A stretch of DNA of 64,000 nt from an uncultured delta proteobacterium (GCA_963754915.1 CAVWHZ010000018.1:279827-343826); one strand, 5' to 3'. Positions 1-64,000 are shown, counted from the stretch's first letter. Notes: generated by a model from the letters alone, not told the origin. Numbers and translations are program-made.

Positions 1-1
1 G

Positions 2-1489
2 GGGTCAGGGCTGACCTATCTGAGGATCACCGGTATCCAGACCGTCGAGACGTTTGGCGGCGCCACGTACAGCGTGGCCGAGGGCGTTCCCAACCCGTGG
101 AATGTCCTCCCGTACCTAGGAGTCTTGCTGCTCCTCGCATACGTGGTGGACGCCTCCGCGAGGCTATGGCGTCGCGGCAACCGGCGCCGGGCAGCGGTTA
201 TGGGCGGTAGTGCGACAGTCGTCATCTTGGCCGCAGGAGTCCACTCGGCACTGGTGGACGCAGGATTGCTCCGGAGTCCGTATCTCATCAGCTGGTCCTA
301 CTTGGCCCTCATGGCGGCCATGGGCTACGAGCTCACGGCCGACGTCGTATCCGCGGCGAAGCTTACCCTCCAGCTCGAGGAAGGTGAGCGGCGCATGGAT
401 CTTGCCAGCGCCGCTGCCGGTCTCGGGATGTGGACCTGGGACATTGTCCGGGACAGCATCTGGGCAACGAAGAGGGCCCGCTCTCTGTTCAGTCTCTCGG
501 AATCTGAAAGCCTGAACTTGGAGCGCTTCACGAGCGCGCTGCACCCCGACGATCGTGATGCTGTCCGGGACGCCATCGAGCGTTCGTTGAACACCGACCG
601 CGACTACGAGATGGAGTATCGCGCGCAGCTTCCCGACGGGCAGGTTCGCTGGATCGCGGCGCGTGGACAGGTGGAGCGCGACCGCCGAGGAAAGCCGGTC
701 CTCATGCGTGGAGCGGTGCTCGACACTACCGCGCGGCACAGGTCGGAGCTTGAGCTGCAGGAGCTGCGGACCCAGCTCGCACACGCCGGACGCGTCACCA
801 TGATGGGGCAACTTGGCTCAGCGCTCGCACACGAGCTGAGCCAGCCGCTCGGAGCGATCCTGCGGAACGCCGAGGCGGGGGAACTCTTCCTGCAGGCCCA
901 ACCCCCCGACCTCGACGAGCTGCACGCCATTCTCGCTGACATCCGCAAGGACGACCAGCGAGCGGGCGACGTGATCGACCGGCTGCGGGCACTGCTCAAG
1001 CGGCGGAGCATCGAGCCCCGGGCCGTGGCGATGACCAACCTGTTCAGTGGGGTCGCGGCGCTCACGCGGACGGATGCGGCGGCCCGCCACGTTGCGCTGG
1101 TGTTCGAGGCGGGGCCCGATCTGCCGAAGGTCACAGGGGACGCGGTGCACCTGCAGCAGGTTCTGCTCAACCTCGTGATGAACGCAATGGACGCCGTCGA
1201 TGGCTCTATCGCAGGCGAACGTCTTGTTGTGGTTCGGGCACAGCAACTCGACGGCCACGGCATCGAGGTCGTGGTCAGTGACTCGGGACCTGGGATTCCT
1301 AGGGACAAGCTAGAGGCCATCTTTGAGCCGTTCTTCACCACCAAGCCCAACGGCATGGGCATTGGGCTGCCCATTTCGCGCACCATCGTCGAAGCACACG
1401 GCGGGCGCATCTGGGCGGAGAACAACGCGAAAGAGGGGGCAACGTTCCACTTCACCATCCCGGTCGTTGAGGAGGGAGCGAAGACGTGA
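2..1489 (+). CDS. PAS-domain sensor histidine kinase. The reading frame is open to the window edge, so the gene is probably 5'-partial. The first in-window start is GTG at 74.
   Basis: N-terminal TM helices; H-box AHELSQPLGAIL; G-box GMGIGLPISRTIVEAHGGRIWAENN. No stop upstream in frame from nt 2. Its stop overlaps the GTG start of the downstream regulator (GTGA at 1486-1489). Confidence 0.8.
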   Translation, partial: GSGLTYLRITGIQTVETFGGATYSVAEGVPNPWNVLPYLGVLLLLAYVVDASARLWRRGNRRRAAVMGGSATVVILAAGVHSALVDAGLLRSPYLISWSYLALMAAMGYELTADVVSAAKLTLQLEEGERRMDLASAAAGLGMWTWDIVRDSIWATKRARSLFSLSESESLNLERFTSALHPDDRDAVRDAIERSLNTDRDYEMEYRAQLPDGQVRWIAARGQVERDRRGKPVLMRGAVLDTTARHRSELELQELRTQLAHAGRVTMMGQLGSALAHELSQPLGAILRNAEAGELFLQAQPPDLDELHAILADIRKDDQRAGDVIDRLRALLKRRSIEPRAVAMTNLFSGVAALTRTDAAARHVALVFEAGPDLPKVTGDAVHLQQVLLNLVMNAMDAVDGSIAGERLVVVRAQQLDGHGIEVVVSDSGPGIPRDKLEAIFEPFFTTKPNGMGIGLPISRTIVEAHGGRIWAENNAKEGATFHFTIPVVEEGAKT

Positions 1490-2127
1490 GCGTTTCGGTG
1501 CCCGTGGTCCACGTCGTGGACGACGACGGCTCGTTCCTCATCGGCCTGTCGCGGCTGCTACGCGCATCGGGCTACTCGGTCAAGACGTTCTCCTCAGGAC
1601 AGGAGTTTCTCGACCAGCTTGCCGACACGCCCGGATGCGTCATCGCCGACCTGCAGATGCCAGGACTCAATGGGCTCGACCTGCAGGAGGCGCTAACGCG
1701 GACCGGGTCCTCTCTACCGGTGATCTTCCTCTCCGGGCAGGGCGATATCCCGACCACGGTGCGTGCGATGCGACATGGTGCGGAGGACTTCCTCACCAAG
1801 ACTGCCCCGAAGGAGGAAGTTCTGGAAGCGGTTGGGCGCGCTCTTGCCCGCGATGCCCGACAGCGTGAAGAAAGCGCTCGGCTGCAAGCGTTGCGCGCCC
1901 GCTTGGACGTCCTCACGCCTCGAGAGCGCGAGGTGCTTCAACATGTCCTGCGGGGACGCCTGAACAAGCAGATTGCGGCCGAACTCGGTATCCACGAGCG
2001 GACAGTGAAGCTGCATCGCACCGCCATCACCACCAAGCTCCAGGTCCGATCCGTGGCAGAGCTCACGCAGCTCGTCCAGGAGGCGGGCAAGGTCGAGTAC
2101 TCGCCGACCTTCCCCAAAGGGCAGTAG
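1486..2127 (+). CDS. FixJ/NarL-family response regulator (REC domain plus LuxR-type HTH)
   Basis: Receiver motifs VHVVDDD and DLQMPGLNG; C-terminal HTH LTPREREVLQHVLRGRLNKQIAAELGIHERTVKLHRTAI. Start overlaps the kinase stop, suggesting translational coupling. Confidence 0.85.
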   Translation: MSVSVPVVHVVDDDGSFLIGLSRLLRASGYSVKTFSSGQEFLDQLADTPGCVIADLQMPGLNGLDLQEALTRTGSSLPVIFLSGQGDIPTTVRAMRHGAEDFLTKTAPKEEVLEAVGRALARDARQREESARLQALRARLDVLTPREREVLQHVLRGRLNKQIAAELGIHERTVKLHRTAITTKLQVRSVAELTQLVQEAGKVEYSPTFPKGQ

Positions 2128-2340
2128 TCGATCTTCGCCCCAACGCCTAACAGAGCAGCCGGGCGCGAACGGCGTTTTCGCGGACCAGCGCCGCTTCCAG
2201 TGCTGAAGCCCGGCCGTCGTGGTTGGCCCCCATCCTTCTCGTGAAGCCGACCGATCCACTCTGGCCGTCGACGCCGCGTGGGGCCGGGACCGTCATGGTC
2301 TCTACCTCAACTTGCCGAGGTGTTCCGATGCACGACCCGA

Positions 2341-2492
2341 CTCGGCGTCCATGAGCGAACGGTGAAGTGTCAGCCCCTAGGTTGCCACCAACAGGCTTCG
2401 TAAACGATTGGTAGCCGAGTTCACGCTGCTCGCCTGGGACGCAAACGCGAGCTTGCGGCGATTCGGGTACCTTCCCCAAAGGGCAGTAGTCG
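2341..2492 (+). repeat. Degenerate non-coding copy of the last ~150 bp of the FixJ-like gene. It ends with an identical 23-nt block CCTTCCCCAAAGGGCAGTAGTCG.
   Basis: Aligns with 1981-2130 (ctcggcgtccatgagcgaacggtgaag vs ctcggtatccacgagcggacagtgaag; ccaccaa; gagttcacgctgctcg vs gagctcacgcagctcg). The terminal 23 nt at 2470-2492 are identical to 2108-2130. Confidence 0.65.
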
Positions 2493-2790
2493 GAATTTGT
2501 CGCGGCCGTTAGCGTTCGCAGCGGTGAGCCAGGGGTCCTACGAAAGAAGAGGACACGAGCAGCGTCTCGCGACGACCACACAAACCCGAAAGGCGTCCCT
2601 TGTTGGGTAGGGTCTCTGGGCATTGGCTCCGCCCTGGAGCCCTTCCTCTGTTTGACTGCTCCGAAGCGGTCTTCGCAAACGGTGCTAGGCCCAAGCTAGA
2701 AGGCAACGCGCAAAGGGTCGTGGTGACCTATCCGAGCGCGACCATTCATGGCGGAAGGCGCCACACGTGGACTTGGAACGGAGGGAGTCG

Positions 2791-3750
2791 ATGACGCGTC
2801 GCCTAGCAGTGGCTTTCGTAGCCCTGACACTGGCCGTACCCGCACACGCCCAGCTCGCCGGCGACCTTATACGTGGCCAGACCGGTCTCGCTGCCGGCAC
2901 CCAGGGGCCCGAGGGAATCATCCTCACCCCGTTCTTCTACGACTACTACGCGACGACCTTCGTTGGTCCGCGCGGCAACACAGTCCAGGGGACGACTGGC
3001 TCTTTGAATGTCCTCGCGGTGCCAGGGGTGAACCTCTGGTACGTGAGCCCGCTAAAGGTCCTCGGTGCAAACTACGCGGCCGTGCTGTCGATGTGGGGCT
3101 CGTCTCCGACCACCGACTTCCCGAGGCTGAGCGGCACCCAGAGCACGTACGGCTTCGGAGACATGTACCTGAAGCCGGTTGAGCTCGGGTGGCACACCAC
3201 CTACGTGGACGCGATCGCGGGTTTCGCGCTGTGGATTCCCACCGGAAGCTACACGCCAGGCGGGAACAGCAACACTGGTCAGGGGCAGTGGGGCTATGAG
3301 TTCTCGGCGGGAGCCACTGCCTGGTTCGACAAGGACCATCACTTCAACCTGTCCACCCAAGCTTACTACGACATCTATTCCCCGAAGAGCGGCACCATCG
3401 GCCCGAACAACGCCAAGCTCCAGACCGGCAACATCTTCACGCTCATGGGCGGCCTAGGGTACCAGTTCATGGACGGCGCCCTCAACATCGGGATCCCCTA
3501 CTTCTTCCAGTGGAAGGTGACCGACGACACGCTGCCCCCGGGTATCGGCCCCATCCTCCCTGGAATCCAGGCAGCCAAGGCCTGGGACATGGGACTTGGC
3601 GCCGAGGCGGACTTCTTCTGGAGCCAGACCGATGGCGTCGTGCTGCGCTTCGTGCAGAGCTTCTCCGGTAACAACACCACGAACGGGTCTACCTACTTCA
3701 TCTTCTACAACCACATCTTCTACTTCGGCGAGAAGAAGGGTGGTTCATGA
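2791..3750 (+). CDS. Secreted outer-membrane beta-barrel protein (possibly Phenol_MetA_deg-like transporter family)
   Basis: Signal peptide MTRRLAVAFVALTLAVPAHAQ; strong RBS GGAGGGAG 4 nt upstream of ATG 2791; alternating aromatic/Gly-rich beta-strand pattern; C-terminal region YFIFYNHIFYFG. Confidence 0.5.
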   Translation: MTRRLAVAFVALTLAVPAHAQLAGDLIRGQTGLAAGTQGPEGIILTPFFYDYYATTFVGPRGNTVQGTTGSLNVLAVPGVNLWYVSPLKVLGANYAAVLSMWGSSPTTDFPRLSGTQSTYGFGDMYLKPVELGWHTTYVDAIAGFALWIPTGSYTPGGNSNTGQGQWGYEFSAGATAWFDKDHHFNLSTQAYYDIYSPKSGTIGPNNAKLQTGNIFTLMGGLGYQFMDGALNIGIPYFFQWKVTDDTLPPGIGPILPGIQAAKAWDMGLGAEADFFWSQTDGVVLRFVQSFSGNNTTNGSTYFIFYNHIFYFGEKKGGS

Positions 3751-3778
3751 TGCCATTGCACTCACGGGTGGTGTACCG

Positions 3779-4522
3779 ATGACAGTCTCGAACAAGACTC
3801 ATCTGCGGATGGTAGGAATCCTCGGTGCGGCGCCGCTGACGGCACCCGCTCTTGGCGTAGCAGCACCGACGGTCAATCGGCCCAACGTCGTATTCGTCCT
3901 AGCCGACAACGTCGGTTACGGCGACATGGGACCGTACGGCGGCGGGGAGCTACGGGGCTATCCCACTCCAAACACCGATCGGCTCGCCAGCGAGGGGCTT
4001 CGTCTGACGCAGTATCTCGTCGAGGCCTCATGCACGCCGTCACGGTCCGCGCTGATGACGGGGCAATATTCGATCCGCAACGGGCTGTCGCTTGCCACCG
4101 TACCGGGCACGCCCAATACGCTCTCGGGCAAAGCCTACACGATGGGGCAATTGTTCAAGGACGCGGGTTATGCGACAGCCATGTTCGGCAAGTGGCACCT
4201 GGGCATCGAGCCGCAGAGCCTGCCGGGTGCGCATGGCTTCGACGAGTTCTATGGCATCCCGCCGGACACGTCCTGGGACGACGTGTCGACGGTCTCGCAG
4301 ATCATGCTGACGCATGCCTTCGGCAACATCCCCGAGAAGGTTCTGATTGAGAAGGGGCCGTGGATGTGTGAGCAGAAGGGGAATGGACCGTTGCAATCCG
4401 CCCCCGGTCAACCTCACAAACTTCGGGGGGCGCTGAGAGCCTTCGGACAGGGTAGCTCGCGGCTGAGCTGGGCCGCGTGCGAGGGTGCGCGGTACGAACT
4501 GGAAGGCCTACGCGCAGGGTAA
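3779..4522 (+). pseudogene. Truncated arylsulfatase (N-terminal sulfatase domain only, ~247 codons)
   Basis: Signal peptide; sulfatase signature CTPSRSALMTG; GKWHLG. The ORF ends after ~250 aa with a non-sulfatase tail, whereas full-length sulfatases are 450-550 aa. Confidence 0.55.
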
Positions 4523-4591
4523 CCTGCACGACTCACGGTCGCCGCCCGAGGGTCTCCTTGGCGCTCATGCCGTAAGGGAGGTGCACTGATA

Positions 4592-5332
4592 ATGCGGGCC
4601 GGTACGCTCCGCCGACTTGCGGTTGGCGCCGCGGTGACCCTGCTCGCGGCGGAGGCCCGAGGCGATGCCAGCAGTTACTTCGGGCCGGAGCAGCCTTTCC
4701 AAGTCCGGCCCGAGGTCGACGTCTACTATCACATCAGCGAAGACTTCCGGTTGCTCGCCCAGGTCCAATCGACCTTCATCCCCGATGACTCCTACAGTGC
4801 GATAAACGTTGGCGCATATGCCGACTGGATGATCGCGTCCTTGGTCCGTTCGCTCCTCAGTCCGGACCTATCCAAGAACCGCGCGCTGAACCTGAGGCTG
4901 GGGCTCCAGTATGTGACCACCCTGGATCCCGGAACGCTCAAGTCGTCGCAAAATGTCGCGGTTCAGGCTGACATCACGCCCCGGTACTTCCTGCCCTGGG
5001 ACATCCTCATCTCGAGTCGCAATCGCCTCCAGGCGCGATGGGCGCTCGGGACCAGCGACCCCTTCTCCTTCCGCTACCGTTGGCGGGTCCAGCTCGAACG
5101 GGAGTTCGACGTTGGCCGCGTTCCGCTCACTCCCTTCGTCAATGCCGAAGTCGTCTGGACCAGCCCTCCCGCGATGTGGACCCAGTACCGCATGGAAGCG
5201 GGCCTTCAGTACGGCTTCCACTGGTTCGGAAGGGGCCAGATCATCGAGGCAAACTTCACGGTCTTGACCAAGCTCCAGCCCAGTCACAGCTGGTCGCCGT
5301 TGTTAGGGATCGTCTGGTACGTCTACGTATGA
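4592..5332 (+). CDS. Hypothetical secreted protein, possibly a small outer-membrane barrel
   Basis: RBS AAGGGAGG; signal peptide MRAGTLRRLAVGAAVTLLAAEARG; beta-rich composition. Confidence 0.4.
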   Translation: MRAGTLRRLAVGAAVTLLAAEARGDASSYFGPEQPFQVRPEVDVYYHISEDFRLLAQVQSTFIPDDSYSAINVGAYADWMIASLVRSLLSPDLSKNRALNLRLGLQYVTTLDPGTLKSSQNVAVQADITPRYFLPWDILISSRNRLQARWALGTSDPFSFRYRWRVQLEREFDVGRVPLTPFVNAEVVWTSPPAMWTQYRMEAGLQYGFHWFGRGQIIEANFTVLTKLQPSHSWSPLLGIVWYVYV

Positions 5333-5418
5333 ATCGGCGCCACCAGGGCCCCGACGGCCAGGGCTTCAACGTCAATGACCCCGCGGGGTCCGACCTACCC
5401 TACTTAGGCTTTGTGAGG

Positions 5419-5540
5419 GAACGGCGAAGCTGCATCGCTCCACCAGGCTCCATCGAGGACTGGGTGCCGAGTTCACGTAGTTCGCCTCGAATGGCACTAC
5501 CGTGACAGCTACCTAACCTTCCCCAAAGGGCAGGTAGTCG
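5419..5540 (+). repeat. Second degenerate non-coding copy of the FixJ-like gene 3' end. It ends with CCTTCCCCAAAGGGCAGGTAGTCG, immediately upstream of the MBL hydrolase RBS.
   Basis: gaacggcgaagctgcatcgc / gccgagttcacgtagttcgcc align to the regulator's 3' coding sequence; terminal block 5517-5540 matches 2108-2130 with one extra G. Confidence 0.6.
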
Positions 5541-5561
5541 GCACTCAAGAAGGGAGCAAGT

Positions 5562-7037
5562 ATGGATATCTCTGAAGGAGCCCCAAAGATGAAAAGCCCA
5601 CGAAGACGAGGCATTCCAGCCGCCGCGCTCGCATTCGTGCTTGTGGCATTCAGTGACCCAACTATCGCCTCGGCGCAGGAGAAGCCGAGCTCCGAGCAGG
5701 ACATCAAGGCAGCGCTCTTCGGCGGCGTTCCCATGGGGCGCTGGAAGGAAGGGCTCCTGTTCGAGGGCATCTCACCACAGCCGTGGCTGAAGAGCGCTGC
5801 GAACTGGTTCCCGCGCACCGAAGACGTCCAGCCCAACGAGATGCGCATCATCTTCATGGGAACCGCGCCATTCATCCGGCCGGGTCAGATGAACACATCG
5901 ATCCTGGTCCAGCTCGGCAACGGTGAAAACTTCATCTTCGACCTCGGCGAAGGGTCGGTCGCGAATTACATCGCATCCGGTTTCGCGCTGAACGAGCTGG
6001 ACAAGATCTTCATCACGCACCTCCACGTCGACCACTTCGGCGCACTGCCGTACTTGTATGAATTCGGCGGATGGGCTGGGCGCTGGCACAAGGTGCTCCA
6101 GGTGTATGGCCCGTCAGGACGCTCCCCGAAGTACGGTACCGCCGCTATGGTCGCCGGCATGAAGCAGATGCTCGCGTGGCACGACGACGCCTTCAGCGTC
6201 TTCCCGGTCGGAAAGGGCCACGACATCGAAGTCCACGAGTACGACTTCCGCGACAATGGCGGAGTCGTCTACAACAAGAACGGCGTGCGTGTGATTCACT
6301 GGCAGCGCTCGCACGCCAAGGACGGTGCGTCGGGTTATCGCCTCGACTGGAACGGCCTCTCCTTTGTCTGGACCGGCGACGGCCGGCCAAGCGACCTCGA
6401 CTTGAAATACGCGAAGGGCGTGGACGTCTATGTCACCGAGACGCAAACCGAGCTCTGCGAGATCAGCTCCGGTGTGCAGGGCGTGCCGCCGTTCCTCGCG
6501 CGTTACACGGTCGACACGCACCACACGCCGGGGTACGCGGCGGGCTACCTGGCCAACCAGATCAAACCCCGGATGTTCATGACGACGCACATGCCCTTCG
6601 ACCCCTACCTCAACGAGGAGACGGTGGCCGAGGTGCGTGAGCACTGGCAGGGCCCGTACCACTTCGGGGCGCCCGACGGAGTTGTGGTCAACGTGACGAA
6701 GGACAAGATCTGGGTGCGAGAAGGCATCATCCCCAAGTTCCCCAACTCTCGAGCGCCCCAGTTCGACTTCTCCAAGGGACAGCTCGTCGTCCCGCATCCG
6801 CCCACCTCGCGCAAGGAGATCCAAGAGCCCTTCGTGCGCGAGCATGAGATCGATCCGAACCTGTACTACCCGAAGGACTACCACCCCGGGTTGCTGCCAG
6901 AGTGGCCGGTAGCGGGCGACCTCGTGGTCCCAATACAGATCATGCCGCCCAAGATGCTGACCAGCATGGGTGAGGCGTGGCGCAAGCAGCAGGAGTACCT
7001 AGAAGCGCAGAAGAAGGAGACGGCGACACCAAAGTGA
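5562..7037 (+). CDS. MBL-fold metallo-hydrolase with an N-terminal Tat-like signal
   Basis: HxHxDH motif ITHLHVDHFGALPY; N-terminus MKSPRRRGIPAAALAFVLVAF...ASAQE; RBS AAGGGAG. Confidence 0.75.
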   Translation: MDISEGAPKMKSPRRRGIPAAALAFVLVAFSDPTIASAQEKPSSEQDIKAALFGGVPMGRWKEGLLFEGISPQPWLKSAANWFPRTEDVQPNEMRIIFMGTAPFIRPGQMNTSILVQLGNGENFIFDLGEGSVANYIASGFALNELDKIFITHLHVDHFGALPYLYEFGGWAGRWHKVLQVYGPSGRSPKYGTAAMVAGMKQMLAWHDDAFSVFPVGKGHDIEVHEYDFRDNGGVVYNKNGVRVIHWQRSHAKDGASGYRLDWNGLSFVWTGDGRPSDLDLKYAKGVDVYVTETQTELCEISSGVQGVPPFLARYTVDTHHTPGYAAGYLANQIKPRMFMTTHMPFDPYLNEETVAEVREHWQGPYHFGAPDGVVVNVTKDKIWVREGIIPKFPNSRAPQFDFSKGQLVVPHPPTSRKEIQEPFVREHEIDPNLYYPKDYHPGLLPEWPVAGDLVVPIQIMPPKMLTSMGEAWRKQQEYLEAQKKETATPK

Positions 7038-7182
7038 CTCGGTCGTGAACCACGCTGGCCGCCTCTCAGCCAGCCCGAGCTCGGGAGGCTAGCCGGGCTC
7101 GGGCGCGCCGATTGCGCCGAGGTGGCTCTGCAGCCGGGCTAGCCAGCCCTGTTCCGAGTTGGGACGTGGACCAGCCGGCTGA

Positions 7183-8749
7183 ATGTTTGGGGAAAATATT
7201 GTGCACAGGCCTTCTCGGTACAACTGTCGGGGACGCCCCGTCCTGCGCCGCAGGCGGGCCAGCTCATCTTCGCCCACCATCTCGTGGAGTCAGCTCCAAC
7301 AATTAGGCCGGCCGGCCGCAGCGGCGGCTCTGTTGTGCGTCGTCGCGCTCGGTGGGTCTGCCCGTGCCCAGGTGACTGAGTCTGAGTCGCCAAAAACAGT
7401 AATCGAGCTGCCGCCAAAAAACGAGGTCCCGCGCGAGGAGACGCCTTCGGGAAGGCCGCCCGCGATCAGTTGTGACGCAACCTCAAAGTGCGCCGCGCAG
7501 CTCGGATACGGAAACGTCTGCTCTGACGGTCGGTGCATGGAGTACGTCGACCGCACGGATATCATGGACCTCTTCACCAAGGGACCGCAGAAGCAGGCCG
7601 AGCCGGTGGCCTACAAGCTGTACCCCTCCATCATCCCCGCCATCGGTTACAACCCGGCGCTCGGGTTTCTCATCGGCGTGGTCTCGAAGCTCGGCATGTA
7701 CCTGGGCAACCCGGCCGATACCACGATTCTCCAATGCCTCGGCGCTTGTCCTCATCACGACGAAGAAGCAGCTCGTCATCCAGATCGGGACCACTCTCCT
7801 CACGGCCCGAAACGAGTGGGAACTCGTGGGCGACTGGCGCTTCCTCCTCTACAACCAGGACACGTATGGCTTGAGCACGGGCACTCCTCTCGTGGGGACA
7901 GGGTTCACCCTCTCGGGCTGGGGCACCACGACGCCCATATCCGGCGCCCAGCCAATGAAGTTCGACTTACTGCGCTTCCACCAGGTGGCCCTGCGGAAAG
8001 TGTGGGGCGACCTGTACCTGGGAGCCGGGTATCGCCTGGACCGCTACTACGCCATCGTGGACGAGTCGCTCAATCTCACGGCGCCAAATCCGACCATTAC
8101 GAGCCACTACGCCTACAGCCGCTACTACGGCTTCAACCCCGCCGAGTACACGCTTTCGGGCGTGACGCTCAACGCGACGTATGACAGTCGCGACTCCACC
8201 ATCAACACCTACCGCGGCTATTACGGGGCACTCAGCTTCGGAGGACTCCCCACCTGGCTGGGGAGCAGCAAGGGCAGCACGGGGTTTGGGGCGGACCTGC
8301 GCGCGTTCGTCGGCCTCTCCGAGGACGTTCCCCGCAATGTGCTCGCCTTTTGGTTTGTCGCGTGGGGCGTGACGAGCGGCGTCCAGCCGTACCTCGCCCT
8401 CCCATCCACTGGTTGGGACGCGGCGGGCACGACCGGCCGCGGCTACATCCAGGGGCGCTTCCGAGGCCCCTGGATGCTTTATGCCGAGGCCGAGTGGCGG
8501 TTCGCCATCACGAACAATGGCTTGTTCGGAGGAGCCGTCTTCGTGAACGCCGAGACTCTCAACCGTCCCGCATTCAACTACCAGAGCGTGAACGAGCCGG
8601 CGGTGAACCTGTTGCAGTACGTGCGCCCGGCGGGAGGAATCGGGGCGCGGATAATGCTGACGAAGGAGTCGCGAACGAACCTGCGAGTGGACTTCGCCGC
8701 GGGAGTGAACTCCTTTGCTGTCTACCTCGGCGCGGGCGAGGCCTTTTGA
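7183..8749 (+). pseudogene. Omp85-like (surface-antigen type) outer-membrane beta-barrel with N-terminal Cys-rich motif, frameshifted near nt 7726
   Basis: Frame 1 (7183..) carries CDATSKCAAQLGYGNVCSDGRCMEYVDRTD...GYNPALGFLIGVV...NPADTT. Frame 2 (7472..8749) continues with the rest of the protein and ends ...LRVDFAAGVNSFAVYLGAGEAF. Both parts are collinear with the intact paralog at 33318-34709. A single extra A after codon ACG(7723-7725) explains the shift. True start is uncertain (ATG 7183 or GTG 7204). Confidence 0.55.
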
Positions 8750-8771
8750 CCCAAGACACGGAAGGTCATCC

Positions 8772-10320
8772 ATGAACCTCCAGAACCGCATCTGCACCTC
8801 GCTTCTATCTGTGGCGCTCTTGTCCGCTCCTTTCGTTGCTGCACAGGCGCAGACCCCAATTCCTCAGCCGATCACGACGCCGAACAAAGTCCAGACGCGC
8901 TTAGGCACACTCGAGTTCAAGGATGGCGCGCCGACCAAGGCCACTCTGGAGAAGGTCTATGAGAACCTCGACCTGATACACGGTGAAGAGGCTTTCTTGA
9001 ATGCCTTCCGCGGCGCCTCACTCGAGGCTGCGCGCAAGGGTTTCATAGGGGTAGGTGGAGAAGACAACACCGTCCTTATCTTCTCAGAGTTGATGGACTC
9101 GAAGTCTCTGTTTCTGACGGCAAATGCCGACACGATTTATTTCGTCAGCTTTATTGACCTCAGCAAGGGTCCGACCATCGTAGAGACGCCGCCACTGTCG
9201 CTCGGAGCCTTCGACGACATGTGGTTTCGTTGGGTCATCGACTTCGGCTTGCCCGGTCCGGATCGCGGTGCGGGAGGAAAGTATCTTCTGGTACCGCCCG
9301 GCTACAAAGGGGATCTTCCCGACAGCGGCTTCTACGTGGCCCGGTCGCGCACGACAAAAGTCCTGCTCCTGGGGCGATCTTTCCTGGAGAACAACGACCC
9401 CAAGCCGCCAGCCGACCTCATCAAGAAGACGCTCAAGATCTACCCCTACCAGCCGGGAGGCTTTGGCACGAGCATCGCCACCGCGCTGGAAGGCAAGGTG
9501 CCGCTGCTCCGCAACCCCAATGGCCAGCTGGACTGGGCCTTCCTCAGGCCGCAACCGCCGGCAAAGCATGGATCCGGAGATCCTTGGGTCACTCGCGGCC
9601 ATCGGCATTGTGAAGGGCAAGCCGTTCAATCCCGATGCTCGGATGAAGAAAATTCTCGAGGAGGCGGTCGCGACGGCCAATGCAACCGCACGGGCGATCG
9701 TGTTCAACCCGCGCGAGTCTGAGGGATTCTACTATTACCCCGGCTCGGCGTGGCAGAACTCGCTCTGGGTTGGGGGCTACAACTTCGAGACGCCGCCGCC
9801 GCAGGTGAGTCCGGAAGGTGCCATCAAGCCCTACCCGCGCACCGGGGCGCGCACCCTCGATTCTCGAACCGCGTTCTTCTACTACGCCACTGGCGTTAGT
9901 CCAGCGATGATCATGAACCTGTCCGAGATCGGTTCGCAATATCTGTGGACTTTCGTGGACGCGGACAAGCACTACTTCGACGGGTCGAAGACATACAAGG
10001 TGACGCTGCCGCCGAGCATCCCGGCGGGAAAGTTCTGGTCGTTGACGCTGTACGACAACCAGAGCCGCTCGATGCTCCAGACGCCCCAGCGATTCCCTCG
10101 CTCCGGCAGTCAAGCCTTCCCTACTCCGGCTGCGGTCGCGAGCGCGGATGGCTCAACGGTCGTCTATTTCAGCGCGAAGAAGCCCGCCGGCCTGAACGAC
10201 GGCAACTGGATCCAGACGGCTCCGGGCAAAGGCTTCAGCGTGATGCTCCGCCTCTACAGTCCGCTCGAGCCCTTCTTCACCAAGTCGTGGCGGCCGAGCG
10301 AAGTCGAGCTGGTGAAGTAG
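8772..10320 (+). pseudogene. DUF1254/DUF1214-type secreted protein, disrupted by a ~86-bp deletion/frameshift near 9575. The C-terminal half could still be made from ATG ~9580.
   Basis: N-terminal half (frame of 8772) and C-terminal half (frame of 9268) are each ~70% identical to the intact paralog 10342-11985. About 29 codons present in the paralog (FVEGSGRVMNTIPPNDFSYFTMINDLVQREPAESL) are missing at the junction. Confidence 0.6.
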
Positions 10321-10341
10321 CCGACGGAAGGGGAACGCGCG

Positions 10342-11985
10342 ATGAAACGAATTCACGTAGCCCTAGCGGGCCTTGCGTTGGCAACTGCGGTTCACCCCTC
10401 GGTATCGAAGGGTTCCAGTGAGACTCTCGACGCCATTTCCACGCCCGACCGCGTCGAGAGCCGAATCGGCACACTCGAATACAAGGACGGGGCGCCCAGC
10501 AAGGCCACCGTCGACAAGGTCTATGACAATCTCGACCTGATGCACGGCGTCGAGGCATTCGTGAATGCCTTCCAGGGCGCCTCGACGGCCGCGATCGAGA
10601 AGGGTTTCAACGATGCCGGCATCCCGGATAACACGGTCCTCATCTTCTCGGAGCTGATGGACTCGAAGTCCTTGTTCCTGACAGCCAATGCGGACACGGT
10701 GTATTTCTGGTCCATCATCGATGTGAGCAAGGGTCCGATGGTTCTCGAAACGCCACCTCTGTCACTAGGCGTCATCGACGACATGTGGTGGCGCTGGGTT
10801 ACCGACTTCGGCCTCCCAGGCCCCGACCGGGGCGCTGGCGGGAGATACCTGCTTTTGCCGCCAGGCTACAAGGGCGACTTGCCGGACGGCGGCTTCACCG
10901 TGCTGAAGGTGCGTACGACCAGGGTCAACATGCTTGGCCGCGCCTTCCTCGAGAAGGACGATCCCAAACCTCCGGTGGAGCTCATCAAGAAGACGCTCAA
11001 GATTTACCCGTATCAGCCGGGCGGAGCCGGTGCCAGCATCGCCACGGCGCTGGACGGAAAGGTCCCGTTGCTGCGTGCCCCCAACGGGCAGCTGGACTGG
11101 GGCTTTTTGAGACCACAGGCGCCCGCGAAATTTGTCGAAGGCAGCGGCAGGGTGATGAACACGATCCCGCCCAACGACTTCAGCTACTTCACGATGATCA
11201 ACGACCTGGTCCAGCGGGAGCCGGCCGAGTCGCTCGACCCGGAGATCATGGGTTCGCTCGCGGCCATCGGCATCGTAAAGGGCCAGCGGTTCGATCCAGA
11301 CGCTCGGATGCGGAAGATTCTGACCGATGCCGCCGCGATTGGTACCGCCACGGGAAGAACCCTGAACTGGCGCGCGCGGGAGGCCGAAGGCTTCCAGTAC
11401 TACCCCGGCTCCGCCTGGATGAACTACCTGTTCGTGGGTGGCTACAACTTCGAAACCCCGCCGCCACAGGTCAGTCCCAGCGGGGTGATCACGCCCTATC
11501 CAGCCACCGGCTACCGGACGCTGAATGCGCGAACGGGAATGTTCTTCTACGCCACCGGCATCACTCCAGCGATGTGCATGCGCCTCACGGAGATTGGGTC
11601 GCAATACCTCGGCGCTTTCGTGGATTCCAAGGGCGAGTACTTCGATGGCAGCAAGACGTACAAGCTCACGCTTCCACCGAACATTCCCGCCGCCAAGTTC
11701 TGGTCGCTGACCCTCTATGACAACCAGACGCGGTCGATGCTGGCGACGCCGCAGCACTACCCCAGGGCGGGAAGTCAGAAGTTTCCGACCTCCGCCGCGG
11801 TGGCCAACGCTGACGGGTCCACGACCGTGTACTTTGCTCCGACCAAGCCTGCTGCCGTGACGGACGGCAACTGGATTCAGACGGTTCCTGGCAAGGGCTG
11901 GAATGTGATTCTGCGGCTTTACAGCCCGCTCGAGCCGTTCTTCACGAAACAGTGGCGGCCGGGCGAGATCGAACCAGCGAAGTGA
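10342..11985 (+). CDS. DUF1254/DUF1214-type secreted protein, intact, 547 aa
   Basis: RBS GGAAGGGGAA; signal peptide MKRIHVALAGLALATAVHPSVS; conserved blocks LIFSELMDSKSLFLTANADT, WSLTLYDNQTRSML, RLYSPLEPFFTKQWRPGE. Confidence 0.75.
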   Translation: MKRIHVALAGLALATAVHPSVSKGSSETLDAISTPDRVESRIGTLEYKDGAPSKATVDKVYDNLDLMHGVEAFVNAFQGASTAAIEKGFNDAGIPDNTVLIFSELMDSKSLFLTANADTVYFWSIIDVSKGPMVLETPPLSLGVIDDMWWRWVTDFGLPGPDRGAGGRYLLLPPGYKGDLPDGGFTVLKVRTTRVNMLGRAFLEKDDPKPPVELIKKTLKIYPYQPGGAGASIATALDGKVPLLRAPNGQLDWGFLRPQAPAKFVEGSGRVMNTIPPNDFSYFTMINDLVQREPAESLDPEIMGSLAAIGIVKGQRFDPDARMRKILTDAAAIGTATGRTLNWRAREAEGFQYYPGSAWMNYLFVGGYNFETPPPQVSPSGVITPYPATGYRTLNARTGMFFYATGITPAMCMRLTEIGSQYLGAFVDSKGEYFDGSKTYKLTLPPNIPAAKFWSLTLYDNQTRSMLATPQHYPRAGSQKFPTSAAVANADGSTTVYFAPTKPAAVTDGNWIQTVPGKGWNVILRLYSPLEPFFTKQWRPGEIEPAK

Positions 11986-11996
11986 TGGGACCCAAC

Positions 11997-12080
11997 CTCA
12001 GGAGCCTACTCATGATGTCCAAGGAGGCGCGCACCAACGTTCGGCTCGACTTCCGCGGGGGCGGCGATTCGTTCGTGCCT
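11997..12080 (+). pseudogene. Orphan C-terminal fragment of a third Omp85-like barrel paralog
   Basis: Translation LMMSKEARTNVRLDFRGGGDSFV matches the C-termini IMLTKESRTNLRVDFAAGVNSFAVY (8749 gene) and LMNRESRTNIRVDFAWGVDSFGVY (33318 gene). Confidence 0.5.
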
Positions 12081-12167
12081 ATCCCGGATCCGGGGAGGCG
12101 TTTCTCAGCGCGACCAACGGAATTTTTCCCGCATCGAAACCTAGGCGGCCCCGAGTTGTCCTAAGGG

Positions 12168-12725
12168 ATGCTGGGTTGGGATCTCACTATGTCTAGCGAT
12201 GGCGCGACTAAGGGCACTGTCAGGCAGCGGGTCAGGCACGAGATGAAGGAAATGTTGTTGATCGCGGCCTACCTTGCCGCCTTCTTCGTCTCGCTCACGA
12301 CATACCGGAAGCTTGTCCTCGCCGAGTATCACATTGGATACTTCGAGTACGGGTGGGCCCTAATGGAGGCGATCATCCTTGCTAAAGTCATCCTGATTGG
12401 CGAACTCTTGCACCTCGGCGATCTCTTTCACGATCGCCCCCTCATCGTCTCCACCCTGTGGAAGTCGCTGGCCTTTGGCATGCTCGTTGCGGCATTTGTA
12501 GTCGTCGAACACACGGTGAGTGCCCTCCTCCACCACAGGTCCATCGCAGGCGAGTTCAACTTCAAGGGCGATCGGGGGTACGAGTTGCTTGCCCGCATCC
12601 AGCTCATGCTCGTGGTCTTCATTCCCTTCTTCGCATTCCGAGAGGTCTCAAGCCAGCTCGCCGGAGGCAAGCTTTTTGAGGTCTTTTTTCGCCGCCGCGT
12701 GCCAGCGGCACGAGGGGAGAGCTGA
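12168..12725 (+). CDS. Hypothetical integral membrane protein (3-4 TM helices)
   Basis: Hydrophobic segments LLIAAYLAAFFVSL, AIILAKVILIGELL, LAFGMLVAAFVVV, LMLVVFIPFFAF. Confidence 0.4.
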   Translation: MLGWDLTMSSDGATKGTVRQRVRHEMKEMLLIAAYLAAFFVSLTTYRKLVLAEYHIGYFEYGWALMEAIILAKVILIGELLHLGDLFHDRPLIVSTLWKSLAFGMLVAAFVVVEHTVSALLHHRSIAGEFNFKGDRGYELLARIQLMLVVFIPFFAFREVSSQLAGGKLFEVFFRRRVPAARGES

Positions 12726-13298
12726 AGTGTCCTGACGATGGCCCAGATATCTCGGCGGCTCTCGTTGTTGCCGCGTTGCTCCGGACCCCGCCCCGACCGG
12801 CAATCAGCGGTGTCTAGCTGTCGTAGAGCGCCTCGACCAAACTCGGCGTCGCTCAGCTACCTCCGTGAGTGGGCACGTGGGTCGACAGGCGATTCCCGCA
12901 TCCTGTCGGACGTAACTCGCTGGAGTGCTACCCGGAGGTCGCGACGAGTCCGCACGTCATTGCCAGCAAAAGGACCGTGCATGAATTCGTGGGGAGAAAG
13001 TTGAAAGGGAACGTCAGCGCCCATCGATCGTGGTGATTGCGAGGTCACACGAAACGCGATCGGTCGTTTAGCTGGGCCCTGCCTCCTCCGCCGCTTCGCT
13101 AGGCGCGACCCTTGTGGCCCCGTGTCCAGGCTGACCGCCCGGGTTGCGGCCAGCCGGTTCCTTCTCTTGGGGCGCTCGACGCTCGGTGGGTCTCCTAACG
13201 GAAACTCACTCGCTGCCTTTCATGAGCTCACCCATGGCTGTAGATCAAATCACTCAGCCCAGCGCAAGGTCTCTGAGCGACCCGGCTGGGACGGAGCA

Positions 13299-14339
13299 CT
13301 AGCCCTGCCGGATGATGACCTTGAGGGCCTTCTCCTTCGCTGCGTTGCCGAACGTGTCGTAGGCTTTCATCATATCGTCCAGCTTGAACTCATGGGTGAT
13401 GAGCTGCCGCGGACGCAGCCGCCCGGACACCACGGTCTTGAGGAGCATCGGCGTGGTCACCGTGTCGACAAGCCGAGTCGTGATCGTGATGTTGGAAGCC
13501 CAGAGCTTCTCGAGTTTCAAGGAAACGCTCTTCCCGTGGACTCCCACGTTGGCGATGTGACCGCCAGCGGTCACGATATCCTGACATGTATCGAAAGTAG
13601 CAGGGATGCCGACGGCCTCGATGGCGACGTCGACGCCCTTCCCCTGCGTCAGGCCCATGACCTTATCGACCGCCTTGCCGTCGCTGCTGTTCACCGCTTG
13701 GGTTGCACCGAACCGCTTCGCCACCTCGAGACGGTTGTTGTCGAGATCGATCATGATGAGCTCGGCAGGGGAGTAGAACTGTGCCGTGAGCAGGGCTGCG
13801 AGGCCCACCGGGCCGGCGCCAATGATGGCAACCGTGTCGCCGGGCTTCACCGCGCCATTCAAGACACCGCACTCGAACCCAGTCGGAAGGATGTCGCTCA
13901 GCATGACCAGCGCGTCCTCGTCCACGCCCTTGGGCACTTGGTAGAGGCTGGTGTCGGCGTGCGGTGTCCGGACGTACTCGGCCTGAGTTCCATCGATGGT
14001 GTTGCCGAGGATCCAGCCGCCGTTGGCGCAGTGAGAATACATCCCCTTCTTGCATGCCTCGCACTTCCCGTCGGACGTAATACAGGAGATGAGCACTCGG
14101 TCGCCCTTCTTGAAGGTCGAGACAGCCGAGCCGACCTCGTCGATGACGCCGACGCCCTCGTGCCCGAGGATGCGGCCATCCGTCACGGTGGGCACGTCTC
14201 CCTTCATGATGTGCAGGTCGGTTCCGCAAATGGTGGTTCTCTCGACCTTGACGACGGCATCTGTGGCCTCCTTGATGACCGGCTTCGGCTTGTCTTCCCA
14301 GGATCGCTTCCCAGGTCCGTGATGGACGAGCGCCTTCAT
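13299..14339 (-). CDS. Zinc-dependent alcohol dehydrogenase (MDR superfamily)
   Basis: GHEGVGVIDEVG, catalytic/structural Zn Cys cluster CITSDGKCEACKKGMYSHC, Rossmann motif GAGPVGLAA; RBS GGAGATGG before ATG 14339. Confidence 0.85.
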   Translation of the reverse strand: MKALVHHGPGKRSWEDKPKPVIKEATDAVVKVERTTICGTDLHIMKGDVPTVTDGRILGHEGVGVIDEVGSAVSTFKKGDRVLISCITSDGKCEACKKGMYSHCANGGWILGNTIDGTQAEYVRTPHADTSLYQVPKGVDEDALVMLSDILPTGFECGVLNGAVKPGDTVAIIGAGPVGLAALLTAQFYSPAELIMIDLDNNRLEVAKRFGATQAVNSSDGKAVDKVMGLTQGKGVDVAIEAVGIPATFDTCQDIVTAGGHIANVGVHGKSVSLKLEKLWASNITITTRLVDTVTTPMLLKTVVSGRLRPRQLITHEFKLDDMMKAYDTFGNAAKEKALKVIIRQG

Positions 14340-15269
14340 ATTTTGGTCCCATCTCCGTCGTTGGACATCTCGCGCTCCGAGGAGGTGCGTGACGGCGGAC
14401 CACGCCATCTCCCGCGTTGCTGAGGGACGCCGGGGGACGAAGCCCTAGCGTGCCGCAAGTGCCGTCCACATTTCGCACCTGCGATAGGGAAAAAGGCAAG
14501 CGCCCCGATCGGGAGCGACGCGCCCCAGCGGCAGATTCCCTCGAGCTCGCGCTCCCACGCATACCGGAACGCGTGGGTTAGGAGCCCAAGGGGAGGGGGA
14601 ATGCTGTCCTCCTTCAGGGCGACAAAGAACTGCGTCAAAGCAGCGTGGTCCAAAGGCGAAGGCGCTTGGCTTAGACGCTGATGTTACTTCCCTCACGCAC
14701 CGCAGCTCGTGCAACCTGCTCCACCTCAGGTAGCTGCGGATCCGAGAGACGGGGATGAGGAGGCCATCCCCAGCCACGTCGTTGGCGGCCATCGCGAGCC
14801 TTCCCGGTGGCCTGGCTCGCGGAACTCGGGTGCGACGTGCGGGCGCTCAGCGTTGCCGTTGTTTGGCATCGCGCTGATGAGGTCGGACGCCTGCGGCTTG
14901 CTCAGGAACTCGGCCTGGACGCTTTGCTGGGCCTTCACCTGATTGTGGAACTCCACGTTGTCGAGCCCCATGTCGTCGTCGATGGTGCCTCCGTATGCCT
15001 GCCGGCCTGGATGGCAGGAAGGGACCCTCCGCTGCTCGCTTATGCGGAGATGGCTGATTGGCGTTCGCCCCGTACAATCCGTCCCTTGTCCGGGGGCGGC
15101 AGGGCTGGGACGGGGCCGTCCGGCGGTGTCAATGTCGGATCCCGAAAACGAAGCCTTTGGCAATTGGCAGCACGAACAAGAAGGCTCAAAACCGGCCGAG
15201 TACCTATGACCCGAACTTGATCAGTCCGATGGACGGAGTGCTGCCGAGGCAAAGCAAAGCAACAGTGCC

Positions 15270-15773
15270 TCACCGCGGCGAAGAGGACGTCTTCCGAGCA
15301 ACGGCGGCCGCGAATCGATCGTGGAACGTGCCTTCCGTAAGTGTTGTTACCGCACCGGTGGCGAGCTTCCGCTTAGTCACCACGGTGACTGCGCAGCCTC
15401 CTCGCTTCGCCCGGTCGAACCACGCCCCCATGAGCGTTCCATAGGTAAAGGCTCCCATGCTGCTGCTCGTTAGCATATAGCCCTCCGAGCGGTGTTCCTC
15501 GATCGCCTCGGCTCCTTCCTGCCGGAAGATGTTGCGTCCAATGTCGAAGGCGACGTCGCACGAGACTGGGTACACGCGCATGGTCCCCTCGTCCTTGGCC
15601 TTCACCACGTCGCTCATGGTCTGGCAGCCCGCGGCCGGTATGGCCAGGCCCGCAACGACCGCGAATGCCAAGCTTCGGTGGCGCTGGCTCGGGGATCGTA
15701 TCGGCTCAATTGGAGTGCTCTCGGGGGCTCCGAAAGTGCGTCCGCCAACGCGCGCCTTGAGTGCTTGAAGCAT
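15270..15773 (-). CDS. Hypothetical lipoprotein
   Basis: Signal/lipobox LAFAVVAGLAIPAAGCQ; 167 aa. Confidence 0.4.
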   Translation of the reverse strand: MLQALKARVGGRTFGAPESTPIEPIRSPSQRHRSLAFAVVAGLAIPAAGCQTMSDVVKAKDEGTMRVYPVSCDVAFDIGRNIFRQEGAEAIEEHRSEGYMLTSSSMGAFTYGTLMGAWFDRAKRGGCAVTVVTKRKLATGAVTTLTEGTFHDRFAAAVARKTSSSPR

Positions 15774-16046
15774 GCTCTTCGTCTTACTGCCTGGCCCTAA
15801 CCTTGGCATCGCTTCGGCACGTCGCGCGGGCCGGAATGGAAAGTGGGCGACCTGGCCGGAATCCTGACCCACCCCCGCTCCACGACCCAGGAGGAATCGA
15901 GGGGACTGCCGGGGGCCGGCAGGCCGGAGGTCAGGACGTCGGAAGTGGCGTGCAACCAAGCCATTCTGGAGAATGTGGAACGCCTTCACATGGTTGCGTT
16001 GCACGGTCACGCGCGGCGCACGTTGACTAACCAGGCCGTCGCCCTA

Positions 16047-16635
16047 TCATCGGACCGATTCTGCTTCGCTGAGGAGGCCTTCCAGTGCGTTGGACTCCGC
16101 GGCGCTCCAGTTGCGCGCACCGAAGGCCGAGAACCGAGCCCGGCCCTCGGCGTCCACCACGAAGGTCATGGGGATCCCACCGACTCCCCACGCCCGAGCC
16201 GTCCGGAGATGTGGATTTAGCAGCACAGGAAGGTCGACCCCGATACCCGTCAGGAAGTCTCCGCTTGCGCACGTCGGCCGGATCGACTGGCACCCAGCCA
16301 TGGCTCGCCACGTAGAATTCCGCCCGGCAGTGCTCCGCCTCGGTGACGTTGCCGCCGCCTTTCCCGAGGCTGGCGTAGCCGAGGGCCGAAGCGGCAACCC
16401 GGACGCTATACACACGGGATGGGATGCCCTCGGCGCGGCAGAGCGCCACGAAGAGCGCGTTCAAGTCGGCCCACTTCCCACAAGCACCTTGTGCTCCAGC
16501 ATGAACTTGCCGTCGCCGACGCCGCACCCTCGCGTCTTGGGCTCGCGGTAGCCGTATTCCCGCTCGATAACGGACCCTGGCCCAAGCCCGAGCCGGCGGC
16601 GCTCGAGACCCATCAGAGGAGCATTGGATCGTCAC
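16047..16635 (-). pseudogene. Gene remnants: a transglutaminase-like core fragment followed in another frame by a thioredoxin-like (TlpA/ResA) C-terminal fragment
   Basis: Frame a: ACGKWADLNALFVALCRAEGIPSRVYSV...EHCRAEFYVASHGWVPVDPADV (Cys...His...Asp arrangement of transglutaminase-like proteases). Frame b, about 10 nt later: DLPVLLNPHLRTARAWGVGGIPMTFVVDAEGRARF (redoxin C-terminal half). No intact N-terminus for either. Confidence 0.35.
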
Positions 16636-16753
16636 GGAGGCCGAAAAGTGCGTCAGCTACCGTATTCCAGCCTTTCGCCCTCACGGTTGGTGGTCGCGCG
16701 TTTCTGCGCGACGGCGAAAGGATGCGGCCAAGGGCTTGGAGGCAAGGGAAACA

Positions 16754-18013
16754 CTATTTCTCCTGCGCCTTGCAATGGAGATCTGCAATCTCGACACGGC
16801 GATTCTTCGCTCTTCCTACATCGGTCTTGTTGTCGGCCACGGGCCTGGTCTTTCCATAGCCCTTGGCCGAGAGGCGCGCAGCGGCAATGCCATGCTGCTG
16901 GAGCCACGTGACCACCGCGTGTGCGCGTGCCTCCGACAGCGTCTGGTTATAGGCATCGTTACCCACGTTGTCGGTGTGGCCCTGGATCTCTAGCTGCAGT
17001 GTAGTGTTCTTGGTGAGTAGAGAGAGAATCTGCTGCAACACCGGATCGGAGGCTGTCTGCAAAATGGACTTATTGAAATCGAAGAGAACCCCGTAGAGCG
17101 CCACATGGCACTCCTTCTTGAGGTCGGCTCCCAGGTCCTTCGTCGCGGCCCCGGCGTCGGCCACGCGGATGTCGTAGGTGTCATTCTTGTGCAGGCTGGC
17201 CCATAGGTTGCGCCCATTCTGCGTGAAGTGCGCGGAGATGAGCACATCGGCGCCTTCGCGTTCATCCACGATCGTCCAACCGGCTTTTGCTAGCGCATCG
17301 TGATACGCGGCACGAAAGAGGCTGTTTGACAGGCCACCGGCAGGTGGATAGTAGGCCTTGATAATAGAAGTCTGGGCCACCAGTTCGGGTTCGTTGGCAC
17401 CCTTGATGGCTACATAGAAAGGCGAGGCGTCCGCGGTGCTGCTTCTGAATCTCGAATCGGGCAGCGGCCCCAGCCAGGGAAAATCGTCCGCGGTCGTGTT
17501 GACTGCTTCTGGAGTCTTGGCAGGCGGCTTGAGGGTGAACGTGAAGGGCATAGGAGCGACCTCGACAATTTCCACACTCGCTCTCTCGGCATCACCCGGT
17601 TCGGTGGTGGCCCAGGCCTCGACGCCGTTCTTCTCGTAGTGCATCAACAAGAGCAGACCTCCCGCGGACCATTCGTGTACCGTGGTCCAATCGTGGGAAA
17701 GGAACGCAGGCTTGATGATGGCCCAGATAGCAGGTTGAGTTATGGCGCCGGGAACAATGACAGGGAACTGCCAATGCTTGCCCCTGACCAGCTTGCCAAC
17801 GTCATTGTGAGGGAGAAGCACCTGGGCCCAGGGTTCGTAGGTAATGCGGTAGGGCTTCCCGATCTTGTGGAGGAAAGACACTTCGGCAGGCACTGCGGGC
17901 TCCTGCGCCAGGCAGGAAAGCGCAATAGCTGTAACCAGGAAGCCCGGCAACAGGCGGCGGAGCCAGACCTGGCGCAAGGTCGAAGACGTACGAGGTGCCA
18001 TGCGTTCATTCAT
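16754..18013 (-). CDS. OmpA-family protein (signal peptide, N-terminal domain, C-terminal OmpA/MotB peptidoglycan-binding domain)
   Basis: C-terminus ...YGVLFDFNKSILQ...LEIQGHTDNVGNDAYNQTLSEARAHAVVTWLQQHGIAAARLSAKGYGKTRPVADNKTDVGRAKNRRVEI. Confidence 0.8.
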   Translation of the reverse strand: MNERMAPRTSSTLRQVWLRRLLPGFLVTAIALSCLAQEPAVPAEVSFLHKIGKPYRITYEPWAQVLLPHNDVGKLVRGKHWQFPVIVPGAITQPAIWAIIKPAFLSHDWTTVHEWSAGGLLLLMHYEKNGVEAWATTEPGDAERASVEIVEVAPMPFTFTLKPPAKTPEAVNTTADDFPWLGPLPDSRFRSSTADASPFYVAIKGANEPELVAQTSIIKAYYPPAGGLSNSLFRAAYHDALAKAGWTIVDEREGADVLISAHFTQNGRNLWASLHKNDTYDIRVADAGAATKDLGADLKKECHVALYGVLFDFNKSILQTASDPVLQQILSLLTKNTTLQLEIQGHTDNVGNDAYNQTLSEARAHAVVTWLQQHGIAAARLSAKGYGKTRPVADNKTDVGRAKNRRVEIADLHCKAQEK

Positions 18014-18641
18014 GCCGCTCGTACACTAGCACGGCGACGTCTAGGTTCGTGTGGTTACCGAAGACTCGATCTGCAGAACCCCCATGATCTGTGAGGGCCT
18101 GGCCGGTACGTTCCAAGTCCTATTGTGGTCTATCCTTGGAGCGTGAGGAGCTCGCCACCGAGAACTTGGCGCTTCGTCAATAGGTCGCAGTGCCATCGGG
18201 AGGGGTTTCGGCGCTTTGGGTCCCGCAGGAGTCCAAATCCCGAAGCACCCGCTCGACGTTCACCGCCACAAATCCGCGATCTTCGCCCGAGGAAACTTGC
18301 AGAGCTTGAACGTGGCCAACTCGGGGTACCGAATCGATGGGAGGGACGTAGCGCCGCCTGCGCGGCGTGGCCGCGAAGAGCCACAGGATGCACACGCCGT
18401 CCGTCGTCGTCGCGCCCTGCGCGGACCTCGTCCTTGGGTACGGCGGAGCGTTGATTGTCGGTGATGGAAACGGCGGAAAAGGCCGGCGACGAGGGCGCCA
18501 GACGCTGCCAAGTCCGCCGACTGCTTTCCTGTGCGCCCTCCTGGAGCGCGTCCCGCGAGCGGGGCTCGCGGTCGGCCAAGGCGAGCTCGAACTCGGTCAT
18601 GAATCGGCCTTCGTTCGTGGACACTAAACACCTTCACTTGG

Positions 18642-19791
18642 GTTGACGATCATTGAAACCTCGCCACATGCGCCGCGATGAGCCCGGGCCGCCGCTGGAA
18701 AGTCCTGAAGGTATGCACCAGGGCTCCGTCGCGTTCGTCCGTGGTCAGGTAGAAGCGATTGTGGGTTGCCAGCTTTCGAGTGGCCTTCCAGACGCCCTCG
18801 GTCGGATTCAGCTCCGGCGAGTAGGCAGGCAGCCGATGCAGTTCGATCTTGTCGGGATTCTGCCGCAGCCATTCCTTCCCGACCTCGTCGAGCCAGTGAC
18901 ACGGGCCATTGTCGATGATGAGGAAGACCTTCCGCGGGCCGTATTTCGCGACGAGTTGCTTGAGGAACTCGTGGAAGGTCTCGCCATTGAACACCTCGGC
19001 GAAGCGGTAGGTGAAGTCGGCTTCGTCGAGGGTGACCGCTCCGAAGACGTGGGCGGTTTTGCGCAAGCCGTAGGTGTCCACCCGGGGTTGGACCCCGACT
19101 CGCGACCAGGTCTGGTGGAGCGTGCCGTCGAGCCAGAAGCTCGCGTCGTCTTCGAACATCACGATGCCGCGGCAGGCTCTCGCTTTTTTTTGATCGCGGG
19201 AAGTCTCTCGCGCAGCCAGATGGCCTGGGCCTCCGCGTCCGCGCGAGCAAGACGCTTGCGGGGACGCTGCACGGAAAAACCCATCCAGTGCAGCAACCGA
19301 GGGATGTGATGGTTGTGGTAGCGGACTCCATACCGACGTCGGATCAGATCGCCGATCATCGGACCGGTCCACATGCCGCTCGTGAATCCAGCTGCCTGCG
19401 GTCCTGCCTCGATGATGGTGGCGAGCTCCGTCTTCTGCGCCTCGCTCAGCCGCGGCGTCGGCCCGGGCCGCTCTCCATCCCGCAGTCCCTCGGCGCCCAA
19501 CGCCTGGTACCACTGAAGCCAGCGATTGATGGAGCCCCGAGTCACTCCCAGCGTCCCGCTCAGGGCGATGACCTTCTCCCCGTCGAGGTAGCTGAGAACG
19601 GCCTTCGCCCGCCGCCAGGTCGCCAAGTCCTTGGCCGAATTGGCTTCCTGCAGAAGCGCGTGGAGCTGCCCAACCTCTTCCGGCGTCCTTCGGTCCGGCC
19701 GAATGGCTTGACCGTTCTTCGAGCGAGCCACGATCACCCCCTGAAACGGAGAGATCGCGGCACTTTGATTCTCGCTCGATCATCAGTCAAC
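18642..19791 (-). mobile_element. IS630-family insertion sequence (~1150 bp) with imperfect terminal inverted repeats GTTGACGATCATTGA / GTTGACTGATGATCGA
   Basis: Contains the two-frame transposase below; inverted repeats at 18642-18656 and 19777-19791. Confidence 0.7.
18650..19737 (-). CDS. IS630-family transposase made from two frames: orfA 19737-19159 (HTH domain) and orfB ~19200-18650 (DDE_3 catalytic domain). The frames are joined at an A8G slippery run, consistent with programmed frameshifting.
   Basis: orfA ends ...LPAIKKKREPAAAS across the aaaaaaaag run (19188-19196). orfB continues ...KKARACRGIVMFEDDASFWLDG...LPAYSPELNPTEGVW (DDE motif region). Confidence 0.7.
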
Positions 19792-19969
19792 TCTTTGGAT
19801 CGAATCCCGGGAGATCCTGTTTAGGTCAACCAAGACGACGCTGGAGGAACAGATGAAGAAGCCGCTCGTGGCGTTGTTCTAGGGGACACCCTCAGCTGGG
19901 CCCGCGTGCGCTGGAGAATCGGAATAGGAGCGTAGGGGGTCGTGGTATGCACCATGGGTCAGTGGATGC

Positions 19970-20404
19970 TCACGGGCCGCCCGCGAGCACGGCGCGAAAC
20001 CGCGGCGGCAGCGACACGACCCGCCGCGCGGCGAGATCGTAGAAGACCAACCCCGTTTTCACGCGCGCGATCTCGCCCCCGGTCGCATCATTCGTGACCC
20101 GGTAGAGGAGGTCGAAGCTACGCGACCGGATATCGGCGGCCGCGATCTCGACTCGAAGAGTCATGCCGTACGTGCCCTCGGCAAGGTATACGATGGCCGC
20201 GTCTACCATCATCATCCCGACGCCGTCCACCGTGAGCTCCGTCGCCCACCCGTGTGCGCGGAGGAAGCGCATTCGCGCCTCCTGGGCTATGGAGAGCACA
20301 GCATCGTTTCCGAGGTGGCCGCCGTAGTTCACGTCTCCAATGCGAATGGAGATCTCGGTGCCGAAGAGGTACTGATCGGGAAGGGCGATCTCGACTCGTG
20401 CCAT
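19970..20404 (-). CDS. Hotdog-fold acyl-CoA thioesterase (4HBT/YbgC-like)
   Basis: MARVEIALPDQYLFGTEISIRIGDVNYGGHLGNDAVLSIAQEARMRFL...; ~144 aa. Confidence 0.65.
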   Translation of the reverse strand: MARVEIALPDQYLFGTEISIRIGDVNYGGHLGNDAVLSIAQEARMRFLRAHGWATELTVDGVGMMMVDAAIVYLAEGTYGMTLRVEIAAADIRSRSFDLLYRVTNDATGGEIARVKTGLVFYDLAARRVVSLPPRFRAVLAGGP

Positions 20405-20955
20405 TCTCCACCAATAATTGGGAAGGGGCGCCGTCGGCAAGCTTCTGGCGCTTGCTGACAGACCTTCAGGTGTTGCTTTCGCGGCGTGAGCAACGCGAGA
20501 GCCACATGAAGAGACTAAGCCGGTCCGGAGGCGGCGAGACGATGCGAGAGGCGGGTGGACGGACGAGAGATGGTGAGTATCTGCTTCAATGGATTCGAGC
20601 AATGGTCCAGCGCATTCCGCTCAGCCAGCCGCGCCTGGGGGTCCAAGTCCCCGACCGGAGGTGCCCCATGGGTCCGGGGATTGGCATCGCGGGCGCGCGG
20701 AGGCAATCCCCACTCTCGGCGGCGTTCCCGGGGGTGCCTAAACGAGAGCTCCCTACGTCGTTGCCAGAGCATGAGAAGCGCACACTACAGGGCAGTGGCT
20801 CCCGCGGACCGCGGCGCTCTGAACCGGCGCAGCAATGCTCCTACGCCTCGATCTTCGACTTCCTCAGCCTCACGCAAGAGGTAGCGCCCACTCCGAAAGC
20901 GCTCAATACATCATCCCGCCCACGGTCCGTAGGTGTTGCCGCCGCGCATAGCCTA

Positions 20956-21552
20956 ATGGAGCAAGGATTCAAATACCCAGAGGTCCGTCGCGAGCGCTGG
21001 TGGAATACCCGCTGGTCGCCCCTCGCGAACTGGCTGGTCCTTTCGTACTGCGCGACGCTGCCGGCGTTCCACGCTCAGGCGGAAGATGTGCGCGGCGCCT
21101 ACCTCCTTCACGGCGACGCGCACGTCCAAGTCGCGCCCTTCTCCACGGGAGATTATTCGGGTGCGGTGAAGGCCACCATTGAGCGCGTCGGCGGGCCAAA
21201 GCGCATTTCCGTGCGCCTCGAGTCGCACGGGTACGCCTGCGTTCTCCGTGCCTCGTGCGCTGCCAGCGGTTCCATCGTGTTCTCCACGCCAGCCCGGTGC
21301 GCAGTCGAGATCAGCCAGCCGGATGCGCGAGGGAGCATTGAGGCTAGGCTGCGGTCGGGGCGGGGCACCCTCATGAACGGTGAACTCGCGCTCGATCTCA
21401 AGTTCGAAATTAGCGGCAATATCGCGGTCCGGGTCCCGGAGAGCACCTTCAGGCTGCTGGACGCCGAAATCACTGTGCCGGAGAGTTGGACCCCTGCCAT
21501 GGAAGTGAGGGGAGGCGTCGCCGCCCGTGGCCGCGGCACACGTCAGAGGTGA
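20956..21552 (+). CDS. Hypothetical secreted protein
   Basis: Possible signal LANWLVLSYCATLPAFHAQA; the rest of the 20254-21552 ORF upstream is Arg/Gly-rich and probably not coding. Confidence 0.3.
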   Translation: MEQGFKYPEVRRERWWNTRWSPLANWLVLSYCATLPAFHAQAEDVRGAYLLHGDAHVQVAPFSTGDYSGAVKATIERVGGPKRISVRLESHGYACVLRASCAASGSIVFSTPARCAVEISQPDARGSIEARLRSGRGTLMNGELALDLKFEISGNIAVRVPESTFRLLDAEITVPESWTPAMEVRGGVAARGRGTRQR

Positions 21553-21606
21553 TAACAATGTGGGAGACCGAGCGTGTCATCTGGTCAGCCTAGGAGCAAG
21601 TGCACC

Positions 21607-21993
21607 ATGAGTGTTAAAGTAGTCCGGCTTGGCAGCTCGCGCGGACCAAATGAGGGGCTGCGCATCGGGACGGTTCGCCGCCCGCCTAGGGGCGTGCCAA
21701 GGGCTCGGTTCGCTTCCGACGACTGGTACGACATTTGGCTCCCCTTGCTCGCTCCCTCCGCCTCGGTCGTGCGCCTAGCCAAGTCAGCGACCAGCGAGAG
21801 GGCCTGGGCGGATTTCATGCGCCGGTATCGTTCCGAGATGAGATCTCCGGAGGCGAGCCACGTCCTCGATCTACTAGCAGCGCTATCCCACCGCGTTGAT
21901 TTCTCCGTCGGCTGCTACTGCAGAGACGAGAATCGGTGTCACAGGTCGATATTGCGGAAGTTGCTTGTCGAACGGGGCGCGCAGGTACGCTGA
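21607..21993 (+). CDS. DUF488 (YeaO-like) family protein
   Basis: MSVKVVRLGSSRGPNEGLRIGTVRRPPRGVPRARFASDDWYDIWLPLLAPS...VGCYCRDENRCHRSILRKLL. Confidence 0.7.
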   Translation: MSVKVVRLGSSRGPNEGLRIGTVRRPPRGVPRARFASDDWYDIWLPLLAPSASVVRLAKSATSERAWADFMRRYRSEMRSPEASHVLDLLAALSHRVDFSVGCYCRDENRCHRSILRKLLVERGAQVR

Positions 21994-22159
21994 AGCGCGC
22001 AGCGCGACTAACCTCGTCGGTACCGAAGCTTCCGCACCCAGGCTAAGGCTCTGCCGCTCGCCTCATGGGAACGTGAGCGGCGCACGGCGCTGTCAATCTT
22101 CACTTGCAGGCCCGAAGAGGCCTTCTTCTTTCGCTGCGCCTACGATGGTCTTGCAGTTC

Positions 22160-23077
22160 TCAGATGGGCCCCACGGGCCCGATCAGATTCGCGTCCCAAC
22201 CGGACCGCTCTGCGGCCGCCCGGTACGTGGACTCGAAGAACGTCTGTAGGTCCTTGTCGGGGTTCCTCGATGTACGCAGATCGTCGTAGTCGAGGATGAA
22301 CTCACCCATGGCGGGGTTCCAGCGCGCGGGTGGCGGCCCAACCTCGGCGTGCTCAATCCCGGGTGGCTGAGGGAACGTAAACGAGTAGAAGGCCGGCTTC
22401 GGGTACGTCGCGTTTCCGCTCCACCACCCGACCTCTACTTGGACCGCGTCCATGGCGTTGCGCCGGATAAAGCCGGTGCCCTGGCCCGGCGAGGCGCGCC
22501 TGCCGTCGTACCGGACATCGCGCAGATCGAACGTGCCCCACATTAGGCCGATCGGCTGGGTCTTGCCCCGGAATTGCGCGTGGTATGTCTGCATCACCCG
22601 GTATACGGACACGAGAATACGCCACCAAGCATGGGCAAGTCCCCGGTCGTATGGGCGCCGCTTCTGGTCATCGGTGAAGGGAACGGGGTCGGGAATTTCC
22701 TGGGGCATCGGGTTTACCTGTGCTTCGACTCCGACTGCTCGGAGCATGCCGGTAATCTTGCCTGTAAGCTCGGCGACAGACATGGGGCCAAGCGGGAACC
22801 CGCCTGTCTGACCGGAGGTCGTCGCGCACCGGATCTCGTGCGTCAGGAGATCCACGTCCACGCTGAACGCCTCAGTACCGTTGGGGAGAAGGCCAGTCGT
22901 GAGCCCGCGGCTAGTGACCTCTAGGGCGACGTTGGCCCACTCAGGCTCGAAGGGCTTGAGGAGCGTCAGCTTGCCGATGGCCTGCACTCCCATGTGTAGG
23001 AGGCGAGATGTAGCGACGAACGAGTCGTACGGAAGGGCTGGCCAAGCCTCACTTGGGAGAGTCGCCATGAGAGTCAT
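22160..23077 (-). CDS. Conserved hypothetical protein (~305 aa; possibly the Ava_C0101-like/DUF5996 family)
   Basis: MTLMATLPSEAWPALPYDSFVATSRLLHMGVQ...HAWWRILVSVYRVMQTYHAQFRGKTQPIGLMWGTFDLRDVRYDGR...; family assignment is from memory only. Confidence 0.45.
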   Translation of the reverse strand: MTLMATLPSEAWPALPYDSFVATSRLLHMGVQAIGKLTLLKPFEPEWANVALEVTSRGLTTGLLPNGTEAFSVDVDLLTHEIRCATTSGQTGGFPLGPMSVAELTGKITGMLRAVGVEAQVNPMPQEIPDPVPFTDDQKRRPYDRGLAHAWWRILVSVYRVMQTYHAQFRGKTQPIGLMWGTFDLRDVRYDGRRASPGQGTGFIRRNAMDAVQVEVGWWSGNATYPKPAFYSFTFPQPPGIEHAEVGPPPARWNPAMGEFILDYDDLRTSRNPDKDLQTFFESTYRAAAERSGWDANLIGPVGPI

Positions 23078-23946
23078 GCCTCGAGTGGTCGTCAACTGCT
23101 GCGCGCATACCCAGCGTGTCCCTAGATGGCCCGATCTAGAAGGGGCGAAAGCGTCCGTTTGCAGAATGCCCAACCTTCCTTGCACCCATCATCCTCGAGG
23201 TCGCGAAGCCCATCGGCGCGGCGCTGTGGTCCTCCTAATCCTCCTGCTTCGTCGAGGGCGTCACGCAGGTTCTCTCGATCGGGGGGGGCGGGAGGGACGA
23301 GAAGAATTCTTGAACAGCAGCGCGCTGTCGCGCGGCTGAGTTCCCGGGCGGCGCCTGGCCTGGGCCGAGGTCTACTGAAGAAGATGCGCCTCCGATGGGC
23401 GACCGCCGCCTTCGGCTCATCGGGGCGACGATTCGCGCCCATCCCGCGCATCGCGCGTCTGCCGTTCAGCGTCCGCAGAGGGCGACAGGGGGTCTTTGGA
23501 CTGACAGTCGACCTAGCCCGCAACGGAGAAGCCAACTGTGGGCGAGAGCCGAGGTTGCCCCTATGCAAACGAGTTGCTAGCGAAGCCGCTTGCGCACTCG
23601 GCGCCCTCGCGAGGCTAGCGGATCGATGCTCGGCCTTTACCGGCGGGATCCGGGGAACGTCGCCGGCCGAGCATGGCCGCGCCACTGCCTCGCGCTCCCC
23701 GGACGCTTTGCCGTGTACGACCTCGCCCGAGACTTCCGCGCTGCCGCCTTCGTATTGGCGGCCGACATTGCCCGTGTCGTTGCCACTGACGGCCGGGAGT
23801 GGTGTTGGCTGCTAGATACCGCGCTTACCCCCGAGAAGGCTTGCTGGGGGAGAAGTCGACGTGCCAGCGGGGTTCCCGCAGAGCGCGGAGCGGTGTCGTC
23901 AACGCCCCGGAAGGTAGCAGCGGCCCTGGCGGCGTGGCCGCATTGT

Positions 23947-25150
23947 CTCTAAACGGCCGATCGTGATTCCCGAACGGGGGTCACGGTTCTGAGTGAAGGG
24001 TTGAGCTTCTCACGACGGTTGTAGGCACGCATGAAGGCGATGACGTGGACCATCAGTTCCTCAATCGACTTGCACCGGTGATTGCGTGTGACGTTGGCGT
24101 GCAGGTCGAGCCAGACGCGCTCGATACGATTGTCATCGGGGCAGTAGGGCGGCAGGAAGTGGAGCACGATCTTGCCACCGAACTGCGCAAGGAAGCGCTG
24201 TGTCTTCTTGCTCGAGTGGATGATGTAGTTATCGACGATAAGATGGATCCGCGTTGCCGTCCGGTACTCGGTGACCAGCTTCCAGACCAGCTTGCAGAAG
24301 AGGTCGCTCGCCTTGCTCGAAGCGTCCACCCAGGTGAGCTTCCTCGTCTTGGCGTTCAGCGCACCGGCGACGAAGCGCTTTCTGTTCTGGCCGGGCGTGA
24401 CGACATAGCGCCTGTGGCCGGGGAGCATCCAATCGCGGCCGATCTTGGGGTTGAGGTGGACGTCCATCTCGTCCTCGTAGAGGACCGGCTCGCTGGCCGT
24501 TGCGTTCCTGGCAAGGCGGCGAAGGCCCGCGAGCTTCCGCTTCCTACGCTCGGCATTCCAAGGGCACAGGACGGTCGGCTTGGGCGAGCCGAGCCGGGCG
24601 CCGATGGCGCAAAGCGCGCGGCCCATCGTGCAGACGGCCACTCTCGGGAAGCCCCGCCGCTCCAGCTCGAGGCAGAGCAACTCCCGGGTCCACGTCGGCC
24701 GCTGCCAACCGAACTCGGTAGGAACGCCGATAAGCACCTGGCGGAGTTCAGCCAGAAACCGTTCGTCGGCCTTCGTCTCCCCGTTGCCCGAACGCTGGTC
24801 GAGAAGACCGTCCTCGCCAAGCTCCTGGTACCGCTTGGCGGCACTCACCACGGTCGAAGCGGCGCACTGCAGGTCGCGGGCGACCTGCTTTCTGGAGAGT
24901 CCCTGGTGGAGCTTGAGGATCATGAGGATGCGGAAGGCGGTCTGCCGGTCCTTGGTCTTTCGGAGCAGTTTCCAAAGCCGGCGTCGCACTGGGCGATCGA
25001 GCCGGAGTATGTTGTCCACGGGAAGGTCTTCTCCATTGTCGATAGTGGTTGTCTCGCAACTCCCACCATCGATGGGCTGACCTTCCCTTTCAACTTTCTC
25101 CTCACCCCGACCGGGTCACCCGATCGGGAATTGCGAACTGTGGTTTAGAG
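23947..25150 (-). mobile_element. Second IS630-family insertion sequence, distinct from the first (1204 bp), with ~38-bp imperfect inverted repeats
   Basis: Left end CTCTAAACGGCCGATCGTGATTCCCGAACGGGGGTCAC (23947-). The reverse complement of the right end is CTCTAAACCACAGTTCGCAATTCCCGATCGGGTGACCC (-25150). Confidence 0.75.
23949..25019 (-). CDS. IS630-family transposase, single ORF, 356 aa
   Basis: N-terminal HTH (ILMILKLHQGLSRKQVARDL); catalytic region ...IHLIVDNYIIHSSKK...LHFLPPYCPDDNRIERVW. Confidence 0.8.
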   Translation of the reverse strand: MDNILRLDRPVRRRLWKLLRKTKDRQTAFRILMILKLHQGLSRKQVARDLQCAASTVVSAAKRYQELGEDGLLDQRSGNGETKADERFLAELRQVLIGVPTEFGWQRPTWTRELLCLELERRGFPRVAVCTMGRALCAIGARLGSPKPTVLCPWNAERRKRKLAGLRRLARNATASEPVLYEDEMDVHLNPKIGRDWMLPGHRRYVVTPGQNRKRFVAGALNAKTRKLTWVDASSKASDLFCKLVWKLVTEYRTATRIHLIVDNYIIHSSKKTQRFLAQFGGKIVLHFLPPYCPDDNRIERVWLDLHANVTRNHRCKSIEELMVHVIAFMRAYNRREKLNPSLRTVTPVRESRSAV

Positions 25151-26460
25151 CTAGACAGAATGGTTGGACCCGCTGTCACACGAGCGTGGGTTACTGCCGT
25201 CGAGGGTCAACCCAACGGCTGCAGAGCCACAGTGGGAGGCAGGTCCAACCATGGAAAGCGTACGATTCGTCGGTCTGGATGTCCACGCGGATAGCATCGC
25301 CATCGCGGTCGCGGAGCCCGGACGGGGAGAGCCGAGCGAACTGGCAACGATTCCCAACGACACGGTGATGCTCCTGAAGCGGCTGAGAAAGCTTGGTCGG
25401 GTGAGGTGCTGCTACGAGGCCGGACCGACCGGGTTTGTGCTCCAGCGCGACCTGACGGCAGCTGGCATCGATTGCATCGTGGTGGCGCCATCGCTCGTGC
25501 CCATGAAGGCGGGCGACCGGGTGAAGACGGATCGGCGCGATGCGGTGAAGCTCGCTCGATTCCTCAGGTCCGGGGACCTCACCGAGGTCCACGTCCCCGA
25601 CAAGGCAACCGAGGCGATGCGGGATCTCGAGCGGGCCCGCGACGCAGCCAAGCGGGCGGAGCGAACGGCGCGGCACCAACTCGGCAAGTTCCTCCTTCGC
25701 CACGGCAAGCGCTACGCAGGCAAGACAGCCTGGACGCGCAAGCACCTCGACTGGATCCGCACACAGCGCTTTGAGCATGAGGCGCAGCAACGCGTCCTGG
25801 AGGACTACCTGAAGGCGGTCGAGGATCTCGGCGAGCGGGTGAACCGGCACACGCGGAGCATCGTGGAGTTGGTCGAGGGCTGGAGCCTCAAGCCGCTCGT
25901 CAAGGCGCTGCAGGCGTTACGCGGCGTGAACATCATCGCCGCGACAGTCCTCGCAGCGGAGCTGGGCGATCTCGCGCGATTCCAGACCGCACCGGAGCTC
26001 ATGGGCTACCTCGGCCTGGTGCCCTCGGAGCACTCCAGCGGAGAGACGCGCCACCAGGGGCGGATCACTCGCGCTGGCAACGGCTACGCGAGGCGCATCC
26101 TCGTCGAGGCAGCCTGGGCCTACCGCTTCCGAGCGCATAAGAGCAGAGCCATCCGGGCGCGAAGCCGTGGGGTGTCGGAGGAGGTGCAACGCATCGCCTG
26201 GCGGGCGCAGGAGCGTCTCTGCGCCCGGTACCGGAAGCTGACGGCGCGAGGCAAGAACAAGAACCGGACTGTCATCGCCATCGCCCGGGAGCTTGCCGGC
26301 TTCGTCTGGGCCATCGGCCGCCAACCACAACTGCTCGAAGCTTGAAAGGAGGAGTGCTCGGACGGCGAGGGCGGCGGGCGACCTGGCCCGGCCAAAGGGG
26401 AACCCTCGTGCAAACTATGGGTACGGCTCCTTGGAGCCCGACGCCCGCGCCTAGACAGAG
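25151..26460 (+). mobile_element. IS110-family element (approximate ends) directly abutting the right end of the IS630 element. CTAGACAGA occurs at both junctions.
   Basis: Transposase starts 100 bp after 25150; 9-mer CTAGACAGA at 25151-25159 and 26447-26455. Confidence 0.5.
25251..26345 (+). CDS. IS110-family transposase (DEDD N-terminal domain plus Transposase_20 C-terminal domain)
   Basis: MESVRFVGLDVHADSIAIAV...CYEAGPTGF...; C-terminus GLVPSEHSSGETRHQGRITRAGNGYARRILVEAAWA. Confidence 0.8.
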   Translation: MESVRFVGLDVHADSIAIAVAEPGRGEPSELATIPNDTVMLLKRLRKLGRVRCCYEAGPTGFVLQRDLTAAGIDCIVVAPSLVPMKAGDRVKTDRRDAVKLARFLRSGDLTEVHVPDKATEAMRDLERARDAAKRAERTARHQLGKFLLRHGKRYAGKTAWTRKHLDWIRTQRFEHEAQQRVLEDYLKAVEDLGERVNRHTRSIVELVEGWSLKPLVKALQALRGVNIIAATVLAAELGDLARFQTAPELMGYLGLVPSEHSSGETRHQGRITRAGNGYARRILVEAAWAYRFRAHKSRAIRARSRGVSEEVQRIAWRAQERLCARYRKLTARGKNKNRTVIAIARELAGFVWAIGRQPQLLEA

Positions 26461-26637
26461 GAAGCCCCCGACGGACTCAGGTCATGCGGTAACCAACCCG
26501 CGAATATCAGTCTGATCCGCCGTCGCTCCTTGCTCCAGGACGCCCGCCGCCTTGGCCGCCCGAGCACAGAAACAAAGAGACCGACCCCGCGAACGGAGCC
26601 GGCCGTTTGACGGGTTCAACCATATCAGTTTGATCCT

Positions 26638-27036
26638 ATGCCGCCCCAACGTAAGAACCCATGGTCCGTCCCAGCTGATTTGCCCAGGAAACGGATTCTC
26701 GTCGTCGAGGACCACAAGGACATGCGGGAGGCGCTTGCGGAGGTCCTCGCGCTCCATGGGTACCAGGTCTTGGCAGTTCGGTTGCAGACGGCGAGAAGGC
26801 GTAAGGCGCTCCGTGAGGCGCGGCTGATGCGTCCTGACATCATCCTGCTAGACCTGATGATGCCAGTCATGAACGGTCTGCAATTCCGTGCCGAACAGTT
26901 GAGAGATCCTGGTCTTGCGACCGTCCCGGTCATCATCATGTCGGCCTTCGATATCGAAATCACAGCGGCCGCCCGCCTTCCCAAACCGTTCCAGATGGAC
27001 GACATGCTTGAGGTAGTGCGCCGTCTTGCCGCCTGA
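26638..27036 (+). CDS. Stand-alone receiver-domain response regulator (CheY-like); the residues around the acid pocket are partly degenerate
   Basis: ILVVEDHKDMREAL...DIILLDLMMPVMNG...PVIIMSAF...KP; paralog of the next gene. Confidence 0.6.
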   Translation: MPPQRKNPWSVPADLPRKRILVVEDHKDMREALAEVLALHGYQVLAVRLQTARRRKALREARLMRPDIILLDLMMPVMNGLQFRAEQLRDPGLATVPVIIMSAFDIEITAAARLPKPFQMDDMLEVVRRLAA

Positions 27037-27183
27037 CGGCAGACTGAAATTCGCTATGCCCCGCCAAGTTTCCGCCATGGCGGACGCCCCAGGTGGATGA
27101 ATTGAGGAAAGGGACGTGTCGCTGCCAGTCCGGAAGGTTGCTGCGAGAGAACGGCCGCGGCAAGATCGTCTAGGAGGCCTCCG

Positions 27184-27570
27184 ATGGCGCCCCAGCACGA
27201 GAACCCATGGCCGGCGCCGCCCGCTGCGCTTGGAAAAAACGTCCTCGTCGTCGAGGACGACCGGGACCTCCGCGAGCTCCTCGTCGAGCTGCTCGAGAGC
27301 GAGGGCTATCAGGCCTCCTCTGCGGAGAACGGCGAGCAGGGCCTCGTGAAGGCAAGAGTCCGCCGCCCCGACATCATCCTGCTCGACCTGATGATGCCGG
27401 TCATGAATGGCTGGCAGTTTCGTGAAGAACAGTTGAAGGAGCCGTCCATCACTGACGTGCCTGTGGTGGTGATCTCGGCCCTCGAAAGCGACCTCACGGC
27501 GACGGCCTATCTCCGGAAGCCAGTCCAGCTCGAAGACGTCCTCGCTGCGGTCCATCAGCACGCCGCCTGA
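27184..27570 (+). CDS. Stand-alone receiver-domain response regulator (CheY-like)
   Basis: RBS AGGAGG; VLVVEDDRDLRELL...DIILLDLMMPVMNG...PVVVISAL...KP. Confidence 0.7.
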   Translation: MAPQHENPWPAPPAALGKNVLVVEDDRDLRELLVELLESEGYQASSAENGEQGLVKARVRRPDIILLDLMMPVMNGWQFREEQLKEPSITDVPVVVISALESDLTATAYLRKPVQLEDVLAAVHQHAA

Positions 27571-27994
27571 GGGACCCGCAGGGGCCGTCGGGGGCCGGTG
27601 CTGCCGCGGAGCAAGTGCCGGACGAGCGCCGCGTCGTTGGTCTGGATGTGGAAGGCGAGCCATTCCGGAATTCGGATTACTGTCCACTCGTCCACCGCAG
27701 CACTCAACCCACTGTCGGCAAGCTCTCTCGCGAGCGCGCCACGGTCGCGAACGAACAGTTTGTGGGCGTTCTTGTGGGCCGCGCGATCAGGATATTGAGA
27801 ACGCTCCGTGAGCTCTTCTTCGGCGGCGCAATGACGAACAGCGCCCTCGATGAACTCGTCGAGCACCGCGGAGGCGCCCGCACCGTCCCGCGCCTCAGGC
27901 CGCGAGCTCCCCCAAGCGCCGCATCAGGTCGGCGTGCTGCGTGTCGATCTCTTCCCATCCCGGTCGGCGCGTGCTGGCCTACTCGCATGGCCAT
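27555..27994 (-). pseudogene. Hemerythrin-like gene with a frameshift in a G5 run (~27897-27923), and possibly a second shift near the start
   Basis: Upstream frame ...GWEEIDTQHADLMRRLGELAA then TGA. Next frame ...ARDGAGASAVLDEFIEGAVRHCAAEEELTERSQYPDRAAHKNAHKLF...EWLAFHIQTNDAAL. Together these give the full hemerythrin motif set (IDxQH ... HFxxEE ... H...H ... HIxxxD). Confidence 0.5.
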
Positions 27995-28285
27995 CTTGCT
28001 TTCAATCGTAGCAAGTGGCGCGGTCGGCTGGCAGCGTGACGACCCGCGTTGATCGAGATCACGCTACGGTCCGATGTCCTGGACGAACAGAGGAGGATGG
28101 CAAGCGGCACGAGGCGCGCGACGCTCAGGCGGGTAGTCACCCTCCCTACGTTGGTTCCCAACTGGCTCCGGCGAACGGACTCCTCGCTTGATGTGGCACA
28201 GCACCGAATCCGTTTCTTGCCACCTGCCCGCCCTACTTTCCCGATAGGCGTTACCCGCTATTCTTAGGGAGAGGAAGGCGGGACA

Positions 28286-28939
28286 GTGCAACACGAGCGA
28301 GGTTCTCAGTTGGCGAGTCGTCCCTCCGCTGTCATCGATCCCGCTAGGACGATCGTGCCTGCCGATAGAGCCGACCTCCGGTCGCGCATTGCGGCCGCGA
28401 CGCCTCAGGACACGGTCCGCGGCCTCGTGTTCAATGGTGTCTTCTCCGTGGTTAGGGAGCACTTAGGAGAGGAGAACACGCGCGCCACGGATCCGCTCGC
28501 CAAGGGCTCCCGAACAGGGTTCCTGTCCTATCCCGTCGTCGACTTGCTGACGATTGCATGGAACGCCGCCGACGAACTCCAGCGTGTGCTCGGGGGCGTC
28601 GACGCCGCGTTCTACGAGATGGGGCGGCACATCGCGCGGACCGTCTTCAGGTCGCTGTGGGGCCGTACTCTTCTAAGCCTTGCGGGCGGGACCGTGGGGG
28701 GATTGCTAGAGCAGGTAGGAAGCGGCTACCGAGGCGCCGCAAGCTATGGCGAGCGCTCAGTCACCTGGATCGGGCCGCGCCACTGCTTGCTCACCTTCAA
28801 GCGCGACTTCTTCCTCCCGCCCTATCACTGCGGCATTCTCGCGACGGCGATCGAGATCCAGGGCGCGAGAGGGGTGCGAGTGAATGGGCGCGGGATCAGC
28901 CTCCTCGATAGCGAGTACGAGGCCACTTGGGACCGATAA
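28286..28939 (+). CDS. Hypothetical protein, possibly a member of the myxobacterial TIGR02265/DUF2378 paralogous family
   Basis: GTG start with RBS GGGAGAGGAAGG; pattern ...LRSRIAAATPQDTVRGLVFNGVF... shared with the next gene. Confidence 0.4.
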   Translation: MQHERGSQLASRPSAVIDPARTIVPADRADLRSRIAAATPQDTVRGLVFNGVFSVVREHLGEENTRATDPLAKGSRTGFLSYPVVDLLTIAWNAADELQRVLGGVDAAFYEMGRHIARTVFRSLWGRTLLSLAGGTVGGLLEQVGSGYRGAASYGERSVTWIGPRHCLLTFKRDFFLPPYHCGILATAIEIQGARGVRVNGRGISLLDSEYEATWDR

Positions 28940-29033
28940 CCCCTTCCTTTCCTCTCCCTTTGACCGGTACCAGGAGCGTCATGGCTCCGGCGGCCAGCAA
29001 GGTAAGAACGGCGTGAAGGAATACGGAGCGAGC

Positions 29034-29609
29034 ATGGCGAGCGTCCGAGGGACACAGATCAAGCAAAGTGTCGCCGCCCTCGCGTGGCTCGGGCCGGAGG
29101 CGCGCGCTGAGGTCCTGCGCAGAGTCTCGCCGGACACCTTGAACCGGATCCAAGACGCGGTTCAGGTCCAGTGGCTACCCTATGCTCTGCCGGCGGAACT
29201 CTGCCGCTGCGTCCGGGAGGTGTCTGGGGAGGAGGCGGTTCGGGGCTGGAGCAGGGCGTCGGTGAGCGGCGCCCTGAAGGGTTCACTCTACGGTCCCTTT
29301 GTGAGCGGCGTAATCACCGTCTTTGGGCTCAGCCCGACAGCAGCGTGGAAGGTCCTTCCCAAGGCCTACCTGGCAGCTTTCAGGGATTGCGGCGAACTCC
29401 AGGTAACGAACTCAGGTCCCGGCCGGGCCCTGATGGTTCTCGCCTCCCTCCCTTCCGAGGCCAGGGACCGCGACTGGCTGGTGTCGGTCGCCGGTGGCTT
29501 CGAGGCGATCTTCGACATGTGCCGGGTCGAGGGGCGGGTCGAGCTCGAGTTCAACGACCTGCACGCCGACCCGCGCTTCCACGCGGCATGGAACAGCAGC
29601 TCCTCCTGA
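29034..29609 (+). CDS. Hypothetical protein, paralog of 28286-28939 (TIGR02265/DUF2378-like)
   Basis: RBS GGAG; MASVRGTQIKQSVAALAWLGPEARAEVLRRVSPDTLNRIQDAV...; similar length and C-terminal G...G..RVEL pattern. Confidence 0.4.
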   Translation: MASVRGTQIKQSVAALAWLGPEARAEVLRRVSPDTLNRIQDAVQVQWLPYALPAELCRCVREVSGEEAVRGWSRASVSGALKGSLYGPFVSGVITVFGLSPTAAWKVLPKAYLAAFRDCGELQVTNSGPGRALMVLASLPSEARDRDWLVSVAGGFEAIFDMCRVEGRVELEFNDLHADPRFHAAWNSSSS

Positions 29610-30116
29610 CGAATGGAGGGCCTGCGGGGGGCGAGCCGTCTAGGGCGGTGCCTTGCTTTGGGAGCCAGTAGCGTCTCGCGAATCGCATGACCCGCGCAGC
29701 GGGCTGTGGGTCAGTTCGGCGGGGGAGCCCCATTGCGCCGACGTTGCTTCCGCAAGAGTCGAAAGCTTCCCGGGAGCGCTAGTCGCCCCGCAGGGGCGGT
29801 CGTCATCAAGGACAGGAACCGCCTTGCCTCCGAGTTTGAGAAGCGAACAAGCCACGGCCGCTCACGCCGAGTTACCACTCCGGACCCGCCAATCGCGTCC
29901 ACGCGCTCAATTTAGGGCCGCAACGGGCGGTAACCGCCCTGAGGCGCAACCTCGCCTTAGCCCTGCGCATCGGGTGCACTGTAGGAACGTTTTACTTGCA
30001 GCGGGGCCGACCCAAATAGGACGAAACCATTTGTGGAGAGAGAGCCCGCTGGAATCTAGACCCCTATTGTCGTGTTCCGGAGTTAGCAGTACGGGAGAGG
30101 GCGAAGGGTTGCAGTC

Positions 30117-30320
30117 ATGACGCTGGCTGAGAAGTTCTCGCACAACCTGAAGCACGAGCGTGAACGGCGGAAGCTGTCGCAGTTCGCGTTGAGCAAGCGC
30201 GCTGGCATGTCTACGAGCTACGTGTCGATGCTCGAGCGCAACCAGCGGACGCCGCCGCTCGCGACGCTGACAAGGCTCGCCAAGGCACTGAAGGTCAACC
30301 CGACCTCCTTGTTGCAGTGA
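30117..30320 (+). CDS. XRE-family (Cro/C1-type) helix-turn-helix transcriptional regulator, 67 aa
   Basis: LKHERERRKLSQFALSKRAGMSTSYVSMLERNQRTPPLATLTRLAKALKV. Confidence 0.7.
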   Translation: MTLAEKFSHNLKHERERRKLSQFALSKRAGMSTSYVSMLERNQRTPPLATLTRLAKALKVNPTSLLQ

Positions 30321-30943
30321 CGGCACGGGCGGGACGCTGCAACGAACGTCACGCCCGTCTGGGCACTGAAGCGGGGTTCGGGGCAGTTTGGACACAGCCG
30401 CCGAGGGGTTCGCCGGCCCCGGCCGAGGGGCGCCGCGAATGTCGGGAGCGATGGCGCCCGCAGGCATGGTTTTCGGTGCGACCCAACTGAGCCGCAACCG
30501 TCGCGAGAACCGCGGCAGAAGCAGCGAGAGCCATCTCTCGCGAATGACCCGTGGACAGGGCGGCCGCGCTGGGGTCGGGTGGCGACGGCGCCCCTCTCGC
30601 CTGCGTTGCCTGCCAGCCAGTGCGCGGCAAACGTGGGCCCAAGGGCCACTACGTGCCGACGGCTAGACGAGAAGTCGCCTCGTCTTGACCCCGTTTCGCC
30701 CGGACCGCGTCAACGCCTACCGGAAGCAGCTGCTTAAGACGGCAGTAGTGCGAAGCCTCGGCATCTGGCCCACGCATCCGGCCAAAGGCGATGCGCGCAT
30801 CCGGGGCCGGGGCGGCCTGGCGGTGCACGTCCTTGCTGGTGGTGCGTTCGCTTTCGGTATGGCAGGTTACGTCCGTGGCTCCTTCCAGCCAGACTGTAGG
30901 TGCGGTTAGCCTTGCCCTGTGAGCAGAACATCAAGGATGACTC

Positions 30944-33058
30944 ATGCAACCGTTCTTTGGCCTCGGCCTGTTTGTCTTGGCAACCGTCGCACTTCTCCTG
31001 CTCTTGACGCGCTTCCCCAAGAACATCCCGCAAGGCAAGATCGGCATCGTTGAGCGAAAGTACTGGGGGAAGAAGATTCAGACCGGCCACGTCTTCGCGA
31101 CGGCTGGCGAAATCGGTATTGAGGCGCAGTATCTCAAGCCGGGTCTGCACTTCCTGTTTTGGCCCATTCGCAAAGTGGTCGAGACGGTCCCCTTCGTCAA
31201 CATCGGTGGTGACCAGCTGGGCTACGTCGAAGCTACCGACGGCAACCCTCTGCCTGCTGGCCGAATCTTCGCGGAAGATCCAGCTGGTCAGGTGCACACC
31301 AACTTCCAGGATCCCATCTCGTTCCTGACCAGGGGAGGCATCCGGGGGCGCCAGCTCCGCGTCCTAAACTCCGGCCAGTACATGATCCATCCGCGCCTCT
31401 TCAAGATCGAAACGAAGGTCAAGACCAAGATTAGGGGCGGCTTCATCGGCGTCGTTACCGCGGCCGACGGAAAGGCACTCGAGCCGGGCGAGATCGTCGG
31501 CAGAAGCGTCGAGGGGCATGACTCGTTCCAGCAGGCAGAAAACTTCCTCAAGGGCGGCGGGCAGAAGGGCCCGCAAATCGACTTCCTGCGCCCCGGCACA
31601 TTCAACATCAATGCGGACATCTTCCGCGTCGAGGAGCAGGCGGCCATTAGTATCAGCGACGATTACGTGGGCGTGGTAACGGCGCTCACCGGGCAGCCCC
31701 TGGGTCGTGACGAAGTGGTGGCGGAGACGCCCGACCCGAACCAGCACAACAACTTTCAGAATGGCCAGAAGTTCCTGAGCATGGGCGGCAAGCGCGGTCC
31801 GCAGGAGTCGGTACTGCCGCCGGGGACCTTCTACATCAACCCGATGGTCTTCGGCGTGACGAAGGTGAAGGCGACCAGCGTGGCGCAGGGTGAGGTGGCT
31901 GTTCTGATCTCCTACTCGGGAAAGGACCCGGCGGAAGAGCCGAGGCAGCTCACGAGCAGCCTCAAGGCCATCGGCGACGGCGCGACGGACCCCGAGGACA
32001 AGCGCCTCGACGGCAACGTGCGTACTAAGCACGTCGTCCCGAAGGGCTACCGCGGCATCCAGGAGACGGTGCTTGGCCCTGGCAAGTACTACCTGAACCC
32101 CCAGGCGTTCGCTGTCATCCCGGTGCCGACCACGACGACGACCTTGGAATGGTCCGAGAAGGAGGAGACGAGGGACTTCGACCCATTCAAGGTCGTCTCA
32201 CACGACGGCTACGAGATGTCTGTCGACGTGCAGGTCAACTATCGCATCGCGGCCGAGAATTCACCGTTCGTGATCAGCAAGGTCGGCTCAGTGGAGCTGT
32301 TGGAGAAGAACGTCATCCACCCGCTGGTTGACGGCATCTTCCGCGCCCAGGTGTCTATGTCGCCGGCGATCTCCTACATGCAGGAGCGTGCGGTGGAACA
32401 GGATTCGGCGCTCGCGAAGCTGCGGGACGCCTTGTCCGAGTACAGGGTCGAGGCGGTCAAGGTGCTCATCACCAACATCAACTTGCCCAAGGATCTGATG
32501 GACACGGTGAAGTCGAAGAACCTCGCCGAGCTCCAGAAGTCCACTTACGTCTCGCAGCAGGAGGCCGAGAAGCAGCGCATCGAGCTGGAGAAGACGCGGG
32601 CACAAGCCAACCAACAGGGACGCCTCATGGAAGCGCAGATCGGCATCGACGTCGCCAAGAACGAGGCCGCGCAGGCGCAGGAACGCGCGAACGGTGAAGG
32701 GGCGCGAATCCGCACCGTCGCTCTCGCCGAAGCGGAGCGGACCACCAAAGTCGGTCTCGCTCAAGCCCAGGTCACGGAAGCCAACGGCAGGGCGCAAGGC
32801 ATCGCCTACCGCGAGCAGCAGGCTGCACTCGGACAAACCGGCCTGACGGCGGTCGAGATCCTCAAGCAGGTCCGAGAGGGCAACATCAAGATCACGCCGG
32901 ATAACCTCGTCGTTAGCGGCGCCGCGGGAAGCGACTCCACTACACTTGGTGGCCTCATCACCTTGCTCCTCACCAGCCAGATGAAAGGCCGGGTGGCCGG
33001 GGTCCCCGACGCTAGCGGCGACGCCGCGAGTTCCAGTTCGGCCAACACGAAGCCCTGA
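30944..33058 (+). CDS. Flotillin-like SPFH/Band-7 protein. It has an N-terminal TM helix, four internal ~60-aa repeats, an SPFH domain and a C-terminal Ala/Glu/Gln-rich coiled coil.
   Basis: TM FFGLGLFVLATVALLLLL. Repeats GYVEATDGNPLPAGRIF...FLTRGGIRGRQLRVLNSGQYMIHPRLF; GVVTAADGKALEPGEIV...FLKGGGQKGPQIDFLRPGTFNINADIF; GVVTALTGQPLGRDEVV...FLSMGGKRGPQESVLPPGTFYINPMVF; KGYRGIQETVLGPGKYYLNPQAF. Coiled coil AEAERTTKVGLAQAQVTEANGRAQGIAYREQQAAL. Confidence 0.6.
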   Translation: MQPFFGLGLFVLATVALLLLLTRFPKNIPQGKIGIVERKYWGKKIQTGHVFATAGEIGIEAQYLKPGLHFLFWPIRKVVETVPFVNIGGDQLGYVEATDGNPLPAGRIFAEDPAGQVHTNFQDPISFLTRGGIRGRQLRVLNSGQYMIHPRLFKIETKVKTKIRGGFIGVVTAADGKALEPGEIVGRSVEGHDSFQQAENFLKGGGQKGPQIDFLRPGTFNINADIFRVEEQAAISISDDYVGVVTALTGQPLGRDEVVAETPDPNQHNNFQNGQKFLSMGGKRGPQESVLPPGTFYINPMVFGVTKVKATSVAQGEVAVLISYSGKDPAEEPRQLTSSLKAIGDGATDPEDKRLDGNVRTKHVVPKGYRGIQETVLGPGKYYLNPQAFAVIPVPTTTTTLEWSEKEETRDFDPFKVVSHDGYEMSVDVQVNYRIAAENSPFVISKVGSVELLEKNVIHPLVDGIFRAQVSMSPAISYMQERAVEQDSALAKLRDALSEYRVEAVKVLITNINLPKDLMDTVKSKNLAELQKSTYVSQQEAEKQRIELEKTRAQANQQGRLMEAQIGIDVAKNEAAQAQERANGEGARIRTVALAEAERTTKVGLAQAQVTEANGRAQGIAYREQQAALGQTGLTAVEILKQVREGNIKITPDNLVVSGAAGSDSTTLGGLITLLLTSQMKGRVAGVPDASGDAASSSSANTKP

Positions 33059-33317
33059 GCCTCACTTCGAGCTCGGGCCTCGCTGGTCCTTGCCCAAGCG
33101 TAGCGAGAGGGCAGGTTGCGCCCGGGGACAGGTCGCAGCGTGGAGAGGCAGGCTTCGACCGACGCTAGAGAAATTCATGGACGTGGCGGCGCTCGTGTGC
33201 GCCGGGGAGTATCTTTGGCGTCCATGCAATCGCTCATCGCAGCGACCGGTGCATTCATCTTCATCAGCAAGTCTATCCCTCGAGCGGCTCGGCGCCCGCC
33301 GGTGCACGGTCGCCGGT

Positions 33318-34709
33318 CTAGAACGCCTCCCCCGCACCTAGGTACACGCCGAAGGAGTCCACGCCCCAAGCGAAGTCGACGCGGATATTGGTGCGCGACT
33401 CGCGGTTCATAAGGAAGCGGAGGCCGAAACCCCCCGCGGGCTTCACGTACTGGAACAGATTCTCGCCCGGCTGGTTCACGCCAAAGGCAGGGAGGGCCAC
33501 GGCGGGTCTCGAGAACGTCTCGGCATTCGCGAAGATGGCCCCGCCGAAGAAGCCGTTGTTGGTGATTCGGAAGCGCCACTCCGCCTCGGCGTAAACTTCG
33601 GCGGTGCCCCGGAACCTACCTTGCACGTATCCGCGACCGGTGGTGCCCTGTGCATCCCAGCCGATCGCCGGCAGTGCCAGGTACGGCTGGTGTCCCCCCG
33701 AGGGCCCTGCCGCTAGCGCCCAGAAGGCAAGGACGTTACGAGGGACGTCATCGGATAGGCCCAGGTAGGCTCGGAACTCGGCAAAGACCTGGCTGCTCGA
33801 CTGGCTGCTCCCGAGCCAAGTCGGGAACCCGGCAATCCCAAAGTGAGCGTAAACCCCTCGATACGCATTGATGGTGGAGTCCCGGCTGTCGTAAAGAATG
33901 TCGGCGCTCACGCCGGAGACCGTGTACTCGGAAGGGTTGAAACCGTAGATGGTGTTGTAGGCGTATGCGCTCGTGACCACCGGCGCGCTCGCCGAGAGGT
34001 TCAGGCTCTCGTCCACGATGGCGAAGTAGCGGTCGAGCCGGTAGCTACCGCCGAGGTACAGGTTCTCGACGACCTTTCTCAGTACCAGCTCGTGGATTCG
34101 GATGAGGTTGAACTTCATCGGCTGGGCGCCGTCGATGGGAGCGGTCTCTCGCCATCCCCCGACGGTGAAGCTGTTGCTCACCGCCGGTATGCCGGTCCCA
34201 AGGCCGTAGGTATTCTGGTTGTACAGCAGCAAGCGCCAGTCGCCCTGGAGCTCCCAATCGTTGCGCGAGGTCATGACAGTGCTTCCGAACTGAATGACGA
34301 TCTGTGAGTTGGTCGTCAGGAGCACCAGGCCGTTCACGTTCGACATGGTCGTGTCGGTGGGATCGCCCAGGTACATGCCGAAGTTCCCAACGACACCGAT
34401 GAGGAATCCGAGGGCCGGGTTGTAGCCGATTGCCGGGATGAGCGCCGGATAGAGCTTGAAGGGCGTTGGGGCTGGTAAGCGCACCTCGGTGAAGCCCAGC
34501 GCGCCGAACAGGTCGGTGCGGTCGACGTATGGCTTGCAGAGCCCCTCAGCGCATACTTTGCCGTAGCCGAGCTGGAGGGCGCAGGTCTGACTCGTCTCGC
34601 AGGGATGGTCCGCCGGGGCCTTCCCGTCTCGATCGGCGCCATCGGCCGATGCGGCCAGTGCGGGGCCGTTGGCAAGGATACCCAAGAGGAGAATTTGGGA
34701 CGCGTTCAC
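33318..34709 (-). CDS. Omp85-like outer-membrane beta-barrel with N-terminal Cys-rich motif, intact paralog of the 7183-8749 pseudogene
   Basis: GTG 34709 preceded by AAGGAA; signal VNASQILLLGILANGPALAASA; CETSQTCALQLGYGKVCAEGLCKPYVDRTD; C-terminus ...RTNIRVDFAWGVDSFGVYLGAGEAF (terminal Phe). Confidence 0.6.
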   Translation of the reverse strand: MNASQILLLGILANGPALAASADGADRDGKAPADHPCETSQTCALQLGYGKVCAEGLCKPYVDRTDLFGALGFTEVRLPAPTPFKLYPALIPAIGYNPALGFLIGVVGNFGMYLGDPTDTTMSNVNGLVLLTTNSQIVIQFGSTVMTSRNDWELQGDWRLLLYNQNTYGLGTGIPAVSNSFTVGGWRETAPIDGAQPMKFNLIRIHELVLRKVVENLYLGGSYRLDRYFAIVDESLNLSASAPVVTSAYAYNTIYGFNPSEYTVSGVSADILYDSRDSTINAYRGVYAHFGIAGFPTWLGSSQSSSQVFAEFRAYLGLSDDVPRNVLAFWALAAGPSGGHQPYLALPAIGWDAQGTTGRGYVQGRFRGTAEVYAEAEWRFRITNNGFFGGAIFANAETFSRPAVALPAFGVNQPGENLFQYVKPAGGFGLRFLMNRESRTNIRVDFAWGVDSFGVYLGAGEAF

Positions 34710-34850
34710 CGCCCGTTCCTTCGACTCTCCGTGCACAGGCCGACCGAATGCAATCGAACCTGGTCCCATCCCGGCAGGCGCGGCCATCCGCCCCGCGGTG
34801 CGTCCTGGCCGCAGCAACAGGGAGGCAGTGACTGCTCTGCAATTCTGCCG

Positions 34851-35495
34851 CTAGAAGTGGAACTCGGGAGAAGCCACGAGTTGTAGGCCACCGATCCAAT
34901 ACCCTTGGTAGCCGCCGGCCTCGAGCACCAGGTCGAGGCCAATCCCGAGCCGGTTCGAGTTCAGGAAGGACGCGCCGCCGCCGATGCGGAAGGCGCCGCC
35001 GAGGCCCGAATTCGGGCCGATGTACATGCCGCCGCCCACGCGAAAGCGGCCCACGGTGTCCTGGGTCGGAGGCCCGAATTTGGCAACGTAGTCGATGGTC
35101 GGCTCCCACACCGTCACGTTCTTCGACGCGCTCTGACTCAGGGCACCGTTATAGAGAGTGCCGGTGGCGGTTCCGATGAGGACGTTGAACCCGACGCTGA
35201 TGTTGCTCGAGCCCTTGAGGTTGAAGTCGAGCTGCGGGCCGACCGTGAAGGGAATGTAGCTCACGAAGGAACCGGAACCGCAGGTGTAGCCGGGGTAGTA
35301 GCCGTAGTAGTAGGAGCAGTTCCAGTAGCCCGAGTTGTAGAAGCTGACGCCGAGATTCACGCGGGCCACGTTGTTGTAGATCGCGACAGGCTGCAGTTGC
35401 GGTTGACCAGGCTGGGCAAACGTGTACTGGGCCGCGGCTGGGGCGGCCAGGGCGATGACGCCCGCGGCGACGACGGCCTTGACGAGATTTCCCAT
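34851..35495 (-). CDS. Small outer-membrane beta-barrel protein (~215 aa) just upstream of the Omp85-like gene on the same strand
   Basis: Signal MGNLVKAVVAAGVIALAAPAAAQ; Gly/Tyr-rich alternating strands; C-terminus ...VASPEFHF. Confidence 0.5.
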   Translation of the reverse strand: MGNLVKAVVAAGVIALAAPAAAQYTFAQPGQPQLQPVAIYNNVARVNLGVSFYNSGYWNCSYYYGYYPGYTCGSGSFVSYIPFTVGPQLDFNLKGSSNISVGFNVLIGTATGTLYNGALSQSASKNVTVWEPTIDYVAKFGPPTQDTVGRFRVGGGMYIGPNSGLGGAFRIGGGASFLNSNRLGIGLDLVLEAGGYQGYWIGGLQLVASPEFHF

Positions 35496-36380
35496 GGTCT
35501 CCTCCACATGGCTGAACATCCCCGCGCCCTTGGACCCAATCGGCTCCCCTAGGGTAGCGAGACGAGCAATGCTCTCGAGCGCGCCGCGCGTCAGCGAACT
35601 CTACCACGGCAGCCAGCTACCCCACTTCTGGCACCTCGCTCAACTGATTCTCGCAGCGCTACACCCACGGGGTACCGATCCTTCAAATACACTTTACAAG
35701 GACCTGGAACCCCCCAAGAGAATGCTTGCACCGGCGCGAGCGGATCGGATTCGCTTGCCCCAAGAAAAGGAAGGTCGCCCTCCCAAGCCAAGGATTCCAG
35801 GCATGGCTGCCGCCAAGCAGGATTGGCATAGTCGTTCACGTGGCTCGTGGGCACTGGCCTTGCGCTCAAAATCAGGTCCTCGGAGGCGGGAGCCCTGTCG
35901 CCAAGTCGAGAGTGGGGCTCTGGGCCGGGAGCGCCGATTGATCGAGGCAACTTGGCCAGACCCAGACCGGGAAATATGGCGAGTTCGCCCTTCGGGGCAT
36001 GAAGGCCTCGGAGAAGGACCCGGTCCTCTCTCTTGGCGCCCCCGAGGGACCGCAACGCCGGACAAGGCCGACGAGGAGAAACCTGCCATCGCAGTGCTGG
36101 GCTACAAGCTTCCGGCAGAGGTGACGATCAACAATCTCACCGCGATCGCGTGGGGTAGACGCACAGCCAGTTTACCAACGATACTGCAACCAGAGGCTCG
36201 CTGCCTGCGCTGCTCAATGCTGCAGCGACATGCACCGCTTCGTCGATGCCGAGACTGGCGGCTACGGGACAAACAGCCTTGACGGGTTGAACGGCTCTCA
36301 AGCCCCGACTCTGGCCGACTTCGAGGTCCGTCGTCGATCCCAGTAAGCATGAACCCAGCAGCGCAAACAGGAGATAGCCC

Positions 36381-37067
36381 ATGAGAATCCAGATTGCCTT
36401 GACCAGTATCGCCACCCTCGTCCTCGCGCACTCGGCCGCGGGCCAGGGCAATGTAGCCGAAAGCGCCGCGCAAACCGTTCAGGTGGAGCAAGCGCGGGCG
36501 AAGAACGCCGCGCTCTTGAAGCAGTACACCTGGAATGAACGCATGGAGTTTCTCGTGAAGGGTCAGGTGAAGGATACCCGCATCGACCTCGTGAATTTCG
36601 GCCCGGACGGGAAGTTGCAGCACTCCGTGCTGAACGACGAGCACTCGCCGCTGCCGGGTGGGTTCCTCCGCAAGAAGATCGCGGAGGGCAAGATCAAGGA
36701 CCTGGAAAAGTACATGGAAGGTCTGCGGAGCGCGGTCTATCAGTACACCCTGCCGACGCCTGGCGCGGTGATGAATTTTCTGAACTCGGCGATAACCATG
36801 CCGGCCCCGAACGGCCAGCTCATGGTGACCGGGCAGAACGTGGTTCAGCCGGGCGACTCGCTGACCATCTGGATGAACGCCGCGACGAAGAAGACCGAGA
36901 AGACTGTCGTTACCACCACGTTCCAGGGAGACCCGGTCAACCTCACGTCGACCTTCGCGACCCTGCCCAGTGGGCTCAACTACGCGGCTTACTCCGAGAT
37001 GACGGTTCCCGCCAAGGGGTACTCGATCCTTGTGCAGAACTTCAACTATCAGATGAACGGACAGTGA
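36381..37067 (+). CDS. Secreted hypothetical protein (DUF2950-like), lower GC than its surroundings
   Basis: RBS AGGAGA; signal MRIQIALTSIATLVLAHSAAGQG. Its stop overlaps a GTG in the next ORF, but the preferred downstream start is ATG 37193. Confidence 0.45.
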   Translation: MRIQIALTSIATLVLAHSAAGQGNVAESAAQTVQVEQARAKNAALLKQYTWNERMEFLVKGQVKDTRIDLVNFGPDGKLQHSVLNDEHSPLPGGFLRKKIAEGKIKDLEKYMEGLRSAVYQYTLPTPGAVMNFLNSAITMPAPNGQLMVTGQNVVQPGDSLTIWMNAATKKTEKTVVTTTFQGDPVNLTSTFATLPSGLNYAAYSEMTVPAKGYSILVQNFNYQMNGQ

Positions 37068-37192
37068 TCCAAAGTTGCGTACGCCGAAAGCGGCAGGGAG
37101 GGCAGATCCGTTCTTCCCGCTCGGCGCGATCTACAGGCACCCGACTTCCGCGTCTTGCGCGCGCGGCTGCGGCCATGGCCCCGAAGGAGATT

Positions 37193-39775
37193 ATGAGAAG
37201 CAGGGCCCCAATGCTCGTCGCCCTCGCGATGGGACTCCTCTTGCCCGCCATGGGCGTGACGGCCCAGACGCCGTTGACGGAGGCGGAACCGCCGCCTTCC
37301 GAAGTGACGCCCGACCCGTGGCCCAAGTCGGCCGAGCTCGCCGGAACGCGCTACACCATCTACCAGCCACAGCTCGACAAGTGGGACGACTACAGCTACC
37401 AGTCCCACGCGGCCGTCCAGGTCGTGCCGGCCGGGTCCAAGGACCCGGTCTTCGGCGTTGTCGAGATCTCCGCATACACCATCGTCGATCGCCCAAACCG
37501 CGTCGTCTACATCGAGGGGATCACCATCGCCAAGGCCACATTCCCTTCCGCGCCGCAGAACGCGGCCTCCTGGCAGGCGGCGATGCAGCAGGTCGCGTCG
37601 AGCGGCCCGTCCACCATGTCGCTCGGTCGACTCGAGGCCGCTCTCGCAATCGAGGGCGCAGAGCGCAAGGCACTCCGGGTACCGGTGGAGAATACGCCTC
37701 CGCGGCTCGTCTTCACCGAGCGCGCGGCGGCGCTGGTGTTGCTGCAGGGCGAGCCAGTCTGGGTACCCGTGAAGGGAACAGCACTCTCTCGAGCGCTGAA
37801 CACCCGGGCGCTCCTCCTCAGAGACGCCTACGGGATGCTCTTCGTTCACGTTCTCGACGGCTTCATGACCGCGCCATCGTTCGACGGACCGTGGACGGTG
37901 GCTTGGAGCCCTCCCAAGGGTGCTGCCAAGGCTGCGCAGCAGCTCGCGAAGAAAGGCCTCGTGGACCTCATGGAAGGGCAGCCTGCCGAGGGAACGGGAA
38001 CGAAACCCACGCTGGCGGGTGGCGCGCCGCAGATGATTGTGGCGACGCGGCCTACCGAGGTCGTCACGACGAATGGTCCGATGGAATGGCTGCCGATCGA
38101 GGGGACCCAGCTCATCTACGTCCAGAACACCACTGGGAACATCTTCCGGGACCTCAACGACCAGCAGGTGTACGTGCTCGTCACCGGGCGATGGTTCCGC
38201 GCCCCTGCGCTCAGCGGGCCGTGGACCTACGAGGACGGCAAGGACCTCCCGGTGGACTTCGCCCTCATCCCGGACACGAGCCCGAAGGAGAACGCTAAGG
38301 CATCTGTGCCCGGCACTCCGCAGGCGGAGGATGCGGCCATCGCTGCCGAGATCCCGCACATGGCGACGGTGTACACCGCAAAGGTCTCTTTCCGGCCGGT
38401 GATGAACGGCGCGCCGCTCCTGAAGCCGATTCCCGACACATCGCTCATGTACGTCTTCAATTCACCACAGGCAATCCTCATGGTAGGGCCGGATGAGTGG
38501 TACGCCGTTCAGGCAGGAATATGGTTCACCGCCGGGTCGGCGGAGGGGCCCTGGAGCGTCGCCACGTCGATTCCGGCTTCGATCTATTCCATTCCCCCGA
38601 GCTCTCCCCTCTTCTACGTCACTTTCGTGAAGATCTATGCTGCGTCGCCAGGTATCGTCGTGGTCGGATACACGCCCGGTTACACCGGGGTGGTGGTCAC
38701 GCCCGACGGGATCGTCGTGTACGGCACGGGCTATGTCTACCCCGCGTACGTCACCGCCGCGGTCTGGTATCCGCCGCCGGTCACATACGGCTACGCGGCA
38801 AACATCACCTACACGCCCTGGACCGGGTTCGCGATGGGCTTCGCCATCGGCTGGTCTGCAGCGCACTGGTGCTACGCGCCCACTCCGTACTGGGGCGCGA
38901 TGCCCTACTATTACCATCCGCCCGTTCCATATGCGGGAGCGTACTACGGCGCTGCGTACCACGGGGTGGCGTACGGATCGCACGGTAGCGCGGCTGCCTG
39001 GGGACCAAGCGGATGGGCGGCGACGAGCGGCAACATGTACAGCCATTACGGGTCGACCTCGACCGTGAGTCGAGATTCGGCTGGATACAACGCGTACACG
39101 GGGACGGCTTGGTCGAGCAAGGCGGGCACATCGTACAACTCGGCAACCGGACGCGTGTCAGCAGGACAGTCGGCGTCGGCATCGAATGCCTACACTGGCG
39201 GCTACGGGTACGGCAGCCGCGGCGCCACTTACAACCCGAGCACCGGCGTCGCGGCACAGGGCGGCAAGGCGACGGTGGGCAACTCCTACACCGGCCAGCA
39301 AGCCACGGCGGCCTACGCGAAGACCAGCGGGCCCGCTGGCACGACGGATGCTGCAAAGGTCAACAACACCACCTACGCGGATCACGACGGCAACGTCTAC
39401 AACTACAACTCCTCCACCGGGCAGACGCAGAAGTACAACTCGGCCACTAACTCGTGGGACTCGACCGAGAAGCCGAGCGGCACCTCCAGCTCGTCCTCGG
39501 CGTACAAGCCGGCGACCTCGTCGGGATCGTCTTCGGCGTACAAGCCAAGCGGTGGAAGCACCTACGACTATTCCAAGCCGGCGAGCACGGGCTCCGGGGC
39601 ATCGATGGCCCAGTCGCGGTCGGCCGGCGACGCAAGCTCGGCATCCTCGGCTTGGGGCGGGAGCTCAAGCCACAGCGACGGCTGGGGAGGCAGCAGCGGC
39701 GGAGGCAGTCACAGCTGGGGCGGGGGTGGGTCGTGGGGCGGATTCCACGGCGGCGGCGGTGGGTTCCGCAGATAG
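37193..39775 (+). CDS. Large secreted protein (DUF3300-like) with a ~300-aa C-terminal low-complexity tail rich in G/S/Y/W/T/A, ending GGGGGFRR
   Basis: Strong RBS GAAGGAG 5 nt before ATG 37193; signal MRSRAPMLVALAMGLLLPAMGVTAQ. The tail has repeated YTG / SSAYKP / GGSxSWGG units. Confidence 0.5.
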   Translation: MRSRAPMLVALAMGLLLPAMGVTAQTPLTEAEPPPSEVTPDPWPKSAELAGTRYTIYQPQLDKWDDYSYQSHAAVQVVPAGSKDPVFGVVEISAYTIVDRPNRVVYIEGITIAKATFPSAPQNAASWQAAMQQVASSGPSTMSLGRLEAALAIEGAERKALRVPVENTPPRLVFTERAAALVLLQGEPVWVPVKGTALSRALNTRALLLRDAYGMLFVHVLDGFMTAPSFDGPWTVAWSPPKGAAKAAQQLAKKGLVDLMEGQPAEGTGTKPTLAGGAPQMIVATRPTEVVTTNGPMEWLPIEGTQLIYVQNTTGNIFRDLNDQQVYVLVTGRWFRAPALSGPWTYEDGKDLPVDFALIPDTSPKENAKASVPGTPQAEDAAIAAEIPHMATVYTAKVSFRPVMNGAPLLKPIPDTSLMYVFNSPQAILMVGPDEWYAVQAGIWFTAGSAEGPWSVATSIPASIYSIPPSSPLFYVTFVKIYAASPGIVVVGYTPGYTGVVVTPDGIVVYGTGYVYPAYVTAAVWYPPPVTYGYAANITYTPWTGFAMGFAIGWSAAHWCYAPTPYWGAMPYYYHPPVPYAGAYYGAAYHGVAYGSHGSAAAWGPSGWAATSGNMYSHYGSTSTVSRDSAGYNAYTGTAWSSKAGTSYNSATGRVSAGQSASASNAYTGGYGYGSRGATYNPSTGVAAQGGKATVGNSYTGQQATAAYAKTSGPAGTTDAAKVNNTTYADHDGNVYNYNSSTGQTQKYNSATNSWDSTEKPSGTSSSSSAYKPATSSGSSSAYKPSGGSTYDYSKPASTGSGASMAQSRSAGDASSASSAWGGSSSHSDGWGGSSGGGSHSWGGGGSWGGFHGGGGGFRR

Positions 39776-40525
39776 TGTTAGCGCATCCAGTCAAGGGTGG
39801 CTGCGACTCGAGATTGCCCCCGCCACTCTGGCGCAGGGAAGGGGACTCCTCGACGCAATTTCCGAACGGCAGGTGACGATCCGCGCGGCTTGTGGGTGTT
39901 CGACCTCACGGTGTTCGGTCAGAACAGGCAAGCGTCGCACAACCGGGAGCAATCGATTCCCAATTTCAGTGGCGTGAGGCGCCGTTCCTGGCCGGCGGAA
40001 AGGTGCTCTGTCTTGAAAGACCCTGGTCGTATTCGGTCGAACTCGATTTCGGCTGGCTCGACCTCCCGCAGGGTCAGCGTTTTGGCTTCTCCAAGTTCTG
40101 GCAGCAAGTCCCCATTTTCGACTGGTCGTCTGTCCGGCTGGGGCGACAGACAGACCTGAGCAGCGGGACTGTCAGGGAGCGTGTGCTGCGAGACTTGCAA
40201 GCCGGCGCGAACTGGTACATGGGAACGCTGTTCCGCGTCGATTCAACTATGGCTACGTCTGTTGGAACCGCTTCAGTAGAGCCGGGACCAGCAGCGTCTA
40301 CGGTTTCCGGCGGCAGTTCCAAGTCTGATTGCGAGGCCGCGGCATCAGCTGCGTCCATCCTCCTCTGACCTCGATGGTGCGCCATCGGGGATCCCGACCC
40401 ACGCAGGAGCTTTCACCTGCCGGGGCCTCGAGCGCTGATGGTTTCGCGGGCGGTAGCGCACCTCTTCGCGCCTTCGCGACAAATCGACACGTGCTGGATG
40501 CATTCGCCGTGGATAGGATTCGGGC

Positions 40526-41011
40526 GTGGTGGAGCATGAACGACGAAGGGATGTGGGCGTCCGCCTGATCGTCTTTCTGAAGGGGACGAAGGCACTTGCA
40601 GAGGTCGCCCTCGCGCTCTGGCTTGTCGCGATCGCGGCCAATGGAGAGATCGCGACGCTTCGCGAGGTAGCGATCAACCTAAAGGCAGACATAGCCAGCC
40701 GCTGGAGCTTGTGGCTGGGGCGAGCCTTGGCGGCCTTGCTAAGAGAGCGTGGAGTTCACGTCCTTGAACTAGGGCTCGCGTTGGACGGTATCCTTTCCGC
40801 GGTCGAGGGATGGAGCTTGTGGCGGGGCTACCGCTGGGGGGCTTGGCTAGTTGTGGCTTCGTCGTCCCTTCCGCTGCCATTGGAGGCGGTGGAAATCGCG
40901 CGAACGCATTCACCTTGGCGCATCGTGTTCGCACTACTGAACGTTGCGGTAGTAGCTTACTTGGTGCGCCAGATTTCCCGAGGGCGCGACGCAGTGACTG
41001 CCGACGGTTAG
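40526..41011 (+). CDS. Hypothetical small integral membrane protein (DUF2127-like?)
   Basis: Four hydrophobic helices (ALAEVALALWLVAIAA; ALDGILSAVEGWSLW; GAWLVVASSSLPL; IVFALLNVAVVAYLV). Confidence 0.35.
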   Translation: MVEHERRRDVGVRLIVFLKGTKALAEVALALWLVAIAANGEIATLREVAINLKADIASRWSLWLGRALAALLRERGVHVLELGLALDGILSAVEGWSLWRGYRWGAWLVVASSSLPLPLEAVEIARTHSPWRIVFALLNVAVVAYLVRQISRGRDAVTADG

Positions 41012-41372
41012 TTCCAGTGCTCTTCATCACAGCGCTTCCTTTCCCAGTACGGGTAGTCGCTGAAGACCAACGCGGTGGAAGTTCGTCGCCGCCACCGCCA
41101 GTGTTGGCGCCACGCCAACACCGGCCAGCGATGCCGCTGATTCGCACACAGGAAGGACCGGGCAGGAAGCCAAGTCGGCGTCCCTGATACCGCCCATCCG
41201 GCCACGCCACCGCAGGCGAGTGCCGGGTGCCTGTCCCACGCGACCTGAACAGCGGCGCAAATAGGAAGACAACAGCAGCGGCAGCACGACCGACCACTGC
41301 ACCCTATGGAGCCTTCGCGAGCAGTTCTCGGACAGAGAACCCGCAAGTGGTGGCCGACCCTGCGTAGAACAG

Positions 41373-41396
41373 AACGTTCACGAACGCTTACGAACA
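41373..41396. promoter_or_regulatory. Site 1 of the recurring nested-palindromic motif: GAACGTTCACGAACGCTTACGAAC
   Basis: Intergenic, ~260 bp upstream of the LTXXQ-like gene; shares GAACGTTCnCGAACGC with sites 2-5. Confidence 0.5.
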
Positions 41397-41652
41397 CCCG
41401 CTGGACCCGTGCACCGGGAGGAGCGTTCGAGTGATCGCGGGTGCTTGCACGAGCAGGATGTTCGGTACGGTGGGTGCGTATGACTCAGCCGAAGAGAGTC
41501 GCCGGGCCGAGGCCAACTTCGGCGCGGCATGGTCGGGGTGAAAGGAAGTGTACCAATTCGGCGAGATCAGGCGATGGCGTAGTAGCCGCGCTGCCCGGCG
41601 ATGGAGGGATCCGTAGCCTCCGCAGCGAACCTCTTAGTCAATCGGAGCGAAC

Positions 41653-42537
41653 ATGATACTGCCTAGCGTGACTAGACTTTCATTGGTAGCTAGCCTTGGC
41701 TGCCTCCTTAGCCTTTGCGCGACTCGCGCGGCAGAGAGCGAAGCGCCAGAAGCTACCGTTCAGTCGGCCGATGATCAGGCTGCGGCCGAGTTGAAGGAGC
41801 ACCATCGACATCACCATCAAGGGGGCGTCACGCAGTTCATCGCGATGAGCCTCGACACTCTTGGCGCAACTGACAGCAAGCTTCCAAAGATCGAGAAGAT
41901 CCAAACAGACCTCCACGCCTGCATGGCGCCCGCTGCGAGAATTGAGAAGACGCTTCATGTGACTATGGCCGACGGTATTGCCGCCGGGAATATCGATGGG
42001 GCAAAGGTCAACGCGACCATCGCGCAGCTAAGCGCCGCCGCAGGACCGGTGCATGACTGTAGCGCCGCAGCGTTGAATGAGCTGCACGCGATTCTTTCGT
42101 CAACGGAGCGATGGGAACTCGTCGAGAAGGTTCAGGCGCACTGGGAAATCTGGCGCCAGGTCGATCACGAAGCGGAGGCGAGTGGTCGCGAATCGGGTGG
42201 CTGGCTTGCGGAACTCACCAAGGAGTTGAGCCTTACGCAAGGACAAGTCGACAAGATCTCGGCGGCACTTCATAAGGCGTTCGCCACGCTCGGCAAGTTC
42301 GACCGCAAGAAGGTTGACGCCAACGTCCAAGCGTTTGCCGCTGCCTTCGTCCGTGAATCGTTCGATGCAAAATCAATCACTGCGGATGCGACCAGCCGCC
42401 TTGCTGCCCAGGGCGCGAAGCGGATGGCCATCTTCTACGAGACTGTGACTCCTCTATTGAACTCAGAGCAGCGCGCGACGCTGGCTGAGCACCTTCGGCA
42501 GCACGCAAACCACCAACCCGTTGTTTCCGCCAGGTGA
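41653..42537 (+). CDS. Periplasmic LTXXQ-motif protein (Spy/CpxP/ZraP-like), lower GC
   Basis: Signal MILPSVTRLSLVASLGCLLSLCATRAAES; His-rich segment EHHRHHHQG; LTXXQ-like motifs ELSLTQGQVDKISAAL and LLNSEQRATLAEHL. Confidence 0.45.
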   Translation: MILPSVTRLSLVASLGCLLSLCATRAAESEAPEATVQSADDQAAAELKEHHRHHHQGGVTQFIAMSLDTLGATDSKLPKIEKIQTDLHACMAPAARIEKTLHVTMADGIAAGNIDGAKVNATIAQLSAAAGPVHDCSAAALNELHAILSSTERWELVEKVQAHWEIWRQVDHEAEASGRESGGWLAELTKELSLTQGQVDKISAALHKAFATLGKFDRKKVDANVQAFAAAFVRESFDAKSITADATSRLAAQGAKRMAIFYETVTPLLNSEQRATLAEHLRQHANHQPVVSAR

Positions 42538-42545
42538 GGCTCCCT

Positions 42546-42902
42546 ATGACTCGAACTCTCGTGACGATATTTAAAGGCTTTCTGTGGGTGAGCGTAGTCA
42601 CAGCCTCTTTGGCGTCCAGCACCGCCTTGGCGCAGATACAAGTCGAGATCTTCCCTCCCGCCGCGTTCATCGCGACAAGTGCCCCCGTCTACTTCGAGGG
42701 CCACGCAACATATTGGTGGGGAAACCAATGGTACTACCGAGACGGACGCAACTGGCGTGCCTATCGTGAGGAGCCCGCCTATCTCCACGAGTACCGCGGA
42801 CACCACGTGGCTACCAGGCAGCATTACGAGTCACATGGAGGCAACTCCCATCAGCAAGGGAATCAGCATGCGAACGGGAGCCATAGTTCGGAGCACCACT
42901 AG
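42546..42902 (+). CDS. Small secreted aromatic/His-rich protein
   Basis: Signal MTRTLVTIFKGFLWVSVVTASLASSTALA; YFEGHATYWWGNQWYYRDGRNWRAY; C-terminus His/Gln/Asn-rich. Resembles the start of the 63208 gene. Confidence 0.4.
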   Translation: MTRTLVTIFKGFLWVSVVTASLASSTALAQIQVEIFPPAAFIATSAPVYFEGHATYWWGNQWYYRDGRNWRAYREEPAYLHEYRGHHVATRQHYESHGGNSHQQGNQHANGSHSSEHH

Positions 42903-43465
42903 CAGCTTCTTGAGTTAGATGTCCCTCGGCCCTGGTGGCTACCCTCTCGGGTAGCGGCCGGGGCCGAGCTGTCCTTGGGGTCGCGGTCGGGGTCCTGACC
43001 TGGGTAGTCAGGTTGACTCCGGCATTGACTCATTTCGATCAGATCAGGTTGCAGTGCGGTGGCTGCCGAGGTGGACGGCGAGTTGGCTGTGTCCGGGCCC
43101 CCCTCAGGGAACCTTCCGGAGCGATGACGCTCCTCCTCCCAGCTAGAGCTCTTGCGAAGCGCTTCCCAGGCGAGGCTGGTGGGGTAGCTGGGGTGCATCG
43201 TGGCTTGCGCGCCGGTGGCGGAGCATTGCGCGATTGGATGTTCTGGCGACGTTTCGAGTGGCGCCTTCTCCGTGGCGGCGATCGAGTCGGTTCGTAAGCG
43301 TTGTCGGCACTGACCGTGGCGCCATCTCAGTCGGGAGGCACTTGTCTCACCATGCGGGTGCAACGCCGAATTCCCCGGGAGGTCCGCAGAGGGCGGTCCC
43401 GTAGCGTCCCTGGCCGGACCTTCAGCGAGGCCCGCGCCTCGCTTCAGGCGCGCGAGGGTTCCACG

Positions 43466-43786
43466 CTACTTCTTCACCAATAGGTCGTTCTTCACAGTGG
43501 AGACCCCGTGGACGTGCGAAGCCACCTTTCCGGCCAACCGCACGCTCTCAGCAGAGTCGACGAAGCCGCTGAGTTGGACGACGCCCTTATCGGTGCTGAC
43601 GCTGATTTGGAAGGACTTTAGTGACGATTGTTCGAGCAGCGCTGCCTTCACCTTCGTTGTGACGACGGAGTCGTCGATGTACGCGCCGGTGGTCTCGGCG
43701 TACGTCGAGACCGGATACCCAAAGAAGGACACCCCCGACAGAGTGAGGCCGGCGGCACTGATCAAGGTCAACGTAAGCTTGGTCAT
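43466..43786 (-). CDS. BON-domain periplasmic protein (OsmY-like), lower GC
   Basis: Signal MTKLTLTLISAAGLTLSGVSFFG; BON-like core DDSVVTTKVKAALLEQSSLKSFQISVSTDKGVVQLSGFVDSAESVRLAGKVASHVHGVSTVKNDLLV. Confidence 0.65.
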   Translation of the reverse strand: MTKLTLTLISAAGLTLSGVSFFGYPVSTYAETTGAYIDDSVVTTKVKAALLEQSSLKSFQISVSTDKGVVQLSGFVDSAESVRLAGKVASHVHGVSTVKNDLLVKK

Positions 43787-44068
43787 TGCAATGCTCCCTT
43801 TTCACACCTGCTCTTGTTTGAACGACGTAGCAAACAGCTTCCAGCATCGTCCTCACCGCCCTCGCGTGGCCAGGGTCGGGTCCCGCCGATGACGCCATCT
43901 AGTCGTCGGCGAGGATCTCCGAATACCGTCGCGCTCTACCGAAGTTGCGGCTGGTCGACCATTCGTCCTACTTGCTCCATAGTGTCTGCATGCGCTGTGC
44001 CCCTTGATCGGTGGTTCGTGCAGCGCGCGGTATCTTGGCTGGCGAGTAGCTGGACGAAGCCATTGGCT

Positions 44069-44095
44069 GTTCGCGAACGTTCTCGAACGCTCGCG
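44069..44095. promoter_or_regulatory. Site 2 of the recurring motif: GTTCGCGAACGTTCTCGAACGCTCGCG
   Basis: Intergenic between the BON gene and the VOC gene. Confidence 0.5.
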
Positions 44096-44642
44096 CTGGC
44101 CTTGGACCGACCGTCCCCTGGAGGGCGGCTGCCTCGGCGACCGGGAGTCACGGCAGGTGCTTGGGCTCCAGGCGTTTACGCTGCGTGGTTGAAGCCGGCT
44201 CGGGGTGGATGCACCCGCACAGGCCGCCGTTCGAAGTCCCAATGGCTTCCTGCCCTTGGGCCCCGAAAGCTGGCTCGCCCCGTGTCAACGGTTTCGTAGA
44301 GCTTCCGCTCGCGGCCCAGATGAGCCGTGGCTGAGCATTTGGTTCATTCATAGGACCCGCGCGCGAGGTGCGGACGTAAGCGAGCACGGGTCCGCCATCG
44401 TGAAGGGCATGGCAGATGCTTAACAGCAACTTGTCACTTCCAGGGAAGGCCGCCACCTCATCAAATGATCTCACCCATGGCGGTCAAGGGGGGCGGCCGG
44501 GGTTCCATCCCAGTCGAGGACTCGCATGAGCCACCCCGTCGCCCCCAATAGCGAACTCACAACAGAGCGTCCCCACCCGCCTCTGGGCGGATGCGTACAG
44601 GAATGGAGAACTTCCCATCGTGAGAGAAGGAAAGGAGATCCA

Positions 44643-45545
44643 ATGAAGAGATTCCACAGCCCCCTCGTTGCAGCCGCCCTCCTTGTCGGTGCTGGATGCG
44701 CGACGGTTGAGGGGCCACCGCTTGTGTTTCCAGCAGTCGTTGATCCGCCAAGCCCAGAACGTCACATCGGCAAGGTGATATTTGTTGAACTGGTAACGCC
44801 GGACCTCGCCTCCGCGAAGCAGTTCTATGGCGGACTATTTGGGTGGTCGTTCCGGGATATTCAAGCCGGCGCGAGAACGTATGCCGAGGCATCTCTCGGT
44901 GGCCATCCCGTCGCAGGCTTGTTTCACAAGGCCGTACCGTCGGGCGAACATAGGCAGCCAGCGTGGCTGACCTTCATCTCCGCCCGGGATGTCGACGTGG
45001 CCACAAAGACCGCCCTGGAACATGGGGCCAAGGTCCTGTTCGAGCCGCACAGCATCCCAGACCGTGGCCGGGAAGCGGTCTTGGCCGATCCGCAAGGAGC
45101 CGTCTTCGCGGTCCTTGTCTCCAGCAGTGGCGATTCGGCCGACGTCCTGGCCGCACCCGGGGAATGGATTTGGAGCTCGCTCATCACAACCGATCCGAAG
45201 ATCGATGCTGCCTTCTACCAAGCTCTATTCTCCTATGAGATCTTCGATGCGCCCACTGATGCGAGTACGCAGCATCTCATGCTCGCGTCCGACAGCTATG
45301 CTCGCGCGAGCGTGAACACGCTGCCCGCTACCGGGCCCGATTTCCATCCTTACTGGCTCAATTACATACGCGTGCAAGATGCGGTCAGCGTGGTCGCCAA
45401 GGCGGTGGCCCTGGGCGGACGGGTGCTGGTCGAGCCGCGCGTTGATCGCCATGGCGGCAGGGTTGCCGTTCTCGCCGACCCCATGGGCGCACCCTTCGGA
45501 TTGCTTGAATGGCAGGACAGCCAGACCAAGGAGGTGACCAAGTGA
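44643..45545 (+). CDS. VOC-family (glyoxalase/bleomycin-resistance fold) lipoprotein with two VOC domains
   Basis: RBS AAGGAGAT; lipobox LLVGAGCA; two repeats of the VOC pattern (IGKVIFVELVTPDLASAKQFYGGLFGW... and ...SLITTDPKIDAAFYQALFSYEI...). Confidence 0.65.
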   Translation: MKRFHSPLVAAALLVGAGCATVEGPPLVFPAVVDPPSPERHIGKVIFVELVTPDLASAKQFYGGLFGWSFRDIQAGARTYAEASLGGHPVAGLFHKAVPSGEHRQPAWLTFISARDVDVATKTALEHGAKVLFEPHSIPDRGREAVLADPQGAVFAVLVSSSGDSADVLAAPGEWIWSSLITTDPKIDAAFYQALFSYEIFDAPTDASTQHLMLASDSYARASVNTLPATGPDFHPYWLNYIRVQDAVSVVAKAVALGGRVLVEPRVDRHGGRVAVLADPMGAPFGLLEWQDSQTKEVTK

Positions 45546-45883
45546 AGGCCTTACTCGGGTCAGCATTCACCCTAGTGGTTGGGGTAATCACGGTCATGTC
45601 GTCCGGCTGCGCTGTAACCGGCGGCGGGTACGGGCACGAATATGAGGCGGGTTACTATCAATCGTACGGTACTGATTACGGAGGCTGGGGCCCTGGCTAT
45701 AACGTGGGACCGGTGCGCGACGGCGATCATGGGCGAGATCGCGGCGGCGGAGGCCGGCCGCCTCAGCACGGGGGCAACGAACCCGCGCAGCATGCCAAGA
45801 CGCCGGTGCCGGCATCCCGCCCCGTACCGTCTATTCCGTCGGGTTCCCGTTCCGAAGGTGGGTCACGACCGCACGAGCACTAG
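45542..45883 (+). CDS. Small Gly/Tyr-rich lipoprotein
   Basis: GTG start overlaps the upstream stop (GTGA); lipobox VMSSGCAV; GGGYGHEYEAGYYQSYGTDYGGWGPGYN. Confidence 0.35.
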   Translation: MKALLGSAFTLVVGVITVMSSGCAVTGGGYGHEYEAGYYQSYGTDYGGWGPGYNVGPVRDGDHGRDRGGGGRPPQHGGNEPAQHAKTPVPASRPVPSIPSGSRSEGGSRPHEH

Positions 45884-45941
45884 CTGTGTCAGTTAGGCAA
45901 ACGCCATTCAAATGGAAAGTGGAGCAATTGGCCCAATTCCC

Positions 45942-47009
45942 TCAGGGCTTCGCGGATGTCCAGGCCGGATCGTTGGCGAGTTGCTCAGCGAGCCAAGCGC
46001 GAAGGTCCGTACCAGCAGAACTGAAGGCGGCCGGGGTCGGAAGCATCGTGTGGGTGGTCCCGGCGACGACGAAGTACCTGGCGTTGGGAATCGGGTCAAT
46101 GACTCCCTCGAGGCGGCCGATGGCGGCTTCGAACGCCGAGCCATCGACGTACCCGAGAAAGGAGCGGATCACCAAGTCTTGCGCAGATGAGAGAAGCGCG
46201 AGTCGATCGTGCGGGTAACGGCCCGCCAGGACCGGAAAAAGCTTCGAGAGATCGGTCAGGCACTCTGGACAGATAGGAGTGACAGCCCGATCGATCCGCC
46301 ACGCGGCGATCCAGACAGCGAGAAGGGCGGGAGAGATGTCGCTGCCCACGAGAGGCGGACCGGAGTCGTCCACCAAGAGAGCGTCGGCGGCCGGGAAGGT
46401 ATGGCGGAACGAGTCATAATTCAGCAGCGCACCATACCCGCCGGCTGAGGAGCCGGAAACGACGATCGGGTTCGGCACCGGGAAAGCGGCCGAGATCCAC
46501 GGCAGGACGGCCTCGACGTTGACCAGCCCGACGTGATGCCAACGTTGAGTTCCGCCCGAGGCGTCGGGATAGTCGACTACGTTGTTTCCTCCGTGGACGT
46601 CCCCGGTACAGTACGGGATGAAGACGAAACTCATCGAGCGGTACGGATTCAGGGGATCGCTGCGGTCAAGGATCGAGCCGGGCGCCTTCGCTGAGATGAG
46701 TGCCTCGAAGTCAGAGCGGCCGAACGATCCGGACCCGGCGGCATGGGCGACGAAGCAGCTCACGTAGTCGAAGCAGGCACCGCCGCCGGTCAAGAATACG
46801 AGCAACCCTGGACCATCTCCTGGATCAATGCCTATTCCGGTCTGTGAGCCATCGCCGCAGGAGGTTCCGGGGACGTCGACCCAGGTCCAGGTGTTCTGAA
46901 CGAGCGGCGGTAATGACACAAGCGAAGAGCCCGGTGGGCTAGCGCCGCCGCAGGCGGCGAGGAAGACCACTAACAGGGCGCGCGAGCGCGATGCACTGGT
47001 GAAGCTCAT
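45942..47009 (-). CDS. Pectin-acetylesterase/Notum-like esterase lipoprotein
   Basis: Lipobox VVFLAACGG; LLVFLTGGGACFDYVSC...; FIPYCTGDVHGGN; VVSGSSAGGYGALLNYDSF (GxSxG). Confidence 0.5.
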   Translation of the reverse strand: MSFTSASRSRALLVVFLAACGGASPPGSSLVSLPPLVQNTWTWVDVPGTSCGDGSQTGIGIDPGDGPGLLVFLTGGGACFDYVSCFVAHAAGSGSFGRSDFEALISAKAPGSILDRSDPLNPYRSMSFVFIPYCTGDVHGGNNVVDYPDASGGTQRWHHVGLVNVEAVLPWISAAFPVPNPIVVSGSSAGGYGALLNYDSFRHTFPAADALLVDDSGPPLVGSDISPALLAVWIAAWRIDRAVTPICPECLTDLSKLFPVLAGRYPHDRLALLSSAQDLVIRSFLGYVDGSAFEAAIGRLEGVIDPIPNARYFVVAGTTHTMLPTPAAFSSAGTDLRAWLAEQLANDPAWTSAKP

Positions 47010-47105
47010 GCATGCTCACTTACCGGTTGTGGGTCCGCTGCGCCTCTGCATTTTCGTGCCGCGGAGGGCCGTATGTCTCCGACCGCGCGTTCGGTTGCGC
47101 GCATG

Positions 47106-48194
47106 TCAGCGGCTTGGGGTCGAGATTCTCGGCGGCTCAGGAAGGTCACCCAGCATTTCCTCAAATATCTCCAATCGGCACGCGAGCGGCGCATGACCTG
47201 GAGCGAGCGCTTTCCTCAATGGGAATCCGCACGAAATGGCGAACTCGCGCTGGGCGTCGCCAAGCGCTGGATCTGTATCGGACAGGAAAATGGCGTAGGC
47301 CTTCCGTTGGGCCACTTGGCAGAGCCAGGCGCTTGGCGCATCCGAGCGAATGTCGGTGAGGGCCTCCGGGTGGGACGCCGTCCGGCCCATGACGTCGTGA
47401 AACGTAGGGGGTGGATCCTCGTGATAACGTTCGGTGAGAATCCGCCTGAAGTACCCTTGAACCGAGTCGACGGCGAACGAGTGCCAGAAACTGTCCAGGT
47501 TGGAGGTTGCCAGCCGGACGTCGAGCACTGGGTCCAGCACCGCCGCGCGGGTCCACATGCCGCGCTGGAGTGCATCGCGATTCGCAAGCAACGCTTCCAT
47601 CCCGCCGAGCGAGATTCCTACGAATGCGAGGCGGGCCGGAGGGCCAATCCGGCACGCGGCCGCGATCTGGCCAGCCGCGTCGATGGCGCGGCGTGCCTCC
47701 CGAAGCGGATCGAAGTAGATCGGACGCGCCGTCTCGTCCCGGACCGGTGCGAAGGTGGCGAAGCCTCTCTTTGCCCCGACCTCGGCGAAGCGTTCGTTGA
47801 TCCATCCGGCAGGCGGCATCCCAAGGCCCGAGAAGGCGACAACCAGTCCCGTTGCCCCTCGAAGAGGGAACAAGTACCCATAGAGGTGCCCAAGCGCTGT
47901 GCTAACGCGGATGAGTTGCGCCGTCCGTCCCTGACCTCTGATGCCCGCAGGTTCTTGCTGGCACGCTTCCTCCACTGAGATCGCGCCATCGACACCCTCG
48001 GGTTCGCTCACGACCCGCGTCGCATCGGGCCCGAGGGTCACGAGCGAGCAAAGCGCTCCGTCCAGGCCGGCGCCCGCATGGAACAACGGTTCGCCGGAGC
48101 GCGGGGACGCGGGCACGACGGATGGCCACAACCATGAGCACCCGGAGCTTGAGACCGTCAGGACCGCTAGCAGGAGCCAAACGTGCAAGCGCAT
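47106..48194 (-). CDS. Alpha/beta-hydrolase-fold lipoprotein
   Basis: Lipobox LTVSSSGCS; nucleophile elbow FVGISLGGMEAL. Confidence 0.5.
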   Translation of the reverse strand: MRLHVWLLLAVLTVSSSGCSWLWPSVVPASPRSGEPLFHAGAGLDGALCSLVTLGPDATRVVSEPEGVDGAISVEEACQQEPAGIRGQGRTAQLIRVSTALGHLYGYLFPLRGATGLVVAFSGLGMPPAGWINERFAEVGAKRGFATFAPVRDETARPIYFDPLREARRAIDAAGQIAAACRIGPPARLAFVGISLGGMEALLANRDALQRGMWTRAAVLDPVLDVRLATSNLDSFWHSFAVDSVQGYFRRILTERYHEDPPPTFHDVMGRTASHPEALTDIRSDAPSAWLCQVAQRKAYAIFLSDTDPALGDAQREFAISCGFPLRKALAPGHAPLACRLEIFEEMLGDLPEPPRISTPSR

Positions 48195-48673
48195 CGAGGA
48201 TCTCCGTCAGCGCGCCCCGCCGCGGGACGTGGCCAGACAGTGACAGACCAACCGAGCTAGGTAAAGAAGCCACCTCCGCAGGGGTGTCGCGCCAACGCCA
48301 CGTGGCAGGGGAGCGGACCAGACACTCCCAGAACGTGGCAGCGCGACCACCGCGAGATTCGCCGAGATTGCTAAGGCTTCATCCTCGGCAAAGGTTGAAA
48401 GGTACCCACTACCGTCCAGTCTTACGCTCGACGCGCTCAGTCTTCAGCCGGAGCCTGTTGGGGGTCAGTTGCACTTCGCAATTCGCCAACTATCGAGGCA
48501 TATTGGCGCGCTGTGACTCATTGAGAATCCAATCAACCCCCATGCCATTCGGTTTCAGCTCCCGAATGCCATGGCGGCCTGAGGTGGGACGGCACAAATA
48601 GAGAAGGCGGTGCAGCGCAGGACGATCAGGCGCCCGCAGCGCACCAACGTCATATAGCCGAAAGGAAATCTCC

Positions 48674-49276
48674 ATGAGGAAGATTATGACTACGTTTGTC
48701 GCCGTCGCATTCGCGGCGTCCGTGGGCCCGGCGTTCGCCGACGACGCAGCGGCCGTCCAGGCAGACAAGGCCGGGCAGGACGCAAAGGAAGCTGGTGTGA
48801 AGGCCCAGAAGGACGACGCGGTAAAGGACGCAACGAGGGCCATCACAGCCCTCAACAAGGCCGACCCTAGCCTATCGAAGCTGTTCGGGGACGCGGCCGG
48901 GTACGCGGTCTTCGCTCAGATCGGGAAGGGTGCCGTCGGCATCGGTGGCGCGCACGGGACGGGTGTCCTGTTCGAAAAGGGCAACGCCACCGGAACGACT
49001 ACGCTCTCTCAGCTCACCGTGGGCGCGCAGATCGGCGGGCAGGTCTATTCCGAGGTCATCTTCTTCGACACGAAGGAGGCGTTGGCGAACTTCAGAAAGG
49101 GCGAATTCGTCATGGCCGCCCAGGTAAGTGCGGTGGCCGTGAAGGCAGGAGCGTCCAAGAATGCCAAGTACGAGCAGGGAGTGGCAGTCTTCACCCTAAG
49201 CAATGGCGGGCTCATGGCGGAGGCCAGCATCGGCGGCCAAAAGTTCAGCTTTGAACCGTTCGCGAAGGCGACTTAA
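48674..49276 (+). CDS. SYLF/Ysc84-like (DUF500) periplasmic protein, paralog of 62478-63026
   Basis: Signal MRKIMTTFVAVAFAASVGPAFA; ...GYAVFAQIGKGAVGIGGAHGTGVLFEKGNATGTTTLSQLTVGAQIGGQVYSEVIFFDTKEALANFRKGEF... is near-identical in pattern to the 62478 gene. Confidence 0.5.
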   Translation: MRKIMTTFVAVAFAASVGPAFADDAAAVQADKAGQDAKEAGVKAQKDDAVKDATRAITALNKADPSLSKLFGDAAGYAVFAQIGKGAVGIGGAHGTGVLFEKGNATGTTTLSQLTVGAQIGGQVYSEVIFFDTKEALANFRKGEFVMAAQVSAVAVKAGASKNAKYEQGVAVFTLSNGGLMAEASIGGQKFSFEPFAKAT

Positions 49277-49673
49277 TAGCGCCAAGGGCATTTGTGGCCC
49301 GGGGCCTCGTGGCTCCGGGTCTCTTCATGAGCGATCGCCCTACGCCATATCAGGCTCGACCGACGTGGACAGGGTCTGGGTCCGGCGGACTTCCGAGCCA
49401 GGGGTGGGAGAGGGCGAACCGAGGGAGCCATGCAAGATCGGGTGGCGGCGTGTGCGCGGCAGCCCGGGCGGGAGACCGCGGAGCGCGGCGCCCGTCGATG
49501 GGGCGTCGGCGGGCAAGGGGTGAGGCGTGGAAGGCCGGGCGCGTCTCGGGAGCTCCAAGATGAGCGTCTGGCTATCGGTCGCTCCGCTGGACTCCGGAAG
49601 TGCTCGAATTGTGGCAGCAGCGGGATGACGGACGCTGTAGCGGCATCCGCCGCGCGGCGCCACGAGGTTCCCC

Positions 49674-50006
49674 ATGCCTGCTCCCACTCATATCGCCCGC
49701 CGCAGTTCGCGCCGCCGTGTGCGGTTGCGCGTGACAACGAGCCGGGGCAGTTCGTTCACGATCAACGTGAGCGCCGTAGGGCTCTGTGCCGAGCTGATGC
49801 GAGTCCTTCCGATGGGCACACTTGTTGAGGGGCTCATCCACCTTGACAGTCGCGACGTCTCATACGTGGGCCGCGTATCTTGGCGGGCTGGCGATTCGCG
49901 GCTGAACCAACTGGGCCGTATGGGCGTGTGCTTCCCGCCGGTAGATTCGCAATGTGAGCATCGACTCGCCGCACCCGAGGTTCCATCGATGCCGGCGGGG
50001 ATGTAG
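49674..50006 (+). CDS. PilZ-domain protein, putative c-di-GMP receptor, 110 aa
   Basis: RxxxR motif RRSSRRRVRL and (D/N)xSxxG motif TINVSAVGL. Confidence 0.55.
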   Translation: MPAPTHIARRSSRRRVRLRVTTSRGSSFTINVSAVGLCAELMRVLPMGTLVEGLIHLDSRDVSYVGRVSWRAGDSRLNQLGRMGVCFPPVDSQCEHRLAAPEVPSMPAGM

Positions 50007-50077
50007 CCAACGTGGCCGGGGCGGCATCGGTACCCCAGCGTGGCTCTCAGACCTTCGCGCCCGCCACGGGGTGGACC

Positions 50078-51151
50078 CTAGGGCTCGGCTCCAGGGCTCG
50101 ACGGGACGGAGATCTCTCCGATGGCCGATTCTGGCCCGAGCAATACGGCAATCCATCGGGTGTTGCGGTTGTTTTCACACGCGAACTTCAGCGTCATCGT
50201 GAAGGGCACGCAGAGGATCACGCCGATGAGGCCAAGCAGGCTTCCCCAAAATATCAACGAAAGGAAGACGACAAGCGTGGATAGCCCGAGCCGGCGCCCC
50301 ATGAGCTTTGGCTCGAGCACGTTTCCAAGTATGAGACTGACGGCAGCGTATCCGGTGGCGACGAGTACGGCGTGGCCGATTCCAAGCTGAAGAAGCGTCA
50401 ACATGACGGCAGGGATCGCGGCGATGAAGGAACCGACGTTGGGCACGTAGTGGAGCAGAAAAGCCAGAAAGCCCCAGAGAACAGGAAAATCTACGCCAAG
50501 GACATAGAGCCACGTCCCGACCAACGTACCTGCCGCTAGACTGACCCCCGTCTTGATGATCATGTAGCGTTGGATGTCATCAACGAACTTCGTGACCTGA
50601 GGAAACGCTTGCCTGGGATCACCAAGGACGGCGCGGAGCTTCACAGGGAAGCTCGAGGCTTCGAGCAGGATGAAGGTCACGGTGAGGAGGACCAGGACAA
50701 TGTTCGAAAGGGCGGAGCCGAGACCCCCGAGCATGCCGACGCCGAGCCTCATCACCGAGCCAGGGTTGGTATACTGAAAAAGCATGCTGTCGGTGATCCG
50801 GATGCCCCTCCTGCCGAGCAGTGTCTGAAGCGCCGACACCTCCTGCCGCATGCGTTGCTGGTACGAGGGCAGGGCATCCAGGAACCCGTTGAGAGACGTG
50901 CCGACGAGCCCGGCCAAGATGAGCAGAACGCCGACCATGCCGGTGACGACAAGCAGGACCGAGACAAATGAAGGGATGTGCTTCCGCTGGAGCCAGAGCA
51001 CGGGCGGCGTCCCCAGCATGGCGAGGAACACCGCGACCAGGGAAGACACCAGGACGGCTTGCGCCTGATTAATGCCTTCGACGACGATCACGAGGGCAGC
51101 CGCGACGATGAGGAGGCGCGTTCCTGGTCGGGGATTGCCTTGTTCGGTCAT
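50078..51151 (-). CDS. AI-2E family transporter (UPF0118/PerM-like) membrane protein
   Basis: Eight predicted TM helices; conserved C-terminal region LSTLVVFLSLIFWGSLLGLIGVILCVPFTMTLKFACE. Confidence 0.75.
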   Translation of the reverse strand: MTEQGNPRPGTRLLIVAAALVIVVEGINQAQAVLVSSLVAVFLAMLGTPPVLWLQRKHIPSFVSVLLVVTGMVGVLLILAGLVGTSLNGFLDALPSYQQRMRQEVSALQTLLGRRGIRITDSMLFQYTNPGSVMRLGVGMLGGLGSALSNIVLVLLTVTFILLEASSFPVKLRAVLGDPRQAFPQVTKFVDDIQRYMIIKTGVSLAAGTLVGTWLYVLGVDFPVLWGFLAFLLHYVPNVGSFIAAIPAVMLTLLQLGIGHAVLVATGYAAVSLILGNVLEPKLMGRRLGLSTLVVFLSLIFWGSLLGLIGVILCVPFTMTLKFACENNRNTRWIAVLLGPESAIGEISVPSSPGAEP

Positions 51152-51197
51152 GGCCCAGTGGTCCCTTCGCTGCTATCTTGAATCGTCCAGTCATCCA

Positions 51198-52082
51198 CTA
51201 CCAGGCGATGGCGACCCCGCCGGGTGCCGAGACCAAGTCACCTGCCCGCGGCGGCCCGTTGCGCCTGGGCCTGTGGAACAGGTACGGCACGGCCCAACCC
51301 ACTAGGCTGCCGACAGCGGCGCCGACCAGCACGTCGGTGAAGTAGTGCTGGTCCGCGGCCATTCTCAGGTACGCGGTGAAGGCTGCGACTGCGAGGCCTG
51401 CGCCTAGCAGGTACGGCGCGCCTGGAACGCCCTGCATAAGGAACAGGGTGCCACCGGACACGACCACCGCGAAGACGAAGGTCGCGTGGCCGCCGAAGAA
51501 GGACAGGTTCGCGTCGGACGGAGGCGAGTAAAGCCCAGGGTTCCCCTGCCATACGTACGGACGTGCTCGCCCAACTGCGTACTTGACGATCACGTTAGCA
51601 AACATCGCCATGCTCGAGGCCTCGGAAATGAGGAGGACGTCTGCCCATCCGGCGGTGGGGTCGCCCAGGCGATAGGCCTGGAGCAGGCCAAAGCCAATGA
51701 CGCCGACGGGCACCACGACCTGCATTGCGTCGGAGATGGTGCTCGCAGTCTTGGGGTTCGCCCACACGACCGATTTCGACAGGTTCCCGTCTAGGGCGTC
51801 CGGGACGCACCACTTGCATTTCAGCGGCGCGAGGTCGTTCTTGAGCAACAGCAACGTGATCGTGGTCGCCGTGAAAGCGCCCGTCACGACCCCGTCGGTA
51901 GTCCAATCGTATGCCAGGGGCGCCAGCTTAACGTCCGATGGCGCCCGCGCCGGCTCGCCGGCCTCGGGATCAGAGGCACCGGCAATCGGCCCGAGGAGGA
52001 ACAGGCCGAGGAAGAATGCAGGTAGACGTGCGAAGGGGATGGCCTGATCCCGCTCGCGCTTGCGGCCTGTCAGGGCCGTCAC
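51198..52082 (-). CDS. PAP2-superfamily lipid phosphatase membrane protein
   Basis: Motifs KYAVGRARP (KxxxxxxRP), SFFGGHAT (PSGH-like), AADQHYFTDVLVG (SRxxxxxHxxxD-like). Confidence 0.65.
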   Translation of the reverse strand: MTALTGRKRERDQAIPFARLPAFFLGLFLLGPIAGASDPEAGEPARAPSDVKLAPLAYDWTTDGVVTGAFTATTITLLLLKNDLAPLKCKWCVPDALDGNLSKSVVWANPKTASTISDAMQVVVPVGVIGFGLLQAYRLGDPTAGWADVLLISEASSMAMFANVIVKYAVGRARPYVWQGNPGLYSPPSDANLSFFGGHATFVFAVVVSGGTLFLMQGVPGAPYLLGAGLAVAAFTAYLRMAADQHYFTDVLVGAAVGSLVGWAVPYLFHRPRRNGPPRAGDLVSAPGGVAIAW

Positions 52083-52246
52083 CTGCGCCGACCTCGCGAT
52101 TCACACCGCTTGCGTGACTGAAGGGGGGCGAGCGTAACGCTCACTAGCATGGCCGAGAGGACCACCAGCTCACTCCACCAACTCTCCATCGACATATCAG
52201 CTCCGTCGACCGTTGTGCCAATCCATCGCGACCGCTGCTTCGCTCG

Positions 52247-52426
52247 CTATTTCCCAAGAACCTTCTCGACCTGGCCAAGTTTCTCCCGGACCCTGCCTGC
52301 GATCCTCTGATCCGTTCCCTTGGCCTCGAGGTCGCTGTTTCCGGTGATGCTCCCGGCAGCCTCCTTGACCTTGCCCTTCAGGACCTCAACCTTCCCCTTC
52401 ACTTGTTCCTTGGTGCTGAGCTTCAT
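52247..52426 (-). CDS. CsbD-family general stress protein, 59 aa; not in the supplied ORF track
   Basis: MKLSTKEQVKGKVEVLKGKVKEAAGSITGNSDLEAKGTDQRIAGRVREKLGQVEKVLGK; RBS AAGGGAG 8 nt upstream. Confidence 0.7.
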   Translation of the reverse strand: MKLSTKEQVKGKVEVLKGKVKEAAGSITGNSDLEAKGTDQRIAGRVREKLGQVEKVLGK

Positions 52427-52603
52427 GGCAAGACTCCCTTTCGTGATGATGAGACCGTGAGTGGTGCGTCATGGCATGGCCTTCACAGCGAAGATGCGCA
52501 GGGCGCGCTCCAATTGCTGCAGTCAGAGGGGTTGGACACCCGCAAGAGCAGCCTGCCGCCGAATATGTCGGTTGGGGTCGATGGCCGGTCTCCGTGGATC
52601 CCG

Positions 52604-54310
52604 TCAACCCGACAGAATGCCGAGACCGATACTGAACCGATATTGTGGATATGTCAGCGGCACGGCGTGGATTTGAGGGACCGGAACGGCAATGTTCAGG
52701 GGGTTGATGATGAGAAGAAGCGCTCGGGAGAGCTTCCACTCCAGCCCAAGAGGGCTTATCCCGCCGTAGAATCCGACTATCCCCTTGCTCGCCCCGTAGA
52801 GCTCCATCATCAGGTACGAAATGCCAAGGTTAACGGTTGTTCGCAGGTTGAAGTTCTCGTACGCCAGCGGAAACCGGAGGATGATTGTGCCATACGTGTT
52901 GATCGTCCCGGCCCGGACGGTGTGGGGTCCGTAGAAGGTGATCCATGGATTCCACTCGACATCCCATCCCAGAGTCCAGTGCGTGCTTACGCGGGCGCGA
53001 AGGCCCAGCTCCACGGCGAACGCCGGCTTGTCGACCGAGGCCGAAGCGCCGAGGTAGCCACCCCAGGCCCCTGCCGACGGATCGCTCGGGCCCGGCTGCG
53101 GCACCGGTACGGTGACCGGCGGCGGCGGCTCGTGCTTGTCGGTTGTGACGGAAGGCTCGCTAATTGCCGTTGGCGACTTGCTCGGCTCCGCAGCGCGCAC
53201 GTTGACGGCCGTGAGAGCGGTTGCGGTCGCAATCATGAACGCTGCGATGGTGAGCGCCCTTGCTCTCCGGCGACGAGCAAGGAGTGCGAGGGCGAGCAGG
53301 GTGCATGCCCCTCCCACGAGATCTAGCCCGCCCGAGGAACAACCGAGAAAGGTAGAGGGGGGGTCCTTGTACTGTCTTTCGGGCGCATCGCACCAGTTGT
53401 TGTCATAGGTACAACCGGGCGAGTAGCTGAGATAGGTGTCTAGCAAGCCATCCACCGCCGCCAGCTTCGCGTCGCCGGTAGCGGTTGGATCGAGCGTGAG
53501 TCGAAGGAGCGCGGCCGACGCCTGCGCCGCAAGTGCGTGCCTCGTCGTTCGAATAGCGTCGGGGTCATTGCAGGCATCGAGCGCGTGGGCATGCGCTGGC
53601 CCGTTGCTTGATTCGTTCAGAGTCCCATCGGCTTGATCGACCCAATCCAAGACCACCGTGACCTTCATCCCATCCGCGGTTCGATACGTGTGGGTGAAGC
53701 TATCTTCCAATGCGTGCATGGCCTGGCCGATGCGAACGTAATAGGTGGGAAGCGACGCCCCGATCTGGCCTCGGAGCGATAGGTAGACCGTGAGCGACGT
53801 TCGCTTGGTGAGATCGGGGGCGCCCTTTGCATCGAGTCCGGTGAGCGCGTCCACGACCCGTCCGCGAATGAACGCGCGACAAGCATTTACCGCGGCTTCG
53901 GACCCACCTGGCTCGTTCTGACCCTGATTTCGAAGGCAGTGTTCCTCCTGACTGTTGGGGTCCCCCTGAACTCCTGCCAGGTTGGTGAGATCGTCCGACG
54001 AACGCCCCTTCAGGTCGTTGTCCCGGACGCTCAAGAGAAGCGTCACGGCGCCTAGGTCTTTCATGTCCTGGTCAGGTGAGAACTCCAGGTCATCGACAAG
54101 GGCTTGCTCATTGGCCGTGAGGGGCAGAGGGGCAGCATTCGGAGTGTCGAGGCGCACTGCTCGAAGCGCCTCGGACGTCACCTTCTCGTGGCAGCCGGCC
54201 GTGACGATGGTCGATACCGTATAGGCACTTGCCGAAGTAGGTACGAGGAGTACTGACAGCGAAATCGCAGAAACGCGCGCCACGAGGGCACCCAGAGAAA
54301 CAGTCTTCAT
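52604..54310 (-). CDS. Secreted protein carrying an internal MYXO-CTERM-like sorting motif, followed in frame by ~205 more residues (second signal-like segment, Pro-rich linker, beta-rich domain)
   Basis: RBS AAGGAG before ATG 54310; signal MKTVSLGALVARVSAISLSVLLVPTSASA; ...FLGCSSGGLDLVGGACTLLALALLARRRRARA then LTIAAFMIATATALTAVNVRAAEP...; C-terminus ...YRFSIGLGILSG. Confidence 0.5.
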   Translation of the reverse strand: MKTVSLGALVARVSAISLSVLLVPTSASAYTVSTIVTAGCHEKVTSEALRAVRLDTPNAAPLPLTANEQALVDDLEFSPDQDMKDLGAVTLLLSVRDNDLKGRSSDDLTNLAGVQGDPNSQEEHCLRNQGQNEPGGSEAAVNACRAFIRGRVVDALTGLDAKGAPDLTKRTSLTVYLSLRGQIGASLPTYYVRIGQAMHALEDSFTHTYRTADGMKVTVVLDWVDQADGTLNESSNGPAHAHALDACNDPDAIRTTRHALAAQASAALLRLTLDPTATGDAKLAAVDGLLDTYLSYSPGCTYDNNWCDAPERQYKDPPSTFLGCSSGGLDLVGGACTLLALALLARRRRARALTIAAFMIATATALTAVNVRAAEPSKSPTAISEPSVTTDKHEPPPPVTVPVPQPGPSDPSAGAWGGYLGASASVDKPAFAVELGLRARVSTHWTLGWDVEWNPWITFYGPHTVRAGTINTYGTIILRFPLAYENFNLRTTVNLGISYLMMELYGASKGIVGFYGGISPLGLEWKLSRALLLIINPLNIAVPVPQIHAVPLTYPQYRFSIGLGILSG

Positions 54311-54837
54311 CGAGGTCTCTCCTTGTCGTGCCTTGCGGCAGGCGGTAGAGGCGCGCGGCGTTCGTCGTAGCCGGTTGACCTTAGTCGCCACGCTCACGGC
54401 GCGAGCGAGATTTTGATCCGCCCGAGCAAGGTCTGGCCTGGCCACTACGAGTGCGGCTAGCCGGAGCGGTTGCTCGCTCTCATCCGCTCTGCCGACGGTC
54501 CTCGCTTGCGGGTCGATGACCGGCAGCCTTTCAACGGCGAGCGCGCTCGTCTCCATTACTGGGCAATCCCTCTCTTCCTGCGTCGAGTAGGACGAGGGCC
54601 AAGCACGCGGACCGCCGCGCCGAAGTACCCCAGAGGCATCCACAAGCATTCGGCGGGCCACTGTGACGCAGTTGGACCACCGTCCCCGGCTGCCTGCGCG
54701 GCTTGCGGCGCAGCGGCCGCGGCGGTGGGGGCGGGGCGGCATGCGTGTTGCTTGGCGCAATGATCATAGAGACCCCGGAACCCAGCCGCGCGATGCGGAA
54801 ATGAGCGCTCGTGACTGGATTCCAGCGGTCACCGACC

Positions 54838-54860
54838 GTTCGCGAACGTTCGCGAACGCG
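54838..54860. promoter_or_regulatory. Site 3 of the recurring motif: GTTCGCGAACGTTCGCGAACGCG (a perfect tandem of the 10-bp palindrome GTTCGCGAAC), immediately 5' of the hybrid kinase start
   Basis: The motif ends at the GTG (54860) of the 4.2-kb kinase ORF. Confidence 0.55.
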
Positions 54861-57800
54861 TGAGAGAACGAATGAGCAAGCCAGTCACACCCGGCACCAG
54901 CGTGATTCCCAAGGCAGGCCGGCCCCACTCCCGGCGAACGGGATTGGCAAGCACATCGTTCCCCGTGGTGGGCGTTGGTGCGTCGGCCGGCGGGCTCGAT
55001 GCGTTTCGCCAACTCCTGGCGCACGTTCCGGAAGACGCGGGCCTTGCGCTTGTGCTCGTGCAACACCTGGAGCCGAAGCGGGCGAGCCTCCTGAGCGAGG
55101 CGCTAGGTCGCGCCACCAAGATGAAGGTCTCCCAGGCTGAGGACGGGGATCGGATCGAAGCCAATCGCGTGTACGTGATCCCGCCCGGTGCCCAGATGAC
55201 GATAGACCATGGCACCTTGCGACTGTCGCCCCGCAGCGGTGAGGTGCAGAGGCCGCACCTGCCCATCGACCACTTCTTTCGATCGTTGGCCGTCGATCGG
55301 GGAAGGCGTTCCATCGGCGTGGTCCTCTCGGGAACCGCGTCCGACGGGACCGAGGGGCTGGCTGCGATCCGAGAACATGGGGGGATCACCTTTGCTCAGG
55401 ACCCCCGGTCCGCGCGGTTCGGAGAGATGCCGCAAAACGCCATCACCGCCGGAGTGGTCGACTACAGCTTGCCGCTGCCCGCTCTTGGCGAGGAACTCAG
55501 CAGGCTGGCCCAGCACCCCTACTTGCGCAGGCTCGAGCCGGTGCCGCCCACGCCGGCCGGTGCGGCGTCCCTTGCGAAGATCTACGGTCTTGTGCGCGGC
55601 GCCTGCGGCGTTGATTTCGGCGAGTACAAGCCGGGGACGTTCAAGAGGCGACTCGCGCGCCGAATGGTGGTCCGGGGAGCGCGGGGCATCGCCGAGTACT
55701 TGTCCTTGCTCCGTGAGGACGCCGGCGAGGTCCGCGCCCTTCATGACGACCTGCTCATTCAGGTGACGTCGTTCTTCCGTGACAAGGATGGGTTCGAGGA
55801 ACTCAAGGAGACCGCGCTGCCACGCGTCCTGAAGGACAAGGCCGTCGGGGCGCCCATTCGCGCCTGGGTAGTAGGCTGCTCCACCGGCGAGGAGGCGTAT
55901 TCCCTCGCCATGTCGATCATCGAGTTCCTTGGCGAAGAGCGTGCAGTTCACCCCATTCTCGTCTTTGGCTCCGACTTGAGCAGCAAGGCGATCGAACATG
56001 CGCGCGCCGGGATGTACTCCGACGCCGCGATGCAGGAAGTCAGCGATGAGCGCCGCAGCCGCTTCTTCGTCAGGGCGGATCTGGGCTGGCGCGTCAACCA
56101 GGCGCTGCGCGAGCTATGCGTGTTTGCCCAGCACGACGTCGCGCGTGATCCCCCATTCTCGAAGCTCGATGTGGTGAGTTGCCGGAACGTCCTCATCTAT
56201 TTCGGCCATGGGCTACAGCGGCGAGTCCTTACGACCTTCCATCACTGTCTGAACCAGCCCGGGTACCTCCTGCTCGGTCGCAGTGAGAACGTCTCTGGCG
56301 CTCCGCGACTCTTTGCGCCAGCCACGCCGAGCGGCAAGCTCTTCGCGCGCGAGGCTGTGCAGAGCACCTTCCGGCTCATGCCCCGTGTCGCTGCGAGCCC
56401 CTCGGCGCACGGTCCATTCGCGGGGGAGACGACCGGCCACACGCGAAGCGATGGAGGCCTGGCGCAGCACGTCGATGCCATCGTGCTGGGGCGATATGGA
56501 CCGCCCGGAGTCGTGGTGAACGACCGGCTCGAGGTCGTGCAATTTCGGGGGCGCACGGGACCCTACCTGGAGCCTCCCGCAGGGGAGCCGCAGACCAATG
56601 TTCTCAAGATGGCGCGGGCCGGGCTTCGCGGCCCGCTTCGAGTAGCTCTCTCCCAGGCTCGGAAGACCTCCGCGGTCGTACGGAAGGAGCACGTTGACGT
56701 AGACCTCGACGGTTCCCGGCGCACTTTCGATCTCCTTGTGCTGCCCTCCCGGATGTCCGGGACTAGCGACGAGCGGTTGTTCGTGGTGCTTTTCGAGGAG
56801 CGCGCCTCAAGGCCGGCGAAGCGCTCGGGAAAGCTGCGTCGCCAGGGCGCGGCGCCCGGCGACCCGGGCGCATCGCTCCGGCTCGAGGCGGAACTCGCAG
56901 TGACCCAGGAATCCCTCGGTTCCCTCATCGAGGAGCACGGCCGCGCGAACGACGAGCTTGCATCCGCCAACACGGAGTTCGTCTCGGTGAACGAGGAGCT
57001 CCAGAGCATGAACGAGGAGCTGGAGACGGCGAAGGAAGAGCTGCAGGCCACGAACGAGGAGCTCACGACGGTGAACGACGAGCTCAATGGGCGCAACCAG
57101 GAACTGCAGCTCGTCAACACCGACCTCGTGAACCTGCTCGAGACCGTCGACATCCCCATCATCATTCTCGACGCGAGCCGGCGGATCCGCCGCTTCACGC
57201 CACAGGCGGGCGCGTTCCTAAAACTGACTTCGGCGGCCGTTGGGGAGCCGATCGGGACCGTCGCGCTTCATTTGCATGCCCCGGACCTAGAGCTCTGGGT
57301 CGCACAGACCATGCAAACCGGTGCGATGGTGGAGTCGGAAGTTCAGGACCGTGCCGACCGCTGGCACCGAATGCAGATCCGTCCCCACCGCGCGCTGGAC
57401 GGCCGTGCCGACGGGGCCATCATCTCGCTCGTGGATATCCACGCCCTGAAGCACGATGTCGCGGATGCCGAGTGGGAGCGCGACTATGCCCGCAACATCG
57501 TCGAGGCAGTGCAAATTCCACTCGTCGTCATCGACGGGCAACTCGGTATCATATCGGCGAACGAGGCCTTTTTCACGACCCTGGGTATGACCTCGGCGCA
57601 AGTCGAGGGACATGGCTTCTTCGAAATCGGCGGCTGCTGCTGGGACACCCCAGAGCTGCGGCGCTCCCTCGGGCAGGTGCTCGCTGAGGACGCACACTTC
57701 CGGGGGCTTGAGATCGAGCGCGACTTCCCCGGGGCAGGGCACCGGACGATGTCCCTCAGTGCGCGCTCGGTCAAATCGCGGACGGCGACGAACATGATCC

Positions 57801-59077
57801 TCCTCGCTATCGAGGATGTCACTGAGCGGATCCAGGGGGAGAAGCTTCGGGCGGAGCTGCTCGAACGGGCCGAGCGGGCTCAGAACCTCGCCGAGCACGC
57901 GAACGAGGCCAAGGACCACTTCCTTGCCATGCTCTCGCACGAACTCCGCACTCCGCTAACGTCCCTCCTCCTACAGGCAGAGCTATTGCGCGCGGGCATT
58001 CTCGACCCGGCGAAGCTGAAGCGGGTGAGCGCGACCATCGAGCGCAGCGCGAAGCTCCAGCTGAAGCTCGTCGACGAGCTGCTGGATGTGTCCCGCATCA
58101 TCGCCGGCAAGCTGCGCATCGAGGATCAGTGGGTGGATCTGGGGCAAGTGGTCCTGGCGGCTCTCGAGTTCCTGAAGGGGCCAGCAGAGGCGAAGTCCTT
58201 GCGGGTTGCGACCGATGTCCGGGCCGCGGTCCCCCGCTTCCGCGGCGATCCTGTGCGCCTCCAGCAGGTCGTCGCGAACCTGCTCGCCAACTCCATCAAG
58301 GCCTCCCCCGAAGGCGGTTACCTTGGGGTGAAACTCGAACGTGTGGATGGAAGTGCGCGTCTCACGGTAACCGACACGGGGCGTGGGATTGGTCCCGAGT
58401 TGCTACCCCGAATCTTCGACCGGTTTGTGCAGGGCGATGGGGGGCACACGAGCCATGGGGGCCTTGGACTCGGGTTGGCCATCGCGCGCCACATCGTGGA
58501 ACTTCACGGCGGAACCATCCAGGCGGAGAGCCCGGGGAGAGGCCTTGGCGCGACCTTCACGGCCACGCTTCCCCTGCGCGACGCGAAGGACGTGCCCCTT
58601 GACGGCACCGGTGAACGGAGTGCGGCTGAGAACGCCGGCCACTCCGCGGCGGACGGGCAAGGTCTCGCGGCGGTGCGAGTCCTGGTTATCGACGATGACG
58701 TCGTTCGAGAGACCGTCGCCGACTTACTCACCCGAGAGGGCGCTGAGGTCAGCACCTGCGCGTCGGTTGAAGCCGGCCTCATAGCGGTGGAGGCCTTTCA
58801 TCCGGACGTCATTGTGTGTGACATCGCCATGCCCAACGCCGACGGCTACGACTTCATCGGAAGGCTTCGGGCGGGGGACGGCGGGCGGGAGAACAACATT
58901 CCCGCCATTGCCTTCACGGCGCTCGCTGGTGACGGGGAACGTGATCGCTGCCTTGCCGCGGGGTTTCAGGCGCACCTGGCAAAGCCCGCGTCGGGCGCCG
59001 CCCTTCTTGTTCTCCTTCAATCCGTTCTTGGCCGGTCGAAAGGTGCCCTTCAGCGCGGGACCTCTCGCGCGAACTGA
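54860..59077 (+). CDS. CheB methylesterase / CheR methyltransferase fusion with PAS domains, HisKA/HATPase kinase core and C-terminal receiver (hybrid sensor kinase, 1405 aa)
   Basis: CheB: VVGVGASAGGLDAF...GTASDGTEG. CheR: GEYKPGTFKRRL...AWVVGCSTGEEAYSLAMS. Coiled-coil NEEL repeats. H-box FLAMLSHELRTPLTS. G-boxes DTGRGIGPE...GGLGLGLAI. REC: VLVIDDDVV...DVIVCDIAMPNADGYDF...AKP. Confidence 0.85.
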   Translation: MRERMSKPVTPGTSVIPKAGRPHSRRTGLASTSFPVVGVGASAGGLDAFRQLLAHVPEDAGLALVLVQHLEPKRASLLSEALGRATKMKVSQAEDGDRIEANRVYVIPPGAQMTIDHGTLRLSPRSGEVQRPHLPIDHFFRSLAVDRGRRSIGVVLSGTASDGTEGLAAIREHGGITFAQDPRSARFGEMPQNAITAGVVDYSLPLPALGEELSRLAQHPYLRRLEPVPPTPAGAASLAKIYGLVRGACGVDFGEYKPGTFKRRLARRMVVRGARGIAEYLSLLREDAGEVRALHDDLLIQVTSFFRDKDGFEELKETALPRVLKDKAVGAPIRAWVVGCSTGEEAYSLAMSIIEFLGEERAVHPILVFGSDLSSKAIEHARAGMYSDAAMQEVSDERRSRFFVRADLGWRVNQALRELCVFAQHDVARDPPFSKLDVVSCRNVLIYFGHGLQRRVLTTFHHCLNQPGYLLLGRSENVSGAPRLFAPATPSGKLFAREAVQSTFRLMPRVAASPSAHGPFAGETTGHTRSDGGLAQHVDAIVLGRYGPPGVVVNDRLEVVQFRGRTGPYLEPPAGEPQTNVLKMARAGLRGPLRVALSQARKTSAVVRKEHVDVDLDGSRRTFDLLVLPSRMSGTSDERLFVVLFEERASRPAKRSGKLRRQGAAPGDPGASLRLEAELAVTQESLGSLIEEHGRANDELASANTEFVSVNEELQSMNEELETAKEELQATNEELTTVNDELNGRNQELQLVNTDLVNLLETVDIPIIILDASRRIRRFTPQAGAFLKLTSAAVGEPIGTVALHLHAPDLELWVAQTMQTGAMVESEVQDRADRWHRMQIRPHRALDGRADGAIISLVDIHALKHDVADAEWERDYARNIVEAVQIPLVVIDGQLGIISANEAFFTTLGMTSAQVEGHGFFEIGGCCWDTPELRRSLGQVLAEDAHFRGLEIERDFPGAGHRTMSLSARSVKSRTATNMILLAIEDVTERIQGEKLRAELLERAERAQNLAEHANEAKDHFLAMLSHELRTPLTSLLLQAELLRAGILDPAKLKRVSATIERSAKLQLKLVDELLDVSRIIAGKLRIEDQWVDLGQVVLAALEFLKGPAEAKSLRVATDVRAAVPRFRGDPVRLQQVVANLLANSIKASPEGGYLGVKLERVDGSARLTVTDTGRGIGPELLPRIFDRFVQGDGGHTSHGGLGLGLAIARHIVELHGGTIQAESPGRGLGATFTATLPLRDAKDVPLDGTGERSAAENAGHSAADGQGLAAVRVLVIDDDVVRETVADLLTREGAEVSTCASVEAGLIAVEAFHPDVIVCDIAMPNADGYDFIGRLRAGDGGRENNIPAIAFTALAGDGERDRCLAAGFQAHLAKPASGAALLVLLQSVLGRSKGALQRGTSRAN

Positions 59078-59128
59078 GGCGCTCGCTGCTGAGCGGCCTC
59101 TGGTCCCTATGGGGGCTTTTAGCCCTGA

Positions 59129-59163
59129 CCCCGAACGTTCGCTCTTACGCCCCGAACGTTCAG
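59129..59163. promoter_or_regulatory. Site 4 of the recurring motif, a variant: CCGAACGTTCGCTCTTACGCCCCGAACGTTCAGG (direct repeat of CCCGAACGTTC, period 22)
   Basis: Intergenic between the hybrid kinase and the sigma54 EBP; a TAGAAT hexamer lies ~25 nt downstream. Confidence 0.45.
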
Positions 59164-59249
59164 GGCGCCTACGGTCGTCGGCTGCTAGAATGTTGTCGCT
59201 CCCCTAGGCGCCTACCATTTCGGTCCGCCCCTCCCGGTGCGGAGAATCT

Positions 59250-60566
59250 ATGCTACTGCGGAGCCCCGAGGTACGGGCGCGAGCGCCCGATGCGCCGCTC
59301 CAGCGGGCGCTTGTCTTGGCCTTCCCTCGCGACAGCCGTCGCGCGACGCAGAGCCGCGCAATTCCTCGCGAAGGTGTGGTTCTCGGGCGCGGCGTCTCAG
59401 TGTTCGACCGCCCATTCGACGACCCAGAGATGTCGATCCAGCACGCCGAGATCAGGATCGAGAGCGGGACCGCCAACATACGAGATCTCGGGAGCCAGGC
59501 GGGTACGGGGATCAACGGCCAACTGCTGCACGGTACGCACCCTCTTGTTCAAGGGGACGTGCTGCGCGTTGGCGACACCTTGGTCGTCTACTCGCGCTCG
59601 ACTGGCGCGGAAGAGGACGAACCCAAGGCCGGTGAGGAGCCAGAGCTCACGGGCATGAGCCCCTCGATCGCGGCCATCCGGCGCAGCATCGACGCCGTCG
59701 CGCCGCACAGGCGTACGGTGGTCATCACTGGTGAGACCGGCACCGGTAAGGAGATCGTTGCGCGCCAGGTTCACCGCCACAGCGGCAGGTCGGGGCCGTT
59801 CGTGGCCGTGAGCTGCGGCGCGTTCACCGAGGGCTTGCTCGCGAGCGAGCTGTTCGGCCATGTCCGCGGCGCCTTCACGGGCGCCGTGCAGGCCCAGCAG
59901 GGCCTCTTCCGATCCGCTCGCGGAGGGACGCTGCTCCTCGACGACGTCGCAGAGATCCCCCTGTCGCTCCAGCCAACGCTCCTGCGCGTGCTGGAGACCT
60001 GGCAGGTTCGCCCGGTTGGAAGCACGCGCGACGTCGACATCGATGTACGGGTCGTCGCCACTACCAATCGCGAACTCCTTGCCATGGTGCAGGAGGGGCT
60101 GTTCCGATCGGACTTGTACGCGCGGCTGGCGCAGTGGACCATCCGGCTGCCGCCGCTGCGGGAGCGGCGCGAGGACATCCCGGCGCTAACGAACGCCCTC
60201 CTCGGACGGTGTGACGCCCCGGGTCGGCCACTCACGCCGGATCTTCAGGAGGCGCTGCTAATCCACGACTGGCCGATGAACGTGCGTTGGCTACTCAACG
60301 TACTGTCGGTTGCGGTCATCGCGACGCCGAGCGGCGCACTGGCGCTCAGCGAGGAGGTGCTGTCAGCTCTTCGGAGGGACCTCCCAGAAAGCGCGGTTCC
60401 CCAGCGCGAAGCTCAGATGCCCGGCAAGGCGGGCCTGGAGGAGCTCCTCGGCCGCTTCCACGGTCGGGTAGCTGAGATGGCGCGCCACCTGGGAATCACG
60501 AGACCCAAGCTTTACCGGGCCCTCTGGGCCGAGGGCCTCGAGCCGGGGCAATTTCGCGGACGCTGA
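59250..60566 (+). CDS. Sigma54-dependent transcriptional activator (EBP) with N-terminal FHA domain
   Basis: FHA: GRGVSVFDRPFDDPEMSIQHAEIRIESGTANIRDLGSQAGTGINGQLL. AAA+ core: ITGETGTGKEIVARQVH...GAFTGA...; C-terminal HTH. Confidence 0.85.
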   Translation: MLLRSPEVRARAPDAPLQRALVLAFPRDSRRATQSRAIPREGVVLGRGVSVFDRPFDDPEMSIQHAEIRIESGTANIRDLGSQAGTGINGQLLHGTHPLVQGDVLRVGDTLVVYSRSTGAEEDEPKAGEEPELTGMSPSIAAIRRSIDAVAPHRRTVVITGETGTGKEIVARQVHRHSGRSGPFVAVSCGAFTEGLLASELFGHVRGAFTGAVQAQQGLFRSARGGTLLLDDVAEIPLSLQPTLLRVLETWQVRPVGSTRDVDIDVRVVATTNRELLAMVQEGLFRSDLYARLAQWTIRLPPLRERREDIPALTNALLGRCDAPGRPLTPDLQEALLIHDWPMNVRWLLNVLSVAVIATPSGALALSEEVLSALRRDLPESAVPQREAQMPGKAGLEELLGRFHGRVAEMARHLGITRPKLYRALWAEGLEPGQFRGR

Positions 60567-60768
60567 GCCGCCGGGCTGCTCCCTAACAGCGAACCGCTAA
60601 TGGGCACGATTCTGGCACTACATGAACCTGAAACAGGTGCCGCGAGGAAGAAGGTCCCTCCAGATGGGCCCGCGTGAGCCATCGCCCTCCCCGACGGGGG
60701 CAGACTCGCCGCGTGCCACCCTGACCGACGTAAACGGCTCAACGGGATGAAAGGCGGCGAGATCAAGG

Positions 60769-61494
60769 ATGAGAACCAGCGGCGGCAGGGGCAGTCGAGA
60801 CCTCGAGGACCTGTCGCATTACTTCAAGGAACTCCAGAAGTATCGGCCGCTGACGCGAATCGAAGAGCACACGCTTGCCGTGCGAGCCGGCCAGGGTGAC
60901 GCCTCCGCCGAGCAGAAGCTCGTTCGACACAACTTAGCCATTGTCGTTGCCATCGCACGCAACCAGCGCCGCGGCACCGTCCGGCTAGACGACCTGGTCC
61001 AGGAGGGGAGTGTTGGCCTCATGCGCGCAGTCCGGAAGTTTGACCCACACGCTGGGACACGGTTCTCCACCTACGCCGTTTGGTGGATCCGAGCGTACGT
61101 GGGCAAGTACTTGAAGGAGGCACGCTCGACGGTGCGTCCCCGGAGCGGGGCCACTGCGCAAACTGACGTTTCTCTCGACGGCGCCGTGAGCGACCAGTCG
61201 GAAGCGACCCACCTCGAGCTTCTCGAGGACGACGGCATCGGTCCGGAAGGTCACTATCTCTCAATCGAGAGCGACCGAGCGGTGCGCGACGCTCTTGCCA
61301 AGGTGCGCAAGCGCATCGGTTCGCTTGGCTGGGACATCCTTCGCGACAGGCTGCAGGAAGACTCTCCCAAGACGCTCGCCGAACTTGGCGAGCGGTGGAA
61401 CGTGTCCCGCGAGCGGGTCCGCCAAGTCGAACTCAGGACGAAGCTCTTCCTGCGTGGTTATCTCAAGCCCTTGTCGGTCGAGACAGCCGCATAG
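60769..61494 (+). CDS. Sigma-70-family RNA polymerase sigma factor (~241 aa; regions 2 and 4 clear)
   Basis: Region 2: LVRHNLAIVVAIARNQRRGTVRLDDLVQEGSVGLMRAVRKFD...FSTYAVWWIRAYV. Region 4: TLAELGERWNVSRERVRQVELRTKLFL. Confidence 0.75.
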   Translation: MRTSGGRGSRDLEDLSHYFKELQKYRPLTRIEEHTLAVRAGQGDASAEQKLVRHNLAIVVAIARNQRRGTVRLDDLVQEGSVGLMRAVRKFDPHAGTRFSTYAVWWIRAYVGKYLKEARSTVRPRSGATAQTDVSLDGAVSDQSEATHLELLEDDGIGPEGHYLSIESDRAVRDALAKVRKRIGSLGWDILRDRLQEDSPKTLAELGERWNVSRERVRQVELRTKLFLRGYLKPLSVETAA

Positions 61495-62048
61495 GTCGTC
61501 TGGGGACAATGCGCAGTCTGGGGCCAACTGTGATCTCTCCCGCGCCCGCGCTCAACAAGCTCCTCCAGCGCTTGCCATGGCCGGGCTCAATATCGAACTG
61601 GCTGACGAGGCGGGGCGAAGCGCCCACGGAATCGGGCCCTGTTCTCTGCTGGGCCGTGTACCTTGAGACGCCGGCGCCCGGAGGCTCCTCAGTCGAGATG
61701 GTTGGTCTCTATGCTTCTGAGCAGAACGCCCAATCCGCCCTGGCCCTCTGGGAAGCTGAGCTGGCGACGCCCTTTGCGCATGGAGCGCGCCCGTCCTCGC
61801 AGCAACCCGATTCTTAGCGCGAGCCATGTCGCCGCCCTCCCGGGCTTGTAGATCTCGGGGGACTCTATCGAGGCGAGTGGACGTACCCAAGGCTCGATGT
61901 GTCGGCGTTGCTCGGGCGGCTTGCGCGTCTGTGCGAGCGCGACGTGCTGGCTAGGACCTACGCCTCGGAGAGGGCCCTTGTGAGGTGTAACAGCAGCGTC
62001 GGTGCTCTCAGGACGGGCACATGACACTGGCCTTAAGCCCTTCTCGTC

Positions 62049-62070
62049 GTTCGCGAACGTTCACGAACGC
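62049..62070. promoter_or_regulatory. Site 5 of the recurring motif: GTTCGCGAACGTTCACGAACGC
   Basis: Intergenic, ~110 bp upstream of the lmo0937-type small membrane protein gene and ~400 bp upstream of the second SYLF gene. Confidence 0.5.
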
Positions 62071-62182
62071 TCCGAGCGATCCAAATGGGTAGCGAGCAAA
62101 GCCGCCGTATCGGCCGCTTAGCCGCGCAACGCGATGGGCACGATGGATGCTCTAGAGGTGATCAACTCTGAAAGGAGCCATC

Positions 62183-62333
62183 ATGCTGTGGACAATCGTT
62201 CTGATCCTGTTGGTGCTCTGGGCGGTGGGGCTCGTCACATCGACCACAATGGGCGGCCTCATCCACATCCTCCTCGTTGCCGCCATCATCATTCTGCTCG
62301 TCAGGGTCATCCAGGGACGCCGCGTCGTCTAGG
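62183..62333 (+). CDS. lmo0937-family small membrane stress protein, 50 aa; not in the supplied ORF track
   Basis: RBS AAAGGAG 6 nt upstream; MLWTIVLILLVLWAVGLVTSTTMGGLIHILLVAAIIILLVRVIQGRRVV. Confidence 0.55.
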
Positions 62334-62477
62334 ACGACGAGGGACAACTCGTCACCTTCGAGGCAGCTGGGGCGACCCGGGCAGTCGGCAGGAGCGTTTG
62401 TGGCCCGAGCAAAATTGCGCGACCCAGTCTGAAGGCCGCAGGAGCGGCGCGTTTCACACCAACACCCGCATACGAAA

Positions 62478-63026
62478 GTGAGAGCCATGACTGCATTCCG
62501 TACGCTGTACATCGCCGCCGGCCTCGCCGCCTGTTTGGCAACGCCTGCCACCGCCCGTGCCCACGCAACCGTGAAAGAGGCGGAGGACGCAGTAGCAGCC
62601 CTTCGGAAGGCCGACCCCAGCCTGAAGAAGTTCTTCGAGCACTCGGCTGGTTACGCCATCTTCCCCGACGTCGCCAAGGGCGGCCTGGTCATTGGCGGCG
62701 CCGGTGGGACGGGCTTCGTCTTCGAGAACGGGGCGGCTGTCGGTAAGACCACGCTATCCCAGGTTTCCATTGGCGCCCAGGTGGGTGGCCAAGCCTACTA
62801 CGAGATCATCTTCTTCGAGACCACAGAGGCGCTCGCCCAGTTCAAGAAGGGTGAGTGGACCATGGCCGCGCAGGTAAGCGCAGTGGCGCTCAAGTCGGGC
62901 GCTTCCGCCAACGCCGACTACAAGAGCGGAGTTGCGGTCTTCACCTTGAGCAAGGGTGGCGCCATGGCCGAGGCGAGCGTCGGCGGTCAGAAGTTCAGCT
63001 ACGAACCGATGGGCGGAACCAGCTAG
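62478..63026 (+). CDS. SYLF/Ysc84-like (DUF500) periplasmic protein, paralog of 48674-49276
   Basis: Signal MRAMTAFRTLYIAAGLAACLATPATARA; GYAIFPDVAKGGLVIGGAGGTGFVFENGAAVGKTTLSQVSIGAQVGGQAYYEIIFFETTEALAQFKKGEW. Confidence 0.5.
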   Translation: MRAMTAFRTLYIAAGLAACLATPATARAHATVKEAEDAVAALRKADPSLKKFFEHSAGYAIFPDVAKGGLVIGGAGGTGFVFENGAAVGKTTLSQVSIGAQVGGQAYYEIIFFETTEALAQFKKGEWTMAAQVSAVALKSGASANADYKSGVAVFTLSKGGAMAEASVGGQKFSYEPMGGTS

Positions 63027-63207
63027 AAGGCGCCTGAGTCTCGCACGCAGTTGGGGAGGTCCGCAGTCGAAACGTCAAACTGGGTTTCCCCGGGTTTAGG
63101 GCTGGATCGTGAAGGAAGAATTGATTCGCAAAAAAAAAGGCGAGGACGGCGCCGACACCCGCCGCCGTCCTATGGTCCGCGCGACCTTCGCAAACTGGAG
63201 AAAGAAG

Positions 63208-64000
63208 ATGCGGTACACGATTGTCATCCTTCTTGCGCTGTTGTGCCCGCCGACGCCTGCCAATGCGCAGGTGACGGTCGGGATCGGGCTTCCGAACGTC
63301 AGCATCGGCGTCAACGTGCCCGTCTACCCGCAACTGGTTCGCGTCCCCGGCTATCCCGTCTACTACGCTCCCGGTGTGGAAACGAACTACTTCTTCTACG
63401 ATGGGATGTATTGGGTCTGCCAAGGGGACAACTGGTACGCGAGCTCCTGGTACAACGGGCCGTGGGCCCTGGTGGCCCCGGACTCCGTGCCCGTCTACAT
63501 CCTCCGCGTTCCGGTCCGCTACTACCGGCATCCTCCTGTCTATTTCTACGGTTGGAACTCGGATGCGCCGCCTCGGTGGGGCGAACACTGGGGCGCGAGT
63601 TGGCAGCGGCAGCATGGTGGATGGGACAGGTGGAATCACCAGACGTCACCGTCGCCAGCACCACTGCCCGTCTATCAAGAGCAGTATTCCGGGAATCGCT
63701 ACCCGAGCGCGGCCCAGCAACAGACGCTGCACGGCCAGAACTACCGCTACGTGCCTCATGATGCCGCCGTGAAGCAAGCCTACCAAGCGCAGGGATTGCA
63801 CGGTGGTCAGGGGCCGTCCCAGCCGGTCGGCAAGGACGCGCACCTGGCGAAGAGTGCCCAGCAGCACGACGCGCAGCGCACAACCCCGCCTTCGGCGCAC
63901 GCGACGGCGCCCACGCCCAAGGGGCAGCCGGCGAAGAGTGTCCCGCAGCATGACGTACAGCGTACAAACCCGCCCTCGGCGCATGCGACGGCGTCCACGC
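63208..64000 (+). CDS. Secreted aromatic-rich protein, 3'-partial at the window edge; not in the ORF track because it has no stop in the window
   Basis: ATG 63208; signal MRYTIVILLALLCPPTPANAQ; YFFYDGMYWVCQGDNWYASSWYNGPWALVAPD...; the C-terminal part has tandem repeats AHLAKSAQQHDAQRTTPPSAHATAPTPKG / AKSVPQHDVQRTNPPSAHATAS. Confidence 0.45.
   Translation, partial: MRYTIVILLALLCPPTPANAQVTVGIGLPNVSIGVNVPVYPQLVRVPGYPVYYAPGVETNYFFYDGMYWVCQGDNWYASSWYNGPWALVAPDSVPVYILRVPVRYYRHPPVYFYGWNSDAPPRWGEHWGASWQRQHGGWDRWNHQTSPSPAPLPVYQEQYSGNRYPSAAQQQTLHGQNYRYVPHDAAVKQAYQAQGLHGGQGPSQPVGKDAHLAKSAQQHDAQRTTPPSAHATAPTPKGQPAKSVPQHDVQRTNPPSAHATAST

Follow-up and report, generated by a model that had tools for sequence, protein, structure and literature searches.

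Phased palindromic arrays beside an FHA-domain sigma-54 activator: candidate enhancers of envelope and stress genes in Myxococcota

The short palindromic arrays that recur between genes in this DNA are best explained as upstream activating sequences (UAS) which would be bound by the C-terminal Fis-type HTH of an FHA-domain sigma-54 activator (EBP) encoded among them (59250-60566, plus strand), a reading to which we give a probability of roughly 0.7. The analysis covers the window, that is, the whole 64-kb stretch from an uncultured delta proteobacterium, together with related loci in other genomes, and the link between the EBP and the arrays rests on co-occurrence and synteny, from which we infer physical binding. 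The original prediction had left the choice between an operator of a dimeric or tetrameric regulator and an EBP UAS. The UAS option is supported by enhancer-like promoter distances, by the conservation of site and promoter, by the phasing of the dyads and by the co-occurrence of a cognate EBP, and the operator option was not borne out. The motif and its gene set appear to be previously undescribed; literature searches by motif string and by topic returned only eukaryotic or primer matches or unrelated papers.

The repeated palindrome

The repeating unit is an 8-bp palindrome, GAACGTTC, set at 10-bp phase (21 bp at site 4), and the usual array holds one perfect central copy between two partial ones. 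The repeated palindrome is real and non-random. The octamer occurs six times in the window (41372, 44075, 54844, 59133, 59154 and 62055) against 1.13 expected, and none of 100 dinucleotide-preserving shuffles reached six; all six copies lie inside the five sites, and the first 41 kb of the window have none. The five copies that the original prediction had located were all recovered, and so were its finer points. Sites 2, 3 and 5 share 22 nt, the 22-mer GTTCGCGAACGTTCNCGAACGC being exact at 44069, 54838 and 62049 and without a match in 100 dinucleotide-preserving shuffles; site 3 repeats a 10-bp palindrome in perfect tandem, with GTTCGCGAAC as its unit; and sites 1 and 4 are variants which have GCT(C)TTACG in common. 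Further strong arrays were not found in the window, where the only relative is a weak, possibly sixth and degenerate site, AACGCTTACGAAC (43290-43302, minus strand), identical to part of site 1 and with no sigma-54 promoter found near it. All five sites are intergenic, as had been claimed, once the starts of two over-extended ORFs (the 718-aa ORF and the LTXXQ ORF) are corrected.

The motif might instead belong to a dispersed repeat (a fragment of a REP or MITE), form a structural hairpin in DNA or RNA, or mark a site of partition or replication, and contribute nothing to the activation of transcription. A palindrome could extrude or fold, two copies in one Polyangiaceae MAG share a flank of roughly 200 nt (L028/L050), and the 20-mer of the motif is also carried by unrelated phyla in a species-representative scan. 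Against this, the homology among the window copies stops after 24 nt on repeat-family extension, so that the flanks are without homology and the copies do not constitute a MITE; between loci, the similarity is restricted to the motif, orthologous regions excepted. Extended flanks, terminal inverted repeats and target-site duplications were not found, the Rfam covariance models gave no match at gathering thresholds across the whole window, and the arrays keep their position with respect to promoters and orthologous genes. This explanation is already largely refuted and is very improbable, and the earlier description of the motif as a short site stands.

Promoters and genes beside the sites

A sigma-54 promoter search that allowed three mismatches was uninformative (235 matches versus 234 expected) and was therefore replaced by a rule requiring both GG and GC, namely an outward-facing GG-N10-GC with a score of 7 or more, its distance being counted from the motif centre. 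At 60-140 nt from 26 exact sites (three in the window and 23 in Myxococcota loci) there are 19 outward-facing sigma-54-like promoters, versus 1.26 expected for random centres in the same DNA. Seven promoters lie at 74-77 nt versus 0.12 expected, several of these being orthologous promoters of lmo0937/DUF5670 genes and hence non-independent events. Among 45 non-Myxococcota loci with the same 20-mer, only three promoters were counted in the distance range. For the longer spacings (86-137 nt), helical phasing is no more than a hint, the array centre being ambiguous by 10 bp.

A comparison of orthologous intergenic regions had been proposed with the original prediction, and it bears the prediction out: the array and the promoter are kept between genomes and the spacer sequence is not. 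For example, site 5 (GTTCGCGAACGTTCACGAACGCTC, 62049-62072) has the sigma-54 promoter GGGCACGATGGATGCT (62136-62151, plus strand) at 77 nt from its centre, and conservation between the window and L008 covers array, -24/-12 element, leader and RBS, the spacer drifting with its length kept. The putative target operon of this site (62183-63999, plus strand) encodes a 49-aa membrane protein of the lmo0937 family (DUF5670; 62183-62332), a SYLF lipoprotein (62478-63026) and an unknown protein which runs off the window (63109 onward).

Site 1 (GAACGTTCacGAACGCTTacGAAC, 41372-41395) has three units at 10-bp phase. At 79 nt from its centre is the sigma-54-like element CGGTACGGTGGGTGCG (41463-41478, plus strand), a weak and tentative promoter with a score of 6, directed toward a candidate operon (41653-42902, plus strand) of an LTXXQ/Spy-like periplasmic protein with a signal peptide (41653-42537, corrected start 41653) and a 122-aa ORF (42534-42902). 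Kinship of this ORF with the small secreted proteins behind the arrays of L019 and L053 was considered and rejected, as BLASTP gave no similarity. Likewise, site 2 (GTTCGCGAACGTTCTCGAACGCTC, 44069-44092) has the sigma-54-like promoter GGGCACAGCGCATGCA (43987-44002, minus strand) at 77 nt from its centre, directed toward its candidate target, a BON-domain (OsmY-like) gene (43466-43786, minus strand). Another such promoter, GGGCATGGCAGATGCT (44405-44420, plus strand), lies 326 nt from site 2 and upstream of the gene of a two-domain glyoxalase-fold (VOC) lipoprotein (44526/44643-45545), and its link to this site is uncertain. The VOC protein has a sub-threshold NCBIfam match to the AfsK-binding protein KbpA; a link to a kinase was dropped, as the protein, with its signal peptide, looks like a lipoprotein. 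A sigma-70 consensus scan of the 41-46 kb region found nothing.

Site 3, the perfect tandem GTTCGCGAACGTTCGCGAACGC (54838-54861), lies 12 nt before the ATG (54872) of a CheB-CheR-PAS-HisKA-HATPase-REC hybrid histidine kinase (54872-59077, plus strand). The earlier placement of a site 5' of this kinase holds with respect to the gene and not with respect to its sigma-54 promoter, CGGCATGCGTGTTGCT (54737-54752, plus strand), as the site is downstream of the latter and within the leader. The promoter is conserved in L149 as CGGCATGCCCGTTGCT, together with the array and the ATG, and it has equivalents in L054 and L061. We know of no established function for CheB/CheR-fused hybrid kinases of this type. 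Site 3 probably serves as well the divergent gene of a secreted 569-aa protein (52604-54313, minus strand), which has a signal peptide and a true start near 54313, its ORF having been over-extended to 718 aa. The sigma-54-like promoter directed toward this gene, TGGCCCGCCGAATGCT (54645-54660, minus strand), is 188 nt from site 3 and resembles CGGCCCTCCGATTGCA, which is found before the orthologue in L026. The 569-aa protein itself fits no Pfam or NCBIfam family; its orthologues lie behind an array and a sigma-54 promoter in L026 and behind the lmo0937 gene in L008.

Site 4 (59133-59161) consists of two GAACGTTC octamers 21 bp apart, a layout that the original prediction had not given, and such an octamer pair precedes the EBP gene in six genomes (window, L008, L053, L072, L073 and L152). 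This site overlies a sigma-70-type -10 element and not a sigma-54 promoter. In the window, the extended -10-like element TGcTAGAAT (59183-59191, plus strand), a putative promoter, lies 24 nt after the proximal octamer, and a TAnnnN -10-like element follows the pair at 24-26 nt in the window, L008, L053, L072 and L073. No sigma-54 promoter was found for the EBP gene in the window, and a near-match in L008 was discarded for its wrong spacing. Counted from such a sigma-70-type promoter, the two octamers would stand near -41 and -62, an arrangement that suggests a probable autoregulation of the EBP gene, with its direction presumed.

Downstream, the sigma-54 promoter GGGCACGATTCTGGCA (60602-60617, plus strand) lies between the EBP gene and the gene of a sigma-70-family factor with regions 1.2, 2 and 4 (60769-61494, plus strand), whose best NCBIfam resemblance is to RpoH/RpoS, below the family cut-offs. 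In the window, this promoter is preceded only by a weak, degenerate partial unit at the 3' end of the EBP gene (TTTCGCGGACGCT, 60552-60564, 44 nt before the promoter), and its counterparts before the sigma gene in L149 and L030 have a full array.

The placement of sites 3 and 4 bears on another possibility, a conventional sigma-70-type repressor or activator (XRE, TetR, MerR or similar) with the palindrome as its operator, the proximity of sigma-54 promoters being incidental or a matter of co-regulation. The dyad symmetry fits any dimeric regulator, the octamers before the EBP gene hold classic class II and class I activator positions, and the array just before the kinase ATG is placed like an operator. 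Such an operator would, however, leave unexplained the 15-fold excess of sigma-54 promoters at enhancer distance and the fixed spacing of 74-77 nt, and beside the arrays no DNA-binding proteins other than the EBP and the sigma factor were found to be conserved. No role was found for the XRE regulator that had been named as a candidate binder. We consider the operator reading quite unlikely.

Conservation and co-occurrence with the activator

The EBP of the window matches the Pfam domains FHA, Sigma54_activat and HTH_8 and has the GAFTGA motif in its sequence; PspF models are among its NCBIfam matches, below the cut-off. A protein annotated from Anaeromyxobacter oryzae belongs to its orthologue group. 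The DUF2378 family, which is of Myxococcales type, is encoded in the window as well. An rpoN gene was not found among the window ORFs scanned, and its presence in the genome is implied by that of the EBP.

In a sample chosen by EBP orthology only, arrays are present at 10 of 11 loci. GAACGTTC arrays were found at 6/7 loci of close orthologues (62-84% identity) and 4/4 of the long orthologue loci, with 27 matches in about 103 kb, whereas 73 loci of EBP paralogues gave eight isolated matches in about 514 kb, which are chance levels. The loci from the 20-mer scan were chosen by the motif itself, and the set selected by the EBP gives the same answer. The exact 20-mer was not found in Myxococcus-type genomes in the species-representative scan. 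The genes behind the arrays elsewhere include the orthologous kinase, EBP, 569-aa protein, sigma factor, SYLF, lmo0937-family and PAP2 genes. The local regulon of the original prediction is thus supported as a regulon, though not as a merely local one, being conserved across Myxococcota lineages.

Another EBP paralogue, encoded elsewhere, could bind the arrays as sigma-54 enhancers, the adjacent FHA-EBP being merely one of the regulated genes. Myxococcota are rich in EBP paralogues (558 relatives were found), two paralogues are adjacent in L019, and the loci L004, L055 and L032, selected by the motif, have no EBPs other than those of 33-38% identity. Yet the arrays follow the orthologues and not the paralogue loci, and the octamer pair before the EBP gene is kept in the six genomes given above. 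Conservation of the recognition helix also follows the presence of the motif: the region G(I/V)(T/S)RPKLYRLLW is kept in the motif-associated EBP orthologues, and a paralogue of 47% identity has a different sequence there and no GAACGTTC in its locus of 11.7 kb. Binding by a different paralogue is unlikely.

Proposed mechanism and known systems

With the FHA-EBP as the binder, its dimers would occupy neighbouring units that face the same side of the helix and may assemble there into an active AAA+ ring, which by DNA looping would contact the sigma-54 holoenzyme at a -24/-12 promoter, usually 75-140 bp off, and open the promoter by ATP hydrolysis. For the dimer of a Fis-type HTH, a palindrome of 8 bp is short, which makes the true register of the half-sites ambiguous in an array of 10-bp periodicity. 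The FHA domain implies that the activity may be set by phosphothreonine signalling of Ser/Thr kinases and not by phosphorylation of a receiver domain. The proposed targets are the lmo0937-family/SYLF operon, the BON/OsmY-like gene, the LTXXQ/Spy-like operon, the secreted 569-aa protein and, with the array in its 5' leader, the CheB/CheR hybrid kinase. The RpoH/RpoS-like sigma factor is probably a target as well, which would create a sigma-54-to-sigma-70-family cascade.

Myxococcota have unusually many sigma-54 activators, many of them with FHA domains, and we know of few with a defined binding site or regulon. The phased GAACGTTC arrays, the FHA-EBP orthologue group and the envelope/stress target set form a testable triplet, and the motif with its -24/-12 rule can be used to annotate the regulon in metagenome-assembled genomes. 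The predicted circuit includes, besides the cascade to an alternative sigma factor, a feedback loop through the CheB/CheR-fused hybrid kinase. More tentatively, and with the odds somewhat against it, the arrays, the FHA-EBP, the kinase with its leader enhancer for feedback, and the sigma factor with its cascade might together be a master switch of the general or envelope stress response in much of the Myxococcota. In related genomes, BON/OsmY, CsbD, YtxH, DUF948, lmo0937/DUF5670, HSP20, SYLF and Mla genes are found beside the arrays or the EBP gene, and these hallmark genes of general stress would then be regulon members. Such a switch would be gated by phosphothreonine and driven by sigma-54, as a counterpart of SigB, EcfG or RpoS, and would fill a gap beside them if the gene set is the general stress regulon of these bacteria.

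Two known elements resemble the arrays in sequence. The eukaryotic heat-shock element is built of inverted nGAAn pentamers; the array literally matches TTCnnGAAnnTTC, at least three inverted units are present (TTCNNGAANNTTC, seven matches versus 0.33 expected), and the neighbouring genes are stress-related. This likeness is one of sequence only, as the context is that of bacterial sigma-54 promoters, and HSF_DNA-bind had no match among about 50 window proteins scanned. The LexA (Cheo) box of gram positive bacteria, CGAACRNRYGTTYC, has GAAC/GTTC half-sites in common with the arrays. Unlike its GAAC-N4-GTTC, the arrays read GAAC-N0-GTTC or GTTC-N2-GAAC, the genes downstream are of the envelope/stress type, and no SOS genes lie downstream of arrays in the window, in keeping with the earlier statement that the motif is not LexA-like.

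The closer likenesses are with sigma-54 systems. In the flagellar genes of Caulobacter, the FlbD/ftr enhancer can lie downstream of its sigma-54 promoter, as does the array in the kinase leader, whereas the EBP subfamily (FlbD is of the receiver type), the site sequence and the regulon all differ. PspF is a sigma-54 EBP of envelope-stress genes, without an N-terminal sensory domain and restrained by PspA, whose enhancer sites overlap its own sigma-70 promoter. The present system likewise joins an EBP to a gene set of the envelope-stress type and has sites over the activator's own sigma-70-type promoter; in contrast to PspF, it has an FHA domain and a different enhancer sequence, and it was not placed in psp, the PspA family having no match in the window or in L149-L152. 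Enhancers of the NtrC type, such as that of glnAp2, are tandem dyads which nucleate EBP oligomers some 100-140 bp before a sigma-54 promoter. The arrays share with them several phased dyads at about -100 from a -24/-12 promoter, a proposed binder with a GAFTGA-containing AAA+ domain and a Fis-type HTH, and sites over the sigma-70-type promoter of the regulatory gene, which suggests autoregulation. They differ in sequence, which is unrelated to the NtrC site TGCACC-N5-GGTGCA, in the strict 10-bp phase of an 8-bp palindrome, in the FHA input in place of a receiver, and in the proposed targets, which are envelope/stress genes and not those of nitrogen assimilation. The FHA-domain EBPs of Myxococcus xanthus, which reportedly act in fruiting-body development, have the same architecture (FHA, sigma-54 AAA+ and HTH) and belong to the same phylum, and differ from the present EBP in the gene set.

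Phased palindromes at intergenic sites

The palindromic arrays of the window probably act (with a probability of about 0.7) as enhancers of the adjacent FHA-domain sigma-54 enhancer-binding protein (EBP), which is predicted from sequence to open sigma-54 promoters from them. The 22-mer GTTCGCGAACGTTCNCGAACGC occurs exactly at positions 44069, 54838 and 62049 (sites 2, 3 and 5, respectively), and no match with up to 3 mismatches was found in 100 dinucleotide-preserving shuffles. The core common to the sites is the octamer GAACGTTC, of which the 64 kb contain six copies where 1.13 would be expected. All six (41372, 44075, 54844, 59133, 59154 and 62055) fall within the five sites. Octamer-like units follow each other in 10-bp phase at sites 1, 2, 3 and 5; one unit, the central or the first, is perfect, and those beside it are partial. 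Site 4 is a pair of octamers 21 bp apart. The original prediction described sites 2, 3 and 5 as sharing 22 nt almost exactly, site 3 as a perfect tandem and sites 1 and 4 as variants, and on re-reading all five sequences agreed with this description. All five copies are also intergenic, as had been stated, once the starts of two over-extended ORFs are corrected; the '718-aa' ORF actually starts near 54313, with a signal peptide, and the LTXXQ ORF at 41653.

The repeat family of the window copies stops at 24 nt and hence the copies share no flank homology, in line with the earlier claim. A REP/MITE or hairpin element is thus very improbable, as it is also opposed by the conserved position of the motif relative to genes and by the Rfam scan of the whole window, which gave no match. 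A relaxed motif scan of the window found no further strong site. Its sole addition was a 13-mer, AACGCTTACGAAC at 43290-43302 (minus strand), which is an exact copy of part of site 1 in apparently non-coding surroundings (42903-43465); no sigma-54-like promoter was found near it, and it is possibly the remnant of a site or an accessory one.

The genes of the window (G+C 61-67%) were identified by Pfam and NCBIfam scans. They encode an LTXXQ/Spy-like protein (41653-42537, +), a BON/OsmY-like protein (43466-43786, -), a two-domain glyoxalase-fold lipoprotein (44526-45545, +), a secreted 569-aa protein assigned to no family (52604-54313, -), a CheB-CheR-PAS-HisKA-HATPase-REC hybrid kinase (54872-59077, +), the EBP with its FHA, sigma-54 AAA+ and HTH_8 domains (59250-60566, +), a sigma-70-family factor nearest to RpoH/RpoS but below the cut-offs (60769-61494, +), an lmo0937-family membrane protein of 49 aa (62183-62332, +) and a SYLF lipoprotein (62478-63026, +). 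The hybrid kinase gene carries at 56929-57084 four copies of a ~30-nt unit, CGAGGAGCT...GAACGA(C/G)GAGCT, at spacings of 21, 42 and 63 nt, in a linker region where a weak Laminin_II (coiled-coil) match also arose. The left half of the window has an insertion-sequence patch of back-to-back transposase genes at 23949-26345 (DDE_3/HTH family, 23949-25019, -; IS110 family, 25164-26345, +) and, at 28286-28939, a gene of DUF2378, a paralogous family characteristic of Myxococcales, which supports a Myxococcota origin of the window.

An exact search for GTTCGNGAACGTTCNCGAAC, with one genome per species, returned 68 loci, about 23 of them from Myxococcota and none from the source genome. In the Myxococcota loci (Anaeromyxobacteraceae, Polyangiaceae, Sandaracinaceae, Kofleriaceae and 'delta proteobacterium' MAGs) the motif adjoins homologues of the kinase, EBP, 569-aa protein and sigma factor of the window, as well as of SYLF, BON and PAP2 genes, and outside orthologous regions the loci resemble one another in the motif alone. 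The 'local regulon' proposed earlier is supported, in the form of the genes behind the arrays, and is predicted to be not only local but lineage-wide across Myxococcota. Five loci from this search (L011, L037, L039, L045 and L064), on contigs of ~60-65% G+C labelled Alloprevotella, Paludibacteraceae, Coriobacteriales or Coriobacteriia, have in common a stretch where GTTCGCGAAC recurs several times at irregular spacing and where no sigma-54 promoter is found; it appears to be another kind of element, iteron-like or mobile, in DNA that is possibly mis-binned. Two loci of one Polyangiaceae MAG (L028:1907-2108 and L050:4800-4994) have in common a ~200-nt repeat of 82% identity with the motif inside and no sigma-54 promoter, possibly a segment duplicated in that genome or the end of a mobile element specific to it. 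Over the 420 nt compared, the loci L007 (Streptosporangiaceae MAG) and L031 (Gemmatimonadales MAG) show 99.8% identity, suggesting either contamination between bins or a transfer that is very recent.

Spacing between arrays and sigma-54 promoters

Promoters were required to contain GG-N10-GC and were weighted by their match to TGGCACG-N4-TTGCW. Distances were measured from each of the 26 exact motif copies in Myxococcota sequence, and random centres in the same sequences gave the expectation. Outward-facing promoters lay 60-140 nt from the motif centre in 19 cases against 1.26 expected, and 7 lay at 74-77 nt against 0.12 expected, several of these 7 not being independent events because the same orthologous lmo0937/DUF5670 promoter is behind them (window, L008 and L029; L149 and L150 at 76 nt). 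Among the 45 loci from outside the Myxococcota that share the 20-mer, only three promoters fell in the 60-140 nt range. The array-linked promoters are followed by plausible RBS-ATG starts of genes for secreted or membrane proteins. That the motif is a conventional operator of a sigma-70-type regulator is improbable, since this would leave the spacing statistics unexplained and no conserved candidate regulator lies beside the arrays, where the EBP and the sigma factor are the only conserved DNA-binding proteins that were found.

At site 5 a good -24/-12 element (GGGCACGATGGATGCT, 62136-62151, +) is centred on the motif at a distance of 77 nt, ahead of an RBS and the lmo0937-family gene; it is predicted to drive an lmo0937-SYLF-unknown operon. 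Comparison of this intergenic region with its orthologue in L008 gave three conserved blocks: array, -24/-12 element and leader/RBS. Between array and promoter the spacer has drifted in sequence and kept its length, which argues for a stereospecific constraint. At site 2, GGGCACAGCGCATGCA (43987-44002, -) also lies 77 nt away, toward BON. A second promoter-like element at 44405 (+), before the glyoxalase-fold lipoprotein gene, is 326 nt off, and whether it belongs to site 2 is uncertain. Just 5' of this element an inverted repeat, GGACCCG...CGGGTCC at 44353-44392, encloses CGTAAGCG, the reverse of CGCTTACG from sites 1 and 4. Site 1 has only a weak promoter match, CGGTACGGTGGGTGCG, which lies 79 nt from the site and precedes the LTXXQ gene. 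At site 3, TGGCCCGCCGAATGCT (54645-54660, -; 188 nt) points toward the 569-aa gene and is similar to CGGCCCTCCGATTGCA, which precedes the orthologue of that gene in L026. The best sigma-54 consensus match of the window, TGGCACGACGGATGCT at 39337-39352, lies inside a long low-complexity ORF without a Pfam family (37064-39775) with no array nearby, and is probably an intragenic chance match or an orphan site.

On the kinase side of site 3 the strong promoter CGGCATGCGTGTTGCT (54737-54752, +) precedes the array and is directed across it into the kinase gene, so the array belongs to the 5' leader, at 12 nt from the ATG. The same promoter-array-ATG order is found in L054, L061 and L149, and the region can be aligned between the window and L149. 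An array in this position might serve as a downstream enhancer, as a roadblock, or as both. Between the EBP and sigma-factor genes, GGGCACGATTCTGGCA (60602-60617, +) has only the degenerate TTTCGCGGACGCT upstream; its counterparts in L149 (AGGCACGAAACTGGCA) and L030 have a full array.

The adjacent EBP as candidate binder

Loci were also picked independently of the motif, by homology to the EBP. In metagenome loci of close orthologues (62-84% identity) the octamer was present in 6/7, usually in arrays such as GAACGTCCGTGAACGTTCGCGAACGC, and arrays were found in 4/4 longer orthologue loci from a protein search. The 73 paralogue loci (~514 kb) had eight isolated octamers, which is the chance level. 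Binding by another EBP paralogue is hence unlikely, array co-occurrence being specific to orthologues of the adjacent EBP. The HTH region G(I/V)(T/S)RPKLYRLLW is kept in the motif-associated orthologues; a paralogue of 47% identity, with no octamer in its 11.7-kb locus, has a different sequence there. We infer from these comparisons that the adjacent EBP, which has GAFTGA and Walker A motifs, would bind the arrays. In L149, the closest long relative, a BON-Mla operon and a DUF5670-AI-2E operon diverge from one array, which has sigma-54 promoters at 55 and 76 nt; further arrays precede the sigma gene, kinase and EBP. An MlaD/MlaE/ABC lipid-transport operon is directly 3' of BON on the same strand (L149:6626-9964), behind the array and its promoter, which hints that outer-membrane lipid homeostasis is part of the regulon in L149.

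No sigma-54 promoter was found upstream of the EBP gene itself. In five genomes this gene is preceded by two octamers 21-22 bp apart and, 24-26 nt on, by a -10-like hexamer: TAGAAT (window, with TG upstream), TAGACT (L008), TACACC (L072), TATGGT (L073) and TACCAC (L053). The same octamer pair is present in L152. If the hexamer is a -10 element, the octamers are centred near -41 and -62. Site 4 is read as putative autoregulation of the EBP, of either sign, at a sigma-70-type promoter, as NtrC and PspF autoregulate; the promoter could be read by an alternative sigma factor.

In the predicted mechanism, EBP dimers would occupy the phased octamer units, three units perhaps corresponding to the three dimers of one hexamer, and would oligomerise, reach the sigma-54 holoenzyme by looping and then open the promoter. 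Control by phosphothreonine signalling is implied by the FHA domain, and the conserved neighbouring hybrid kinase and sigma factor as targets would imply feedback and a sigma cascade. Neighbour genes in related loci (CsbD, YtxH, DUF948, HSP20, cold-shock domain protein, Mla, AI-2E, PLD and SYLF) would give the regulon a general or envelope stress flavour. Of the two functions first suggested, operator or EBP upstream activating sequence, the latter is backed by promoter spacing, co-occurrence with EBP orthologues and the conserved array and promoter.

Comparison with known enhancers

A limited literature search gave no description of the motif or regulon, and to our knowledge the array sequence is unlike any known operator. 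The arrays match the eukaryotic heat-shock element literally and the Cheo box in part, both being resemblances only. What appears new is an enhancer motif and predicted regulon for one FHA-EBP orthologue group; the type of enhancer is already known. The arrays are predicted to work like NtrC- and PspF-type enhancers, the EBP has the same domain architecture as the FHA-EBPs reported from Myxococcus (Jelsbak et al. 2005, cited in PMC12288465), and the window system resembles the downstream ftr enhancers of Caulobacter.
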